NCBI GenBank assembly: GCA_027021705.1
Contig: JALUTT010000047.1
Span: forward strand, 1-51,799
Length of the DNA: 51,799 nt
Direction: 5' to 3'
Source: Anaerolineae bacterium
GTDB lineage: Bacteria > Chloroflexota > Anaerolineae > S140-20
Part shown: positions 1-51,799 of the stretch, piece after piece
Position numbering within the stretch: position 1 is the stretch's first letter
Layout of the letters: each line of letters opens with the position of its first letter
Made by a program: the position numbers and the translations under genes
The notes under the pieces: model-generated
Databases searched by the model: none
What the model saw: the letters and a program-made list of their open reading frames with translations, nothing else
Told to the model about the DNA's origin: nothing

Positions 1-218
1 ATCGGCGATCCATCGGTCGTCTGCCACAACCGTACCGTGCCGTCCTCCAGGCCCACGGCCAGGATCAGGCCGTCGGGGGAGAAGGCGACGCTCCTGACCC
101 ACTCCTCCGTCTCGATGAAACGCACCATATCCAGCGTTTCGGCATCGTACAGGTAGACGCCGATGGAAGTGGCCACGGCCAAGAGGGAGCCGTCCGGCGA
201 AAAGGCGACCTGCTCCAT
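1..218 (-). CDS. WD40-repeat protein, runs off the window edge; possibly 5'-truncated
   Basis: Manual translation MEQVAFSPDGSLLAVATSIGVYLYD...VRSVAFSPDGLILAVGLEDGTVRLW shows WD40 blades; in-frame TGA four codons upstream of the ATG. Confidence 0.75.
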   Translation of the reverse strand, partial: MEQVAFSPDGSLLAVATSIGVYLYDAETLDMVRFIETEEWVRSVAFSPDGLILAVGLEDGTVRLWQTTDGSP

Positions 219-219
219 C

Positions 220-282
220 CTCAGCCCTCAGCCCTCGGTCCTCGGTCCTTGGGCCTTGCCCCCTGCCCCTTGCCCCCTGCCC
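220..282. repeat. Nine tandem degenerate heptamers (CTCAGCC/CTCGGTC/CTTGGGC/CYTGCCC)
   Basis: ctcagcc x2, ctcggtc x2, cttgggc, cttgccc, cctgccc, cttgccc, cctgccc read directly. Confidence 0.85.
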
Positions 283-284
283 TC

Positions 285-3185
285 TCAGCGGTCCCGCAGT
301 ACCAAGGGCAAGTAGACCTTCTGGCCGCCGGCCAGCGTCGTATCCACCGCCTGGACCTGGACCGTCGGGTCAGCCCAGGAGGTGGCTCGCACCGCCGCCA
401 CGTCCTCCGTCCCCACCGGGGCCGTGGCCGGCACGGAAGCCTCCACCGTGACCACGGCGGCGGCCCCGGGGGCCAGGTTGACCACCCCGGCGCTCTTCAG
501 GGCGGCCCAGCCCCGGGTGCTGCTCACCGTGACGGTGTAGGTGTCGGCCGTGTTGCCGGTGTTGCGCAGCGTGTGGGTGTAGACCACCGCCTCGCCGGGG
601 AGAGCCGACTTCGCCTGGGAGGTCGGGGTCAGCGTCACCCCGTACTGAGGCTTGAAGGACTCCCCGGTCACGGTAACGGGATGCTCGGCAACCGTCTGTC
701 CACAGAGGTTGGCGACGGTGAGCCGGACGGCGTAGGTGCCGCTATGGACGTAGGTATGGACCACCGCCGGCCCCTGACCGACCCCCCCGTCGCCAAAGGC
801 CCAGGTGTAGGTCATCGGCGACGACCCGGCGGCGACGGTGGCGGTGAAGTGCACCGTCTGGCCCGTCTGCGGCTGCGAGGGTGACCAGGTGAAGTCGGCC
901 CCGGAGGGCGCGGTGCAGGAGGCCGTCGTCGTGTCCACCGCCGTGGCCGAGACGGCGGGATCACCCCAGGAGACGGCTTTGAGCCGGGCCACATCCTGCG
1001 CCAGGCCGGGGGCGTCGGCGGGCACCTGGGCCAATAGGAGCACGTTGGCGCTGCTTCCCGGCCCCAGGGTGACCACCGACGAACCGACCAGGGAGGTCCA
1101 CCCTCGGCTGCTGGCAAGGGTGAGGGTGTAGGTGTCGGTGGTACCACCGCCGTTCTGGAGGGTGTGCTGGTAGACGTGAACCCCGCCGGGGTCCACCGTG
1201 GCGCCGGCCGCCGCCGGCGTGAGGGAAAGGCCGTAGGGGTACTCGTCGGCCCCCAGGTCGGGGGCTGCGCCCACGGGACGGCGCTCGCCGTCCACATCGG
1301 TGGTCACCCCCGCCTCCACGCCCGCATCCCGGGCCGGAGAGCCGTAGGTCAGGTGATAATCCTCCGCGCCGGGATCGGTGAATTGGGGATCGGCGTGGAG
1401 GTTGACGGTACCGGTGACGACGCTCCCCGGCCCGCCGACGTCGCGGTCGTTGGCGTGCCAGAGGGTCGCCTCCAGCGTGATGGCGCTTCCCGCCGCCACC
1501 CAGACCCCCGGCCCGTCGGTGTGCCCGGCGACGATGGTGTTGGTGAACCAGGCTTGCCCGGCATACCCGGCGGTGCCGGTGACCAGGATGCCGGAGCCAT
1601 CGCCGCCGGCGTTGTCTGCCAGCGTCGTGTGGAGGAAGCGGGAAGAAACACGCACAAGCCCGCCCTCGTAGAACCCGGCCAGCCAGACCCCCGCCCCCTG
1701 CCCGACCGTTTCGGTGAGGGCATTGTCGGCGATGAGGGTGTTCTGCCAGACCGCACCGCACTGCTCCAAGGCGAGGCCCCCGCCCCGCCTTCCGGCGGTG
1801 TTGCCGACGATGCGGTTGGCCTCCTGGAGGCCCGTGAGCGAGGCAGCGTAGATCGCCCCGCCCTCCCCGGCGGTGTTGGCAGCGAAACGATTGTCGGTGA
1901 GGGAGGCGCCGGTCAGATAGGCTCCCCCACCCCGCTCGGCCCGGTTGTGGTGGACCTCGCTTCCCTCCACCGTGCATCCTCCCTGGCAATACAGGCCGCC
2001 TCCCTCCGAGGAGGCGACGTTGTGGTGGACCTCAACGCCGTGGAGGGTCGCTCCACCGCCCTGCACCCAGAGGCCCCCGCCGTCCGCCGCCGAGGGGGTG
2101 GTGGCGTGAAAGGCCGTGTTGCTGAACACTGCCCCTCCGGTCAAGGTCAGGGCGCTGGAGTTGGCGTAGAGGCCGCCCCCGGCGACCGCCCGGTTGTGAT
2201 GGACCTGGGCATCGTCCAAGGCGACCTGGGCGGAGTCGGCGCTCAGACCACCGCCCCAAGTGCCCTCGTTGTGGCGGATTTCCACCGTAGCGCCGGTGAG
2301 GGTGCCGTCGTAAATGTAGACCCCTCCGCCCTGGCCCCCGAAGTTGTTGACCACGGGGGCCACGTTGCTGTAGAAGCGGGTTCCGGTCAGGTGCGCCTCC
2401 CCCTTCCGAAGGGCCAGCCCGCCGCCCTGCCAGGCGGTGTTGCTGTAGACCGCTCCTCCGACGAGGGTCAGGTTCCCGCCCTCGACGGCGATGCCGCCCC
2501 CTTCGCCCCAGGAAGGCGCGACGTTGCCGTACACCTGGGCACCGCTGAGGGTGACGGTGGCGGTGAGGACGAAGAGGCCGCCGCCGGCGTCGTAGGTGCC
2601 GAGCGGTCCGCCCCCACCCAGCCCCTGAGCATCCCCACCGGTGAGGCGCAGCCCGTCGAGGGTCACCGTCACCGGGCCGGAGACCACCGCCGCCCGGCCC
2701 AGCCCCTGGGCGTCCACGGTGGCAGGATAGGCTGCTGGATCACGGGCGGAGAAATCGCCGTTCCAGCCGCCCAGCAGGGTCAGGCTCTTGGCGAGGTAGA
2801 CCACCTGGGTGATGCCGTTGCGCTGCTGTACGCCGGTGTAGGTCCCCTGGGCGATGCGGACCTCGTCGCCGGGGGAGGCAGCGTCTACAGCAGCCTGGAG
2901 GGTGGTGTAGCAGGGGGATGGCGCGCCGGCGCAGGTGGGATGGACGTAGAGGACGGCGGGGTTGGCCCCGGCCGGCCGAGCCGGGGAAGCCCCGCCCAAC
3001 AGAGCGACCACGGCCCCCATCAGGACGAGGGCAACGGCCACCGGGAGCCCAAGTTTCCAGGGCAGCGAGGTGACGGCCAGGCCGAGAGTTCCCGTCGGCC
3101 ATCCCGCGGCCTTCCTCACCCTCCTTCCGACGATGGTGGCTATGCGAAGAAGAGCGACCGGATCCACAAAACGCCGATGCTCCAT
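285..3185 (-). CDS. Secreted right-handed beta-helix protein with choice-of-anchor-Q-like region, Ig-like/NEW3 and PKD domains; YLPLV tail
   Basis: Hydrophobic N-terminal segment; GGG-rich N-x-A repeats; DYHLTYGSPARDAG...DLGADEY; PKD motif YTWAFGDG...HTY; ends KVYLPLVLRDR; start moved to ATG 3185 behind GAGGGAGG. Confidence 0.85.
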   Translation of the reverse strand: MEHRRFVDPVALLRIATIVGRRVRKAAGWPTGTLGLAVTSLPWKLGLPVAVALVLMGAVVALLGGASPARPAGANPAVLYVHPTCAGAPSPCYTTLQAAVDAASPGDEVRIAQGTYTGVQQRNGITQVVYLAKSLTLLGGWNGDFSARDPAAYPATVDAQGLGRAAVVSGPVTVTLDGLRLTGGDAQGLGGGGPLGTYDAGGGLFVLTATVTLSGAQVYGNVAPSWGEGGGIAVEGGNLTLVGGAVYSNTAWQGGGLALRKGEAHLTGTRFYSNVAPVVNNFGGQGGGVYIYDGTLTGATVEIRHNEGTWGGGLSADSAQVALDDAQVHHNRAVAGGGLYANSSALTLTGGAVFSNTAFHATTPSAADGGGLWVQGGGATLHGVEVHHNVASSEGGGLYCQGGCTVEGSEVHHNRAERGGGAYLTGASLTDNRFAANTAGEGGAIYAASLTGLQEANRIVGNTAGRRGGGLALEQCGAVWQNTLIADNALTETVGQGAGVWLAGFYEGGLVRVSSRFLHTTLADNAGGDGSGILVTGTAGYAGQAWFTNTIVAGHTDGPGVWVAAGSAITLEATLWHANDRDVGGPGSVVTGTVNLHADPQFTDPGAEDYHLTYGSPARDAGVEAGVTTDVDGERRPVGAAPDLGADEYPYGLSLTPAAAGATVDPGGVHVYQHTLQNGGGTTDTYTLTLASSRGWTSLVGSSVVTLGPGSSANVLLLAQVPADAPGLAQDVARLKAVSWGDPAVSATAVDTTTASCTAPSGADFTWSPSQPQTGQTVHFTATVAAGSSPMTYTWAFGDGGVGQGPAVVHTYVHSGTYAVRLTVANLCGQTVAEHPVTVTGESFKPQYGVTLTPTSQAKSALPGEAVVYTHTLRNTGNTADTYTVTVSSTRGWAALKSAGVVNLAPGAAAVVTVEASVPATAPVGTEDVAAVRATSWADPTVQVQAVDTTLAGGQKVYLPLVLRDR

Positions 3186-3201
3186 ACCTCCCTCCCCACG
3201 C

Positions 3202-3618
3202 TCACCCCTTCCTGGGGAGCCAGAGCACCTCCACCAACCGCTCCACCCGCTCAAACTCCGGGTCGCCGGTCACCACGGCCGCCTCCATCTCCCGGGCCAG
3301 TGCCACGGCAAAGGCATCGGCATAGGAGATGGGATGGTGGGCCTTGACGTGGGCAGCCGCCAAGATGCGAGGCCAGGTGGCCTCACACCGCTGCAGGGGA
3401 AGTTGGCCCACCACCGCCAGGCTCCTCATCGCCACAACCCGGCCATCACGCCGCTCGATGATGTAGACCATCTCACCCAGGCTGATCTCGCTAATGTAAA
3501 GCTCCGCCCGGCGTTCCTGAGCCGCCAGCAGCAATCGGGCCACATCATCGGCACCGGGGTTGTTGCCGAAGAACGAAAAGAGCGCATAGGTATCCAACAC
3601 GTACCTCGATGGACTCAC
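3202..3618 (-). CDS. vapC: PIN-domain toxin, VapC family
   Basis: VLDT, SLGE, ISYADAFAVALA, VVTGDPEF motifs; 4-bp overlap with upstream antitoxin. Confidence 0.9.
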   Translation of the reverse strand: MSPSRYVLDTYALFSFFGNNPGADDVARLLLAAQERRAELYISEISLGEMVYIIERRDGRVVAMRSLAVVGQLPLQRCEATWPRILAAAHVKAHHPISYADAFAVALAREMEAAVVTGDPEFERVERLVEVLWLPRKG

Positions 3619-4160
3619 CGTCCCCGCTCCCTAGCCCGCTCTTCCAAAAGCAGGACGAGCAGATTGGGTTCCCCTGCAAACATCCCCCGCGCCTCACGTA
3701 TGGGGTCACGGAGCGGAGAGAAAAGGTAGATGGTTCCATCGGCATCGGCAACGCCGATCCTGTCCTTCAAACGCCCGTTCATCCGCACCCGCAGGGGGGC
3801 AGGGATCACGACCTGCCCCCGGCGGGAGACGGTCGCCAGGGCAACGAAGGCATACTCCTCAGCAGGAGCGCCCCTGTCCATCGCCTCGACCTCCTCACCG
3901 GGGGGAGCAGGTGTGCTCGCCTCCCAGCGGTAGGTCTCGACGATCCGGCGGGCCATCCGCACCGCTTCCTCGCCCTCCAGGGACTGCCATCGGCGCAGCA
4001 CCTCCTCCGGGATGGGGGGAAGCAGGTAGATGCTGTCCCCCAATCCCACGAAGGTGACCTGGGAGCCGGGCTCGATGCCGTAGCGCCGCCGGATGGAGGC
4101 CGGGATGGTGAACCGGCCGTTGCGTACCTTCACCTGGGTGATGGTGTACCCCGAGGCCAT
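3615..4160 (-). CDS. AbrB/MazE/SpoVT-family antitoxin with two tandem AbrB domains
   Basis: KVRNGRFTIPASIRRRYGIEPGSQV and TVSRRGQVVIPAPLRVRM; ATG 4160 behind GGGAGG. Confidence 0.8.
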   Translation of the reverse strand: MASGYTITQVKVRNGRFTIPASIRRRYGIEPGSQVTFVGLGDSIYLLPPIPEEVLRRWQSLEGEEAVRMARRIVETYRWEASTPAPPGEEVEAMDRGAPAEEYAFVALATVSRRGQVVIPAPLRVRMNGRLKDRIGVADADGTIYLFSPLRDPIREARGMFAGEPNLLVLLLEERARERGR

Positions 4161-4194
4161 AGTGCTTCCTCCCCACCTCACCTGGTAACTGTCA

Positions 4195-4289
4195 CCCTCC
4201 CGCAGGTTAAGCGCGTTTCCGACGCGAAACCGTGCTTCAAATAGCCCATCGGGGCTGAAAACGCCCTCGACCGGTGACCTGCGGGAGGG
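4195..4289 (-). repeat. 95-bp hairpin element A, copy 1 (CCCTCCCGCAGG...CCTGCGGGAGGG)
   Basis: 12-bp terminal inverted repeats; near-identical reverse complement at 34411-34505. Confidence 0.9.
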
Positions 4290-4303
4290 ACCGAGTTTTC
4301 AGC

Positions 4304-4332
4304 AGTATAGCATAGCGGCCCATCCCGGTCAA
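4304..4332 (-). promoter_or_regulatory. sigma70-type promoter for the abrB-vapC-surface protein operon
   Basis: TTGACC-17 bp-TATACT with extended TG on the minus strand. Confidence 0.7.
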
Positions 4333-4345
4333 TGGGGATGAATCT

Positions 4346-4498
4346 GGTGATTACCCACAAGCGAGCGAGAGAGTGGTCCGTAGCAGGCCGTCCACGAATT
4401 TCTCGCGAATGCACGAATAAGGCAGTCCTTAATTCGTGCATTCGTGCCCCATTCGCGGACGGCCGGTCTCCCTATCTCCAAAGATATGGGTAATCACC
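4346..4498 (+). mobile_element. 153-bp MITE-like element B, copy 1
   Basis: TIR GGTGATTACCCA/TGGGTAATCACC; internal CACGAAT/ATTCGTG arms; GGATGAAT on both sides 2 bp out; copies at 34135 and 46997. Confidence 0.85.
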
Positions 4499-4542
4499 GG
4501 GGATGAATCTGGTGATTACCCACATCTCGGGAATCCGCCCTA

Positions 4543-7014
4543 CTATGGCCTCACCACCAGCGGGAGGTAGACCCGGTGACTCCCTCCCCCTGCCGGCCCG
4601 CCACCGGTCCAGGCCGGCTCCTCGCCGGCGACGTTCAGCGCCCGCAGGGAAGCACCATTGGCCCGCACGGCGTAGAGTCGTGGGTTCTGGAGGTCCGGCA
4701 GCCTCACATCGTCGCCGGCGGGGGTGCCCCGGACGAAGACCACCCAGTTGCCGTCGGAGGACCAGGCCGGTTGCAGGGACCACTTGTCGTCGCTGCGGGT
4801 GAGCTGGGTCAGGTCGGTCAGGCTCCCGTCGCTCTGCACCTGGGCCTTCCAGATTTCGTACCGTCCGCTGAAGTCGGCAGCGAAGACCAGCCATCCGCCG
4901 GAGGGAGCGAAGTCCGGGTCCTGGTAGTTGTGGAGGTCCTCGGTGCAGGTTTTCTCCTGGGTGCTCAGGTTGACCAGGCAGAGCCTGCTGACGGTGTATT
5001 GCCCCTGCGACGGGCCGGTACACCAGCCAACGGTGGTGTAGGCCAGCCACCGCCGGTCCGGTGAAAGCGTCACACTTTGGGCCATCGTCTGGCTGGCCAC
5101 GTAGATGTCGCTCCCGCTGAACGGCCCGTAACGGGGCTCCCAGGCATAGCACATCTCACCGGGGTTGATGCCGGCGTAGAACTGCTGCTCTATCCGGGCA
5201 AAGTAACTGGTGTCATCAGGCAGATCGAACCAGCTCGTCAGGTTGGCATCGGTGTAATGGGTCTGGGCGCTGCCGCCGCCGGTGGACCGGGAGAGGATGG
5301 CGCCGCTGCTGTAGTAGTAGACCCGGCTCCCGTCGGAGGAGAAGTGGGGCGACTCCCCCTGCGCCAGGGTGCGTTCGTTGCTCAGGCCCGGCAGGTCGTT
5401 GAGGCGGACGTCGCCGCCGGAGTAGTAGGCCAGGGTGCCGTTGAGGGGCAGATCGCTTCCGGCGGTGACGGCCGCGCTCACCTCGTTCGAGGTGGAGCCG
5501 ACGTTGCCCGTGCCGTCCACGGCGTAGACTTTGTAGTAGTAGGTGCCGCTGCTCAGACCCACGTCCCGGTAGGAGGTGTCGGTGATGATGAAGGGGTTGA
5601 TCACGGTGTAGGGCCCACCGCTCTGGGTGGCCCGGAGGACGTAGTAACCGCCGATGCCGTTGCGGTCGGTGGCCGGATCCCAGGTGAGGTCCACCACCGT
5701 GTCGCCGGGGGTGGCCCGCAGGTTGGAAGGAGTCGTGGGCGGGGTGGCGTCCAGCTCGGCCCGGACCGACCAGATCTGGTCGTTGTCGGCGCTGTCCACG
5801 TCCCAGACCAGGTAGGCGCGGGCGTAGTCGCCGCTGCCGGCGGCGGCGATGGCCGGTTGCTCGTGGCCGCCGTCGAAATCCTGGATGCCGGACAAGGTGG
5901 TGAAGCTCTGGCCGTCGTCAATGGAGGTGGAGAGGTTGATGTTCTGATCCCCGGTGATGTAACTCTTCTCCGACATCCACACGATGGCGACGGTGCCGTT
6001 ACCATCCACGGCCATATCCCAGTTCAGGTGCAGGGGAGGCGGGCCTTCGGTTATGTCGGTGGCGACCTGCACAGGGCTGCTCCAGGAGGTCCCGTTGTTC
6101 GTGGAGCGGCGAACGTAGATGGTGTCATCCACCTGGTAGGCGGCGTAGAGGGCACCGTCGGGGGCCAGGGCTAGATGGGGATGGGAAGCCGTGACGCCCG
6201 AAGGGGAGATGGCGAAATCGGTGCCCCAGTGGGCCCCGTGGTCGGTGGAGCAGTCGCCGTAGATGCGCATTCCGCCGTCCCGCCCATCCTCCCAGGCCAC
6301 GCAGACGATGGCGTCGCTGGCGACGATGCTCATCTGCGGCCCGTAGAAACTCTCATCGCTGACCCCGGCGCCGTTCACGTCGTTGACCTGCTGCCAGCCT
6401 CCAGGCCAGCTCTCGCCATAATCCTCGGAACGGGCCACATAGACGGTGTAAGTATCACTCGTCCAGGGGGCATTGATGACCACGTAGACATAGCCTCCGC
6501 TCGGCTCGGCGGCGATCTCGGGGTCGAAAGAGTAGTACTCGGCGGTGTGATACCCCAGCATCCAGGGGGTCTCGAAGGTCTGGCCGTGGTTGTTGCTGCG
6601 GGTCATATACACGGCGTACTCGGCCGGGTCGGGGGGGAGGTAACTGGCCCAGATGACGTACACCCAGCCGGTGGCATCGGCGGCGATGGCCGGATATTCG
6701 ATGCCGTCCACGACGTCCTGGCTGAGGTTGACGTTGGCGCTCCAGGTGGCCCCGCCGTCGGTGGAGCGGGCGAAGTAGATTTCGGCGGCGGAACCCAAGG
6801 GGTCGTCCCGGCTGTCCTCCCACACGGCGTACACCTTGTAGCCGTTGACGGCTACGTCGGGCCGGTTGGCCTCGCCGAACTCGGTCTGGTTGAAGGCGTC
6901 GTCGGTGACCTGGACGTTGTTGCCGAGGAGCCTGCTCCCGGCGTGGGCCGAGCCGACAAGGAAGAGGGAGAACACTCCCAACAAGGCGATCCACAACCTC
7001 ATTCTGCGCAGCAT
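4543..7014 (-). CDS. Secreted Asp-box (BNR) propeller + FN3 + PD40/TolB-like protein; YLPLV tail
   Basis: Signal peptide ending AHA; SxDxGxTW repeats; FN3 (PSNLRATPGDTVVDLTW...YYYKVYAVD); QPAWSSDG; ends RVYLPLVVRP. Confidence 0.85.
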   Translation of the reverse strand: MLRRMRLWIALLGVFSLFLVGSAHAGSRLLGNNVQVTDDAFNQTEFGEANRPDVAVNGYKVYAVWEDSRDDPLGSAAEIYFARSTDGGATWSANVNLSQDVVDGIEYPAIAADATGWVYVIWASYLPPDPAEYAVYMTRSNNHGQTFETPWMLGYHTAEYYSFDPEIAAEPSGGYVYVVINAPWTSDTYTVYVARSEDYGESWPGGWQQVNDVNGAGVSDESFYGPQMSIVASDAIVCVAWEDGRDGGMRIYGDCSTDHGAHWGTDFAISPSGVTASHPHLALAPDGALYAAYQVDDTIYVRRSTNNGTSWSSPVQVATDITEGPPPLHLNWDMAVDGNGTVAIVWMSEKSYITGDQNINLSTSIDDGQSFTTLSGIQDFDGGHEQPAIAAAGSGDYARAYLVWDVDSADNDQIWSVRAELDATPPTTPSNLRATPGDTVVDLTWDPATDRNGIGGYYVLRATQSGGPYTVINPFIITDTSYRDVGLSSGTYYYKVYAVDGTGNVGSTSNEVSAAVTAGSDLPLNGTLAYYSGGDVRLNDLPGLSNERTLAQGESPHFSSDGSRVYYYSSGAILSRSTGGGSAQTHYTDANLTSWFDLPDDTSYFARIEQQFYAGINPGEMCYAWEPRYGPFSGSDIYVASQTMAQSVTLSPDRRWLAYTTVGWCTGPSQGQYTVSRLCLVNLSTQEKTCTEDLHNYQDPDFAPSGGWLVFAADFSGRYEIWKAQVQSDGSLTDLTQLTRSDDKWSLQPAWSSDGNWVVFVRGTPAGDDVRLPDLQNPRLYAVRANGASLRALNVAGEEPAWTGGGPAGGGSHRVYLPLVVRP

Positions 7015-7094
7015 CCTTCCCTCCTGTCTCCCCTTTCTCTCCGCGCCCCCAACCTCTCCGCCGTGAGTCCAGGGCCCCTTCCGTGGCCCCCCGT

Positions 7095-9581
7095 TCATCT
7101 CCGTTGCACCAAGGGCAAGTACACCCAATGATCGGCCGGGGCCGGCCCCCCGCCGTGCCAGGCCGGCTCCTCGCCGGCGACGTTCAAGGCCCGCAGCGAT
7201 GCCCCGTCGGCCCGGACGACGAACAACCGCGTGTCGGTCACCGTCGGGCTGGCGTTCACGTCCCGGTGAAAGACGAGCCAGTTGCCATCGGAGGACCAGG
7301 CCGGCGCCCGCGACCAGAGGCCGTCGGCCCCGCGCGTCAGTTGGGTCACGTCCGAGAGGCTGCCGTCGCTGCCCACCGTCGCCTTCCAGATCTCGTACTG
7401 GCCGCTCCAGTCGGCGGCAAAGGCCAACGTGCTCCCGGAGGGAGCGAAGGCCGGGTCCTGGTAATTGGTGTCCTGGTAGAGGGCTACGCGGGTGTTGCTG
7501 CCCAGGTCGGCCAGGCAGAGGGCCACGTGGTCGTACTGCGCGGCGGACACGTTGGGCGCGTGGTAGCCCAGGCTGGTGTAGGCCAGCCAGGCCCGCCCGG
7601 CGGAGAGGGTGGGGCTCTCGGCGAACTCGTGGCTGTCCACGTAGAGGCTGCCCCCGCTCGTGCCGTAGTGGGGCTCGTAGGTGTCCCAGTACTCGTAGGG
7701 GTTGTACTGGGTGTACTGCTGCTCTTGAATCCAGGCGAAGTAGGCGGTGTCGTCGCGGGCGATGTCAAAGGCCCCGTAGAGCTTGTCGTGGGAGAAGTAG
7801 GTCTGCAGGTCGCTGCCGTCCGTCTTGCGGGAGACGATGGAGCCGCCGACGGTGGGGCCGGAGCGGTAGTAGACCCGCTGACCGTTGGGGCCGAAGAGGG
7901 GCGCCCAGCCCTGGCCCAGGATGCGCTCGTTGCCCAGGGAAGGCAGGTCGCGCAGGCGCACGTCGCCCCCCGACTCGTAGGCCAGGGTCCCGTTCAACGG
8001 CAGGTCGGTGCCCACCGTCGCCGCCGCGCTCACCTCGTTGGAAGTCGGCCCGACGTTGCCCGTGCCGTCCACGGCGTAGACTCTGTAGTAGTAGGTCGTG
8101 CTGTCCAGCCCGACATCACGGTAGGAGGTGTCGGTGATGGGCAGAGGGTTCAGCACCGTGTACGGGCCGCCAGAGGTCGCGGCGCGGAGAACGTAGTAGC
8201 CGCTGATGCCGTTACGGTCGGTGGCCGGGTCCCACGTCAAATCCACCACCGTGTCACCGGGGGTGGCCCGCAGGTTGGAAGGAGCCGTGGGCGGGGTGGC
8301 GTCCAGCTCGGCGCGGGCGGCCCAGACCTGGTCCTGGGTGTTCCGATCGTCGGTCCAGACCATCACCGCGCGGGCGTCGTCGCCGCTGCCGTAGGCGGTC
8401 AGCGCCGGGCTGTACTGGGAGTAGGTCTCGCCGGCGTCCTCCACCGGGAGGGCGACGAAGGTCTGCCCGTCGTCTATGGAAGTGGAGAGGTAAAGGTCGC
8501 TGGCCCCATAGGTGCCCCACACTCCCTCGGCCCAGAGCACAGCGACCGTACCGTTGCCGTCCACGGCCAGGTCCCAGCGGCCCAGTTCGTCGCCACTGGG
8601 GATGGAGGAGACCTGCACCGGGCTGCTCCACGAGGCGCCGTTGTCCGTCGAGCGCCGGACGTAGACCTGACCGCCCCGCTGGTAGGCGGCGTAGAGCGCC
8701 CCGTCGGGGGCGAAGGCCAGGCGGGGGTAAGTGGCATTGCTGCCTGAAAGGGCGAAGTTGGCCCCGAAGGTCTTCCCCTGGTCGGTGGAGCAAGCTCCGT
8801 AGATGGCGTTGCTGCCCCGGCTGTCCTCCCAGGCGGCGCAGACCACGCCGTTGCGGGCGGCGACGCTCATCTGGGGGCCTTCGGTGCCGGGGTCGCGCCC
8901 GCTCTGGGCCTGGTCGTTGACCTGCACCTGCCACCAGTTATCGCCCTGGTTGGTCGAGCCCATCAGGTAGATGTTGTAGCCGCTGCTGACGTAGTTGTGG
9001 AGCATGGCGTACAGGCCGCCGTTGACGGCGTCCACCGCCAGGGCCGGGGCGATGCTGTTGAAGACGCCGTCATCGTTGCCGTCCCACAGCCAGCCCTCCT
9101 GGAAGGTCGCACCGCCGTCGGTCGAGCGGGCGATGTGGACGTCGTTCTCCCGGTCCGCCCCGCCGCACACCGCCGGATCGGACCAGGAGTAGTAGCAGTT
9201 GCCCAAGTACCAGACGATGTAGACATTCCCCTCCGGCCCGACGGCCACCGCCGGGTCGGACAGGCCCTGCCCTTCCCAGTTGGGATCGCTGACGTGCACG
9301 TTGGTTCCCCAAGAAGCGCCGCCGTCGGTGGATTTGGCCAGGTAGATGGCGTGGAAGACGGGGTCGCTGGGGGCGTCCCGGTTGTCCTCCCAGACGGCAT
9401 AGACGGCATGATGGCCCGTGGCGGCCACGTCGGCGTGCTGCGCCTCGCCGAACTCCCCCAGGCCGCTATCGGTGACCTGAACGTTCGTGCCGAGAAGCTT
9501 GCCCCCGGCGTAGACGGAGCCGGCCAGTACGAGCGCCAGGCAGAGGCCAAGGGCCAAACAGGACTTCGTTTTCTTTGCCAT
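7095..9581 (-). CDS. Tandem paralog: secreted Asp-box propeller + FN3 + PD40 protein; YLPLV tail
   Basis: Same architecture as 4543-7014; signal peptide ending VYA; ends WVYLPLVQRR; ATG 9581 behind AAGGAG. Confidence 0.85.
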   Translation of the reverse strand: MAKKTKSCLALGLCLALVLAGSVYAGGKLLGTNVQVTDSGLGEFGEAQHADVAATGHHAVYAVWEDNRDAPSDPVFHAIYLAKSTDGGASWGTNVHVSDPNWEGQGLSDPAVAVGPEGNVYIVWYLGNCYYSWSDPAVCGGADRENDVHIARSTDGGATFQEGWLWDGNDDGVFNSIAPALAVDAVNGGLYAMLHNYVSSGYNIYLMGSTNQGDNWWQVQVNDQAQSGRDPGTEGPQMSVAARNGVVCAAWEDSRGSNAIYGACSTDQGKTFGANFALSGSNATYPRLAFAPDGALYAAYQRGGQVYVRRSTDNGASWSSPVQVSSIPSGDELGRWDLAVDGNGTVAVLWAEGVWGTYGASDLYLSTSIDDGQTFVALPVEDAGETYSQYSPALTAYGSGDDARAVMVWTDDRNTQDQVWAARAELDATPPTAPSNLRATPGDTVVDLTWDPATDRNGISGYYVLRAATSGGPYTVLNPLPITDTSYRDVGLDSTTYYYRVYAVDGTGNVGPTSNEVSAAATVGTDLPLNGTLAYESGGDVRLRDLPSLGNERILGQGWAPLFGPNGQRVYYRSGPTVGGSIVSRKTDGSDLQTYFSHDKLYGAFDIARDDTAYFAWIQEQQYTQYNPYEYWDTYEPHYGTSGGSLYVDSHEFAESPTLSAGRAWLAYTSLGYHAPNVSAAQYDHVALCLADLGSNTRVALYQDTNYQDPAFAPSGSTLAFAADWSGQYEIWKATVGSDGSLSDVTQLTRGADGLWSRAPAWSSDGNWLVFHRDVNASPTVTDTRLFVVRADGASLRALNVAGEEPAWHGGGPAPADHWVYLPLVQRR

Positions 9582-9651
9582 GATCTCTCTTGCTCCTTTT
9601 GTATGCCGGTCCTCCTGGGAGACGCCCCCAGTCGGTTCGGTTCTTGAGACC

Positions 9652-9685
9652 TTTATAGCAGCCGGGTGTGACAGGGGAGTGACCG
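9652..9685 (-). promoter_or_regulatory. -10 box with upstream 11-bp-period direct repeat (putative wHTH/SARP box)
   Basis: Minus strand CGGTCAC-tccc-CTGTCAC-10 bp-TATAAA; closely resembles 29891-29924. Confidence 0.7.
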
Positions 9686-9724
9686 GACGCGGGATTTTCG
9701 TTGGCGCGAATAACTCCTGAGTCA

Positions 9725-9757
9725 AGACTCCCGAAGCCTGCTGGACTTCGGGAATCT
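9725..9757. repeat. REP-like hairpin between divergent promoters
   Basis: agactcccgaag...cttcgggaatct imperfect inverted repeat. Confidence 0.55.
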
Positions 9758-9813
9758 ACGGCAGTCAACCCAATGCTTCTTCCCGCCAACGGATTTTCCG
9801 GTGCTCCGTGCCG

Positions 9814-9842
9814 TTGCCCTTCTCTCCCAGCGATGCTATAAT
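9814..9842 (+). promoter_or_regulatory. sigma70-type promoter for the type IV TA operon
   Basis: TTGCCC-17 bp-TATAAT with extended TG. Confidence 0.7.
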
Positions 9843-9894
9843 CAGCAATGAGTTGCGATCTCTCGGCCGGCCACGAAAGGGAGACGGTGAGACA

Positions 9895-10200
9895 ATGAAC
9901 GACGTGGACGTTCCCCTGCCCGAATTTCTCCGCCCCCTCTTCTGGGATACCGATTTCGACCGCCTCCGCCTACCAGGCTATGAACAGTACGTCATCGAAC
10001 GGGTGCTGGAGTATGGGAACGATGAGGCGATTCGGTGGTTATGGCACACCATCGGCCCGTCCGCCATCGCCGATGTGGTGCGCCGGAGCAGGGCCATCTC
10101 CCCCAACACGGCCAATTTGTGGGCTTTGGTACTGGACATCCCCCGGGAGGAGATCCGATGTTTCTCCAGGCACTTCCGCACCACGTCCAAGAGCTTCTGA
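9895..10200 (+). CDS. DUF6922-like putative antitoxin
   Basis: LRPLFWDTDFDRL...YVIERVLEYGNDEAIRWL signature; overlaps downstream nucleotidyltransferase. Confidence 0.75.
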   Translation: MNDVDVPLPEFLRPLFWDTDFDRLRLPGYEQYVIERVLEYGNDEAIRWLWHTIGPSAIADVVRRSRAISPNTANLWALVLDIPREEIRCFSRHFRTTSKSF

Positions 10201-10793
10201 GGCGATTGGGCCGATTGCCCGCCATCGCTCCTTTCTACTTGGCCGGAGGCAGCGCGATAGCCCTGCACCTGGGCCATCGCATCTCGGTAGACCTGGATTT
10301 CTTCACCGCCCAAGAGGCGTATGAAGTGGAGCCCCTGCTCCGGGACCTTCGGGAAGCAGGCCACGTAACCATCCGGCAACAGAAGCGAGGGACGTTGAAC
10401 GCCACTTTGGACGACACGCTTCTCAGCTTCTTCGCCTATCCTTACCCTCTCCTGGGCAGCTTTCACGACCTATGGGGGATACGGGTTGCAGGCGTGCTCG
10501 ACCTGGCCCTCATGAAGCTGGCCGCCATCGGCCAACGGGGGCGGAAGCGAGACTTTGTGGACTTATACCAAATTTGCCAAAGTGGGTACACGCTGGATGA
10601 GCTTCTGCGGCGCATGCCAGAGAAATTCCCCAATATCACCTACCCCTCGTACCACCTGCTACGCGCTCTCGCCTACTTTGAGGACGCGGAGTCGGACCCG
10701 ATGCCCAATATGCTCACCCCTCTCGACTGGGCGGAGGTCAAACGATTCTTTGAAGGAGAAACCCGGCGACTTATAGGGGACCTGCTGCGATGA
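10158..10793 (+). CDS. AbiEii/AbiGii-family nucleotidyltransferase toxin
   Basis: FYLAGGSAIALHLGHRISVDLDFF; MKLAAIGQRGRKRDFVDLY; ATG behind GGAGG. Confidence 0.88.
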   Translation: MFLQALPHHVQELLRRLGRLPAIAPFYLAGGSAIALHLGHRISVDLDFFTAQEAYEVEPLLRDLREAGHVTIRQQKRGTLNATLDDTLLSFFAYPYPLLGSFHDLWGIRVAGVLDLALMKLAAIGQRGRKRDFVDLYQICQSGYTLDELLRRMPEKFPNITYPSYHLLRALAYFEDAESDPMPNMLTPLDWAEVKRFFEGETRRLIGDLLR

Positions 10794-10869
10794 GCGTGTA
10801 GGCGAGGGCGACAGGGCACCCGGTTCGTCGGCCGAAGTGCAGCGCCGTCGGAGCGACCCTGTCTCTGCA

Positions 10870-13800
10870 TCAGCACAGCAGCGGCGAGGCGAACTTCCAG
10901 AATTCGTCCGCCACTTCCTCAAAGGTCTTCGCCTCGGCTTCCTGGCGGGCTGCTGCGACGATGTGATCGGGCAACCGGGGGGTGAGCTGGGCCAGCAACT
11001 GTTCTCCCCGTTTCTTGGTCAACTCCTCGCTGGCCGGATGTTGCAGGACGAAGGCGACGAGGGCCAGGGCCTGTTCGGGCTCGTCTTGCTCCAACAGCAG
11101 GTCGGCCATCCCCACCATAACCTCCAGAGCCAGGGGCAGGGCACCGATCTCTCTGGCCCCGTTCAGAGCCCGGCAGAAGTACTCCCTCGCTTCCCGATAC
11201 TCTCCCAGGGCCCGCGCAGCATTGGCCAGGTTGTCGAGGGAGATGGCCACTCCCAGCCGATCCCCCATCTCCCGGCGGATGATCAGGCTCTCGTGGTAGT
11301 ATCGCTTCGCCTCTTGGTACTTTCCCAAGTCGTAGGCCACCAGCCCTAGGTTGCCGAGGGAAAGGACGATGCCCACCCGGTCGTCGAGCCTGCGGAAAAC
11401 CGCGAGGCCCTCTTTGCACAGGTGTTCCGCCCGCTCGTATTCTCCCCGCGCCCGAGCGATGAGGCCCAGATTGGCAAGAGCGCTTGCCGCCCCCGGCAGA
11501 TGCCCGATGTCCTGGAAGATGGTCAAACCTTCCCGGCTGAACCGCCACGCCCGTTCATATTCCCCTCGAATTCGGGCGACAATGCCCAAATTGTTGAGCC
11601 CATAGGCCACGCCCTTCTCGAAGCCCACCTCCCTGTACATCGCCACGCTTTTCCGAAGGTGCTCCTCGGCTTCTTCGTATTCCCCCAGCGTGCCGGCAAT
11701 GACGCCCAGGGCATTCAAGCAGAAAGCGGCGTCCTTTTGAGCGGGATCGCCAAGGGGGCGCAATAGGGAAAGGCTCTCCAGCAGCGCTTCCCTGGCTTGC
11801 GCGTAGGCTCCGAGCCGGAAGAGGAACCATCCTCGCCGTGCCAACACCTTCCCCAGGACGAGCCTCCGCTTGGGGGAGTCCGCCTCTTCCGGGGCTGCTC
11901 GCCATTGATCCGCTGCATCCCCAAAGACCTCGCTGCCCTCTTGGAACCAGCCGCGCCAGTCGTAGAAGGTGAAAAGCCCCTCTGAAAAATCGGTGATCAT
12001 CTCGAGGTGCCCGTGGGCAATGGCCCACCTCCACCCCGCCCTGATGTTGTCTATCTCCTCGCCGACCTCCTCCAAGGCTGCCTTCCGCCCCGGCCCCGAA
12101 AAGGCTTCCTCCTTCCGGCGAAGGAAAGCCGCGTAATAGCGGCAATGCCGGTTCCGCACCGAGGCCATCTCCCCAGGGATTTCCCGGAGCTTCCCCTCCG
12201 TGTATTGGCGCAACAGTTTGTGTAGCTCGTAGCGCCCTGTCTCACGCCTGCGGAGGAGGGATTTGCTCTCCAGCGCCGAGAGCACGGCGGGAGAGGCCCC
12301 AACCACTTGCTCCGCCGCCTCCTGGCGGAAGCCACCCTGGAACACGGAAAGCCCTCTGGACACCCGTTGCTCCTCCTCCGTGAGCAGCCTCCAGGAATGC
12401 TCAAACACCACCCGCAGGCTACGGTGCCGCCGAGGGACGTCCTGCATCGAGGAGGTTAAGATCTCCAGGCCCCGTTCGAGCTCCCGGACGATCCTCGCGC
12501 CGGCGAGCCCCCCGACCCAGGCAGCCGCGATCTCAATCCCCAGGGGCATCCCTTCTACCAGTTGGCAGATGCGTATCACAGCGGTCTTTTCTCTCTCCAG
12601 AGAGAAGCCCGGACGCCTCCGCCGGGCGATGTGGACGAATAACCGCACCGCACTGTAGCGCTCAGGGTGCATCTCCCCTTCGTCCTCGGGCACTTTCAGC
12701 CCTCCCACCCGAAACAACCACTCCTGACGCAGGTTCAGGCTCTGCCGAGAGGTGACCAGGAGTTTCACTCTTGGGGCCGCCTGCAGGATTTCCCCCAGCA
12801 AGCCCGCGCCTCTGACGAGGTGCTCGAAACCGTCCAGCACCAGCAGCAGCTCTTTCCCCCTCAGGTAGTTCAAAAGCTGCTTCTCAGGGGCCTCCCGACC
12901 GTAGAAGGAGAACTCGAGGGCGTCGGCGATGGCCGGCACCAGGAGCGCCGCCGAGGGGACGGCCTCTAAGGGGACAAAACAGGCCCCGTGCAGGAAATGG
13001 TCCTTGTTCCGAGAAGCAGCCTGGAGGGCCAAGCGGGTTTTGCCAATCCCGCCGGGGCCGACCAAGGTCAGCAGGTGACAGTCGGGGTCGGCCAGGAGCC
13101 GACCGAGTTCTGCGAGCTCCTCTTCCCGGCCAACGAAAGGGGTCGGCTGTCGGGGAAGGGGACGAAACCGCGTGAACTCCATCGTGCGGATGCGCTCATA
13201 GAGAGCGGTGGTCTCCGGTGAGGGCATCACCCCCAACTCCTCGGCCAGGATGCGGCGACAGGTTTCGTACTGGGCCAGGGCAGCGGAGCGCTGCCCACTG
13301 CGGGCCAGAAGCAACATCAAGTATCGGTGGGCCTCCTCCCGCCAGGGCTCCAGGGCCAACTGGCGGGTGATGTACTCGATGGCTGCCGGGTACTCCAACC
13401 GGGCTGCATGATGAGCGGCCAGGGCTTGAAACACCTCGTAGGCCTGCCGATGCAGCCGCTCGCGCTGGAGCAACGCCCACTCCTCGAACACGGGAGCGTC
13501 GCGGACTTGGAAGCCCGCCAGGAAATCCCCCCGGTATAGTTCGGCGGCCTGACGCAGGCTCTCCCAGTCCGCCCTCCCAAAGGGGGGCTTCGGCTCGTCC
13601 CGGCCCGTCCACACCCGCTGCCAGGCTGCCCGAAAGGCTTCGACGTCCAGCCAGTAGGGTTGTTCCCGGTTGAAGGCGACCGAGTGTCGCGTGACGATCA
13701 GGTGGGGGCCGATCAGGTGGCGCAGGTTGTGCAGAACCTGACGCAGGTTGGTCAGCGCACTGGCCTCCGGCCAGTCGCCCCACAGCAGGCTCGCCAGGGC

Positions 13801-13941
13801 GGAGCGCAGGTGGGGCTGACCGGTGACGGCCAGGTAGCAAAGCAGGGCCTGAGCCTTGGCGGAGATGAAGCCGGTGATCGGCTCTCCGCGCCGCGCAACC
13901 TGCATTCCCCCCAAAAAGGACAGGGAAAGTTCATCGTCCAT
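10870..13941 (-). CDS. AfsR/SARP-type regulator: wHTH-BTAD + STAND (NB-ARC-like) ATPase + TPR
   Basis: LSFLGG...[10 protein letters not shown]...[19 protein letters not shown] (BTAD); Walker A GPGGIGKT; Walker [12 protein letters not shown]-terminal NNLG TPRs. Confidence 0.92.
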
Positions 13942-13954
13942 CGGGGACCTCTTG

Positions 13955-13988
13955 CCTTTACGATCTCTTTACGACGAGGTGCTATAGT
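13955..13988 (+). promoter_or_regulatory. Direct-repeat box and extended -10 for the small-gene/surface-protein operon
   Basis: CCTTTAC-gatc-TCTTTAC-10 bp-TATAGT (CTTTACGA x2, 11-bp period); inverted copy TCGTAAGG at 13992-13999. Confidence 0.7.
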
Positions 13989-14009
13989 TGGTCGTAAGGC
14001 CGCAATCCA

Positions 14010-14018
14010 AGTATAGCA
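14010..14018 (-). promoter_or_regulatory. Extended -10 for the divergent AfsR-like gene
   Basis: TGCTATACT on the minus strand about 70 bp upstream of ATG 13941. Confidence 0.55.
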
Positions 14019-14049
14019 CACCCTGTTGGAAGGCCGCAAGGGGGGAAAG

Positions 14050-14280
14050 ATGCACGTACCAGCCCGGCCATCACGCTACCGGGCTTACCTGCTGCGGTGT
14101 TGGGAGGAGAGCGAGCAAGGGACCGGGCGGGGAAAGGTCTGGCGGTTTAGTCTGGAGGATGCCTACACAAGCCAACGGCGGGGCTTCGCTAGCTTGGAAG
14201 AGATGATGGCCTTCCTGCGCAGCCAGTTGGAGGGGGAAGCCGATCCGCCACCCCGGCAGGTGAGCATCGAGGGCATCTGA
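14050..14280 (+). CDS. Small hypothetical protein (76 aa), homolog of 29644-29844
   Basis: RBS AGGGGG; YLLRCWEE...WRFSLEDAYTSQRRGFASLEEMMAFLR; first gene after a promoter. Confidence 0.75.
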   Translation: MHVPARPSRYRAYLLRCWEESEQGTGRGKVWRFSLEDAYTSQRRGFASLEEMMAFLRSQLEGEADPPPRQVSIEGI

Positions 14281-14309
14281 AAAGACAAACTCAGGAAAAG
14301 GAACGAACG

Positions 14310-15008
14310 ATGGAAGCTCAAACCAACAGCACCTCGGAATACTTGGCCGCTACCGCGCTGTGCGACTGTGACAACCCCTGGTTGCGCGGCCTAGCGGCAG
14401 AGATCACCCAGGGGGCGGAGACCCCCACCGAGAAGGCGATGCGCGTTTTCGAGTACGTGCGCGACCACGTCCGCTTCGGCCTGGCCTTCAGCCGCTCCAA
14501 AGCCTCGCAGACCCTGAAGCGGGGCTACGGTGAGTGCGGCACCAAGACCAACGCCCAGGTGGCCCTGCTGCGCGCCATCGGCATCCCGGCCCGCTTCCGC
14601 CGGGTGCGGGCCAAATCGGAGGTGCTCCACGGCCTTATCCTCGAGTTCGTCTACAAGCAGATACCGCCCACCGCTTCCCATTTTTGGGCCGAATGCTATC
14701 TCGATGGCCGCTGGGTCTCCTGCGAGGCCCTGCTCGACCGGCCCCTCTACGAGGGGATGCTGCGGGCCGGACTGCTCACCAAAGCGCAGATCCCGACGAT
14801 TGACTGGGACGGTCACAGCGACCTGGTGCTCCTCGGCCCCTGGATCACTGAGGACCTGGGACATCTGCCCGGCTACGACGAGGCCCTGGCCGCGCTCATC
14901 CGCAACAAGGAGGACATCCCGCCCCTCTGGTTTGAGCGGCTCATTGCGCCCTGGTTCTACCCGCTCAACCTGCGGCCCTCGGATCGGCTGCGTCGGCTGG
15001 CAAGGTAA
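14310..15008 (+). CDS. Transglutaminase-like (papain-fold) protein
   Basis: GYGECGTKT (Cys), LLRAIGIPAR, HFWAECYLDGRWVSCE (His; Glu in place of usual Asp); no signal peptide. Confidence 0.88.
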   Translation: MEAQTNSTSEYLAATALCDCDNPWLRGLAAEITQGAETPTEKAMRVFEYVRDHVRFGLAFSRSKASQTLKRGYGECGTKTNAQVALLRAIGIPARFRRVRAKSEVLHGLILEFVYKQIPPTASHFWAECYLDGRWVSCEALLDRPLYEGMLRAGLLTKAQIPTIDWDGHSDLVLLGPWITEDLGHLPGYDEALAALIRNKEDIPPLWFERLIAPWFYPLNLRPSDRLRRLAR

Positions 15009-15101
15009 AGACGGTGCGATCCAGGTGCGAGGCACCCGGCGCACCCACAGCACCGAAATCCCAATGACAGCACGCGACAGGATGTGTTTCGGAGGTGTGA
15101 T

Positions 15102-18100
15102 ATGAAAACCTCACTCTCTTGTCACCTTTTTCGCCTTTCTCTGGTGATGGCCCTTCTCCTCGGCCTGTTGCCGATGCCGGTGGAAGGATGGGGTTCCCGG
15201 CAGGCCCCCCAGGCCACCATCGTCGTCAACTCCGAGGGGGACCAAGCGGACCCCACGCCGGACGACGGCACCTGCGACATCTTCGACCCGCCCCAGGGCA
15301 TCTGCACCCTGCGGGCAGCCATCCAGACGGCCGACGGGAGCGGGGCGCCTGGCGCAGATACCATCACCTTTGCCGCCAACGTCTCCACCATCAAGCTCAC
15401 CGACGACCTGCCGTGGATCAGAAGCCCCGTCACCATCAACGGCCAGAAGCGGGTGGTGCTGGACGGAAATGACAGAGATAACAACTTCTGCTTCGTGTTT
15501 TCGGGGGTTAGCGGAGGCGCCACGGTCACCGGGATGATCATCAACAACTGCAAGTATGCGATCTGGCTGTTTGGCGGCGGTCCTTACACCATCCAGGGCA
15601 ACTATATCGGCACCGACCGCACCGGAACGGTGGCCAAGCCCAACAAGTACAGCATAGGGGTAGACGATGCGTCCCACGTCCTCATCGGTGGCACCACCGC
15701 CGACGAGCGCAACGTCATCTCCGGCAATATCTACGACGGCATCTCCATAGACTCCGGCAGCTACATCACCATCACCGGCAACTACATCGGCGTTGACGCC
15801 ACCGGCACCAAAGCCCTGGGAAACGGCGACGACGGGGTTGACGTCTCCGGGCTTTTCTCCTGGAAGACGACCACCAACGTCGCCATCGGCGGCAACACGG
15901 CGGGGGCCCGCAACGTCATCGCCGGCAACGGCGACGACGGCATCCTGGTCTCCGGTCAGTATGCGACGAGCATCACCATCCAGGGCAACTACATCGGCAC
16001 CGATAAGGACGGGCTCAAGGACCTCGGCAACGGCGGGGACGGCGTCCACCTGATGAGCGACTCCTCGCAGAACACCGTCGGCGGGGGGAGCATCACCGCC
16101 GGGCAGCCTTGCTCCGGGGCCTGCAACGTCATCTCTGGCAACGAAGGCCACGGGATTTACATCAGCAGCGATAACAACACTGTAGCAGGCAACTTTATCG
16201 GCACCGACGTCAACGGCACGGCGGCCATTCCCAACAGCGACGCGGGCGTATACACATCTTTGGCCTACACCACCACCATCCGCAGCAACCTCATCTCCGG
16301 CAACCACGGCAATGGCATCCGACTCTCCGGTGGCTACAATGTTGTCCGGGGCAACTTTATCGGCACCGACATCAACGGTACGGCCAGGCTGGGCAATGGC
16401 GGGGCCGGGGTATACAACGAGGGCGACTGGAGCGTGATCGGCGGCGACCCCGGCGGCAGCCTCCCGGCCACTTGTGCCGATCCCTGCAACCTCATCTCCG
16501 CCAACAGCAGCGTGGGCATCACGACCACCGCAGGAACCGGAGGGCACACCACCATCATCGGCAACTTTATCGGCGCCGACGTCAGTGGTGAGTTCCCCCT
16601 GGGCAACCAGAGCCACGGCATAGCGGCTTACGAGGAAGAGGATGCGGTGATCTCTCAGAACCTGATCTCGGCCAACGGAGGGCACGGAGTCTATCTTTCC
16701 AGTGGAGAGTACACCTTCGGCTATTCCAACACCCTCCAGGCCAACATCATCGGGATGACCGACGACGAGGACGAAAACGCCACCTATATGGGCAACCAGG
16801 GGTACGGTATCTTTGTGTACCGGAACAAGAACACCTTCATCGGCGGGGAGCAGGACGGACAGGGCAACACCATCGCCCTCAACGTCCGGAGGGGCGTGGC
16901 GATCTCTTCCACTCTATCCACCGGGAACCGCATCCTGCGCAATTCCATCTTCGACAATGCTCAGATGGGCATAGACCTGGGCGAGGACGGCGTGACCCCC
17001 AACGACGCCGGTGATGGCGACATCGGCCCCAACAACCTCCAGAACTACCCCGTCATCACCGACATCCAGGGCACCCAGGTCTCGGGGGTGCTGACCAGCA
17101 CGGCCAACACCACCTTCCGGCTGGAGTTCTTTGCCAATCCCCTTTGTAGCTTCAGCGGGCATGGCCAGGGCAAAATCTTCCTGGGCAGCCTGGACGTGAC
17201 CACCGACGCCCACGGGCGGGCGGACTTCCAGGGCAATCTGACCACCGCGCCTCCCAGCGGCCACGTGGTCGCCGCCACCGCCACCGACCCCGATGGCAAC
17301 ACCTCCGAGTTCTCGGCCTGCTACGGGGGGCTGGTGGTCAACTCCGTTGGGGACAAGGGAGACAAGACTCTCGGCGACGGCCTCTGCGATACCGGCGACA
17401 CCATCTCCAACGGCGATCCCGAGTGCACCCTGCGGGCGGCCATCGAGGAAGCCAACGCCCTCTCCGGCCCCAGCACCATCTCCTTCGACATCCCGGGATA
17501 CGGCACCGATATCCCCACCATCTGGTTGAACAGCCCTCTCCCTCAGGTGAATAACCGGGTCTCCATCAACGGCACCACCCAAAGCGGCGGCCTGGTGCAC
17601 CTGGAGGGTGCCTCGGCCGGGGCCAACGCCAACGGCCTGGAGCTCCGGGGAGGGAAGAGCCGGGTCGGCGGGCTGGTCTTCTGCGGCTTCGATGGGCACG
17701 GCATCCTGCTGGCCGGCGGGGACGGCCACGTCGTCGCCGGCAACCTCATCGGCGTTGACGAGAACAACAACGCCTGCTCCATCGGTGGCAACGGCATCCG
17801 CATAGAGGACACTTCGGATAACAACGTCATCGGTGGAACCACAGAAGTGGAGCGCAATGTCATCGCCAACAGCGCCTTCAGCGGCATCTACGTGATGGCC
17901 GGTTCCAGCGGCAACTCCATCCGGGGCAACTACATCGGCACCGACCTCAGCGGCACGACCGCCCAGGGCAACGCTCTGGCCGGCGTGCACATCGAAGGAG
18001 ACGGGAACTTTGTGGGCGGCCTGGTGGATTCCTGGGGGACGTGTGCCGGAGCCTGTAACCTGATTGCGGGCAACAAGTACGGGGTGCTCCTGAGCGGCAG

Positions 18101-19964
18101 CGGCGCCCTCACCAACACCGTCCAGGGCAACTTCATCGGCACCAACCGCACCGGCACGGCGGCTCTGGGCAACGCAGAGGTGGGGGTCGTCGTCACCGAC
18201 GGCGCTTCCGACAACCTCATCGGCGGGGCGTGGGAGACGATGCGCAACCTCATCTCCGGCAACGGCACCGGAGCGGGAACCACCGCCGCTGCCACCACTC
18301 TCTACGGCGGCGTGGTGGTCAACGGCTCCTCGTCCACCGGCAACACGGTGCAGGGCAACTACATCGGCGTGCGGGCCGACGGTGTGAGTGTGCTCCCCAA
18401 CCAGGGCGACGGCGTCTGGCTCTACCAGGCCGCCAACAACACCGTCGCCGATAACGTCATCTCCGGCAACCAGGACAACGGCGTGGAGGTCGTCGGCTCG
18501 GCAGCGACGGGGAACCGGATTCAGGGCAACCTCATCGGCACCGACAAGGACGGCACCATCGCCGTCGCCAACGGCGGGGCGGGGGTTTTCCTCAACGGGG
18601 CATCCGGGAACCGCGTGGGCGGCACCGAGGCCGGGCAGGGGAACATCATCGCCGGCAACGACGGGAGCGGGGTCAAGATCAGCGGCAGCGGGGCCGACAA
18701 CAACGTTGTCCAGGGCAACACCATCGGTATCCGGGGAGACCTCGCCGGGAGCCTGCCCAACGACGGCGACGGGGTCTTCATCGGCGAGGGAGCCAAGGAC
18801 AACCAGGTCGGCGGCACCGAGGAGGGGGCGGAGAACTTCATCGGCGGCAACGGCTCCGACGGTGTGGAGATCAACGGCACGGACACCACGGGCAACGCGG
18901 TGCAGGGCAACGCCATCGGCACCCTCGGCGACGGCGTCACCCGCATCGGCAACCGGGGCCACGGTGTCCACCTCGCCGCCGGGGCCGGACAGAACACCGT
19001 CGGCGGGGTCATCACCGCCACGGCCAACCTCATCGCCTTCAACGGCGGCGACGGGGTCTACGTGGCTGCCGGCAGCGGCAACACCATCCGTCACAACGCC
19101 GTCTACACCAACGCCGGCCTGGGGATTGACCTGGGCACGGGCGGCGTCACCCCCAACGACGCCGGCGATGCCGACGGTGGGGCCAACGGGTTGCAGAACT
19201 TCCCGCTGCTCACCTCACTGGTCATCAGCAACGGGGTGGCGACCGTCGAAGGCGTGCTCAACAGCACCGCTGCGACGAGCTACACCCTGGAGTTCTTCGC
19301 CAACGCCGCCTGCGATCCCTCGCTGCACGGCGAAGGGCAGCGCTACTTGGGGGCCATCACGGTGACCACCAACACCGGCGGCGATGCCGCTTTCACCTTC
19401 ACCGCCCCGCTGTCCGAGACCGAAAAGGTGGCCGCCACCGCTACCGACCCCAACGGCAACACGTCAGAGTTCTCTCGGTGCGTCCGACGCACGGAGCGAA
19501 GGGTGGTGGACCCGACCGTTGGCGCCAGCGTTGTCCTCACCGATACCCAGGGCAACCGGACGGTCATCGAGATACCCACCGGGGCCGTCACCTATACCCA
19601 GCCCATCACCCTGGCCTACGCGCTGATCGAGGACGCGGTGGGCGCTCCCACGGGCTTCGCCTCCGGCAACCACGCCTTCGAGTTGAGCGCATATCTGGGA
19701 CACACGCCGCTGTTCGGCCTGCGCTTCTCCCCGCCCATCACCGTCACCATCCATTACAGCGATGCGGACGTGGCGGGGATGCAGGAAGACGCGCTGACGC
19801 TGCGCTACTGGGACGGTTCGGCTTGGTCCGACGACGGCATCGGCGTGGTGGAGCGAGACACCGACGCTAACTACGTGGTCTTCACCGTGGCCCACCTGAG
19901 CGACTTTGCGCTGTTCGGGCGGGTCTACGACATCTACCTGCCACTGGTGTTGCGGAACCGGTGA
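15102..19964 (+). CDS. Large secreted CSLREA-type/right-handed beta-helix protein with internal duplication; YLPLV tail
   Basis: Signal peptide; two CTLRAAI motifs; many GNxIGTD repeats; two GIDLG..GVTPNDAGD...GNTSEFS modules; ends DIYLPLVLRNR. Confidence 0.9.
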   Translation: MKTSLSCHLFRLSLVMALLLGLLPMPVEGWGSRQAPQATIVVNSEGDQADPTPDDGTCDIFDPPQGICTLRAAIQTADGSGAPGADTITFAANVSTIKLTDDLPWIRSPVTINGQKRVVLDGNDRDNNFCFVFSGVSGGATVTGMIINNCKYAIWLFGGGPYTIQGNYIGTDRTGTVAKPNKYSIGVDDASHVLIGGTTADERNVISGNIYDGISIDSGSYITITGNYIGVDATGTKALGNGDDGVDVSGLFSWKTTTNVAIGGNTAGARNVIAGNGDDGILVSGQYATSITIQGNYIGTDKDGLKDLGNGGDGVHLMSDSSQNTVGGGSITAGQPCSGACNVISGNEGHGIYISSDNNTVAGNFIGTDVNGTAAIPNSDAGVYTSLAYTTTIRSNLISGNHGNGIRLSGGYNVVRGNFIGTDINGTARLGNGGAGVYNEGDWSVIGGDPGGSLPATCADPCNLISANSSVGITTTAGTGGHTTIIGNFIGADVSGEFPLGNQSHGIAAYEEEDAVISQNLISANGGHGVYLSSGEYTFGYSNTLQANIIGMTDDEDENATYMGNQGYGIFVYRNKNTFIGGEQDGQGNTIALNVRRGVAISSTLSTGNRILRNSIFDNAQMGIDLGEDGVTPNDAGDGDIGPNNLQNYPVITDIQGTQVSGVLTSTANTTFRLEFFANPLCSFSGHGQGKIFLGSLDVTTDAHGRADFQGNLTTAPPSGHVVAATATDPDGNTSEFSACYGGLVVNSVGDKGDKTLGDGLCDTGDTISNGDPECTLRAAIEEANALSGPSTISFDIPGYGTDIPTIWLNSPLPQVNNRVSINGTTQSGGLVHLEGASAGANANGLELRGGKSRVGGLVFCGFDGHGILLAGGDGHVVAGNLIGVDENNNACSIGGNGIRIEDTSDNNVIGGTTEVERNVIANSAFSGIYVMAGSSGNSIRGNYIGTDLSGTTAQGNALAGVHIEGDGNFVGGLVDSWGTCAGACNLIAGNKYGVLLSGSGALTNTVQGNFIGTNRTGTAALGNAEVGVVVTDGASDNLIGGAWETMRNLISGNGTGAGTTAAATTLYGGVVVNGSSSTGNTVQGNYIGVRADGVSVLPNQGDGVWLYQAANNTVADNVISGNQDNGVEVVGSAATGNRIQGNLIGTDKDGTIAVANGGAGVFLNGASGNRVGGTEAGQGNIIAGNDGSGVKISGSGADNNVVQGNTIGIRGDLAGSLPNDGDGVFIGEGAKDNQVGGTEEGAENFIGGNGSDGVEINGTDTTGNAVQGNAIGTLGDGVTRIGNRGHGVHLAAGAGQNTVGGVITATANLIAFNGGDGVYVAAGSGNTIRHNAVYTNAGLGIDLGTGGVTPNDAGDADGGANGLQNFPLLTSLVISNGVATVEGVLNSTAATSYTLEFFANAACDPSLHGEGQRYLGAITVTTNTGGDAAFTFTAPLSETEKVAATATDPNGNTSEFSRCVRRTERRVVDPTVGASVVLTDTQGNRTVIEIPTGAVTYTQPITLAYALIEDAVGAPTGFASGNHAFELSAYLGHTPLFGLRFSPPITVTIHYSDADVAGMQEDALTLRYWDGSAWSDDGIGVVERDTDANYVVFTVAHLSDFALFGRVYDIYLPLVLRNR

Positions 19965-20009
19965 GGTGGCGGTAGGCGCGACGCACTTTGAAACAACTGG
20001 AGGTGAAAG

Positions 20010-22553
20010 ATGTCTGTCAAGTCCTTACGTCCAGTCGTTCTGACGGCCACCTTTGCTTTGCTGGCCGTCGCAGGACTGCTGGTAACGATGGGTAGGCCCG
20101 CCCACGCCGCGCCGGATGTGCGCTACGTGGCTCCCGGCGGGAGCGATGCCGGCAACGAGTGCACCGACAGCGCCAACCCCTGCGCCACGGTGCAGCACGC
20201 CGTGGACGTGGCCCAACCTGGTGACGAGATCCGCGTCGCTGCCGGAGTCTACACCGGCGTGCAGGGGCGGACGGCGCCGACCGGCTACCCCGGCACGACG
20301 GTCGTCACCCAGGTGGTCTACATCAGCAAGACGCTGACGGTGTGCGGCGGCTACACCACCACCAACTGGACCACCCCCGACCCGGCCGCCAACCCCACCA
20401 CGCTGGACGCCCAGGGACAGGGGCGGGGGCTCTTTATCGGCGGGGGCATCACCGTCACCGTCGAGGGGCTGCGGGTCACCGGCGGGGACGCCACCGGCCT
20501 TGGCGGCGGCTACTCGAATGGCGACGCCGGCGGCGGGGTCTACGTCTACCAGAGCACGGCCACCATCAGCGCTACCACAATCTACAGCAACGTAGCCCAG
20601 AGCGGAGGGGCGGGTTCGACCGGCTACGGCGGCGGCCTGTCAGCCCATACCGGCCACGTCACACTGCTCAACAGCCGGCTCCTCTCCAACACGGCCTCGA
20701 CCACCGGCGCCGGATACGGCGGAGGAGCCGGGTTCTACGGCTACAACGGCGGATCGGCCACGCTCATCAGCAACACCATTCGGGGCAACCGGGCCAGCAC
20801 GGGCGCCGCCACTTACAAGTACGGATACGGTGGTGGCCTCTCCTTCCGCTCGATGGAGCAGGGGGCTGTCTTCCTGGAAAGCAACCTCATCCAGGACAAC
20901 ACGGCTATGGACGGCAATGAGAGTGGATACGGGGGAGGGATATACCTCCAGAACGCACTCACTACCACCATCATCAGCAACACGATCCAGGGAAACACGG
21001 CCAGCCACTCGACGGCCGGCACCTCCAAGGGCGGCTACGGCGGCGGACTCTGGATACAGAACAGCCCGGGATCCGTGGCCCACAATACCATCATCAGCAA
21101 CACGGGATGCACGGGCTGTTCCGGCTCCGGTGGAGGGACGTGGGTCGACGCAGACGTCACGGTGAGCGACAACACGATCAGTGGAAACGCGGCCAGCCTG
21201 ACCTCCAGGGGGAAGGGTGGTGGGCTGTACTTCTCACGTGGTACTGACGTGCAGGGCAACACCATCACGGGGAACACCGCCAGCCGTGATAACCTGGGCT
21301 ACGGCGGAGGAGCATACCTTTCCCTGTGGTCTGCCACCTTTGGCAGCAACACCGTGGCCGACAACGTCGCCAGCCGGAACGGCGAGGGCTGGGGCGGCGG
21401 ATTGTACGTGAACGGAACCACAGGGGCCGCGCCCGTCCTGGCGGGCAATCGGATCCTCACCAACACCGCCAGCCTCTCCTCCACCGGGAAGGGCGGCGGC
21501 CTCTTCCTGACGGTCTCCACCCTCTCATTGACGACCAACACGATCGCCTTCAACGTCGCCGGCGGCGGGGGCGCCGGCGACGGCGGCGGGATATATTCCG
21601 AGGTGGGCGACCTCGCCTTTTCCGCCAACCTCATCTACAGCAACACGGCCACTTTAAGCGAAACCGCCACCGGTCGGGGCGGCGGGCTCTACGGAGACCG
21701 GGACAGCATCGCTATGGTCAACAACCTCATCGCCGATAACCACGCCAACACCGCCGGGAGCGGCTTTTACCTTGCGGGCACTTCCTCCACCCCCTTCTCC
21801 GGCCAATTCGCCCACAATACCATCGCCGACAATCACAGCAGCGGTCAGGGGGTCTACGCTGGCGACTACGCCACGCTGGTCTTCACCAATACCATCATCG
21901 CCGGCCACGCCACGGCGGGAGTCACCACCACCGCCGGGGCGGTGGTCACGATGACGGCGACCCTCTGGCACGGCAACGGCAGCGACGTGGGCGGGCCGGG
22001 CAGCATCTACACCGCCACGAACCTCTATGGCGACCCGGCCTTTGCTGACCCCTCGGCCTGGGACTATCACCTCACCGCCGGTTCACCGGCCATTGACGCC
22101 GGGGTGAATGCAGGCGTGACGACCGACTTTGAGGGCGACCCCCGGCCGGCCGGAGCCGGTTACGACCTGGGGGCCGACGAGTATTACACCATCGGGGTAC
22201 AGCTATCCCCCGATCGCAGTGGTGTGGGCAGCCCGGTTCAGGCTGCCGTCTACACCCATACCCTGACCAACACCGGCAACTACACCGACACCTTCACCAT
22301 AACCGGGCAGGCCCCGTCCGGCTGGACGATGCAGATCGCCCCGAACTCCGTCACCCTGGGGCAGGGGGCCGCTCAGATGATCTCGGTCACGGTCACCCTG
22401 CCGACCGACGCCATCAGCGGCACTGTGGGGAGCATCGTCATAACCGCCACCTCCCAGGCCGACGCAAGTGTCTTCGCCACGGCGACTGATGCTACCACGG
22501 TCTGGGTGCGGCGCATCTACATCCCGCTGACGCTGCGCAACTATGGGCCATAG
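20010..22553 (+). CDS. Secreted beta-helix protein, paralog of 285-3185; YIPL tail
   Basis: Signal peptide ending AHA; GYGGG repeats; DYHLTAGSPAIDAG...DLGADEY; ends RIYIPLTLRNYGP. Confidence 0.88.
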   Translation: MSVKSLRPVVLTATFALLAVAGLLVTMGRPAHAAPDVRYVAPGGSDAGNECTDSANPCATVQHAVDVAQPGDEIRVAAGVYTGVQGRTAPTGYPGTTVVTQVVYISKTLTVCGGYTTTNWTTPDPAANPTTLDAQGQGRGLFIGGGITVTVEGLRVTGGDATGLGGGYSNGDAGGGVYVYQSTATISATTIYSNVAQSGGAGSTGYGGGLSAHTGHVTLLNSRLLSNTASTTGAGYGGGAGFYGYNGGSATLISNTIRGNRASTGAATYKYGYGGGLSFRSMEQGAVFLESNLIQDNTAMDGNESGYGGGIYLQNALTTTIISNTIQGNTASHSTAGTSKGGYGGGLWIQNSPGSVAHNTIISNTGCTGCSGSGGGTWVDADVTVSDNTISGNAASLTSRGKGGGLYFSRGTDVQGNTITGNTASRDNLGYGGGAYLSLWSATFGSNTVADNVASRNGEGWGGGLYVNGTTGAAPVLAGNRILTNTASLSSTGKGGGLFLTVSTLSLTTNTIAFNVAGGGGAGDGGGIYSEVGDLAFSANLIYSNTATLSETATGRGGGLYGDRDSIAMVNNLIADNHANTAGSGFYLAGTSSTPFSGQFAHNTIADNHSSGQGVYAGDYATLVFTNTIIAGHATAGVTTTAGAVVTMTATLWHGNGSDVGGPGSIYTATNLYGDPAFADPSAWDYHLTAGSPAIDAGVNAGVTTDFEGDPRPAGAGYDLGADEYYTIGVQLSPDRSGVGSPVQAAVYTHTLTNTGNYTDTFTITGQAPSGWTMQIAPNSVTLGQGAAQMISVTVTLPTDAISGTVGSIVITATSQADASVFATATDATTVWVRRIYIPLTLRNYGP

Positions 22554-22589
22554 GTAGGGGTGGGGCTTGCACCCGCCTTCCTGCCGTTA

Positions 22590-22620
22590 CCCTCCCGCAG
22601 GCTCCGAGCCTGCGGGAGGG
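22590..22620. repeat. Short derivative of element A (hairpin)
   Basis: ccctcccgcagg-ctccgag-cctgcgggaggg. Confidence 0.8.
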
Positions 22621-22647
22621 ACAGACAAAGAAAGGGAGAGAGACACA

Positions 22648-23685
22648 ATGGTTAAGAAAGTCCTGTTTCTGACGACATTGCTCGCAATTCTCGCAAGCGG
22701 GTGCAAACCCGGAGCATCTGCGCCTGTCACCGAGACCGCGTCTGCCGTCCCCGCCAACACCCCCATCCCGACGGACACCCCTTTCCCCCCCACGCCCACA
22801 CCCACCCCGACGGAGACGCCCCTCCCCCCAACACCCACCCCCACCCCGACGGAAACGCCTGTCCCTCCCACGCCAACGCCGGAACTGCCGCGGGAATCCG
22901 GCCTGGAGGCTAACCCTCAGCGGGTGGAGTTCCAGGCCCAGGACGGCACGCAGTTGGTGGGATATTATTACCCCTCCCGTTTCGCCGATGCTCACATCAT
23001 CGTCCTGGCGCACTGGGCCGGCGGCAATCAGCGGGACTGGGTAGAGATCGCCATGTGGCTCCAGAACCGCCGGGACGAGGTAACCGAGTACCCGCAGCCG
23101 ACCGATGACACCTCCCTCGGCCCCTGGCTCGATCCCTCCTGGTTCCCTCCGATGCCCGCCGACGTCTCCTTTGCCGTCTTCACCTTCGACTTCCGGGGGT
23201 TTGGCGAGAGTGCCTCGGGAGCGTGGGAGGATATGCTACAGGACGCCCAGGCTGCCTTCGAGACGGCGGCGGAGATGGAGGGGATCGACCCGCAGCGGAT
23301 GGCGGGGATCGGAGCCAGCATCGGTGCCGACGGCGCGCCCGGCGGCTGTTTGCTCTACAATCAGACGCAGGGCGGCGGCTGCCTGGGGGCAATGGCCCTT
23401 TCGCCGGGCAACTACTTGGTGGACTTTGCCTCGGTGGTGGAGCAACTGGAGGCCCTCGACCCGCAGGCCGAGGTCTGGTGCCTGGCGGATAAAGAGGACG
23501 AGGCCGCCTACACGACCTGCAAACCCATCAGTGGAGACCTGTACCAGTTCTACGTTTTCCAGAACGCCGGGCATGGGATGATGCTCATTCGCCCTAAAGT
23601 GGAACCGCAGCCGCTGGTGCTGATCCAGCAGTTCCTGGGAGAACTGTTTGGGATTCCCTCCCTGAAAGGCTCAAAAACTCGGTGA
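22648..23685 (+). CDS. Lipoprotein with Pro/Thr linker and alpha/beta-hydrolase domain
   Basis: Lipobox LASGC; PTPTPTETP repeats; FDFRGFGES; GASIG nucleophile elbow; AGHG His. Confidence 0.85.
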   Translation: MVKKVLFLTTLLAILASGCKPGASAPVTETASAVPANTPIPTDTPFPPTPTPTPTETPLPPTPTPTPTETPVPPTPTPELPRESGLEANPQRVEFQAQDGTQLVGYYYPSRFADAHIIVLAHWAGGNQRDWVEIAMWLQNRRDEVTEYPQPTDDTSLGPWLDPSWFPPMPADVSFAVFTFDFRGFGESASGAWEDMLQDAQAAFETAAEMEGIDPQRMAGIGASIGADGAPGGCLLYNQTQGGGCLGAMALSPGNYLVDFASVVEQLEALDPQAEVWCLADKEDEAAYTTCKPISGDLYQFYVFQNAGHGMMLIRPKVEPQPLVLIQQFLGELFGIPSLKGSKTR

Positions 23686-23698
23686 AATTCCGTTGCCA

Positions 23699-23733
23699 CC
23701 CTCCCGCAGGCTCCCTGGTACTCAGCCTGCGGG
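23699..23733. repeat. Short degenerate derivative of element A
   Basis: ccctcccgcaggct...agcctgcggga. Confidence 0.7.
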
Positions 23734-23764
23734 AAAGATCCATGGCAGGCGAAAGGAGGCTGAA

Positions 23765-26530
23765 ATGCGCTTGCAAAGTTGGTTATCGTTTGTGGTGTTG
23801 ATCGCCCTGTTGCTGGTCGGCAGGGCTTCTCCAGCGGCCTCCTGGGCTGCTCATGGATCGCTCCCCCTGGCCGACTGGGGCGACGGATCCCTTCTCTTCG
23901 TCGAGAACGTGGGTCAGTTCGACCCCCGCGCCCACTTCCAGGTGCGCGGGGGTGATGCCACTCTCTGGCTGGCCGAAGATGGGCTGTGGATAACCCTCAC
24001 CCCCTCCCCCCTTGCCCCCCTCCCCCTCTCCCAAGATTGGGAGAGGGGGAGGGGAACGGCCGTCAGGCCGGGGGGAGGGGGTGAGGGCGTCGTCCTTCAC
24101 CTCTCTTTCCCCGGTGCCGCTCCCCACCCCCGCCTGATGCCCTTCGGTCGGCAAGAGATGGTGGTTAACTACTACCGGGGGAACGACCCGGCGCAATGGC
24201 ACACCCACGTGCCCGTGTGGGGCGGCGTGCGGTACGTGGACCTCTACCCCGGCGTGGACCTGGAGATCACCGGCGTGGGCGGCTACCTCGCCTGGCGGCT
24301 GGTCGCGCAACACGCAACAGGCAGCCCGGAGGATGTGCGCCTGCGGGTGGAGGGGGCAGAGGATGTCACGGTGGAGGGGAACGTCCTGCGCCTGACCACG
24401 GCAGTGGGCACTTTCACCCTGCCGCTCTTGCAGGGAGAAGGCCCCGCCGTGCCCCAGGTGCGCCCGGCAGAGGGAGGGGGGTTCCTGGTGACCGCCCCCT
24501 TTGCTCCGAGAAGCGCCGGACCCACGGCAGTGGAGGCCGCCAGCGCGCTACTCCTGGGCACTTACCTGGGCGGCAGCGGCGGGGACCGGGTGGAAGGGAT
24601 CGCGGCCGACGGCACCGGGGCGGTCTACGTCACCGGCTGGACCTTCTCCACCAACTTCCCCACCGAGGGGCCGGGGGCGACCTCCTCGCTGAGCGGCAAC
24701 TGCGACGCCTTCATCACCAAACTGGAGACCTCGCCGACCGGCACTTTCCGCCCTGCCTACAGCACCTACCTGGGCGGCTCCTACACCAGCGACGATTACA
24801 AGGATTCCATCACCGAGAGCGGGATGGACATTGCCGTGGAGAACGGCGCGGCCTACGTGGCCGGGTACACCTGGTCGAACGACTTCCCCACCACCGCCGG
24901 GGCCTACGACACCACCTTCAACGGGCCGACCGTCTCGCCCGATGCCACCCCTGAGCGGCCCGGCTGGGACGGATTCGTCGTCAAACTGGATTCCTCCGGC
25001 AACCTGGCCTACTCCACCTACCTGGGCGGCTCCGGCTACGACGTTCCCGGCGGCGGGCGCGGCGGCGGCGACGATGAAGCACGGGGCATTGCCGTGAGAG
25101 ATGGCATCCTCTACGTCACCGGCTACACCAAGTCCTCAGACTTCCCCACCACCGCCGGGGCCTACGACCGTACCTACGCCAACGTGGACGTGGGCCTCAA
25201 CGACGACGTCTTCGTGGTCAAGCTGAACCCGGCCGGTAACGGGAACGCCGACCTCCTCTACGGCACCTTCGTCGGCGGCGGGATGCCGGAGGTGGGCAAC
25301 GATCTCGCCGTGGACGGTTCCGGCGTCGTCTACGTCACCGGTTGGACCGGCGACATCTTCGGCCCTGCCATCACCAACGACTTTCCCACCACCGGGGGGG
25401 CATACGACCCCCAGTCTCCGGCGGACGACGTAGAGGCTTTCTTCTTCCGGCTGAACCCGGCCGGCAACGGCGATGCGGACCTCCTCTACTCGACCTTCCT
25501 GGGCGGGAACGGCGGCTCCGATTACGGCCACGCCGTCGCAGTGGACGGGGCGGGGAACGTCTATCTCGTCGGGAGCACGACCTCGTCCGATTTCCCCGCC
25601 ACCCCCGGCGCCTTCGACACCACCTGTGGCACCGACGGCCGGTGCAACTCCACCGCCGGCTGGGGAGCCTACGACGACGTGTTCGTCGCCAAACTGAACC
25701 CGGCCGGAGGCGGCACATCCGACCTGCTCTACGCCACCTTCCTGGGTGGGAGCCATACTGACGGCTGGATCGTGGACTGGGCCGACATCGCGATAGATGG
25801 AAGTGGGGATGTGTACATCACCGGCTTGACCTCTTCCAGCGACTTTCCCCTCACGCCGGATGCCTATGACGACACGTACAGTTACACCGACGCTTTTGTG
25901 ACCCGCCTCAGCCTCCAGGGGAAGGGACAAGATGACCTGGTCTACAGCACTTTTCTAGGCGGGAGCGACGTAGACAAGGGACTGGGAGTGGCCCTCGAAT
26001 CCGAAGGCGTCATCTGGATCGCCGGTTACACCAAGTCATCAGACTTCCCCACCACCGATGACGCCTTCGACAAGCTTTACAACGGCGGCGGCGACGGCTT
26101 TGTAGTCAAGATGATGGCCCCGCCGCCCACGCCCGACCTCTCCCCCTCGACCAAGGAGGTGAACCCCACCGTCGCATCTGCCGGGGAGGTGGTCACCTTC
26201 ACCGCGCGTCTGGTCAACAGTGGGATGATCAGCGCCACCGTCGCCTTCACCGACACCCTGCCCGCATCGCTGCTCCTGCAGGGCACCCCCACCGCCAGCG
26301 CCGGCCCCACCCCGACGGTGAACGGGCAAACCATCACCTGGACAGGCAGTGTGGCAGCGAACGACCGGGTCACCATCACCTACGCCACCCTGCTCACCTC
26401 GACCGTGACGCTCACGCCCACCGTCTTCAACCAGGCCGAGATCAACGACGGGCACGGCAACGTGTACGTGCGCCGGGCCTACGTGAATGGGCACCGCCTC
26501 TTCCTGGCCATCGTGCTCAAGAACCGGTGA
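23765..26530 (+). CDS. Secreted SBBP beta-propeller repeat protein with C-terminal DUF11-like domain; FLAIV variant tail
   Basis: Signal peptide; FVENVGQFD, NYYRGNDPAQW; YSTYLGGS/YVTGxTxSxDFP repeats; ends RLFLAIVLKNR. Confidence 0.88.
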   Translation: MRLQSWLSFVVLIALLLVGRASPAASWAAHGSLPLADWGDGSLLFVENVGQFDPRAHFQVRGGDATLWLAEDGLWITLTPSPLAPLPLSQDWERGRGTAVRPGGGGEGVVLHLSFPGAAPHPRLMPFGRQEMVVNYYRGNDPAQWHTHVPVWGGVRYVDLYPGVDLEITGVGGYLAWRLVAQHATGSPEDVRLRVEGAEDVTVEGNVLRLTTAVGTFTLPLLQGEGPAVPQVRPAEGGGFLVTAPFAPRSAGPTAVEAASALLLGTYLGGSGGDRVEGIAADGTGAVYVTGWTFSTNFPTEGPGATSSLSGNCDAFITKLETSPTGTFRPAYSTYLGGSYTSDDYKDSITESGMDIAVENGAAYVAGYTWSNDFPTTAGAYDTTFNGPTVSPDATPERPGWDGFVVKLDSSGNLAYSTYLGGSGYDVPGGGRGGGDDEARGIAVRDGILYVTGYTKSSDFPTTAGAYDRTYANVDVGLNDDVFVVKLNPAGNGNADLLYGTFVGGGMPEVGNDLAVDGSGVVYVTGWTGDIFGPAITNDFPTTGGAYDPQSPADDVEAFFFRLNPAGNGDADLLYSTFLGGNGGSDYGHAVAVDGAGNVYLVGSTTSSDFPATPGAFDTTCGTDGRCNSTAGWGAYDDVFVAKLNPAGGGTSDLLYATFLGGSHTDGWIVDWADIAIDGSGDVYITGLTSSSDFPLTPDAYDDTYSYTDAFVTRLSLQGKGQDDLVYSTFLGGSDVDKGLGVALESEGVIWIAGYTKSSDFPTTDDAFDKLYNGGGDGFVVKMMAPPPTPDLSPSTKEVNPTVASAGEVVTFTARLVNSGMISATVAFTDTLPASLLLQGTPTASAGPTPTVNGQTITWTGSVAANDRVTITYATLLTSTVTLTPTVFNQAEINDGHGNVYVRRAYVNGHRLFLAIVLKNR
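23994..24087. repeat. REP-like nested palindrome lying in-frame inside the SBBP gene
   Basis: ccctcaccccctcccccc/ggggggagggggtgaggg outer arms; cccctccccctctcccaa/ttgggagagggggagggg inner arms; cggcc-gtca-ggccg. Confidence 0.85.
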
Positions 26531-26621
26531 AGGTTGAGAGGGAGCGAGACCTCTCGACGATAACCGCCGGGCTCGGCTGAGAGCGGGCGTTGCCTGCATC
26601 GTCCAGTACGTCGGCAGAAGG

Positions 26622-29600
26622 TCACTCCTTGACCACCAAAGGCAGGTAGAGTTGGGGTTGCAAGTTGGGAATCGGCCAACTCCCCTCCTTCAAGTTATCC
26701 CCCGAAGCCACCAGCGCGAAGGGCTGCGGCCCCTGCGGCACGCTGTAGCCGTGGACGATGACGGTGTAGGTGCCGTAGAGCGCGTTGGGGATGATGATGC
26801 CCTCCACATTGTTGCAGGCATCCCACTTTCCACTCCGCAGGCACTGCCCCGTGGTGTAAAGCCCCTGGTTGCCGTAGTAATGGGTGCCGTCGGGAGCGAT
26901 CACCTCCAGGTCCAGGTCGTTGACCAGAGCCTTGGCCGCCGACGGTTGGCCCGGATAATCCGTCCAGGCCAAGGTGATGCGGAAAGGACCACCGGTGAGG
27001 GTCGTGGTCGGCGTAGAGGTGGGTGTCGGCGTCGGCGTAGCGTCTGGCGTGGTCACGTAGAGGGCCGTGTCGTCCACCCAGGCCCGACTGCTCAGGGAGC
27101 CATCCGTTTGGACGAAGAAGCCGAAAAGCACCGTCTGACCGACCACGGAGGCCAGTTCGGTAGCGCTGAGGCTGTAGACCTCTCTGGTCCAGTCCTGATT
27201 CCCTATCTGACCAAAGTCGGCGCAGCGCTGCACGTAAACCGTGGTCCCTGTCTGATCCCAGATGCTGTAGCAGAAATAGTCTACAGACGTCCAGATCTCG
27301 TCGGTGAGCATGCGATACCAAAAGTCAATGGTTACAGCGGTGGCGTCGGCAGGGATGCCCACCTGCTGCCAGAACTGGTCATTGGCATTGTCAGCATTGC
27401 CCAGGTGGGCCGACCAAGAGCCCGTGTGGGTGACGACATCGGTCAGGTATGGCCAGCCGTAGGTCTGCCAGGGGGACCAGCTTCCCGTCTCAAAGCCAGA
27501 GTTCTGGAGCACCTGGGAGGTCCCCGCCGGACGGAAGCCCGCCTCCCCGACGAAGGGGGGGGCTTGGTCGAGCGACCGGACCGCCGGCTGCGCTGATCCC
27601 ATAGCGCGGGAAGGACCGGAGGTCGCTACCGAGAGCGGGGCCTGCCTGCCGGTCGTCTGGGTCGTGCCGACTGTGAGGGTGTACACCGCTGCACCGCCCG
27701 TGCTCAACCCCGTCGTGTTGTCCTTCAACCAGACCTTGCGGGGCGAGGGTGGGTTCAGGCTCTCCACCAGGTCCACCCGGCCCCAGCCGGCGACGTTGTT
27801 GGGCCGCTGGGAGGGGATCTCCTGGGTAGAACCGGTGCCGTACTGGCCGGGGGTCATATCGGCGGTGCCGTTGACGAGGACCGCCTTCATCAGCGCGGCG
27901 CTGGGATTGGTCACCCCTTTAATGCGGGTCAGCCACTCCCGCACGATGGCCGCCGCCCCGGCGGTCAGCGGCGTTGCCATGCTGGTGCCGCCCATGTAGA
28001 GGTAGTGCTCGTTGTAGACACCCCACCCCGTCCCCGCCTGGGGATCGTGGGAACGGGCGGAGATGATGAAGGTCCCTGGAGCGACCAGATCGGGCTTGAT
28101 CCGTCCATCGTCGGTAGGCCCCCGGCTGGAGAAGGCGGCCATCCCATCGGAGTCGTCGGCTATCTGGTCGCTGAAGATCGGATCTACCGGGAAGTCACTG
28201 GGCCACCCATCCCCCCAGCGGGTGGTGAGGGTGGACCGTAAGTTCTCCGACGCTCCCACCGTGACCACGTTCTTGGCCGTTCCCGGGCTGCCGATAGCGT
28301 CCAGGTCCACCACCCCGTCCGCATCGGCATCCACGCCGCTGTTGCCGGCCGCGTAGAGGATGAGCATATCCTTGTACTGCCACATCATCGTGTCGGCCTG
28401 CTGAGCCTGAGAGTCGTAGCCACCGTATTCAGGGTTTTGGGAAGTCCCTCCTGTTGGTCCTCCCCAGGAGTTGGTGTGCACCCGCGCCCCTTTGTCGTAG
28501 GCCAGCTTGAAGAGGTAGTTGACCAGGTCAGACGGGACACACTCCAGCCCGTTGCCCGGGGCGTTGTCAATGGATTGGAAGACCAGTTGAGCTTCAGGGG
28601 CAACACCAGCGAAGGAGCCCCCATAATTGTGCTGGGATGGATCGCTTCCCGAGAGACGACCATTGCCCAAGACACTCCCCGCCACGTGGGTGCCGTGACC
28701 ATCGAAGTCGTTCCAGGTGGTGCGCCCCCCTTGGAAGAGGGCGCAGATGGCTTGTCCCTCGACGATGCGCCCCTCGAAGTCGTCGCTCATCGCCGAACCG
28801 GTCGTCCCCACGTCCAACCCCGTATCGGCCACCGCCACGATCTGACCCGCGCCGTAGAGGCTCAGGCTGCTGCGCACGTCGTTGGCCCGCATAATCTGGC
28901 CGCCGCCCACGTCGTTGTAGAGCTCCGGCTCGAAGTAGGGCTCCACCCAGAGCACGCCGTCCAGGGCGGCCAGGGCCTCCAGGCGGTCGGGGGCGATGCG
29001 CACCCGGAGGTAGCCGGCGACGGCGTTGGCCCCTCGCCCCAGGACCTTGCCCCCAACCCCCTCGATCGCCCCTTCCAGGGCATCCAGGGCCACATCGGGC
29101 AGCGTCTGCACCGTCACGGTGATCACCTCATCCCCTGCCTCCTGCCCCTTGCCCCTTGCAACCTGCAACTTGCCCCCTGCCCCTTGCAACTTGCTCCCTG
29201 CCCCTTGCAACTTGCCCCCTACCCCTTGCAACTTGCTCCCTGCCCCTTGCAACTCCTCCGCCAGCCGATAGGCAGGGTGATAGAGCCCTACCCAACGGAC
29301 AAAGGGGAGAGAACGCACCTGCTCCGCCACCGCCGGCGTCATCCGGGCGAGGAAGGCGTGGTCAGGGATGTATCCGTAGAGACGGGCCCCCACTCTCTCG
29401 ACCTGCCTCTTCCATACATCGCGCACCGGGCCGGTGAACTGGACCAGGTAGGTAGCCGGACGGTCGGCCTGCACGCTCAGCCGCTGTCCGGCAGGCAAGA
29501 AGGGTTCCCCCTTCAGCGGGTCAAAGGTCGCATAGCGCAGACGGATCTGGGGTGGCGTCGGCGATGAAGCCGCCCGATTCGGCAGGGGAAGCAACACCAG

Positions 29601-29660
29601 CCCCACGATCAGAGCACCCAGGACGAGAAACACTACCAGAGGGCTACGCCTGTGTCTCAT
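26622..29660 (-). CDS. Secreted S8 (subtilisin, KP-43-like) serine peptidase; YLPLV tail
   Basis: Catalytic ADTG, HGTHVAG, GTSMATP; AAGN oxyanion motif; VNDLDL...NNVE C-domain; ends QLYLPLVVKE. Confidence 0.93.
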   Translation of the reverse strand: MRHRRSPLVVFLVLGALIVGLVLLPLPNRAASSPTPPQIRLRYATFDPLKGEPFLPAGQRLSVQADRPATYLVQFTGPVRDVWKRQVERVGARLYGYIPDHAFLARMTPAVAEQVRSLPFVRWVGLYHPAYRLAEELQGAGSKLQGVGGKLQGAGSKLQGAGGKLQVARGKGQEAGDEVITVTVQTLPDVALDALEGAIEGVGGKVLGRGANAVAGYLRVRIAPDRLEALAALDGVLWVEPYFEPELYNDVGGGQIMRANDVRSSLSLYGAGQIVAVADTGLDVGTTGSAMSDDFEGRIVEGQAICALFQGGRTTWNDFDGHGTHVAGSVLGNGRLSGSDPSQHNYGGSFAGVAPEAQLVFQSIDNAPGNGLECVPSDLVNYLFKLAYDKGARVHTNSWGGPTGGTSQNPEYGGYDSQAQQADTMMWQYKDMLILYAAGNSGVDADADGVVDLDAIGSPGTAKNVVTVGASENLRSTLTTRWGDGWPSDFPVDPIFSDQIADDSDGMAAFSSRGPTDDGRIKPDLVAPGTFIISARSHDPQAGTGWGVYNEHYLYMGGTSMATPLTAGAAAIVREWLTRIKGVTNPSAALMKAVLVNGTADMTPGQYGTGSTQEIPSQRPNNVAGWGRVDLVESLNPPSPRKVWLKDNTTGLSTGGAAVYTLTVGTTQTTGRQAPLSVATSGPSRAMGSAQPAVRSLDQAPPFVGEAGFRPAGTSQVLQNSGFETGSWSPWQTYGWPYLTDVVTHTGSWSAHLGNADNANDQFWQQVGIPADATAVTIDFWYRMLTDEIWTSVDYFCYSIWDQTGTTVYVQRCADFGQIGNQDWTREVYSLSATELASVVGQTVLFGFFVQTDGSLSSRAWVDDTALYVTTPDATPTPTPTSTPTTTLTGGPFRITLAWTDYPGQPSAAKALVNDLDLEVIAPDGTHYYGNQGLYTTGQCLRSGKWDACNNVEGIIIPNALYGTYTVIVHGYSVPQGPQPFALVASGDNLKEGSWPIPNLQPQLYLPLVVKE
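29134..29252. repeat. 17 tandem heptamers (CYTGCCC/CYTGCAA/CTTGCTC) in-frame in the S8 prodomain
   Basis: Encodes (LQGAG[SG]K)n; same unit as the 255-282 intergenic repeat. Confidence 0.9.
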
Positions 29661-29844
29661 TGTTCTCTCCCTCCTCTTGCTCAACTTCCTTAATCACAAA
29701 CTGGCGCAGCAGCCGGACCAGTTCGTTCAGGTCTACGAAAGTGATCTCTTGGCCGCTGGTGACGTGGCGCAAGCGGCCTCGCGGGTCCGAACTTCGCGCC
29801 GGGTCGTGGAAGATCGTTAGGATGAACGTTTCGTGGCCTTGCAT
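29644..29844 (-). CDS. Small hypothetical protein (66 aa), homolog of 14050-14280
   Basis: RBS GAGAGGGGG; TFILTIFHD...RGRLRHVTSGQEITFVDLNELVRLLR; overlaps the S8 start by 17 bp. Confidence 0.7.
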   Translation of the reverse strand: MQGHETFILTIFHDPARSSDPRGRLRHVTSGQEITFVDLNELVRLLRQFVIKEVEQEEGENNETQA

Positions 29845-29890
29845 AATCCCCCCTCTCGGAAGACTGGCCCCACCACACCTTCTGCTCCCC

Positions 29891-29924
29891 AGCATACACC
29901 GGTGGTGTGACAAGGGGATGACAA
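29891..29924 (-). promoter_or_regulatory. Direct-repeat (pho-box-like) site and -10 for the small gene-S8 operon
   Basis: TTGTCAT-cccc-TTGTCAC-10 bp-TATGCT. Confidence 0.7.
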
Positions 29925-29959
29925 CGCACAGCCTGCAACTCCCCCTGGGGTGGCGGCGT

Positions 29960-32900
29960 TCAGCGCCGGCGGAGACGCCGATACAGGGCGGTCAATTCCT
30001 CGCAGGGGGGAAGGTCCAGATCGCGCCGCAGCCGCTCCCGCAGGGATTCGTAAGCCCGCAGGGCTGCCGACAGATCCCCCATCGCCCCATACGCCCGCAT
30101 CAGCAGCAGGGTCGCCTCCTCGCTCCAGGGGTCCTCCTCCAGCGTCCGCCGGGCCACCTCCACCACCTCCTGCCAGCGACCGGCCTCCTCGTAGTGCCGG
30201 CCCAACGCCAGCAGCCCCTCCCGATACCGTTCCCGCAGCCGTTCTCGCCGGAAGAGGACCCACTCCTCATAGGGCAGCTCGGGCAGGTACTCCCCGCCGT
30301 AGAGGGCGAGGGCCGCTTCCAGGGCGGCGATGGCCTCTTCCCCCGACCGCGTCCGCGCCCGGCTCAGCGCCTTCTCAAAGGCGATGCCGTCTACCCAGGA
30401 CCCTTCGGGCAGGCGGAGGGCGTAGGTCTCGTCCCCTGTCGCCACATAGCGGGAGGGGAAGCCCGCCGGCAGCTCCGGCTCCAGCGTGCGACGCAGGTCG
30501 GCGATGGCCCGGCGGAGGTTCTGAGCCGCCTTGTCCGGTGGGCTGTCGGGCCAGAGCCATTCCATCAACCGTTCTTTGGGCACCGGCCGGGGGGCCTGCT
30601 CTAACAGGAGGAGGAAGACGTCACGGGCGCTGCGCCGAGGCCAGCGGACGATCTCCCGGTCGCCCCGCCAGAGGCGGAAGCCTCCCAGCGTCTGAACCCG
30701 CAGGGGCTCCGGCGGCAGGGACAGCAACCGCCCCAGGGCCTCTTCGACGGCCTGACGAACGCCGGCGTCGGGATCGTTGCGGCGGGCGGCCAGAGGGGTG
30801 AGGGCGCTCACCTCTCCCAGCCGGCCCAGCAGGTGGGCAGCACGAGCACGGACGTGGGGGGCGGGATCGCGTAAGAGGGGAAGAATCGTGTCGAAGGCCA
30901 GGCGGCCCAGCTGGCCCAGGAGGCAGTCCGCGCACTCCGGCACCAATCCTCGGCGCAAAGCGTGGACCATCAAGGGGATGGTCCAGGCCGCCTCCTCGAG
31001 GAAGAAGTAGAGGCAGCGAGGGGGATCACCGTGCTCGTAATGGTGGGCCAAGGCCATCGCCTGTCCCAGGTGCTCCGCCAGCGCCTCGTCATCCCTCCGG
31101 TGATGGGCCAGCACGGCCTGGTAGAAGTGGAGCTGGGCTTGTTCGTAACGGGCTCCGGCGGAGACGATGGCCCGCTCGGCCTCCCTCCACATCGCCTCAG
31201 CTTCAGCGTCCTCCTCCCGCGCCAGATGGATGGCCCCCATCTCAATCAACCAAGCGCTGCGCTCGAAGGCGTTGTCCATGCGTTCGTAGTGATTCAGCGC
31301 TTCTTCACCCAGGCGCAGGGCTTCATCCAGTTGCCCCCGCCGTCGGGCCAACAGGGCCAGGAAAGCAAAGGTAGGAGCAAGCTCGTACTTGATGTTCAGC
31401 CTCTGCTGGATGGTCAGCGCCTCCCGGTGACACCGCTGAGCCTCCTCCAGCCTCCCCCGGGCGCGATGGATGATCCCCAGGATGTTGAGTCCGTGGCCGT
31501 AGAGAACCTGGCGGTCCAGGAGGCGGGCCAACTCCAGGGCACGGCGCACCAGGGCCTCCGCCCGGTCCAGTTGACCGAGCAGGTAGTGATGGTAGGCTGC
31601 GTTTTCGAGGACGGCGATCTGGTGATGGCGGTTGCCGTAGGCTTCCATCAGGTCTAGAGCCGCGTGCCAGGTCTCCAGGGCGGCGTTGAAATCCCCCCGG
31701 TTGGAAAGCGCCCCCCCTTTGAGCACCAGGAGGGAAGCGCGTCTCAGGGGGTTGTGAGCCCTCGCTGCCCGTTCCAACGCCTGGTCCAGGAGGTCAAAAA
31801 CTTCGGGGATAGCTCCCTGCGTGATGTACCGGGCTTGGGCGATCTTGCCCAGGGCGGCAGCGGCGTCATCGTCGGCCGGTGCGTAGGTCAGCGCCCGCCG
31901 GGCCAAGGTCTCGGCAGCGGCGAAATCGCCATGTTTCGCCCCGGCAATCGCCGCCAAGCCGTAGTACAAGGAGTAGAGGCCCGCTGTGTCCTCCCGATCC
32001 CGGAGAAGGGGCTCGGCTTGCCGGTAGAGCTGCTCGGCCACGCCGTCCTCACCGCGGGCGAAGGCCAGTTCGGCCCGTATCAGGAGGAGCCAAGGATGGG
32101 CCGTTGCAAAGGATGGGGGAAACCGTTCTAGCCAGCCCTCCAGCCTCTGGTAACGGCTGGTGGCAAACAGCCGCTTGGCCAAGGGGCGGATCAGCTCGGC
32201 GGCGGCTTCGTAGTCTTCGGCTTCCAGCAGGTGAACAACGGCGCGTTCGTCATCGCCTCGCTCCAGGAGCCAGGCAGCCGCCCGGCGGTGGAGTTGCCGG
32301 ACGACGGTGCGCCCCTCCTCCTCCAGGAGGCGGCGCCGGAGGAACTCTCGGAAGAGGGTGTGGTAGCGATAGGCGGTGCGACCGGCGTCCACAGGGAAGG
32401 TGAAGAGGCCGGAACGTTCCAAGCGGGCCAGGAGAGCCGCCGCATCGTCCCGGCCCAACAGCGCATCGCAGAGGGCCGGCTCCAACCGCTCCAGGATGGC
32501 CGTGCGGCGCAGGAAGGTGCGCAGCGTCTCCGGCTGACCCTCCAGGACGACGCGGGCCAGGTAGTCGTAGAGGTGGCGGGCATCCCCGGTGGGGGAGAGG
32601 CGCAGCGCCTGAGCAGCGCTCTCGACGCCGTGGCGGGTGACGAACTGCCGGGCCAGCTCCAGCGCCGCCGCCCAGCCCTCGGTCCGCGTCGCCACCTCGC
32701 GCAGGACGGAAAGGGGGAGCTCCAGTTGATGGACCTCACGGAAGAGGGCCACCACCTCGTCGGTCGTGAAACAGAGGTCGGCCGCGGTCACCTCGACCAC
32801 CTGCCCTTGAACGCGCAGACGGGGGATAGCAGAGAGCGGAGGCTCCCGACGGGCGGCCAAGGCCAGGTGCAGGTAGGGCGATGCCCGAACCAGTAAGCGG

Positions 32901-33325
32901 TCCAGGAACTGCAACGACTCCGCCCCCGCCTCGATGGTGTGGACATCGTCCAGGACCAAGAGGAGCGGGGTGTCCAACGAGATCAGAGCGTCGAGGAGAG
33001 GAAGAAGGAGGACCTTTCCGTCGGAGGAAGAGCCGATCGGCAGGGACTCCCGCCCCTCGGCGAGGGCCGGGATAGAGGGGGCCAAGGCGTCGTAGAGGGA
33101 GCGCAAGAAGTGAGGGAGGTCGGCATCCCGCTCATCCAAAGAGAGCCGAACGCTCTGAACCCCACCCCCTTCCACGACCTGAGCTCTCCACTGGTCCAAC
33201 AGAACCGTCTTGCCATAGCCGGCCGGGGCGACGGCCAGAACCAGGCGGCAGCTCAACCCCCGCCCTAAGAGGTCCAAGAGGCGGGGTCTGGGAAGGATGG
33301 TGGCGGTGGGCTGGCGACGGGCCAT
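29960..33325 (-). CDS. MalT-like STAND ATPase + TPR + HEAT pair + C-terminal wHTH/BTAD regulator
   Basis: LPRPRL, Walker A APAGYGKT, LVLDDVH, TEGWAAAL, YRYHTLFREFL; TPRs; LRVQTLGGF...LMEWLWPD...EDPWSEEA. Confidence 0.9.
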   Translation of the reverse strand: MARRQPTATILPRPRLLDLLGRGLSCRLVLAVAPAGYGKTVLLDQWRAQVVEGGGVQSVRLSLDERDADLPHFLRSLYDALAPSIPALAEGRESLPIGSSSDGKVLLLPLLDALISLDTPLLLVLDDVHTIEAGAESLQFLDRLLVRASPYLHLALAARREPPLSAIPRLRVQGQVVEVTAADLCFTTDEVVALFREVHQLELPLSVLREVATRTEGWAAALELARQFVTRHGVESAAQALRLSPTGDARHLYDYLARVVLEGQPETLRTFLRRTAILERLEPALCDALLGRDDAAALLARLERSGLFTFPVDAGRTAYRYHTLFREFLRRRLLEEEGRTVVRQLHRRAAAWLLERGDDERAVVHLLEAEDYEAAAELIRPLAKRLFATSRYQRLEGWLERFPPSFATAHPWLLLIRAELAFARGEDGVAEQLYRQAEPLLRDREDTAGLYSLYYGLAAIAGAKHGDFAAAETLARRALTYAPADDDAAAALGKIAQARYITQGAIPEVFDLLDQALERAARAHNPLRRASLLVLKGGALSNRGDFNAALETWHAALDLMEAYGNRHHQIAVLENAAYHHYLLGQLDRAEALVRRALELARLLDRQVLYGHGLNILGIIHRARGRLEEAQRCHREALTIQQRLNIKYELAPTFAFLALLARRRGQLDEALRLGEEALNHYERMDNAFERSAWLIEMGAIHLAREEDAEAEAMWREAERAIVSAGARYEQAQLHFYQAVLAHHRRDDEALAEHLGQAMALAHHYEHGDPPRCLYFFLEEAAWTIPLMVHALRRGLVPECADCLLGQLGRLAFDTILPLLRDPAPHVRARAAHLLGRLGEVSALTPLAARRNDPDAGVRQAVEEALGRLLSLPPEPLRVQTLGGFRLWRGDREIVRWPRRSARDVFLLLLEQAPRPVPKERLMEWLWPDSPPDKAAQNLRRAIADLRRTLEPELPAGFPSRYVATGDETYALRLPEGSWVDGIAFEKALSRARTRSGEEAIAALEAALALYGGEYLPELPYEEWVLFRRERLRERYREGLLALGRHYEEAGRWQEVVEVARRTLEEDPWSEEATLLLMRAYGAMGDLSAALRAYESLRERLRRDLDLPPCEELTALYRRLRRR

Positions 33326-33341
33326 GGTGGTCAGGATGTGA

Positions 33342-33941
33342 TCAGGTGATCCCCTGGACCTCGGCCTCCAGGCGGGCGAAGAAGGCCCGCATAAAGGCAT
33401 CCCGCTCCACGGCGATGGCGCGGGCTGTGGGCGTGTAGAGGCGTTCCTTGATCCGGGAGAGCTTGATGACGAACTCGTGAACAGGGGTGTGCTCACCCTC
33501 CCCTTCCCGGTAGTCGGAGGGGACAGGAGCCCAGAGGCGCTGCCCCTGAAGCGCTCCATAGGCGTAGGCGCGGGCAATGCCGATGGCCCCGAGGGCGTCG
33601 AGGCTGTCGGCATCGAAGAGGACCTGGGCCTCCAGCGTGGCCGGCTCCGGCGGCGCGCGGAAGCGGTGGGCCAGGATGGCGTGGGCGACGGCCTCTACCC
33701 GCTCCGGCGGATGCCCGCGCAGGATCTCGCGGGCCTTCTGGGCTGCGATCCGGTGGTGGTTCTCCCGATCCACCGCCGCCGCCAGATCGTGCAGGAGCAC
33801 AGCGGCTCTCAGGACTTCCATATCGGCCCCTTCCGCCTGCCCGATCCGCTCGGCCAGCCGGAGGACCCGCAGCACGTGGTCGAAGTCGTGGGAGCGGTCG
33901 TCGCCGACGTAGTACCGCCGGGCCTCGTCAACGGTGATCAT
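33342..33941 (-). CDS. HD-domain phosphohydrolase
   Basis: HDFDHVLRV, LLHD, HRF, LFDADSLDALGAIGIAR; ATG behind AGGAGG. Confidence 0.9.
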   Translation of the reverse strand: MITVDEARRYYVGDDRSHDFDHVLRVLRLAERIGQAEGADMEVLRAAVLLHDLAAAVDRENHHRIAAQKAREILRGHPPERVEAVAHAILAHRFRAPPEPATLEAQVLFDADSLDALGAIGIARAYAYGALQGQRLWAPVPSDYREGEGEHTPVHEFVIKLSRIKERLYTPTARAIAVERDAFMRAFFARLEAEVQGIT

Positions 33942-34134
33942 TGCCAGGACAGACCTCCTAGAGGGCAGGTAGGCCCGGTACGAACCGGGCTGTTTGTTCC
34001 TTCTTCTTCCCGGCGGACTCACGATCCGCCGCCCCCCCCGGACAGTGCATCGGGCAGGGGCACGAGGGAACTTCCCCTGCTCCAGATTGTACCTCAAGTC
34101 CTCCAACAACACAACAGGGCCTCCTGTGATCTGC

Positions 34135-34287
34135 GGTGATTACCCATATCTTTGGAGATAGGGAGACTAGCCGTCCACGAATGGGGCACGAATACACGAA
34201 TTAAGGACCGCCTCATTCGTGCATTGGTGAGAAATTCGTGGACGGCCTGCTACGGACCACTCTCTCGCTCCCTTGTGGGTAATCACC
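34135..34287 (-). mobile_element. 153-bp MITE-like element B, copy 2 (inverted)
   Basis: Same TIRs and internal sequence as 4346-4498; flanks GTGATCT/ATGATCT. Confidence 0.85.
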
Positions 34288-34299
34288 AGATGATCTTTA

Positions 34300-34328
34300 T
34301 TGCCCTCTTTCGCAGGGCGTGCTATAAT
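34300..34328 (+). promoter_or_regulatory. sigma70-type promoter for the LysM operon
   Basis: TTGCCC-17 bp-TATAAT with extended TG. Confidence 0.7.
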
Positions 34329-34410
34329 GCCCCCCTGGTGTGGCCCGACGGCCTCAACGCCGCCGGGTTCCTCCTCGTGCAACTTGAATGGGCCGTATCT
34401 ATTCAGCCTG

Positions 34411-34505
34411 CCCTCCCGCAGGTCACCGGTCGAGGGCACTTTCAGCCCCGATGGGCTATTGGAAGCACGGTTTCGCGTCGGAAACGCGCCTAACCTGCGG
34501 GAGGG
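34411..34505 (+). repeat. 95-bp hairpin element A, copy 2
   Basis: Near-identical to the reverse complement of 4195-4289. Confidence 0.9.
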
Positions 34506-34551
34506 TGAACAGTTACAATGGACCAACGAACTCCAAGGGAGTGAAGGAGTC

Positions 34552-35565
34552 ATGCCGGATAGAGAGGGGTACAGCAAGGGGTGTCGTCGGTTCTGGAGAT
34601 GGCTGGTGCTGGTGAGCCTCCTCCTGAGCGGGTGCGGACAGGTGATCAGCCGGGAGCCGCCGACGGCGACGCCGATCCCGACCGTGCCGCAGCCTACCGT
34701 TGGCCTGGTGGTGCCCCGGCTGCGCCCTACGGCCACCCCGGGACCGGCCACGCCGTCCCCCATCGCCTCACCCTCCCCCACCCCCACCCCCGTGATCCAC
34801 GTCGTCCAGGCCGGCGAGACGCTGATCAGCATCAGCCTCCAGTACGGCGTCTCCGTCGAGGCAATCCAGGCAGCCAACGGGATCCTCAACCCCCAGACCC
34901 TCCAGATCGGCCAGAAGCTGATCATCCCGATGGGAGATGAGGTGGCGGAGGGGAGTCCGGGGCTGCTCCTGCCCACACCGACGCCGGCCCCTGTCCTGGT
35001 GGAAAACGTGGCCTTCTACCGCACGCCGGTGGGGAGCCTCTGGTGCCTGGGCGAGGTGGTCAACCCCGGAGAGGAGCCCCTGGAGAACGTGGAGCTGCGG
35101 ATCACGCTCCACGACCCGGCCGGCGCCGTCCTGGCCGAGGGACGGGCCTTCGCCGCCCTGGACCTGATCCCGCCAGGGGGGCGCTCTCCCTTCGGCCTCC
35201 TCTTCAACGTGCCTCCGGACAGCTACGACCGCTACCTGGTGACCCCACTGCGGGCCGAGGTAGTGGCCGAGGGGACTGTTTTCTACACACCGCTGACCGT
35301 GGCCGAGGTGGAGGCCGGCCCCTCGGGACCGCTCTTTGAGGTGCGGGGCCAGGTGGTGAACGAGACCCCGACGGCGATGACCCAGGTCACCGTCGTCGTC
35401 ACCACCTACAACGCGGCCGGCCAAGTGACGGGTTTCCGCCAAGCCCGACTGCCCGATGAGCTCCCACCGGGCGGACGGCTACCCTTCGCCCTCAGCCTCA
35501 TCCCCCAGGAAGCCCAACCGGTTGAGTACACCGTCGTTGCCGAGGGACGTCCCCTCCAGCCCTAA
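34552..35565 (+). CDS. LysM-domain lipoprotein with two FxLYD-like Ig domains
   Basis: Lipobox LLSGC; HVVQAGETLISISLQYGVSVEAIQAANGI...LQIGQKLIIP; GEVVN/GQVVN modules. Confidence 0.85.
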   Translation: MPDREGYSKGCRRFWRWLVLVSLLLSGCGQVISREPPTATPIPTVPQPTVGLVVPRLRPTATPGPATPSPIASPSPTPTPVIHVVQAGETLISISLQYGVSVEAIQAANGILNPQTLQIGQKLIIPMGDEVAEGSPGLLLPTPTPAPVLVENVAFYRTPVGSLWCLGEVVNPGEEPLENVELRITLHDPAGAVLAEGRAFAALDLIPPGGRSPFGLLFNVPPDSYDRYLVTPLRAEVVAEGTVFYTPLTVAEVEAGPSGPLFEVRGQVVNETPTAMTQVTVVVTTYNAAGQVTGFRQARLPDELPPGGRLPFALSLIPQEAQPVEYTVVAEGRPLQP

Positions 35566-35580
35566 GCCACCTGAGAGCCG

Positions 35581-36249
35581 ATGCCGATCTTCTACCGTCT
35601 TGTGCGCTTCATCCTCAAGGTGCTCATCCGACTGCTCGCCCGCCTGGAGGTCACCGGGCAGGAGAACCTCCCGGACCGGGGCCCTTACGTGGCCGTGGTC
35701 AACCACCTGAGCATCTTCGAGCCGCCAGTAGTGATGACCCTGCTCCCCCACCGAGCTACCGTCCTGGCGGCGATTGAGCACCGGCGGGACTTCTTCTTTG
35801 GCTGGCTGCTGGACCGAGTGGGGGCCATCTGGGTACGCCGGGGGGAGGCGGATCTGCCGGCGCTGCGGCAGGCGCTCCAGGTGCTCCATCAGGGAGGGGT
35901 CCTGGGCATCGCTCCCGAGGGGACGCGCAGCAGGACAGGGGCCCTGCAGGAAGGGAAGCCCGGTGCCGCACTCCTGGCGATCAAGGCCGACGCGCCCATC
36001 GTGCCCATCGCCGTGATGGGGACGGAGCAAGTCCTGGCCCGTCTGAGGCGGCTGCGGCGTCCTCATGTTCGCGTCGTCATCGGCCCACCCTTCCGGCTGC
36101 CCGCTGCGAAGAAGCGGCTCCCCTCCCGCGAACTGCGGGCTTACACCGACCTGATTATGGCCCGCCTGGCCCTCTTGCTTGACCCACCCTATCGAGGCGT
36201 CTATGCCCAACACCCCCTTGTACAAGGAGTGGACCGTGGAGAGGCCTGA
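35581..36249 (+). CDS. plsC: 1-acyl-sn-glycerol-3-phosphate acyltransferase (PlsC family)
   Basis: NHLSIFE (HX4D-type motif with Glu), PEGTRS, IVPIAV. Confidence 0.85.
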   Translation: MPIFYRLVRFILKVLIRLLARLEVTGQENLPDRGPYVAVVNHLSIFEPPVVMTLLPHRATVLAAIEHRRDFFFGWLLDRVGAIWVRRGEADLPALRQALQVLHQGGVLGIAPEGTRSRTGALQEGKPGAALLAIKADAPIVPIAVMGTEQVLARLRRLRRPHVRVVIGPPFRLPAAKKRLPSRELRAYTDLIMARLALLLDPPYRGVYAQHPLVQGVDRGEA

Positions 36250-36715
36250 ACTCCCCGAAGCCGAAGCGATCTCGACGGACGGCGTGCGCCTGCGCCAACT
36301 CGGCCTGGAGGACTACGAGGCTCTCTTCGCCCTCTGGCAGCGGGCCGGCCTCACGTCCTTGCGTCCCCGGGGGCGGGACAGTCGGGAGGCCTTTGCCCGC
36401 CAACTCCAGAGCGGCGTCCAGGCGGTCTTCGGGCTGGAGCAGGATGGTCAGCTCATCGCGGCAGTGGTGGCCACCCACGACAGCCGAAAGGGCTGGATCA
36501 ACCGGCTGGTGGTGGACCCGGACCATCGCCGGCGTGGCCACGGTACCCGCCTCATCGCCGTGGCCGAAGCGTGGCTGCGCCAACAGGGCATCCGCATCAC
36601 CGCTGCCCTCATCGAGAGCTGGAACGAGGCCTCCCTGGCCCTCTTCCAACGCCAGGGCTACCACCTGCACAAGGACATCTACTATCTGAGCAAGCGAGAG
36701 AGCGCCGACGTCTGA
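36236..36715 (+). CDS. GNAT acetyltransferase
   Basis: GWINRLVVDPDHRRRGHGTRL, NEASLALFQRQGY; GTG start behind AAGGAG. Confidence 0.88.
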   Translation: MERPELPEAEAISTDGVRLRQLGLEDYEALFALWQRAGLTSLRPRGRDSREAFARQLQSGVQAVFGLEQDGQLIAAVVATHDSRKGWINRLVVDPDHRRRGHGTRLIAVAEAWLRQQGIRITAALIESWNEASLALFQRQGYHLHKDIYYLSKRESADV

Positions 36716-36718
36716 GCG

Positions 36719-37306
36719 ATGCGACGCCTACGGCTCTTCGTCAGCAGCAGTCGTGACCTGGTGGTCGAGCGGGAAGTGATCGGCCAGGCGGTGGCGGAGC
36801 TCCCCGTCCGGCTGGGCTGGGAGATCGGCCACACGCCGGGGCCGGAGGCTCCCCCCGGCCCGGCCCCCGTCTCGGCAGCCCAATGCGACATCTACATCAT
36901 CGTGCTGGGGATGGACCTGACCGCGCCGATGGGGGTGGAGTGGCATCAAGCCCGGCGGGCCGGCCAGGTTCCCCTGGCCTTCCGCAAGGCGGTGCACCCC
37001 AGCCCGGCCGCCGACCTCTTCCAACGGGAGAGCGGCATCGAGTGGGTGACCTTCGAGGAGGCCGGGCAGCTCAAGCGGCTGGTTCTGGAGGCGTTGGCCC
37101 GCCGCCTGCTGGAGCGAGGGGAGTTCTTCGGGCTGCACCTGCCGGAGGTGGAAGCCCTCTCGGCCCTGCTGGAACGGCTGACCGAGGAGGAAGCGCCGGC
37201 CACGCTTCCATCGGAGGCCCGGCGGGGGGCAGGACGCGGCGGCGTGATCCTGCCCTCTCCCACTCCTCCTGCCACCCCATCATCCCATAAGGCCCCGCCG
37301 GCCTGA
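36719..37306 (+). CDS. DUF4062-like domain protein
   Basis: RLFVSSSRDLVVERE...CDIYIIVLG...EW pattern. Confidence 0.65.
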   Translation: MRRLRLFVSSSRDLVVEREVIGQAVAELPVRLGWEIGHTPGPEAPPGPAPVSAAQCDIYIIVLGMDLTAPMGVEWHQARRAGQVPLAFRKAVHPSPAADLFQRESGIEWVTFEEAGQLKRLVLEALARRLLERGEFFGLHLPEVEALSALLERLTEEEAPATLPSEARRGAGRGGVILPSPTPPATPSSHKAPPA

Positions 37307-37362
37307 GATCATCGGCGGGGTTGCTCTTCCCACCATTCCCAACCCTTAAAGAGGTGTTGGGC

Positions 37363-38256
37363 TCACCAGCGTGTCCCCTCCTCGGGCCAGGCCAGGCGGA
37401 GCCGCAGGAAGAGCCAGGGCGCTCCGGCAGCGCTCCACAGCCCCGCCAGCCCGTAGCGCAGCAGCCGAAAGGCCGGACCGGGCGGGAAGAGGAGTTTGAG
37501 CCCGGCCAGCAGGGCCAGCAGCGTGACGATCCCCAGGGCGTAGCGGAGCGCCCGCCGCCCCACCTCCCCTCCCACCTGGAACCGAACCCAACGCCGCTCG
37601 ACCACGACCCCGCTCCCCATCCCCCACAGAAAGCCGATGGCGGTGAGGGCTTCCTTGGAGCCGGCGTGGACCACCAACATCCCCAGGGGCAAGAGCAGGG
37701 CCAGAGCCATCTGTGCGCCCCAGGAACGGGCCGCCAGCCACCCCTCCAGCCCCGGCCCCAGCCACCAAGCCAAAGCCAGCACCACCCCGCCGATGAGCCA
37801 GCCGACCAGCACATCGTGGGGGAAGTGGACGCCCAGGTAGAGGCGGGAGAGGCCGATGAGGAAGAGCAGCAGGGCCGCCAGCAGCCCAAACCAACGCCGC
37901 CGCACCCAGAGGGCCAGGTAGCCCCACATCACCAGCGTGTTCTGGGCGTGGCCGCTGGGGAGCCCTGGCGTCGTCTCGTAGGTAATGGCCCGCACCCGGT
38001 CGGGGGCGTAGGCGAAGGGACGTGGGGCCTGGAAAAGAGCCTTAAGCCCCATGTTCAGCCAGCCGGAGAGGGGCACCAACAGCCCAATGCGCACCCCCAG
38101 CCCCCGGTGCAGGCACCAGTAGATGAGAGGGATGAGCCAGGTGTACCCCTCCGCCGTGCCCAGGAAGGTGATGGCCTTGAAGAGAGGATCGAGGGTAGGG
38201 CTGAACTGCTGCAACCAGACGATCAGGTCCACGCCGGCATCCATCAGAGGGGTCAT
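37363..38256 (-). CDS. PAP2-family membrane phosphatase
   Basis: KALFQAPRP, PSGH, SRLYLGVHFPHDV. Confidence 0.92.
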   Translation of the reverse strand: MTPLMDAGVDLIVWLQQFSPTLDPLFKAITFLGTAEGYTWLIPLIYWCLHRGLGVRIGLLVPLSGWLNMGLKALFQAPRPFAYAPDRVRAITYETTPGLPSGHAQNTLVMWGYLALWVRRRWFGLLAALLLFLIGLSRLYLGVHFPHDVLVGWLIGGVVLALAWWLGPGLEGWLAARSWGAQMALALLLPLGMLVVHAGSKEALTAIGFLWGMGSGVVVERRWVRFQVGGEVGRRALRYALGIVTLLALLAGLKLLFPPGPAFRLLRYGLAGLWSAAGAPWLFLRLRLAWPEEGTRW

Positions 38257-38283
38257 CGCTGCCTCCTTCCCCGGCCTGATAGA

Positions 38284-38378
38284 ACACAGATGACACGGAT
38301 GCGACGGATGGGCACGGATCGCTCAGAAAACATCTGAAAGCACCCGCGTCAATCCGTCCAATCCGTGTTCATCTGTGT
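38284..38378. repeat. Intergenic palindromic repeat built of CACGGAT/ATCCGTG units
   Basis: acacagat-cacggat-acggat-cacggat ... atccgt-atccgtg-atctgtgt. Confidence 0.75.
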
Positions 38379-38403
38379 CCCATCAAAGAACGGAAGCCGT
38401 CGG

Positions 38404-39672
38404 CTACTCTTGGGCCAGCAACTCCACGCCCGTCGCCATGCTGGCATAGGCATGGCCCGAGGCGTAGATGGCGATGCGCTTGATGTAGGCGGGGCGCAAC
38501 TCGCCCAGCGTTTCCATCAGGTTGGGGGAGATGTACTCCTGCCAAACCCCCTGGGGATACTGGAGGTGCTCCACTGCGTTGGCCGGCGGAGGACACTGGT
38601 AGCAGATGCGGGGCTCCTCCTGCTCCGACAAGTCAGGCCGGTCCAGGTAGTAGAAGCCCTGCAACCAGACCCGCTCCCCGCCCCCCACGTCCACGTAGTC
38701 AATCCGCACCATCAGCGGGCACTCGCTGCCGGCCATCCCGCAGGTGCCCAGACTCTGGTTGAGCAGCTTGACCAGCAGCCGGACCTGCAGGGAGCGGAAG
38801 TCCCGCACATCCTGGTTGATCTCCTGGACGATCCCCGTCTGAGAAGGCCCCTGGGCCACCCGCTCGATGAGGACGGCCGGGCGGCCCTCATCTTCCACCA
38901 GCTTCACCTCGCCCAGCGTCTGGTCCGTGCTCACCCGGCTACGGATCACCTCCCAGCCAACGTCGAGGGGTTGGTCGAACTCCCCGTTGACCACCAGGTT
39001 GCGCTCCCCCGGCATCACGCCCACCGGCCCCCCACCCGCCGGAACCCAGGTGCGCTGCTCCGAGCGCAGGTGGACCGTCTCTCCACCCTCCCCCCGGACG
39101 GTCGCTTCGCCCTGGCGGACGGTCACCTCCGTCCGCACCGCATCCACCACCAAGGAGTACCCCCCCGCTCCGAAGGTGACCACGGCCTGGGGCGTCTCCA
39201 CCTCGACGACGACGGGCCGATCCGTCTCCGAGGGGACGGTAAAGCGAGCCCGTCCCTGCTCCAAGGCCAAGCGCACTCGGTAGGGGCGAGGGCTCCAGCC
39301 GAAGCGAGGGGCACTGGCCTCTCGCAGTAGCAGTCGGGTGCTACCGTAGAGGTGGGCTGTGGTCAGGACAGGGCCTTCGCTCTGGTTCCGCCGGACGAGC
39401 AGCGTCCCCTCGGCCAGACCGTCGGTCAGGACCTCTTGTCCTCGATAGACGGCGATGGGGGGAGCGCCAACGCTCACCGAGGCCACCGTCCGGTCCCCTT
39501 GGACAACCACCACCGTCCCCTGCTGGGCCTCCACCTGGGCCTTCTGGTCTCGCCGGGCGTTCAGAATGTACCAACGGGCAGAGAGAGGGCACCCGATGAC
39601 CAGCAGGCAGAAGACGGCAAAGGCGGTCAGCAGGACGGTCCAGGCCAGGCGTTCGGGGTTGCGTCGCATCAT
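38404..39672 (-). CDS. Membrane-anchored FecR-like domain protein
   Basis: N-terminal TM; LALEQGRAR...VETPQAVV...TEVTVRQGEATV; C-terminal NLVVNGEF jelly-roll-like region. Confidence 0.65.
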   Translation of the reverse strand: MMRRNPERLAWTVLLTAFAVFCLLVIGCPLSARWYILNARRDQKAQVEAQQGTVVVVQGDRTVASVSVGAPPIAVYRGQEVLTDGLAEGTLLVRRNQSEGPVLTTAHLYGSTRLLLREASAPRFGWSPRPYRVRLALEQGRARFTVPSETDRPVVVEVETPQAVVTFGAGGYSLVVDAVRTEVTVRQGEATVRGEGGETVHLRSEQRTWVPAGGGPVGVMPGERNLVVNGEFDQPLDVGWEVIRSRVSTDQTLGEVKLVEDEGRPAVLIERVAQGPSQTGIVQEINQDVRDFRSLQVRLLVKLLNQSLGTCGMAGSECPLMVRIDYVDVGGGERVWLQGFYYLDRPDLSEQEEPRICYQCPPPANAVEHLQYPQGVWQEYISPNLMETLGELRPAYIKRIAIYASGHAYASMATGVELLAQE

Positions 39673-39685
39673 CGTTGTGGGGAGG

Positions 39686-40633
39686 TTACCAGGCGAGCCA
39701 GCGGATCAACGTCGGCCGGCGCTGGTCAAAGCGGTGGAGGCCCGCTTCCTCGGCCAGCCGCCGTGCCTCCGCCATCTCCTCCGCCGTGGGCCGACGGTTG
39801 ATCTCCGGATAGTTGGCCGCCTTGAAGGTGGGATAGTACTGACCCATCAGGTTGATGTAGGTGTTGGGCGAGACCTCCTGGGCCAGGAAGCGGGCGATCT
39901 CGCCGGTGCCGGCCAGCCCGTTGGGCAGGACCAGGTGGCGCACCAGCAGCCCCCGCACGGCGATCCCATGCTCGTCCAGCACCAGGTCTCCCACCTGCCG
40001 GTGCATCTCCTTCACCGCCGCCTGGTTGACCTGGGGGTAGTTAGGGATCTTGGAGTACTTCTTGGCGATGCGGGCGTCGGCGTACTTCATATCGGGCATG
40101 TAGATGTCCACGACGCCGTCGAGCAGCCGGAGGGCCGCCATCGAGTCGTACCCCCCCGTGTTGTAGACGAGGGGGATGCGCAAGCCGGCCTCGGCCGCGA
40201 TCAGGGTAGCAGCCAGGATGGGGGCGACGACGTGGCTGGGGGAGACCAAGTTGATGTTGTGGCAGCCCCGTTCCTGAAGGTCCAGCATCATCGCCGCGAT
40301 CTCCTCCGGCTCCACCTCCCGCCCGACGCCGTGCTGGCTGATGTCGTAGTTCTGGCAGAACTGGCAGCGCAGATTGCACCAGGCGAAGAAGATGGTGCCC
40401 GATCCCCGCCACCCCCGCAGGGGGTCCTCCTCGCCGAAGTGGGGGCCGTAGCTGGAGACGACCGCCTGGACGCCCGTCTTGCAGGCCCCGGTGCGCTGAT
40501 AGCGGTCAATGTGGCACTCCCAGCCGCAGAGGTCGCAGTCCCGCATGCGCTCGTAGGCTTCCTCTACCCGGCGGGCCAGCTCGCCAGAGCGGAGCAGCTT
40601 TCGGTACGAGGGATACTCCTCGGCCATGCCCAC
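39686..40633 (-). CDS. Radical SAM protein, PflX-like
   Basis: HFGEE, GSGTIFFAWCNLRCQFCQNYDIS, RHLVLP. Confidence 0.9.
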   Translation of the reverse strand: MGMAEEYPSYRKLLRSGELARRVEEAYERMRDCDLCGWECHIDRYQRTGACKTGVQAVVSSYGPHFGEEDPLRGWRGSGTIFFAWCNLRCQFCQNYDISQHGVGREVEPEEIAAMMLDLQERGCHNINLVSPSHVVAPILAATLIAAEAGLRIPLVYNTGGYDSMAALRLLDGVVDIYMPDMKYADARIAKKYSKIPNYPQVNQAAVKEMHRQVGDLVLDEHGIAVRGLLVRHLVLPNGLAGTGEIARFLAQEVSPNTYINLMGQYYPTFKAANYPEINRRPTAEEMAEARRLAEEAGLHRFDQRRPTLIRWLAW

Positions 40634-40651
40634 CTCCCCTCCATCCTCTCG

Positions 40652-41185
40652 TCACCATCGGACGGGCACCCGGCGGATTCGCCAACGCCGGTCCCGGAAG
40701 CGGACGTAGCCGTGAGTCTTGCCGAACTCGTAGACCGCCTTGGTCACGGCCACGTCCTGGCGACAGTAGTCCAGCACCTTCTCGATGAGCCCCTGACGAT
40801 ACCAGTAGACCGCCTGCACGCCGTCGGCCGACTTCGTCTCCCCCAACGTCGCCGAGGCCACCTGGTCCAGGCTGACCCGATGGCCCAGGGCGCGGGTCAG
40901 ATGGACCAGCATATCCACCGTCGGCAAGTCGTCCAGCGGATCGTCGGTGTAGGCTCGCAGCACTTCGTAGTCGAAGCGCAGCAGGTTGAAGCCGACGACC
41001 AAGTCCGCCGCCCGCAGGGCCGCGATCAGTTCCTCCACGTTCTCCTCGGTGTAGTCGTGATACTGCTCATCGGCGGTGGAGTAGATCACCGCCGCCGCCA
41101 GCCCCATCCGGCGGATGTTGTGCCATCCGCCCACTTCCTCAGCCAGCTTCTGGGTTTCCAGATCGAAGTAAACGATGCGGGTCAC
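40652..41185 (-). CDS. RNase H-like (DEDD/YprB-like) exonuclease domain protein
   Basis: YFDLETQ, VVGFNLLRFD, YCRQDV. Confidence 0.85.
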   Translation of the reverse strand: MTRIVYFDLETQKLAEEVGGWHNIRRMGLAAAVIYSTADEQYHDYTEENVEELIAALRAADLVVGFNLLRFDYEVLRAYTDDPLDDLPTVDMLVHLTRALGHRVSLDQVASATLGETKSADGVQAVYWYRQGLIEKVLDYCRQDVAVTKAVYEFGKTHGYVRFRDRRWRIRRVPVRW

Positions 41186-42431
41186 GAGATCGCGCCTCCC
41201 TTCGCTGCCAACGGAGCAGCAACGGAACGACCAACAGCAAGCTCATCCCCCACAGCACCAGCCAGGGGGCGTTCTTGTCCAGGAAGATGGTCAGCCCGTC
41301 CTGGCGGCCTACGTAGCGCCGCCAGGCCCGCTCCAGCCCCCGCAGGTCCGTCTCCAGGACGCGCAGGACGCCCCCCTCGCAGGAAGCCCCGTCGGCGTAG
41401 GCGGCCAGCAGGTCGCGGATCACCTGGCTGCCGTAGCGGTCCCGCAGGTAGCGGACGACGCTGGCGCTCTCCGCGTAGGAGAGCAGCGCCTCCCGGCTAT
41501 CCAGCCCGAAAGGACCGACGCAAAGCGCCTCCAAGGGGATGACCGCCCCCGTCGCCAGCGCCTGCTCCAACAGGGTCTGGTAGACGGGATCGGGCCGCTG
41601 CTCGTACAAGGTAGCCAGCCCCTCCTCCAACCAGGCAGGCACCGCCCCCGCCCGCTGCCCCACCGCCTGGTAGATGAGGAGGTGGGTCAACTCGTGGGGG
41701 ATGTCGCGGGCCATCTGGATGGTGGCCTCGGGGCCGGGAGGGATGGCGACCAGGACGACGCCCAGTTCCGGGTAGGAACGGCCCCCGATCCACTCCCGCC
41801 CGGCCAGGAGGAGGGCGCTCTGGAACTCCTCCAAGGAGGGATAGATGTAGATGCCGATCTCGCCAGGCAGGGGAGCCCGAAGCTCCCGGTTGATCTCCGT
41901 CAGCGCCTGGGTCGCCACGTCCAGCGCCGCCTGGCCGAAGGCGGCATCCCCCTCCACCCAGTGAACCTGCACACCCGGCCCGGCTAGGGCCTGCCAGGCG
42001 AAGCGGTTGTCGGCGTAGAGGAACTCCTGGGGCGGCGTGGTCAGCCTCCCCCCGGCAGCATCGCCGACCTCCCACCAGTAGGTGATCCGGGCGAAGGGGG
42101 GGATGTGGACCGTCCGCAGCTCCTCAACGTGGGTGGCAACGACCTCCCGGCCAGGGGTGAAGGCAAGCGTGCGGACGAGAGTACGGGGCTCGCCGGCCAC
42201 CCGGTAGCGCAGCGTGACCGTCGTGATCTCGGCCGGGGCCGTCGCCCGCAACTCAAAGGTGATCTGCTGGCCGAAACTGTAGGTGACCTGGCTCTCCTGG
42301 ACGGTGATGCCGCTCTGGGCCCGGGCCGGCCGGCCGCCGTCCCCGCCACCGATGAGCAGGGCCAGGAGCCCCGCCAGGAGGAGGAGCCGGGGTATCCGAG
42401 GGATCGAGCGCGTCAGCAGTTGTCGGTCCAT
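41139..42431 (-). CDS. Peptidase MA-family zinc metallopeptidase, secreted/membrane-anchored
   Basis: Signal peptide; HELTH...WLEEGLA; C-terminal TM. Confidence 0.85.
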   Translation of the reverse strand: MDRQLLTRSIPRIPRLLLLAGLLALLIGGGDGGRPARAQSGITVQESQVTYSFGQQITFELRATAPAEITTVTLRYRVAGEPRTLVRTLAFTPGREVVATHVEELRTVHIPPFARITYWWEVGDAAGGRLTTPPQEFLYADNRFAWQALAGPGVQVHWVEGDAAFGQAALDVATQALTEINRELRAPLPGEIGIYIYPSLEEFQSALLLAGREWIGGRSYPELGVVLVAIPPGPEATIQMARDIPHELTHLLIYQAVGQRAGAVPAWLEEGLATLYEQRPDPVYQTLLEQALATGAVIPLEALCVGPFGLDSREALLSYAESASVVRYLRDRYGSQVIRDLLAAYADGASCEGGVLRVLETDLRGLERAWRRYVGRQDGLTIFLDKNAPWLVLWGMSLLLVVPLLLRWQRREARSRDPHRLLRSGNPEAG

Positions 42432-42461
42432 CGCGCATCTTCGCCGGAAAGAACGGGCGCT

Positions 42462-43388
42462 TTACGCCTGCAGGAAGGCGATGAGCACCGTCAGGGTGAT
42501 GGGGCTGAGGATGGTGGTGAGAAAGACGGTGCCCGTCACCAGGGTCGCGTCCAACCCGAACTCCAGGGCCAGGATGATGGTACTCACCGCCGTGGGCGTG
42601 CTGGCCTCGACGACGGTGGCCTGACGGCCCGCCCCATTCAGCCCCACCAGGTTGACCAGGACCAGGGCCAGCAGGGGCGCGACGACCAGGCGGATCAGGC
42701 TGGTGAGGCCGGGCAGCCGCCACTCGCTGTCGGCTACCGAGATGGTCGCCAGTTGCATCCCCAGGATCAGCAGCATCACCGGGATGGCCGCCCGCCCCAG
42801 CAAGGAGACCGCTTGGGTCAGGGGCAGGGGAAGCGTGAAGCCGGTGGCTCGAATGAGGCCGGCCAGCGCCAGGGCGTAGACGGCCGGCACCCGCAGGATG
42901 GAGCGCAAGGCGCTGCCGACCCCCTTCCCCTGGCCCCCCAGGGCGGCGATGTAGACGCCTAGCGTGTAGAGCAGCACCGTGCTCATCACGAAGTAGACGA
43001 CGGCCCGGGCCAGGGCCTCTTCACCAAAGGCCAATTCGGTCAGGGAGAGGCCGTAGTTGCCGCTGTTGACAAAGATCGCCACCAGGACGAAGGCGCTGGT
43101 CTGGCGGGGTGAGAGCCGCAACGGGCGGGCCAGGAGCCAGGCGATCCCCCCGGTGCTCAGCATCACCACCACGGCCACCAGGCCGATCCGCCCCATCTCG
43201 TCGCCGCCCACCTGGGAGCGCACCAAGGAGTCGAAGACCAGGCAGGGGCTCATCGTGTAGAAGGTGAGGCGAGACGTGCTCTGGATGTCCGGGTGGAGCA
43301 GCCGTTCGATCAGGTAGCCGACGCCCACCACCAGGAAGATGGGGAACAGGTTGCCGTAGAGGATGCTGCCCAGGAGATGCAGGGACAT
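42462..43388 (-). CDS. AEC (auxin efflux carrier) family transporter
   Basis: NSGNYGL, PVMLLILG, PTAV motifs; about 10 TM segments. Confidence 0.88.
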   Translation of the reverse strand: MSLHLLGSILYGNLFPIFLVVGVGYLIERLLHPDIQSTSRLTFYTMSPCLVFDSLVRSQVGGDEMGRIGLVAVVVMLSTGGIAWLLARPLRLSPRQTSAFVLVAIFVNSGNYGLSLTELAFGEEALARAVVYFVMSTVLLYTLGVYIAALGGQGKGVGSALRSILRVPAVYALALAGLIRATGFTLPLPLTQAVSLLGRAAIPVMLLILGMQLATISVADSEWRLPGLTSLIRLVVAPLLALVLVNLVGLNGAGRQATVVEASTPTAVSTIILALEFGLDATLVTGTVFLTTILSPITLTVLIAFLQA

Positions 43389-43411
43389 AGGGGGGCCACG
43401 TTGTTTCGAGA

Positions 43412-44371
43412 TTATTCGGCTCCGTTATCCCGCAGTTCATCCAGGAAGAGGAGCGGGAAATCGAGGATCCCGTGCATAAACTCCAGCTCGTCGAGAGCAG
43501 CCTCGGCGGCGGCCTGCGTCACCTCGTCGCCCTCTTCCAAGGCCCTTAGGAGCAACGCCCGGGCCTCATCCCCCCCGATCTGGCCCAGGGCCCACAGGGC
43601 TGCTTCCTCGACCTCCCGGTCCACATCCTCCAGCAGTTCGGCCAGCATCGGCACAGCGTCGGCCAGTTCCAGTTCGCCGCAGGCTCGGGCGGCCTCGTAG
43701 CGCATGGCCGGGCTGGAGCTGTAGAGTTCCCGCATCACGATGGAGGCCCAGCGGGTATCGGCGGAGCGCCCCATCCCGAAGACGGCGCTGATCCGCATCG
43801 CCTCGGCCTCATGGCGGTAGGCTTCGGCCAGGAAGTCGGCCACTTCCGGCTCGCCGGCGTAGGCGATGGATTCCAACGCCCGACGACGCACCTCCAGGTC
43901 CTCGTGGGGGGCTGTGTAAGCGTCGCGCAGGGCCTGGTAGACCCGCTGGCGAGGCTCCGGCCCGATCTCCTCCAGCTCTCCCAGAAGCATGAACCGCCCC
44001 AGGGCGATGGCGGCGGCCGCCCGCACCAGGGGCGAGGGGTCGTGCTGAAGCATAGCGATGAACCGGTCGGCCAGCGGGATCTCCTCGATCTCCCACAGCC
44101 CATCCACCGCTGCTGCCCGCACCTCGGCGTCGGGGTCGTCGAGCCCCAGGTAGAAGATGCCCTCGAAATCTACCTCGAAGTTCTCCTCGGCGATCTCCAC
44201 CAGGGCTCGGACGATCTGGCGCCGACGCTCGACGCCAATGTCCAGCCACCGCCCGGCCAACAGACGCAGCTCCTCCACCGAGAGGCCCGACAGGTCGTAG
44301 AGCCGGGCGAAGGAGAGAGGCCGTTCTTCATCGCCGATCACCGCCAGCGTCCGTTCCAGGAAGAAGCTCAT
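43412..44371 (-). CDS. HEAT-repeat protein
   Basis: LDDPDAEVRAAA, DPSPLVRAAAAIALG, EAALWALGQIG repeats. Confidence 0.88.
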   Translation of the reverse strand: MSFFLERTLAVIGDEERPLSFARLYDLSGLSVEELRLLAGRWLDIGVERRRQIVRALVEIAEENFEVDFEGIFYLGLDDPDAEVRAAAVDGLWEIEEIPLADRFIAMLQHDPSPLVRAAAAIALGRFMLLGELEEIGPEPRQRVYQALRDAYTAPHEDLEVRRRALESIAYAGEPEVADFLAEAYRHEAEAMRISAVFGMGRSADTRWASIVMRELYSSSPAMRYEAARACGELELADAVPMLAELLEDVDREVEEAALWALGQIGGDEARALLLRALEEGDEVTQAAAEAALDELEFMHGILDFPLLFLDELRDNGAE

Positions 44372-45438
44372 CGCAGTCCCTCAAGCCGAATAGGATTGGC
44401 AATATCCTGCATCGTGATGAGCAGCATCAGGAAGATCAAGACCGCCATCCCGATGAAGTGGATAATGCCTTCCTTCTGAGGGTCCACCCGCTTTCCCCGC
44501 ACCGCTTCGATGAAGACGAAGAGCATCCGACCGCCGTCGAGGGCCGGCAGGGGGAGCAGGTTGGTCAGCCCCAAGGCCATGCTGATCAGGCCGGCGAAGT
44601 TGAGGACGGAGAAGAGGTTCCCCGTCCGGGCGCTGTCCCGCACCGCCTGGCCGGCCATCTGGCTGATCCCCACGGGGCCTACGGGCCGGGCCTCCTCCGG
44701 GCTCAGCCGGCCCTGAAGCAGATGGACCGGGGCAGAGACAATGAAGAAAGCGGTCTGGGCAGTCTGGCGCAACCCCATTCCCACCGCTTCGGGCGGTGAG
44801 GCGTAGCGGGGCACCGTCACCGTTCGGATCTCCACCCCCATCGGCCCCTGGCCCTGGGGCCACTCCATACGGGGGACGACGGAGAGGGTGAGGGTCTCCC
44901 CCGCCCGCTCCACCGTCAACCGGATCTCCTCCCCCAGGTGCTGGTGGGTGTAGGCGACCATCTCCAGGCTGTCGCGGACCGGCCGGCCATCCATCGCCCG
45001 CACGATGTCCCCGACCTGGAGGCCCGCCGCCTCGGCCGGCGTGTTGGGAGCGATGGCCATGATGCGCACGCCGTCGCCGGCCGGGTAGCCGGCCATAAAG
45101 GAAATGATGAAGAGCAACGACGCTGCCAGGATGTTGGCCACCGGTCCGGCGCTGAGGACGGCCAGCCGCCACCGCTTGGGCTGGGCCGCCAGGCTGCGGG
45201 GGTCGGAGGGGTCCTCCTCCCCCGTCATCCGCACGAAGGCCCCGAAGGGGAGCAGGTTCAGCGTGTACTCCGTCTCCCCGCGCCGGAAGAGGGTCATCAG
45301 GCGGGGGGGGAAGCCGAACCCGAACTCTTCAACCCGAACGCCGGCCCGTTTGGCCAGCAGGAAATGCCCCAGCTCGTGGATGAGGATCAGCGGGCCGAGA
45401 ACGACGATGAAGGCAAAGAGGGTTAAGCCAACGGACAT
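44368..45438 (-). CDS. rseP: RseP-like M50 site-2 protease with PDZ domain
   Basis: HELGH, FGFGFPP, PDZ (TPAEAAGLQVGD), NLLPLPALDGG. Confidence 0.92.
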   Translation of the reverse strand: MSVGLTLFAFIVVLGPLILIHELGHFLLAKRAGVRVEEFGFGFPPRLMTLFRRGETEYTLNLLPFGAFVRMTGEEDPSDPRSLAAQPKRWRLAVLSAGPVANILAASLLFIISFMAGYPAGDGVRIMAIAPNTPAEAAGLQVGDIVRAMDGRPVRDSLEMVAYTHQHLGEEIRLTVERAGETLTLSVVPRMEWPQGQGPMGVEIRTVTVPRYASPPEAVGMGLRQTAQTAFFIVSAPVHLLQGRLSPEEARPVGPVGISQMAGQAVRDSARTGNLFSVLNFAGLISMALGLTNLLPLPALDGGRMLFVFIEAVRGKRVDPQKEGIIHFIGMAVLIFLMLLITMQDIANPIRLEGLR

Positions 45439-45530
45439 CTGCGCAATCCTTTCCCGGAAGGGTCGCCTCCCCACCGCCCGCGAGGGCCGTTGGCGAAGGT
45501 CGTCGCTTCCGTATCCTGTGCTCACCGGGG

Positions 45531-45559
45531 ATTATACCCCCCGCCGGGGGTTCTGGCAA
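45531..45559 (-). promoter_or_regulatory. sigma70-type promoter for the rseP operon
   Basis: TTGCCA-17 bp-TATAAT. Confidence 0.7.
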
Positions 45560-45661
45560 GGAGGAGACGGGGGAAGAGATCAGGCCCCCGCCCCTCCGCT
45601 GGCGCAGAGGAACGGGGGCCGGTAGCGTCGGAATCTCGATTCACCGGCAGCGCTGAAATCC

Positions 45662-46912
45662 CTATTCTGGCGTCGGGCCCACCAAAGCCACGAAGAGGCG
45701 CAGGTAGTTACGCAGGAGATGCGGGCTCAGGAAATGCTGACGCACGTGCTCCCGACCGGCCCGCCCCATCTCCGCCCGCCGCGCCGGATCCCGCAGCAGC
45801 TCCAGACAGCGCTCGGCACAGGCCTCCACGCTGTCCACCAGGTAGCCCGTCTGCCCGTCCAGCACCTGCAGGGGGATGCCTCCCACCCGGCCCCCGACGA
45901 CGGGCTTCTCCTTCCAGAGAGCCTCGGTGACCACCAGCCCAAAGCCCTCCCGCAACGACTTCTGGATCACCACGTCGGCCACCGTCTGGAAGGCGTTGAC
46001 CTCGGGGCTGCCGACGCCGTGGAAGTTGTGCAGGACGTGGATGTCGAAGTCCTCGCCGGCCCGGCGCAGCGTCCTGTCGTAGTAGAACCAGCCCTCCGGG
46101 TCGTCGGAGGCCATAGAGCCGACCAGGGCGAGCTGCACGTCGGGCACCTCGGCCCTGACCAGACGGTAGGCGTCAATCACCCCCAGCGGGTCCTTCCAGG
46201 GATCGAAGCGGGAGACCTGGAGCAGGAGCGGACGGCTGAGGTCCAGCCCGAAGTGGGCGACCATCCGCCGGGCCTCCTCCAGGGGGAGGGGCCGGTTCTT
46301 GTCGGAGAGGGGGTCAATGGTCGGCGTGATGATGGCCAGGTGGGGGAAAGCGACGCCGGGACCCACGTAGTCGCGCATGGTGAAGATGCCGGCGTCGTAG
46401 TCACCCAGGTAGGGGGCCAGGAAGGACCAGAAGTCGGGGTTGGGGTGGGAGGTGTCGATGTGACAGCGCCAGAGCCAGCGGCGTCCTCCCCGCCGGTCCC
46501 GAAAGTGGGGCAAGGCCGCTGGTTGGGGATCGTGGACAACGATGAAGTCGTACTCTCCCCCCATCTGGCGGGCGTTCATCTCGTTGTAGCGCCGGTAGAT
46601 CGCCTTCATCTCCTCGGTGAGGGCGAGGTCCATACCCTGCAGGCCGTTGTGCATCGCCTTGGTGACGTTGAAGAACTCATCGGCCCCGGCGATCACCTGC
46701 CACTCGGCCTCCAGGCCGACGTCCCGCATCAGTGGCACCAGCGTGTAGAGCATCTCCGCCACGCCACCTCCGTAGGCGGTGGCGTTGATGTGCAGTACCC
46801 GGGCACCCCGCAGGGGCTCGGCCAGCCGTTGGATTTCAGCGATGAGGGCATCACCGACGATGGGGCCGTAGTCGGCCAGGGATTTGGAGCGTAGTTGAAC
46901 CCGTTGCAGCAT
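45662..46912 (-). CDS. treT: GT4 glycosyltransferase, TreT-like trehalose synthase
   Basis: HINATAYGGGVAE, HDPQP, WRCHID, QVSRFDPWKDP, EGFGLVVTEALWK. Confidence 0.8.
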   Translation of the reverse strand: MLQRVQLRSKSLADYGPIVGDALIAEIQRLAEPLRGARVLHINATAYGGGVAEMLYTLVPLMRDVGLEAEWQVIAGADEFFNVTKAMHNGLQGMDLALTEEMKAIYRRYNEMNARQMGGEYDFIVVHDPQPAALPHFRDRRGGRRWLWRCHIDTSHPNPDFWSFLAPYLGDYDAGIFTMRDYVGPGVAFPHLAIITPTIDPLSDKNRPLPLEEARRMVAHFGLDLSRPLLLQVSRFDPWKDPLGVIDAYRLVRAEVPDVQLALVGSMASDDPEGWFYYDRTLRRAGEDFDIHVLHNFHGVGSPEVNAFQTVADVVIQKSLREGFGLVVTEALWKEKPVVGGRVGGIPLQVLDGQTGYLVDSVEACAERCLELLRDPARRAEMGRAGREHVRQHFLSPHLLRNYLRLFVALVGPTPE

Positions 46913-46996
46913 CCTTATCTCCTCACAGGGTGTGGGGTTGAATGAAACCTCCGTAGTTTACCCCACCGTTGGCTTCTTGTCCAACAGCCCGCCTGC

Positions 46997-47149
46997 GGTG
47001 ATTACCCACAAGTGAGCGAGGGAGTGGTCCGTAGCAGGCCGTCCACGAATTTCTCACAAATGCACGAATGAGGCGGTCCTTAATTCGTGTATTCGTGCCC
47101 CATTCGTGGACGGCTAGTCTCCCTATCTCCAAAGATATGGGTGATCACC
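46997..47149 (+). mobile_element. 153-bp MITE-like element B, copy 3
   Basis: Same TIRs and interior; GCCCGCCT on both sides 2 bp out. Confidence 0.85.
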
Positions 47150-47157
47150 GGGCCCGC

Positions 47158-48018
47158 CTATCCCTTGACCGAGCCGGCCAGGATGCCCCGCACGAAGTAG
47201 CGCTGGAGGGAGAAGAAGACGACCAAGGGCAGGGCCATCGAGATGAAGGCGGCGGCCGTCAGCAGGTGCCAGTTCTGCCCCAGGGAGTTGACCAGGCTGC
47301 TCAGCTTCAGCGTCAACGGGGCCACCTGCTCCGTACCGCCCAGGTAGATCAGCGCCACCAGCAGGTCGTTCCAGACCCACAGGAACTGGAAGATGGCCAG
47401 GGAGGCGAGGGCAGGGACGGAAAGGGGCAACGCCAGACGGAAGAAGGCGGTGAACTCCGAGGCCCCGTCCAAGTAGGCCGACTCGAAGAGGTCCCGGGGC
47501 AACGATCCGAAGAAGTTGCGCAGCAGGTAGACGGCAAAGGGGAGGCCGTAGCCGGTGTGGGCCAGCCAGATGCCAACGAAGGTGCCCGAGAGCCCCAGCC
47601 GGTTGTAGGCCCGCAGCAGCGGGATGAGGGTCATCTGCAGCGGCACCACCAGCAGGCCGACGACGATGACGAAGAGGACCTGCCGGCCTGGAAACTCCAT
47701 CCAGGCGAAGGCGTAGGCCGCGAAGGCGGCGATGGCGATGGGGATGATGGTGGATGGGATGGTGATGAGCAGGCTGTTGCGGAAGGCCAGGGCCATGCCC
47801 TGAGCGCCCAAGATCTCCTGGTAGTTGCGCAAGGTGTACTGGGAGGTCTCGAAGAAGCGGGGCAGCACCGTCCACCACCCCGTCTGATTCACCGCATCGG
47901 GGGGGCGGATGGAGCTGATCAGCAGCCCGACCGAAGGGGTGAGCCAGAGCAGCCCCATGCCGATCAACACGATGTGGATGGGAAAGCGGGAGAGGGTCTT
48001 GGAGAGTCGTGGGCTCAT
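47158..48018 (-). CDS. Carbohydrate ABC permease (AglG-like)
   Basis: ESAYLDGASE EAA loop; FQFLWVWNDLL; FVRGILAGSVKG. Confidence 0.9.
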   Translation of the reverse strand: MSPRLSKTLSRFPIHIVLIGMGLLWLTPSVGLLISSIRPPDAVNQTGWWTVLPRFFETSQYTLRNYQEILGAQGMALAFRNSLLITIPSTIIPIAIAAFAAYAFAWMEFPGRQVLFVIVVGLLVVPLQMTLIPLLRAYNRLGLSGTFVGIWLAHTGYGLPFAVYLLRNFFGSLPRDLFESAYLDGASEFTAFFRLALPLSVPALASLAIFQFLWVWNDLLVALIYLGGTEQVAPLTLKLSSLVNSLGQNWHLLTAAAFISMALPLVVFFSLQRYFVRGILAGSVKG

Positions 48019-48884
48019 CGGATCGCCTCCTGTTCCTGGAAGCGGCGGATGTTGGCCGCCATCACCGGGACGATGGCCAGGAGTAGGATGACGGCGATGG
48101 CGCTGGCCCGTCCAAAGTGGCGGAAGTGGAACATCTCCTTGTACATCCGGTTGGCGATCACCTCTGTGCCGTAGTCCCCGTTGGTCATCACGTAGACGAT
48201 GTCGAAGACCTTGAGGACGTTGATGATCATCGTGGTGGTGACGACGGCGAGGGTAGGCTTCATCGTCGGGATGATGATCTTCCAGAAGACCTGCCACTCG
48301 TTGGCCCCGTCCACCCGGGCCGCCTCCAGGAGCTCCTTGGGGATGCCCTTGTAGGCGGCGGAGAGGATGACCATACAGAAGCCGGTCCAGATCCAGACGC
48401 CGGCGATGATGAGGGCGAGGTTGTTGGTAGAGCGGTTGACCAGCCAGCCGATAGGTTCCTGGCCCAGCCACCCCGACCAGAGGGCGTTCAGCAAGCCGAT
48501 CTGGGGCTTTCCCGCCGGGCGATAGGCGTAGACGAACTTCCAAATGACGCCGGCGCCCACAAAGGAGATGGCCATCGGCAGGAAGATGACGGACTTAAAG
48601 GGCGATTCATAGCGGACCCGATCGGCCAGCACGGCCAAGACCAAGCCCAGGGAGACGGTTAGGGCGGTGAAGAGAACCAGCCAGAGGAGGTTGTTGCGGA
48701 AGGCGGTGCGCATCGCCTTGGAGGTGAAAGTCCAAACGTAGTTGTCCAGACCGGTGAAGTTCTCAGAGCGCTTGTCGAAGAAGCTCAGGTAGAGCGTGGT
48801 CAAGGTGGGGTAGACCAGGTAGGCCGCCAGGATCAGCAACGTCGGCCCGACGTAGAGCCAGGGCATCAGCCCCCCTTTTCTCAT
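48015..48884 (-). CDS. Carbohydrate ABC permease (AglF-like)
   Basis: FLPMAISFVGAGVIWKFVY; EAARVDGANEWQ. Confidence 0.9.
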   Translation of the reverse strand: MRKGGLMPWLYVGPTLLILAAYLVYPTLTTLYLSFFDKRSENFTGLDNYVWTFTSKAMRTAFRNNLLWLVLFTALTVSLGLVLAVLADRVRYESPFKSVIFLPMAISFVGAGVIWKFVYAYRPAGKPQIGLLNALWSGWLGQEPIGWLVNRSTNNLALIIAGVWIWTGFCMVILSAAYKGIPKELLEAARVDGANEWQVFWKIIIPTMKPTLAVVTTTMIINVLKVFDIVYVMTNGDYGTEVIANRMYKEMFHFRHFGRASAIAVILLLAIVPVMAANIRRFQEQEAIR

Positions 48885-48934
48885 CGCACCCTCCTCAGCA
48901 AATCAGGGAACGCCATCTTGGCCCTATGGAAGTA

Positions 48935-48971
48935 GGGCGAGGCAACCCGCCGGAGGGCAGGCTGCCTCGCC
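48935..48971. other. Intercistronic hairpin after the solute-binding protein gene
   Basis: ggcgaggcaacc...ggctgcctcgcc inverted repeat. Confidence 0.5.
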
Positions 48972-48991
48972 GCCAACACCCGACGACGACC

Positions 48992-50395
48992 CTACTGCCC
49001 GTAGGCGTCCTGGGCCGACGCTTCGATCTCCTCCAGGACGGCATCCAGGTCGGCACCGCCCACGTAGTCCAACACGCCGGTCCAGAAGGAGCCGGCCCCC
49101 ACCGCCGCCGGCATCAGGTCGGAGGCGTCGAAGCGGAAGACCTCGGCGCTGACCACTGCCTGGGCGATCTTGCGGGTCAGCTCATCCTTGTAGGCGTCGA
49201 GGCTGACCGCCTTGTTGGGGGAGATGAAGCCGCCCTTGCCGGCCCAGATCTCCTGGGGCTTGGGGCTGGCCAGGTACTCCATCAGCTTCCGAGCCTCGGG
49301 CGTGTCGTTGAACATCACGATCAGGTCGGCGCCACCCAGCACCGGCGTCCCCCACTTCTCGTCAATGGGCGGGAAGGGGAAGAAGTCGTAGTCCTCACCG
49401 GCAACCACGCCCTCGGGGAAGAAGCCGGTGATGAAGCTGGCCTGGCGGTGCATGTAGCATCCCGGCGGATCGTCGAACATCGGGGCCGGGGAGTCACCGA
49501 AGAAGGTGGAGAGGACGCCGGTCGTCCCGCCGTAGACGTAGTCCTCGTTGCGGGCGATCTGGCCGAAGAGCTCCCAGGCCCGCTTGATGGCCGGGTCGGT
49601 CCAGGGGATTTCGTGGTTGACCCACTTGTCGTAGACCTCTGGGCCGGCAGTGCGCAGCATGATGTCCTCGATCCAGTCGGTGCCGGGCCAGCCGCTGGCC
49701 GCGCCGCTCTCCAAGCCGATGCACCAGGGGGTGCCGCCATCGGCCACAATCTGGTCGGAGAGGGCGATCAGCTCATCCCAAGTGGTGGGCACCTGGTAGC
49801 CGGCTGCCTCAAAGGCCTTGGGGTTGTACCAGACCAGGCTCTTGTTGGCGACCTTGTAGAAGACGCCGTAGAGCTTGCCATCGTAGCTGGCCAGGTCGAG
49901 CCAGGCCTGGGCGTAGTTCTTCTTGAGGGTGTCCATGTCCATAAAGGTGTCAATGGGGACCAACTTGCCGGCCGCGGCCAGCTCCCGCATCTGCCCGGGG
50001 TTGGGCAAGATGGCCAGGTCGGGCGGGTTGCCCGCCTCCACACGGGTCGTCAGCACAGCCGCCAGGTCCCGGGTGCCCTCGAAGGCCATCCCGATTCCCG
50101 TCTCCTCGGTGAAGGGGAAGACCGCTTCCTGGAAGGCGCTCAACTCGTCGCCGCCCCAGACGCCCAGGACGGTGACGACGCCCCGGGAGACGGGAACCTC
50201 CTTCTCCACGACCTTGGTCACCTCGACCGTCTTTTCCTTCTCAACGACCTTGGTGACCTCCACCGGCTTCTCTACCACCTGGGTGACGACCACCGTCTCC
50301 TTGACCACCTGGGGGGTCGGCTGGGCGCAGGCGGCCAGGACCAGACTGACGGTGATCAGCAGGCTGAACAGGACCCAGAGCTTGCGGTGAGACAT
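48992..50395 (-). CDS. Sugar ABC substrate-binding lipoprotein (AglE-like, alpha-glucoside)
   Basis: Lipobox LAAC; KSLVWYNP, WCIGLESGAASGWPGTDWIED, FRFDASDLMP. Confidence 0.88.
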   Translation of the reverse strand: MSHRKLWVLFSLLITVSLVLAACAQPTPQVVKETVVVTQVVEKPVEVTKVVEKEKTVEVTKVVEKEVPVSRGVVTVLGVWGGDELSAFQEAVFPFTEETGIGMAFEGTRDLAAVLTTRVEAGNPPDLAILPNPGQMRELAAAGKLVPIDTFMDMDTLKKNYAQAWLDLASYDGKLYGVFYKVANKSLVWYNPKAFEAAGYQVPTTWDELIALSDQIVADGGTPWCIGLESGAASGWPGTDWIEDIMLRTAGPEVYDKWVNHEIPWTDPAIKRAWELFGQIARNEDYVYGGTTGVLSTFFGDSPAPMFDDPPGCYMHRQASFITGFFPEGVVAGEDYDFFPFPPIDEKWGTPVLGGADLIVMFNDTPEARKLMEYLASPKPQEIWAGKGGFISPNKAVSLDAYKDELTRKIAQAVVSAEVFRFDASDLMPAAVGAGSFWTGVLDYVGGADLDAVLEEIEASAQDAYGQ

Positions 50396-50500
50396 TGCGC
50401 TTCCCTCCTTTGCACTAGAGTCTGTTAGAAAACCTGGGGGAAAATCGGTCAACGGACTTTGGACGAACGTTCCCTAAACCTCCCTCCTTTCTTCTACTCG

Positions 50501-50544
50501 GTCGGGATGGGCGCGTGGACACACTCCCGTCCGCCAATCCCGAC
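50501..50544. other. REP-like hairpin downstream of lacI
   Basis: gtcgggatgggcg...cgccaatcccgac. Confidence 0.5.
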
Positions 50545-50550
50545 ACCTCC

Positions 50551-51585
50551 CTACGGGACCGCAGCCCCGCAGGACTCCCGGACGACCAACTCTGTCTCCA
50601 GGAGCACGTGGGTCTCCTGGAGGGTATCCCGATGGATCAGCCGGATCAGGCGCTCGGCGGCGGTCCAACCCAGTCCGAAGGTGGGGACACGCACGGTGGT
50701 AAGGGCGGGGACGATGAAGCGGGCGGCGGTGATGTCGTCGAAGCCGACGATGGCCATGTCGTCGGGCACGCGCAGCCCTCGGTCACGCAGGGTTCGCATG
50801 GCCCCCATCGCCACCATATCGCTGGCGACGAAGACCGCCGTAGGGGGCGGGTCCAGCGCCAGCAGGGCCTCGATAGCCTGCTGACCGCTCTCTTCGTCGA
50901 AGTTCCCGTACCGCACCAGGGCCTCGTCGTAGGGGATCCCGGCCTGCGTCAGGGCCTGCCGGTATCCTTCCAACCGCTGGCGGCTGGCCGTGTAGATGAG
51001 GGGGGCGTTGGTGATCATCCCGATGCGGCGGTGGCCCAGCTTCAGCAGGTGCTCGACGGCCAGGGCCGCCCCCCGCACGTTGTCAATGTCCACCGAGGGA
51101 ATGTCGGTGCCGGGGAGCTGACCATGCAGGACGAGGGGGAAGCCGTCGCGGTGAAGGTCGAGCAAGTGGGTGTCGTCAGAGCGGGGACCGGAGAGGATGA
51201 GCCCATCGGTGTGCCGCCCCCGGGCCAGCTCCACGTAGCAATCGTCGGACTCATCGGGGTCAATGGGGCGGAAGAGGACGTGGTAGCCGTAGTGACGGGC
51301 AGCCCGGGTGATGCCCTGGAGGAGGCCCGGCAGGAAGGCGTCCCGATAGGTCCGGTCCGGCCCCCGGTGCCAGACCAGGGCGATGGTATGGGTCTGGCCG
51401 CTGACCAACCGGCGGGCGGCGGCGTTGGGGTAGTAGTTGAGCTGGCGGGCCGCTTCCAGCACCCGTTGCCGGGTCTCGGGGCTGATGTTGACGCCGGGGA
51501 CGTCGTTGAGGACAAGGGAGACGGTGGTACGGGAGACGCCGGCCAACTTTGCCACGTCGTGGGAGGTGGGCCTGCGACGGGCCAT
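50551..51585 (-). CDS. LacI-family transcriptional regulator
   Basis: TSHDVAKLAGVSRTTVSLVLN HTH; VGFDD, PALTTV. Confidence 0.95.
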   Translation of the reverse strand: MARRRPTSHDVAKLAGVSRTTVSLVLNDVPGVNISPETRQRVLEAARQLNYYPNAAARRLVSGQTHTIALVWHRGPDRTYRDAFLPGLLQGITRAARHYGYHVLFRPIDPDESDDCYVELARGRHTDGLILSGPRSDDTHLLDLHRDGFPLVLHGQLPGTDIPSVDIDNVRGAALAVEHLLKLGHRRIGMITNAPLIYTASRQRLEGYRQALTQAGIPYDEALVRYGNFDEESGQQAIEALLALDPPPTAVFVASDMVAMGAMRTLRDRGLRVPDDMAIVGFDDITAARFIVPALTTVRVPTFGLGWTAAERLIRLIHRDTLQETHVLLETELVVRESCGAAVP

Positions 51586-51597
51586 CGCTACTCTCCT

Positions 51598-51630
51598 GGA
51601 CTAACACGTGTCAGTAACACGTGTTAGTCC
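51598..51630. promoter_or_regulatory. Tandem palindromic LacI-type operators
   Basis: CTAACACGTGTCAG and TAACACGTGTTAG form a 33-bp inverted repeat between promoter and lacI start. Confidence 0.8.
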
Positions 51631-51631
51631 G

Positions 51632-51660
51632 AGTATAGCATAACTTTGGGAGCCTGTCAA
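51632..51660 (-). promoter_or_regulatory. sigma70 promoter for the lacI-ABC operon
   Basis: TTGACA-17 bp-TATACT with extended TG. Confidence 0.85.
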
Positions 51661-51682
51661 GGGGGTTTTTCCCGGGTGACTG

Positions 51683-51711
51683 TTCCACAACTGGTGAAAA
51701 AGGTGTATAAT
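51683..51711 (+). promoter_or_regulatory. Divergent sigma70-type promoter
   Basis: TTCCAC-17 bp-TATAAT. Confidence 0.6.
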
Positions 51712-51738
51712 GAGGGCAGTAGCAGGAGGAGGTGAGCT

Positions 51739-51799
51739 ATGCGTCTGAGGGTGAAGATTTCCAAGGTAGAACCGGGGCGCTATCCGGAGCCGATCGAAT
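51739..51799 (+). CDS. 5' fragment of an unknown protein (MRLRVKISKVEPGRYPEPIE...)
   Basis: Strong RBS AGGAGGAGG, ATG 51739, open to the window end. Confidence 0.6.
   Translation, partial: MRLRVKISKVEPGRYPEPIE

Follow-up and report, generated by a model that had tools for sequence, protein, structure and literature searches.

A window of 51,799 nucleotides from an Anaerolineae bacterium (GCA_027021705.1 JALUTT010000047.1:1-51799), a term used here for this whole stretch of DNA, contains at two places a large regulator gene next to a very small gene, with genes encoding secreted proteins beyond it. This arrangement raises the question of whether the regulator and the small gene constitute a unit, and of what the small protein may contribute to it. 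Our analysis indicates that the two genes probably form a regulatory cassette, common in Chloroflexota, made up of a SARP activator and a protein of 60–90 aa with a beta-beta-beta-alpha fold.

Domain organization of the two regulators

The first regulator, reg1 (10870..13941, minus strand), is a protein of 1023 aa with a probable winged helix (wHTH) and a BTAD domain at the N-terminus, followed by a putative NB-ARC-type ATPase and TPRs, in an AfsR-like order. Its BTAD (PF03704, 99.1 bits; cut-off 22.1) and TPR_12 (117.9 bits) domains were detected with Pfam, and AAA_16 (32.1 bits; cut-off 32.6) and NB-ARC (21.6 bits; cut-off 23.5) scored just under their cut-offs; a Walker A motif, GPGGIGKT, is found near residue 299. 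Residues 2-582 were aligned to the NCBIfam AfsR model (NF053617) with 127.5 bits. This alignment includes, from residue 2 on, the probable winged helix, for which Pfam gave no match at E≤0.01; the N-terminal 100 residues of the protein are kept across 41 orthologues (alignment A3).

The second regulator, reg2 (29960..33325, minus strand; its reading frame extends open to 33613), is a permuted SARP regulator in which a putative MalT-like STAND ATPase is followed by TPR and HEAT repeats and, at the C-terminus, by a probable wHTH and a BTAD domain. Residues 97-858 matched positions 7-763 of the 903 in the NCBIfam MalT model (NF003420) with 269.9 bits. Thus reg2 aligns with MalT and other LAL STAND regulators over the ATPase and TPR parts, but its score is under the 537-bit cut-off of the model and the C-terminal wHTH and BTAD replace the LuxR helix-turn-helix; indeed, no GerE/LuxR match was obtained in reg2 with Pfam and NCBIfam profiles. 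The BTAD domain (PF03704, residues 1075-1215) scored 83.7 bits against the cut-off of 22.1, Trans_reg_C reached 23.9 bits (cut-off 26.2), and the AfsR model started to align at residue 969. AAA_16 was again just under the Pfam cut-off (27.9 bits), and the Walker A (APAGYGKT) and Walker B (LLLVLDD) motifs are recognizable.

With 127.5 bits for reg1 and 47.4 for reg2 on an AfsR model whose cut-off is 1430 bits, both proteins are AfsR-like in architecture and not AfsR orthologues. They appear to share the SARP DNA-binding module (wHTH and BTAD) in combination with a STAND ATPase and TPRs, the order of the domains being reversed between the two. The preliminary description of this region had seen the same layout twice. 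The module is indeed present twice; however, module 1 is divergent, module 2 is in tandem on one strand, and the domain orders of the regulators are permuted. Of the PADLOC defence-system models, none matched the small proteins, and the sole match to the regulators was with a generic TPR model.

The small proteins belong to one superfamily

The gene small1 (14050..14280, plus strand) starts 108 bp from reg1, is divergent from it, and encodes a protein of 76 aa of the WRFSLED subtype. The gene small2 (29644..29844, minus strand) encodes 66 aa of the WRG..HV.SG subtype, with both Trp replaced. The same beta-beta-beta-alpha fold was predicted for both, with disordered tails and a core pLDDT above 90 in the AF2 model of small1, and with strands at residues 7-12, 22-27 and 33-36 and a helix at 39-60 in that of small2; the order of strands and helix is identical in the two models. 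For small1, 58 homologues were found. BLASTP gave no alignment between small1 and small2, the comparison by hhalign of alignment A1 (the small1 subtype) with small2 alone reached just 6% probability, and a word-based search with small2 yielded only 2 matches, both near-identical proteins. When profiles of the two subtypes were compared (A1 and A5), hhalign returned a probability of 97.3% (E 1.8e-11). In addition, the protein P0061 carries both subtypes in a single chain. The profile comparison, P0061 and the common order of strands and helix point to one superfamily, the kinship being visible through profiles only.

The family comprises 9,372 clusters at 50% identity and includes tandem forms, one form with 12 copies, and a fusion of the small domain to a SnoaL-like enzyme (P0156). 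A further protein, P0307, in which the end of a BTAD is joined to a small domain, was rejected as weak evidence of fusion because the join crosses the usual start of the small gene and is found on a lone truncated contig of 1.5 kb. Differences at the three codon positions within the family were 0.42, 0.38 and 0.61, the third being the most variable, and the invariant L, R and G are encoded by 4-6 synonymous codons. The small ORFs, whose lack of conservation would have refuted the preliminary description by its own terms, are conserved and show selection at the protein level, as judged from the codon positions and the 9,372 clusters, and small1 and small2 can be regarded as real members of a conserved, protein-coding family.

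Neither Pfam nor NCBIfam contains a model for this family. Searches of the PDB with its sequence profiles gave nothing below E 0.04, and Foldseek found nothing there at E≤0.001, the best hit being YaiA (2kvt, E 0.41). YaiA was also the best match (Z 4.6) in the VIA wide fold search, in which COMM, dsRBD and MBD domains reached Z values of 3.5-4.0, all of them in the range of noise. No description of the small proteins or of SARP cassettes of Chloroflexota was found in the literature outside subscription journals. The named relatives are all from Chloroflexota, save three loci of Acidobacteriota/Fraserbacteria and one (L050) assigned to an 'uncultured bacterium'; the idea that these proteins are common in cyanobacteria and actinobacteria was not supported.

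Direct repeats and putative promoters of the small genes

Two copies of CTTTACGA, at 13956 and 13967 (13956..13974, plus strand), precede small1 with a spacing of 11 bp and constitute a predicted SARP operator. Eight bp past the second repeat lies an extended -10, TGcTATAGT (13980..13988, plus strand), with no -35 hexamer at 17 bp. The region before small2 (29891..29924, minus strand) holds TTGTCA at 29924-29919 and at 29913-29908, also spaced by 11 bp, followed after 11 nt by the -10 TATGCT at 29896-29891. Taking TGTCACA as a heptameric box leaves 9 nt to the -10, and the register then equals that of module 1. Heptameric direct repeats are reportedly bound by the SARP-LAL regulators of Streptomyces. 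At a related locus (L070), TTGTCA/CTGTCA is present three times, in the register of module 2, before TAAACT. A scan with the sigma-70 consensus found a full promoter at neither small gene, which is expected for activator-dependent promoters.

The same organization was observed beyond the window. An exact 6-mer repeat at spacing 11 was found in 29 of 47 divergent loci (shuffled mean 1.6), every other spacing from 6 to 30 occurring in 0-6 of these loci. In the 15 loci with stringent ACG-type pairs, TAnnnT lies exactly 9 nt past the G in 8, with at most 3 loci for any other distance. Six of the seven family copies in the genome of this bacterium have such repeats, and every box sequence is different. 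In the promoter regions of the small genes, 2-4 direct repeats follow one another in 11-bp phase; the final one lies 8 bp from the -10, and there is no usable -35. According to the accessible text of PMC10936776, the SARP operator consists of direct repeats 11 or 22 bp apart, the 3' repeat being 8 bp from the -10. Both promoters of the window fit this geometry and are thus predicted operators, and the earlier statement that both small genes sit behind direct repeats with an 11-bp period was borne out.

A second extended -10, TGcTATACT (14010..14018, minus strand), is the probable promoter of reg1. An inverted repeat (13979-13991 / 14007-14019) spans the two facing extended -10s, and minus-strand TGnTAnnnT was found in 23 of 47 orthologous intergenic regions, compared with 8.3 in shuffles. 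In the divergent layout the extended -10 of the regulator would face the promoter of the small gene and the regulator leader would run over the repeats, so that occupancy of the operator should lower transcription of the regulator, that is, produce autoregulation.

Recurrence of the pairing

The genome of this bacterium contains exactly seven family members, separated from the remaining of its 67,536 ORFs by an E-value gap from 2.5e-22 to 0.82. Five of the seven adjoin a SARP gene at 100-360 bp, and the other two are at most 520 bp from a contig end. Across 76 loci of other species, and keeping in mind that related loci are kin and that such counts overstate independence, 49 have a neighbouring SARP gene, which is directly upstream and divergent in 47 and convergent in 2. 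In one family of genomes (f16) regulator and small gene converge, and the latter is therefore not preceded by an adjacent operator. The remaining 27 loci were counted as lacking a SARP gene; in 18 of them the upstream sequence extends for 1.5 kb or more, and these include L065, which has an adjacent SARP gene too and is outside the 49. In the broad family, a full SARP domain was found within 1.5 kb of the best match in 20 of 29 genomes and in none of the other 9. Finally, for 16 of 34 family genes in five genomes a BTAD gene is no more than about 1 kb away, when BTAD genes and their flanks cover about 1% of the DNA. The pairing of regulator and small gene is recurrent and far above chance, and the enrichment of BTAD genes beside homologues of the small proteins, suggested as a check in the preliminary description, is evident both at these loci (49/76) and in the genome of origin (5/7).

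The pairing is not obligatory in either direction. The 9 genomes without a nearby SARP gene and, L065 apart, the 27 loci counted as lacking one imply that a neighbouring regulator is not indispensable to the small gene. Conversely, 6 of the 11 genes of this genome with a full SARP domain have no small gene, and at one of them (C100) CACGAAT boxes directly precede a tailed cargo gene; the small protein is therefore not required at every SARP promoter. In at least seven cases the neighbouring regulator is a complete frame of just 299-400 aa, which contains the SARP module only and is too short for NOD and TPRs. An NLR-like sensor, which the preliminary description had placed at the core of the system, is consequently not its constant part; that partner is the SARP module.

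Genes downstream of the small genes

The cargo operon of module 1 (14310..26530, plus strand) consists of five genes separated by gaps of 7-75 nt, which encode transglutaminase-like (14310-15008), CSLREA/beta-helix (15084-19964), beta-helix/choice-of-anchor (20010-22553), lipoprotein-like (22567-23685) and SBBP/DUF11 (23693-26530) proteins. Promoter-like and terminator-like sites in its interior were not above shuffled expectation. Three of the proteins end in YLP-box-like tails, the transglutaminase-like and lipoprotein-like ones being those without. The cargo of module 2 is an S8 subtilase (26622..29660, minus strand; Peptidase_S8, 148.7 bits). Its start is most likely the ATG at 29660, behind AGGAGG, which gives an overlap of 17 nt with small2 and agrees with the overlap noted in the preliminary description.

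The tails in the window include ..IYLPLVLRNR, ..IYIPLTLRNYGP, ..LFLAIVLKNR and, in the S8 protease, ..LYLPLVVKE. With the NCBIfam model NF053834 (ultrashort_CTERM; cut-off 10 bits), 4 of 6 window tails passed, at 11.6, 13.3 (the S8 protease), 15.1 and 15.3 bits; ..IYIPLTLRNYGP and ..LFLAIVLKNR, both divergent, were not detected. Most of the window proteins tested (4/6) therefore carry the tail type of the putative sorting motif known as YLP-box (NF050076, NF053834). Being already catalogued in NCBIfam, the tail is not new.

In this genome, 5 of the 7 family copies are followed by YLP-tailed genes, but a tailed downstream gene was found at only 7 of 55 loci. The first downstream gene at 57 loci was adhesin-like in 19, solute-binding in 8, ThiJ-like in 5, one of several assorted enzymes in 10 and unknown in 15. 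The small gene leads an operon, and the genes that follow it vary between genomes. The proposal that the system controls a surface and secreted proteome, with tailed genes as its neighbours, is in keeping with the genome of origin, where tailed secreted proteins are overrepresented in the cargo; it does not extend to all other loci, some of which carry ThiJ-like, solute-binding and enzyme genes.

Comparison with AfsR-AfsS and meaning of the cassettes

In AfsR-afsS, as far as the accessible portions of PMC10936776 and bioRxiv 10.64898/2026.09.02.748808 describe it, a small regulatory gene lies behind a 22-bp repeat and is co-conserved with afsR. The Streptomyces coelicolor system resembles the one analysed here in that a large SARP-NOD-TPR regulator is next to a small gene, and the operator described in the available text of PMC10936776, with two 11-bp direct repeats that overlap a weak -35 and a distance of 8 bp between the 3' repeat and the -10, is alike in geometry. 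In contrast, the phylum is different, the small gene heads a cargo operon here, and many paralogous cassettes are present per genome. The proteins also differ, on a comparison with AfsS by description only: AfsS is highly variable and defined by internal repeats (bioRxiv 10.64898/2026.09.02.748808, in the part accessible), whereas inspection of the A1 and A5 consensus and of the models revealed no internal repeat in the small proteins, which are a single conserved and folded beta-beta-beta-alpha unit. By analogy, the cassette may be considered a variant of the AfsR-AfsS design. The preliminary description knew of no such system; this is right for the small-protein family, which is undescribed, but the design has a precedent in a close analogue.

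To our knowledge, work on SARP regulators has dealt almost exclusively with actinomycetes, where they switch antibiotic genes. Those of Chloroflexota would instead occur in numerous self-contained cassettes, each with its regulator, operator and small protein, before operons of surface and secreted proteins. A very large unannotated protein family thereby gains a precise genomic address, and one genome supplies, as test material, defined candidate operators with a box sequence of their own. The cassettes would also offer an entry point for studying how YLP-box proteins are regulated, and a folded and conserved analogue may ease the study of the AfsS-like proteins that accompany large SARPs.

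Possible role of the small protein

In the mechanism that we propose, the SARP-type activator would switch on the small gene and the cargo, which in the window corresponds to giant secreted proteins with YLP-box tails and the S8 protease, tailed likewise. For regulators with a STAND ATPase and TPRs, a type to which both window copies belong, some signal would gate activation. Because the SARP module is the sole feature common to all neighbours, we tentatively suggest that the small protein exerts feedback on the SARP domain itself or on its complex with RNA polymerase, without reaching an even chance for this role. More doubtful is the broader possibility that the beta-beta-beta-alpha paralogues are dedicated SARP cofactors, each one binding the SARP domain or RNA polymerase complex of its neighbour and setting the gain or memory of the promoter. 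If this were true, a function could be assigned to a family that exceeds 9,000 clusters, and a SARP plus a small partner would be a general two-component design of which AfsR-AfsS is the only studied, non-homologous example. Prediction of a complex of small1 (A1) with the SARP (A3) and TPR (A4) domains scored 0.44, against 0.48 for the control in which the TPR chain was replaced, so that binding is neither favoured nor disfavoured by this result.

The small protein could also be an output like AfsS, activated by the SARP and acting on targets other than its own regulator. The gene logic is that of AfsR-afsS, with a small regulatory gene behind repeats, and some small genes have no adjacent regulator. 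Nevertheless, the 7-18 paralogues per genome, with a regulator and a box of their own each, favour local action, and the small gene almost always shares a predicted transcript with local cargo, so we regard this as somewhat unlikely.

A passive link to the regulator, in which the small protein would assist the cargo proteins by chaperoning, secretion or maturation, is less probable still. It would explain why the small gene always heads a cargo operon, with the next gene overlapped or 30 nt away in the window, and it agrees with the fusion to a SnoaL-like enzyme in P0156 and with the YLP-tailed genes that follow 5 of the 7 copies here. However, the SARP neighbour and the operator are constant when the cargo is unrelated between loci, and a tailed gene is downstream at only 7 of 55.

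It is very unlikely that the small protein is a ligand of the TPR domain of the STAND regulator, as in bacterial NLRs or RRNPP receptors, despite the TPR sensor domains of both window regulators and the likening of AfsR to STAND/NLR proteins in the accessible part of bioRxiv 10.64898/2026.09.02.748808. The short adjacent regulators, at least seven, have no TPRs to be bound. Moreover, RRNPP receptors recognize through their TPRs an exported pro-peptide with a secretion signal, and the small proteins are folded domains, conserved over their full length, in which no hydrophobic N-terminal segment was seen by eye in A1 and A5.

Finally, the chance that these ORFs, short and located in 5' regions as they are, represent fortuitous frames or leader peptides of a region that matters through its DNA or RNA alone is negligible in view of the excess variation at third codon positions, the many synonymous codons of the invariant residues, the 9,372 clusters, the confident fold models and the tandem and 12-copy forms.

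Gene content and layout

The window (G+C content of 62-71%) corresponds to contig C47 of a source genome of 5.19 Mb in 183 contigs, and all the genes named in the preliminary description are present in it. The first regulator, reg1 (10870-13941, minus strand), contains a BTAD domain, a P-loop (GPGGIGKT) and TPRs, and the NCBIfam AfsR model covers its residues 2-582 with a score far under the cut-off. Divergent from it, after a gap of 108 bp, lies the 76-aa ORF small1 (14050-14280), followed on its 3' side by transglutaminase-like, CSLREA/beta-helix, beta-helix/choice-of-anchor, lipoprotein-like and SBBP/DUF11 genes. In the second regulator, reg2 (29960-33325, minus strand), a MalT-like ATPase and TPRs are followed by HEAT, wHTH and BTAD at the C-terminus; small2 (29644-29844, 66 aa) is overlapped by the best start of the S8 protease gene, an ATG at 29660 behind AGGAGG. 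At the NCBIfam cut-offs neither reg1 nor reg2 qualifies as an AfsR or MalT orthologue. The operons of both modules converge at 26530/26622. The proposal that one layout occurs twice holds for gene content but not for arrangement, since module 1 is divergent, module 2 is a tandem of three minus-strand genes, and the domain order is permuted between the regulators.

Two other features were observed. The reg2 frame continues open for 96 codons 5' of its likely start (33613-33326, minus strand), a Ser/Pro-rich stretch of low complexity that is probably not translated. In addition, the region separating reg1 from the tailed genes that come next contains a plus-strand gene (10035-10793) whose product has a nucleotidyltransferase toxin domain of AbiEii type (Pfam, 55.5 bits; PADLOC AbiEii matches weak), and the short frame upstream of it (9808-10200) could be its antitoxin.

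The small-protein family

BLASTP detected no similarity between small1 and small2. Homologues of the former numbered 58 and shared the invariant core W..WRFSL..GF, and a word-based search with the latter gave just two near-identical relatives. When all 67,536 stop-to-stop frames were searched genome-wide with the small1-family profile, small2 ranked seventh, and the matches between both were intermediates of the type F.VR.W...WRG...HV.SG....F..L..L..FI. After one profile iteration the genome contained exactly seven members, separated from the remaining frames by an E-value gap from 2.5e-22 to 0.82. Comparison of the profiles of the two subtypes, WRFSLED (small1) and WRG (small2), gave a probability of 97.3% (E 1.8e-11, 62 columns), and a natural protein, P0061, carries both in tandem. 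AlphaFold models of small1 and small2 consist of three strands and a C-terminal helix (core pLDDT around 90), with disordered, often acidic tails outside the predicted core. Across 70 orthologues, codon-position differences were highest at the third position (0.61 vs 0.42 and 0.38), and the invariant Leu, Arg and Gly were encoded by 4-6 synonymous codons, which indicates that the small ORFs are real protein-coding genes.

At 50% identity the family comprises 9,372 clusters (E<=0.001) or 596 clusters (E<=1e-10); some members carry two copies of the domain, and one protein carries 12. The small proteins matched nothing in Pfam or NCBIfam, the small domain lacked a Pfam match in all of 25 family representatives, a sequence search of the PDB found no relative, and a fold search with the small-protein model gave no match above noise. 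All named relatives are hypothetical proteins of Chloroflexota, except at three Acidobacteriota or Fraserbacteria loci and at L050, titled only 'uncultured bacterium'. The literature search found no description of the family.

The unusual forms (P0071, P0061, P0063, P0156 and P0307) comprise two-copy proteins, one of them mixing both subtypes, as well as the 12-copy P0071 (987 aa), a fusion of the small domain to a SnoaL-like cyclase, and a frame running from a BTAD end into a small domain and cut by the contig end.

Association with SARP genes

A complete wHTH+BTAD (SARP) module is encoded by 11 genes of the genome, and five of the seven small genes have one of these as a neighbour at a distance of 100-360 bp. 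Two, of the WRFSLED subtype, are divergent from it, and three, of the WRG subtype, follow it immediately on the same strand. Of the remaining two small genes, one is located where a contig starts and the other 520 bp short of a contig end; these two (on C55 and C145) may have their regulators on other contigs, e.g., C88. Short tandem repeats at two contig ends adjoining cassette parts (G000:C55:47555-48074 and G000:C88:1-400) probably broke the assembly.

The small1 profile retrieved 76 loci from other species. A divergent SARP gene was directly upstream in 47 of these (median gap about 160 bp) and a convergent one was present in two. No SARP gene was seen in the remaining 27, nine of which have less than 1.5 kb of upstream sequence; among the other 18, L065 has a BTAD-ATPase-TPR gene missed by the filter, L061 is 1.4 kb from an HTH_3-AAA_16 gene, and the rest have unrelated neighbours. 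Of 151 genomes from the phylum, 34 contained the family when searched with a broad profile. The best loci in other genomes numbered 29, and 20 of these had a full SARP module within 1.5 kb; these counts overstate independence because the genomes are kin and 11 of the 20 loci share one convergent layout. Of the 34 family genes of five genomes, 16 were no more than about 1 kb away from one of the 53 BTAD genes, which with their flanks represent about 1% of the DNA (from cross-reading of two tables); one of the 16 overlaps the regulator 3' end on the opposite strand. The pairing is therefore beyond chance. At least seven of the neighbouring regulators are full-length frames of only 299-400 aa, which leaves no room for an ATPase and TPRs, so the constant partner is the SARP module rather than the NLR-like sensor.

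In the Chloroflexota family f16 the small gene was found in 11 of 11 genomes searched. At nine of its loci (L097-L099, L102, L106-L109 and L112) it is convergent with a regulator ending in a SARP module, a layout that does not place it behind an adjacent operator.

Direct repeats and promoters

Both small genes lie behind direct repeats of 11-bp period, as initially noticed. In module 1, CTTTACGA occurs at 13956 and 13967, 11 bp apart, and an extended -10 (TGcTATAGT, 13980-13988) begins 8 bp after the second repeat; a sigma-70 consensus scan found no -35 at 17 bp from it. In module 2, two TTGTCA copies 11 bp apart precede TATGCT, and the box taken as the heptamer TGTCACA is 9 nt from the -10, a register equal to that of module 1. 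An exact 6-mer direct repeat at spacing 11 was present within the 200 nt preceding the small gene at 29 of the 47 divergent loci, vs a shuffled mean of 1.6 and 0-6 loci for all other spacings from 6 to 30; this comparison across loci argues decisively against a chance origin. Most boxes read T(T/C)ACG(A), TAACG, TGACG or GTCAC, and they are present in 2-4 copies. Of 15 loci with a stringent ACG-type pair, eight have TAnnnT starting exactly 9 nt after the G, and any other distance was found in at most three. Such repeats also precede six of the seven own-genome copies, each with its own box. For SARP targets, PMC10936776 gives direct repeats at a spacing of 11 or 22 bp, the 3' one being separated from the -10 by 8 bp. 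The small-gene repeats conform to this rule and are a predicted operator. A second extended -10 (TGcTATACT, 14018-14010, minus strand) faces the other way in module 1, and minus-strand TGnTAnnnT occurs in 23 of the 47 divergent loci vs 8.3 in shuffles. It would be the regulator's own promoter, with a leader crossing the operator.

A different operator layout was observed at C100, where a SARP-STAND gene has no small gene and the boxes are directly before a tailed gene (1339 aa, YLP tail). This intergenic region (G000:C100:26258-26564) has three direct CACGAAT copies (spacings 11 and 8) and two inverted ones, with the nearest -10-like hexamer about 100 nt further on.

Proposed mechanism and role of the small protein

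By analogy, the closest known system is AfsR-afsS, described in PMC10936776 and bioRxiv 10.64898/2026.09.02.748808 as a large SARP-NOD-TPR regulator with a 22-bp repeat box and an adjacent, co-conserved small gene. In the preprint's account AfsS is highly variable and recognisable by internal repeats, whereas the small proteins described here are predicted single conserved folded domains, a contrast drawn from that description. The cassette is thus AfsR-AfsS-like, with a new and very large small-protein family, and is multiplied within genomes.

Conserved pairing, conserved operator geometry, a protein-coding small gene and its operon position are the parts of the model supported by sequence comparison. 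The adjacent SARP would bind its own boxes as a dimer, replace the -35 contact and recruit RNA polymerase; the ATPase-TPR part, where present, would gate activation on a signal, and the small protein and cargo would then be made together. Our tentative preference for the small protein is that it feeds back on the SARP domain or on the complex of that domain with polymerase, because it accompanies the SARP module rather than the cargo and because every paralogue is located at its own regulator. An AfsS-like output acting elsewhere is a somewhat less probable possibility. A helper of the cargo is unlikely, although the two share an operon, given that same accompaniment. A TPR ligand, conceivable beside reg1 and reg2, is very improbable in view of the short SARPs next to small genes. 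Against any obligatory role stand six of the 11 SARP genes of the genome, which have no small gene, the C100 boxes and the regulator-less small genes.

Cargo and YLP-box tails

The first gene downstream of the small gene, scanned with Pfam in 57 loci, encoded an adhesin-like or repeat surface protein in 19, a solute-binding protein in eight, a ThiJ-like protein in five and assorted enzymes or others in 10, with no Pfam match in 15. The cargo differs among loci, which makes the cassette a portable switch that operates different sets of genes. The suggested control of a surface or secreted proteome agrees with the surface-type genes and the tailed cargo of the window, but not with the mixed remainder; Chloroflexota use AfsR-AfsS-like cassettes for surface-protein and other operons.

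The tail pattern (V/I)YLP(L/V)V.(R/K) was present in 75 of 8,861 own-genome frames of at least 200 aa vs 11 control windows. The expected enrichment of tailed neighbours was found in the own genome, downstream of five of the seven small genes, but in other species only seven of 55 loci had a tailed downstream gene (10/155 downstream frames vs 8/433 others). The window tail is the already known NCBIfam 'YLP-box', as four of six tails pass NF053834 (10-bit cut-off) and two of six pass NF050076 (15-bit cut-off). Finally, three more large secreted proteins with YLP-box tails (285-3254, 4543-7128 and 7095-9725, all minus strand; one beta-helix/PKD and two BNR/PD40 paralogues) are encoded downstream of reg1 on its strand, and the two tails scanned with NF050076 scored 18.8 bits (285-3254) and 15.3 bits (7095-9725).

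Follow-up and report, generated by a model that had tools for sequence, protein, structure and literature searches.

The window, i.e., the whole stretch of 51,799 nucleotides that was analysed, encodes two small proteins, ORF A and ORF B, which on our best reading are distant members of one undescribed superfamily of ~50-residue mini-proteins, mainly from Chloroflexota. By analogy with the AfsR-afsS pair, their genes are best read as the leader genes of SARP-activated operons. The reading as a whole, in which related mini-proteins act as leaders of SARP-type units and feed back on activation, we consider evenly poised. The two genes lie as follows.

14050..14280, + strand: ORF A, 76 aa, with ATG at 14050, TGA at 14278-14280 and GGGGGGAAAG (RBS) just 5'.
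29644..29844, − strand: ORF B, 66 aa, with ATG at 29844, TAG at 29646-29644 and GAGAGGGGGG (RBS) just 5'.

Both ORFs are real conserved genes, a conclusion that we hold with near certainty. Homologues exist for each: 58 for ORF A (all 58 candidates that were scored had E ≤ 0.01), and for ORF B two from a word search and 20 representatives from an exhaustive phmmer search (E ≤ 0.001, 1.84 billion proteins). The family A relatives, labelled solely 'hypothetical protein', follow the motif YRAYLLRCWEE...WRFSLED..TGQRRGFASLEEL.AFL, and W18, R32, F33, S34 and L35 are invariant in the family A alignment. The corresponding family B motif is ETFILTLF.DP.RS..RGRLRHV.S..E.TF..L.EL..LL. Median charge and pI of the core are +1 and 8.5 in family A and −1 and 6.1 in family B, and the tails are acidic in both. 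Among 8,000 candidates, no longer or fused family A form (197–2000 aa) was found at E ≤ 0.001, which is weak evidence. Pfam and NCBIfam returned no family for ORF A or ORF B even at E ≤ 10, PADLOC gave no match for either mini-protein, the best PHROGs match for the mini-proteins had E 0.3, and the best matches of PDB sequences to both profiles were chance-level fragments. The matches in the ESM Atlas are Chloroflexota clusters without names, and the literature search found no paper describing the mini-protein family or a cassette that combines it with a SARP regulator.

The original prediction had suggested a mini-domain of three strands and a helix, and AlphaFold2 predicts this same order of elements for both proteins, with the elements coinciding under the sequence alignment. 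The predicted elements are E13-20, E30-37, E43-46 and H49-61 for ORF A (pLDDT 77.7, 36 residues ≥ 90), and E7-12, E22-27, E33-36 and H39-61 for ORF B (pLDDT 79.4, 29 residues ≥ 90).

The initial claim that the two small proteins are homologs was based on 8 identities in an ungapped comparison of 27 residues, with the pattern R..L......Q...F..L.E....LR; a direct reading of that comparison gives the same result. The likeness noted for the N-terminal strands is recovered by hhalign in the same register, with YLLRCWEE placed over FILTIFHD and one 4-residue gap. BLASTP of ORF A against ORF B returned no alignment, and by the HH-suite calibration the hhalign match of A and B is weak (probability 3–4%, P 0.009–0.015); in a column-shuffle test, 2 of 300 shuffles reached the real score of 18.8 (mean 9.6, s.d. 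2.3).

Agreement with the homology claim comes from the family HMMs, which retrieve each other's ORF as the best non-self match. When the 973 six-frame frames of the window are searched, ORF B comes second only to ORF A itself with the family A HMM (E 0.0066), and ORF A second only to ORF B with the family B HMM (E 0.4). The score of ORF B against the A HMM, 14.2 bits, was reached by none of 20,000 composition-preserving shuffles (maximum 11.8, P < 5e-5), and that of ORF A against the B HMM, 6.8 bits, was reached by 14 of 20,000 (P ~7e-4). The enrichment extends to the families: in a 19,167-sequence database, once family A is set aside, family B supplies the best eight matches of the A HMM, or the best nine when the locus-expanded A HMM is used, and over the 18,171 frames of 76 related loci the best six matches of the B HMM are family A genes, as are nine of its 13 matches at E ≤ 10. 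None of the results that had been named in advance as speaking against the original claim was seen, i.e., profiles that fail to converge, unlike predicted folds or an ORF without homologues. We consider it probable that ORF A and ORF B share fold and origin.

Next to each mini-protein gene lies a gene for a large regulator.

10870..13941, − strand: regulator 1, 1023 aa, with an N-terminal DNA-binding/BTAD (SARP) region, an AAA/STAND ATPase and TPR.
29960..33613, − strand: regulator 2, 1217 aa, with an AAA/STAND ATPase, MalT-like TPR, HEAT, and C-terminal Trans_reg_C and BTAD.

Regulator 1 and ORF A are divergent and 108 bp apart, and the Pfam matches of regulator 1 are BTAD (4e-28, residues 124-252), AAA_16 (1.9e-7, residues 268-353) and TPR_12 (2.3e-34, to the C-terminus). 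ORF B is on the same strand as regulator 2 and 115 bp downstream of it; in regulator 2, Pfam matches BTAD (2.1e-23, residues 1075-1215), Trans_reg_C (4.3e-5, residues 997-1047), AAA_16, TPR_MalT and HEAT_2. Regulator 1 thus has the domain order of AfsR-type large SARPs, and regulator 2 has the reversed order with the SARP domain at the C-terminus. Both BTAD regulators of the window (2/2) are adjoined by a mini-protein gene.

The same neighbourhood recurs in the 76 related loci, which hold 75 family A genes. These loci were fetched by a single family A peptide pattern, and the sample is therefore skewed to the family A motif; family B members are absent from all 76 (family B HMM, 18,171 frames), and the gene context of family B is that of this window alone. 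A divergent BTAD frame lies within 800 bp of 52 of the 75 family A genes, and a convergent one accompanies two more. Pfam finds BTAD in all 34 adjacent regulators scanned, 17 of which carry TPR, one WD40, 13 an ATPase only and three BTAD only (two of these ~280 aa long), and regulator 1 aligns over its full length with 19 regulators encoded next to family A genes. Adjacency is not obligatory, since 23 of the 75 family A genes are without an adjacent divergent BTAD gene and for 20 of these the nearest upstream ORF was scanned and in no case carries BTAD; among the 23, the upstream contig sequence is too short in L032, L071, L010 and L057. A defence system with STAND NTPases as phage sensors was also considered and rejected: the only PADLOC match was to a generic TPR model, and DNA-binding SARP domains are present in the regulators.

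In SARP-dependent promoters the direct repeats overlap the −35 region. Upstream of the two mini-protein genes, the following elements are found.

13956..13974, + strand: box A, an 8-bp direct repeat in two copies, CTTTACGA tct CTTTACGA, whose starts lie 11 bp apart.
13983..13988, + strand: −10-like hexamer TATAGT of ORF A, 8 bp past the 3' repeat of box A.
29908..29924, − strand: box B, direct repeats TTGTCA tcccc TTGTCA, with starts 11 bp apart.
29891..29896, − strand: −10-like hexamer TATGCT of ORF B, 17 nt from the start of the 3' repeat of box B.

Box A is the sole match to its pattern in the window at up to three mismatches, and box B the sole exact match to its own. No sigma-70 −35/−10 pair was found in 13800-14400, and 29500-30100 holds neither a canonical −35/−10 pair nor a terminator-like site. 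At ORF B, the distance from the repeated 6-mer to TATGCT is 11 nt, not 8, and TATGCT lies 12 nt from the A of the ACA core of box B.

This arrangement is a family trait. Of the 75 regions upstream of family A genes, 49 contain an exact 6-mer repeated at an offset of 11 and 26 do not; 222 control regions elsewhere in these loci lead to a scaled expectation of 2.4. Each of the other offsets from 6 to 30 occurs in at most six of the 75 regions, except for offset 22, which occurs in 12. The count at offset 11 is 47 of 72 without near-duplicates, and 53 of 75 for 8-mers with one mismatch allowed. The repeat cores of family A promoters are mostly nnACGnT, and some lie 22 bp apart or are present in three copies. 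Furthermore, of the 31 family A promoters that could be scored, 20 have their −10-like hexamer 12 nt from the ACG core; the ORF A promoter fits this spacing, and that of ORF B fits it with ACA in place of ACG.

According to PMC10936776, the repeats of SARP promoters are spaced by 11 or 22 bp, and 8 bp separate the 3' repeat from the −10. The elements here resemble SARP-dependent promoters in the 11-bp spacing, in the absence of a usable −35 and, for box A, in the 8 bp to the −10; the Streptomyces repeats given as examples in PMC10936776 are, however, unlike the nnACGnT cores. Unlike known SARP promoters, the promoter type described here is tied to one particular first gene. Judged from these upstream sequences, ORF A and ORF B are probably under SARP-type promoter control.

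The promoters also bear on the relatedness of the two proteins. It might be argued that A and B are merely analogous, i.e., unrelated proteins that converged on a minimal strand-strand-strand-helix layout, so that their similarity is that of a hydrophobic pattern. The low hhalign probability and the empty BLASTP result are in line with this view, as are the unlike conserved surface residues, WRFSL in A and RGRLRH in B, and the opposite domain orders of the adjoining regulators. In addition, the controls contain no real proteins of the same fold: the decoys in the HMM searches are six-frame translations and not genuine strand-strand-strand-helix proteins, and a shared fold without common descent would on that account be compatible with the search results. 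Nevertheless, the real HMM scores are almost never reached by composition-preserving shuffles, the profile enrichment is reciprocal and family-wide, and the register of the alignment agrees with the independently predicted secondary structure. Independent of the protein sequences, both genes have a BTAD regulator next to them and follow a promoter whose 11-bp repeats show the same 12-nt geometry. Analogy is thus improbable, and common descent is the preferred explanation.

Downstream of the mini-protein genes, the window contains the following genes.

14310..15008, + strand: transglutaminase-like gene, the first past ORF A (Transglut_core 6.9e-22), starting 29 nt after the stop of A.
15084..26530, + strand: four further co-directional ORFs after ORF A, three of them large and repeat-rich.
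26622..29660, − strand: S8 subtilase gene directly after ORF B (Peptidase_S8 2.8e-43).

Pfam matches in the three large ORFs are to beta-helix/NosD, Ig-like, SBBP beta-propeller and DUF11 families, and none is seen for the ORF at 22567-23685. Judged by strand and spacing alone, the ORFs in 15084..26530 would belong to one operon with ORF A. The likely ATG of the S8 subtilase, at 29660, is in frame and overlaps the last 17 nt of ORF B, with GGAGGGAGAG upstream, and the protein has the signal-peptide-like MRHRRSPLVVFLVLGALIVG. Among the related loci, a co-directional ORF begins within 300 bp downstream of the mini-protein gene in 51 of 70, the median distance being 43 nt. In 67 loci, the ORFs that come first after the mini-protein gene include FG-GAP, beta-helix, DUF11, cadherin-like, RTX and LVIVD proteins, solute-binding proteins (5), ThiJ-like proteins (5), a methyltransferase, a luciferase-like oxygenase, a GlcNAc 2-epimerase and an HATPase_c_2 kinase.

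What the analysis shows is the genes and their families, the predicted fold, the layout of the promoters and the nearness of the regulators; binding of the boxes and any effect on the activator belong to the proposal that follows. In the mechanism that we propose, each mini-protein gene would be the first gene of a transcription unit with an activator-dependent SARP-type promoter, in which two or, in some cases, three direct repeats, spaced by one DNA turn (11 bp), precede a −10-like hexamer that keeps a set distance from them, and no usable −35 is present. The activator would most likely be the adjacent STAND regulator with its BTAD/SARP domain, which diverges from A and, in the case of B, lies upstream and is read from the same strand; going by the SARP literature, it is this neighbouring regulator that would bind the repeat boxes. 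The mini-protein would be produced whenever the activator fires and would then feed back on activation, through contact with a factor common to all modules, i.e., the SARP domain, or RNA polymerase at the box. Regulator, box and mini-protein gene are constant and the downstream genes vary, from which we infer a place for the mini-protein in the regulatory module rather than in any one pathway; and since the sensors of the regulators differ and W18 and RFSL 32-35 are invariant, its partner would be a common one and not the variable sensor domains. Action of the mini-protein on the activator or the polymerase is a tentative proposal. Somewhat more doubtful again is the specific suggestion that the mini-proteins are a third component of SARP activation, which would dock on the SARP domain or the polymerase and lock the switch on or off.

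Other roles have to be weighed against this proposal. The mini-protein could bind nucleic acid instead of an activator, at its own promoter, at the overlapping promoter of the regulator or on the operon mRNA. Residues conserved in the strands of family A (R16, W18, W31, R32, F33, R43 and F46) would suit such a role, and the weak Foldseek lists include small nucleic-acid binders whose topology is similar: the MBDs 7d8k and 7feo, the dsRBD 2dmy, Pur-alpha (3nm7) and a BFVD phage integrase. Box A lies just 15 bp from the start codon of regulator 1, and anything bound there would therefore also affect expression of regulator 1. These Foldseek matches all have E > 0.05, however, and none is convincingly common to A and B; no DNA-binding model of Pfam or NCBIfam is matched even at E ≤ 10, and near-neutral cores with acidic tails are unlike typical small DNA binders, which leaves nucleic-acid binding unlikely, though the strongest of the other roles.

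A much smaller likelihood is assigned to a role in service of the cargo, with the mini-proteins as chaperones, export helpers or assembly factors for downstream secreted proteins. Within the window this would agree with the secreted-looking products encoded after A (transglutaminase-like protein, giant beta-helix) and B (S8 subtilase), but the first downstream genes of the 67 loci are diverse, with giant secreted proteins at one end and probable cytoplasmic enzymes at the other, and regulator and promoter stay constant across loci where the cargo changes. Hence, of the functional candidates initially put forward, co-activator and anti-activator fit the leader position beside BTAD regulators, whereas the export chaperone is disfavoured by the cargo diversity, since one 50-residue domain is unlikely to chaperone so varied a set. 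Least credible of all is a reading in which the ORFs count solely as leaders to be translated and the act of translation, not the product, tunes downstream expression via attenuation or coupling. The ORFs are indeed first in their operons, the end of ORF B overlaps the next start and the short median gap would favour coupling; however, the amino-acid motifs, with their invariant residues, are kept across relatives of 40–60% identity, and the core is confidently predicted to fold, which would be unexpected if the leader sequence were irrelevant.

The preferred reading, a leader gene under SARP control whose product feeds back on activation, finds its closest known parallel in Streptomyces. According to PMC10972967 and PMC10936776, AfsR has the architecture SARP-NOD-TPR and activates the adjacent gene afsS, in whose promoter it binds two 11-bp direct repeats and in which −35 and −10 are poor; AfsS is a small protein, and its mode of action is described as unknown in PMC10972967. 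The large-SARP layout of AfsR (SARP, nucleotide-binding domain, TPR) is that of regulator 1, and the gene order afsR-then-afsS is matched by regulator 2 and ORF B, although the SARP domain of regulator 2, unlike that of AfsR, is C-terminal. Like the mini-protein genes, afsS is a small gene that adjoins a SARP regulator behind a repeat box, a likeness of layout. In contrast to AfsS, the mini-proteins are predicted to be compact strand-strand-strand-helix proteins of an unrelated-looking fold, and they head operons of variable genes; furthermore, AfsR-afsS belongs to Streptomyces (Actinobacteria) and the cassettes described here to Chloroflexota.

RRNPP pairs, in which a TPR regulator is encoded with an adjacent small ORF for its peptide ligand, offer another comparison: here too a repeat-domain regulator lies next to a small ORF that it would control, giving feedback. 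Unlike RRNPP pro-peptides, the mini-proteins and their consensuses are, by inspection, without a hydrophobic N-terminal segment, and unlike in RRNPP pairs they are predicted to fold, and some of the partner regulators are without TPR. An exported-peptide mechanism is unlikely given the lack of an N-terminal signal, the predicted folding and the TPR-free regulators.

To our knowledge, SARP activators have been studied almost wholly as switches of antibiotic production in Streptomyces. The three-part cassette of SARP-domain regulator, 11-bp repeat box and mini-protein gene recurs in many Chloroflexota lineages in front of varied genes, and provides a sequence-level rule by which SARP regulons might be predicted in a poorly studied phylum. 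It also brings to light a new protein family, so far unannotated, whose fold is predicted with confidence. The feedback hypothesis can be tested with a protein of 66–76 residues, a SARP domain of ~260 residues and a 40-bp promoter. Were the mini-proteins truly a third component, every activator in these Chloroflexota genomes would carry its own feedback element, SARP biology would extend well past antibiotic control in Actinobacteria, and a tractable model would be at hand for how small SARP targets, e.g., AfsS, might work.

Foldseek gave no match at E ≤ 0.001 for either model against the PDB or for A against BFVD. Readings as HicB-like, AP2/integrase-N/MBD-like, MbtH-like or RRM-like proteins are unsupported by the Foldseek lists or Pfam. 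The top match of A is E. coli YaiA (2kvt; E 0.3, TM 0.51/0.53), which is missing from the best 50 matches of B. The lists of A and B share weak COMM-domain entries, i.e., 6bp6_A, 8f2r_E, 8p0w, 9q6a and 9q6c, an overlap that counts in favour of the relatedness of A and B. COMM and YaiA are look-alikes and do not amount to a family assignment; the E-values of these matches are all above 0.1. The COMM domain consists of three strands plus a helix and is an obligate dimer (PMC13392464). Like YaiA, it has the same order of secondary-structure elements as the mini-proteins, and its chains occur in both Foldseek lists; however, the E-values are 0.17–1.0, and the mini-proteins are too short for the helical N-terminal (HN) domain. 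The COMM likeness of the predicted models hints that the mini-proteins may possibly dimerise.

Because the window has a G+C content of ~62-71%, spurious long frames are common in it, and gene status must be judged by conservation. On the conservation of their sequences, ORF A and ORF B are real genes, each with its own family, and both lie beside large regulators.

Features around ORF A and ORF B
10870-13941, - strand: regulator 1, 1,023 aa, with BTAD, AAA/STAND ATPase and TPR domains; divergent from ORF A, 108-bp gap
13956-13974: box A, CTTTACGA-tct-CTTTACGA, direct repeats upstream of ORF A
13983-13988: -10-like TATAGT, 8 nt after box A
14050-14280, + strand: ORF A, 76 aa, ATG 14050 to TGA 14278-14280; GGGGGGAAAG precedes the start
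29 nt after ORF A, co-directional: transglutaminase-like gene
Likely start overlapping the last 17 nt of ORF B: S8 subtilase
29644-29844, - strand: ORF B, 66 aa, ATG 29844 to TAG 29646-29644; GAGAGGGGGG precedes the start
29896-29891, - strand: -10-like TATGCT, 11 nt after box B
29924-29908, - strand: box B, TTGTCA-tcccc-TTGTCA, direct repeats upstream of ORF B
29960-33613, - strand: regulator 2, 1,217 aa, with ATPase, TPR and HEAT domains and C-terminal Trans_reg_C and BTAD

A word-indexed protein search yielded 58 relatives of ORF A, all 58 scored candidates having E <= 0.01; they are mostly 60-110 aa long and, where labelled, are hypothetical proteins from Anaerolineae or Chloroflexi MAGs. 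In the alignment of ORF A with 57 of them (the 45-aa fragment P0060 was omitted), five residues never vary (W18, R32, F33, S34 and L35), and conservation is at least 90% at 11 more positions. The family A motif, YRAYLLRCWEE...WRFSLED..TGQRRGFASLEAL.AFL, is followed by a variable, often acidic tail. For ORF B the same type of search gave 2 close relatives, and exhaustive phmmer against 1.84 billion representatives gave 20 at E <= 0.001, four of them at <= 1e-10; the motif of the 23-sequence family B alignment is ETFILTLF.DP.RS..RGRLRHV.S..E.TF..L.EL..LL. Even at E <= 10, neither ORF has a match in Pfam or NCBIfam, and neither has one in PADLOC, PHROGs or PDB sequences; the ESM Atlas returned only unnamed clusters, for the most part from Chloroflexota, one of which has 1,563 members.

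The original prediction, that the two proteins are homologues, was based on 8 identities over 27 ungapped residues (R..L......Q...F..L.E....LR); both ORFs proved to be conserved, and direct comparison reproduces the identities in that pattern. BLASTP of ORF A against ORF B gives no alignment. The profiles nevertheless retrieve each other as reciprocal best non-self matches among all 973 stop-to-stop frames of at least 25 aa in the window (ORF B with the A HMM, E 0.0066, next frame 0.38; ORF A with the B HMM, E 0.4, next 2.6), with hhalign probabilities of just 3.0-4.4% in the register of the original alignment (A profile against ORF B, 4.4%, P 0.0094, 48 columns; profile against profile, 3.0%, P 0.015, 60 columns). 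When the B HMM was run against 18,171 frames of the 76 family A loci found by a genome scan, the top six matches were family A genes, as were 9 of the 13 at E <= 10. In a 19,167-sequence database, the first eight matches to the A HMM from outside family A were family B entries, which hold ranks 1-9 once the HMM is expanded with locus sequences.

Shuffling points the same way. The 14.2 bits of ORF B against the A HMM were reached by none of 20,000 shuffles of B (maximum 11.8), and the 6.8 bits of ORF A against the B HMM by 14 of 20,000 shuffles of A; the hhalign score of 18.8 was reached by 2 of 300 column-shuffled B alignments (mean 9.6, s.d. 2.3), and the reversed alignment scored 8.8. Since the decoys were random or six-frame sequences and not genuine proteins sharing a fold, these tests indicate a similarity beyond composition and chance, and are not proof of descent. 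Taken together, the data support a remote but consistent kinship of ORF A and ORF B.

AlphaFold2 models built with the family alignments support the predicted mini-domain of three strands and a helix in both proteins: strands 13-20, 30-37 and 43-46 and helix 49-61 in ORF A (mean pLDDT 77.7, 36 residues >= 90), and strands 7-12, 22-27 and 33-36 and helix 39-61 in ORF B (mean pLDDT 79.4, 29 residues >= 90). Under the hhalign register, which places A12 on B6 and continues at an offset of 10 past a 4-residue gap, the two proteins agree exactly in strand 3 and in where the helix begins, and the first two strands of B lie within those of A. Foldseek matched neither model to the PDB at E <= 0.001, the best match of ORF A being E. 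coli YaiA (2kvt; E 0.3, TM 0.51/0.53), and a BFVD structure search with the ORF A model gave nothing significant. The A and B Foldseek lists share weakly matching COMM-domain chains (6bp6_A, 8f2r_E, 8p0w, 9q6a and 9q6c). The COMM domain is described as an obligate dimer of three-strand-plus-helix fold (PMC13392464); this likeness is that of a look-alike only, a hint that the mini-proteins may dimerise and nothing further.

Box A and box B each occur once in the window, and a canonical -35/-10 pair is absent from both upstream regions. This layout agrees with what has been published on SARP target promoters: the spacing of their direct repeats is 11 or 22 bp, 8 bp separate the 3' repeat from the -10, and the afsS promoter has a poor -35 overlapped by two 11-bp repeats (both as described in PMC10936776). 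Box A starts 15 bp from the regulator 1 start codon (ATG 13941, - strand; 13941-13974), so that the promoter and 5' UTR of regulator 1 must overlap the A promoter on the opposite strand; an activator at box A could regulate its own gene too. By a local BTAD HMM, regulators 1 and 2 are the only BTAD proteins in the window, and a mini-protein gene adjoins both. ORF B lies on the same strand as regulator 2, 115 bp downstream of it.

The larger result is that this arrangement recurs as a conserved SARP-box/mini-protein cassette in Chloroflexota; no paper on the family or the cassette was found in our search of the openly accessible literature. Scanning genomes with the family A alignment and the pattern [AVS][YF]L[LI]R[CF]W[EQ]E gave the 76 loci, 72 of them, according to record title, from Chloroflexota (Anaerolineae, Chloroflexia, Thermoflexia, Caldilineae and Ardenticatenia), the others from Acidobacteriota (2), Ca. 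Fraserbacteria (1) and an 'uncultured bacterium' (1). Several MAGs hold two or three loci; family A is thus paralogous within genomes. The B HMM found no family B member in the 18,171 frames of these loci; what is known of the context of family B comes from this window alone.

Locus statistics refer to 75 genes, i.e., 74 with a definable start plus ORF A. Within 200 bp upstream, 49/75 carry an exact 6-mer repeat at offset 11, where 222 control regions taken from the same loci give a scaled expectation of 2.4; of the remaining offsets between 6 and 30, offset 22 is seen in 12 genes and none of the others in more than 6. The count is 47/72 after removal of near-duplicates and 53/75 for 8-mers with one mismatch allowed. 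Repeat cores are mostly nnACGnT (TTCACGAT, TGGACGTT, CGAACG, GTAACG and others), with three copies in some boxes. Of 31 promoters that could be scored, 20 have a -10-like hexamer 12 nt beyond the A of the ACG in their 3'-most repeat (11 nt in 2, 13 nt in 1), a register to which box A conforms, as does box B with ACA replacing ACG.

For 52/75 genes, a BTAD frame in divergent orientation is found no more than 800 bp upstream, and two further genes (loci L009 and L018) have a convergent BTAD regulator. All 34 adjacent regulators scanned with Pfam, out of 36 complete ones (near-duplicates L017 and L056 were omitted), have BTAD near the N-terminus; the remainder is TPR in 17, nSTAND1 and WD40 in one, an ATPase only in 13, and BTAD alone in three, two of which, at ~280 aa, resemble small SARPs.

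Examples of regulators adjoining family A genes and lacking TPR
L015:1809-6650, - strand: WD40-type, BTAD-nSTAND1-WD40, 1,614 aa
L051:424-1254, - strand: SARP-only, ~280 aa
L068:4433-5275, - strand: SARP-only, ~280 aa

The pairing is thus independent of a TPR sensor. At loci without an adjacent BTAD gene, none of the 20 nearest upstream ORFs has BTAD; several of these loci keep the repeats all the same (e.g., L026, L029, L041, L049, L057 and L061), from which it follows that the regulator can act from another location.

A co-directional ORF starts within 300 bp downstream of 51/70 genes (median gap 43 nt). What the first ORF downstream encodes varies widely over 67 loci: among the products are FG-GAP, beta-helix, DUF11, cadherin-like, RTX, LVIVD, CARDB and NHL proteins, solute-binding (5) and ThiJ-like (5) proteins, GlcNAc 2-epimerases (2), one methyltransferase, one luciferase-like oxygenase and one HATPase_c_2 kinase, and 21 have no Pfam match. 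A subgroup (L029, L032, L033, L041, L048, L057 and L061) has the motif PP.Y.SYLLRFWEERG, with solute-binding proteins following in five loci; an adjacent BTAD gene is mostly missing and TGGACG(T/A)T repeats are kept (three copies in L041, L057 and L061), the regulator presumably being located elsewhere.

Across loci, then, the regulator with its SARP domain, the 11-bp repeat box and the mini-protein gene form the constant unit and the genes behind are interchangeable, which suggests that the mini-protein is part of the regulatory module. Of known arrangements, AfsR-afsS comes closest: AfsR activates the adjacent small gene afsS, and how AfsS acts is given as still unknown (as described in PMC10972967); AfsS was compared by description only. 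The presence of several diverged paralogues in a genome, each associated with a regulator or box of its own, would argue against a generic housekeeping role. The invariant family A residues occupy both faces of the strands and are kept whether the adjoining regulator has a TPR sensor, a WD40 sensor or none, which suggests a partner common to all modules; we infer this to be the SARP domain or RNA polymerase rather than the sensor. The mini-protein could then modulate SARP activation by feedback of either sign, a role that we favour while holding it to be less likely than not. The main functional rival is that the mini-protein binds nucleic acid instead; the cores of families A and B are near-neutral and the tails acidic, which would speak mildly against DNA binding. 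No fused forms of family A, which might have named a partner, were found, which is weak evidence.

Two loci hold further frames of note. At L049:10325-10522 (+), 2.1 kb further downstream than the main family A gene, a second, partial frame resembling family A (HMM positions 25-68, E 4.4e-9), for which a start codon was not found, may be a degraded duplicate. L047:8167-8625 (+), the gene that follows the family A gene there, has a weak match to the Frankia-type ribosomally synthesised peptide precursor family (27.4 bits, curated cut-off 48), which does no more than hint at a cluster for a peptide natural product with SARP-type control.

In the window, the transglutaminase-like gene is followed by four co-directional ORFs, three of them large, with beta-helix, Ig-like, beta-propeller or DUF11 domains. 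Just downstream of the 3' end of regulator 1, a 252-aa ORF (10035-10793, +) encodes a nucleotidyltransferase toxin domain of the AbiEii type (Pfam 1e-14). In the N-terminal part of the S8 subtilase (about 29100-29300, -), 7-residue repeats follow one another (GAGSKLQ, GVGGKLQ and variants), with matching repetitive frames on the opposite strand. Secreted repeat proteins are abundant, namely two large ORFs of 861 and 876 aa at 4543-9725 (-), with BNR/sialidase-like and PD40 beta-propeller repeats, and the beta-helix giants at 15084-26530.
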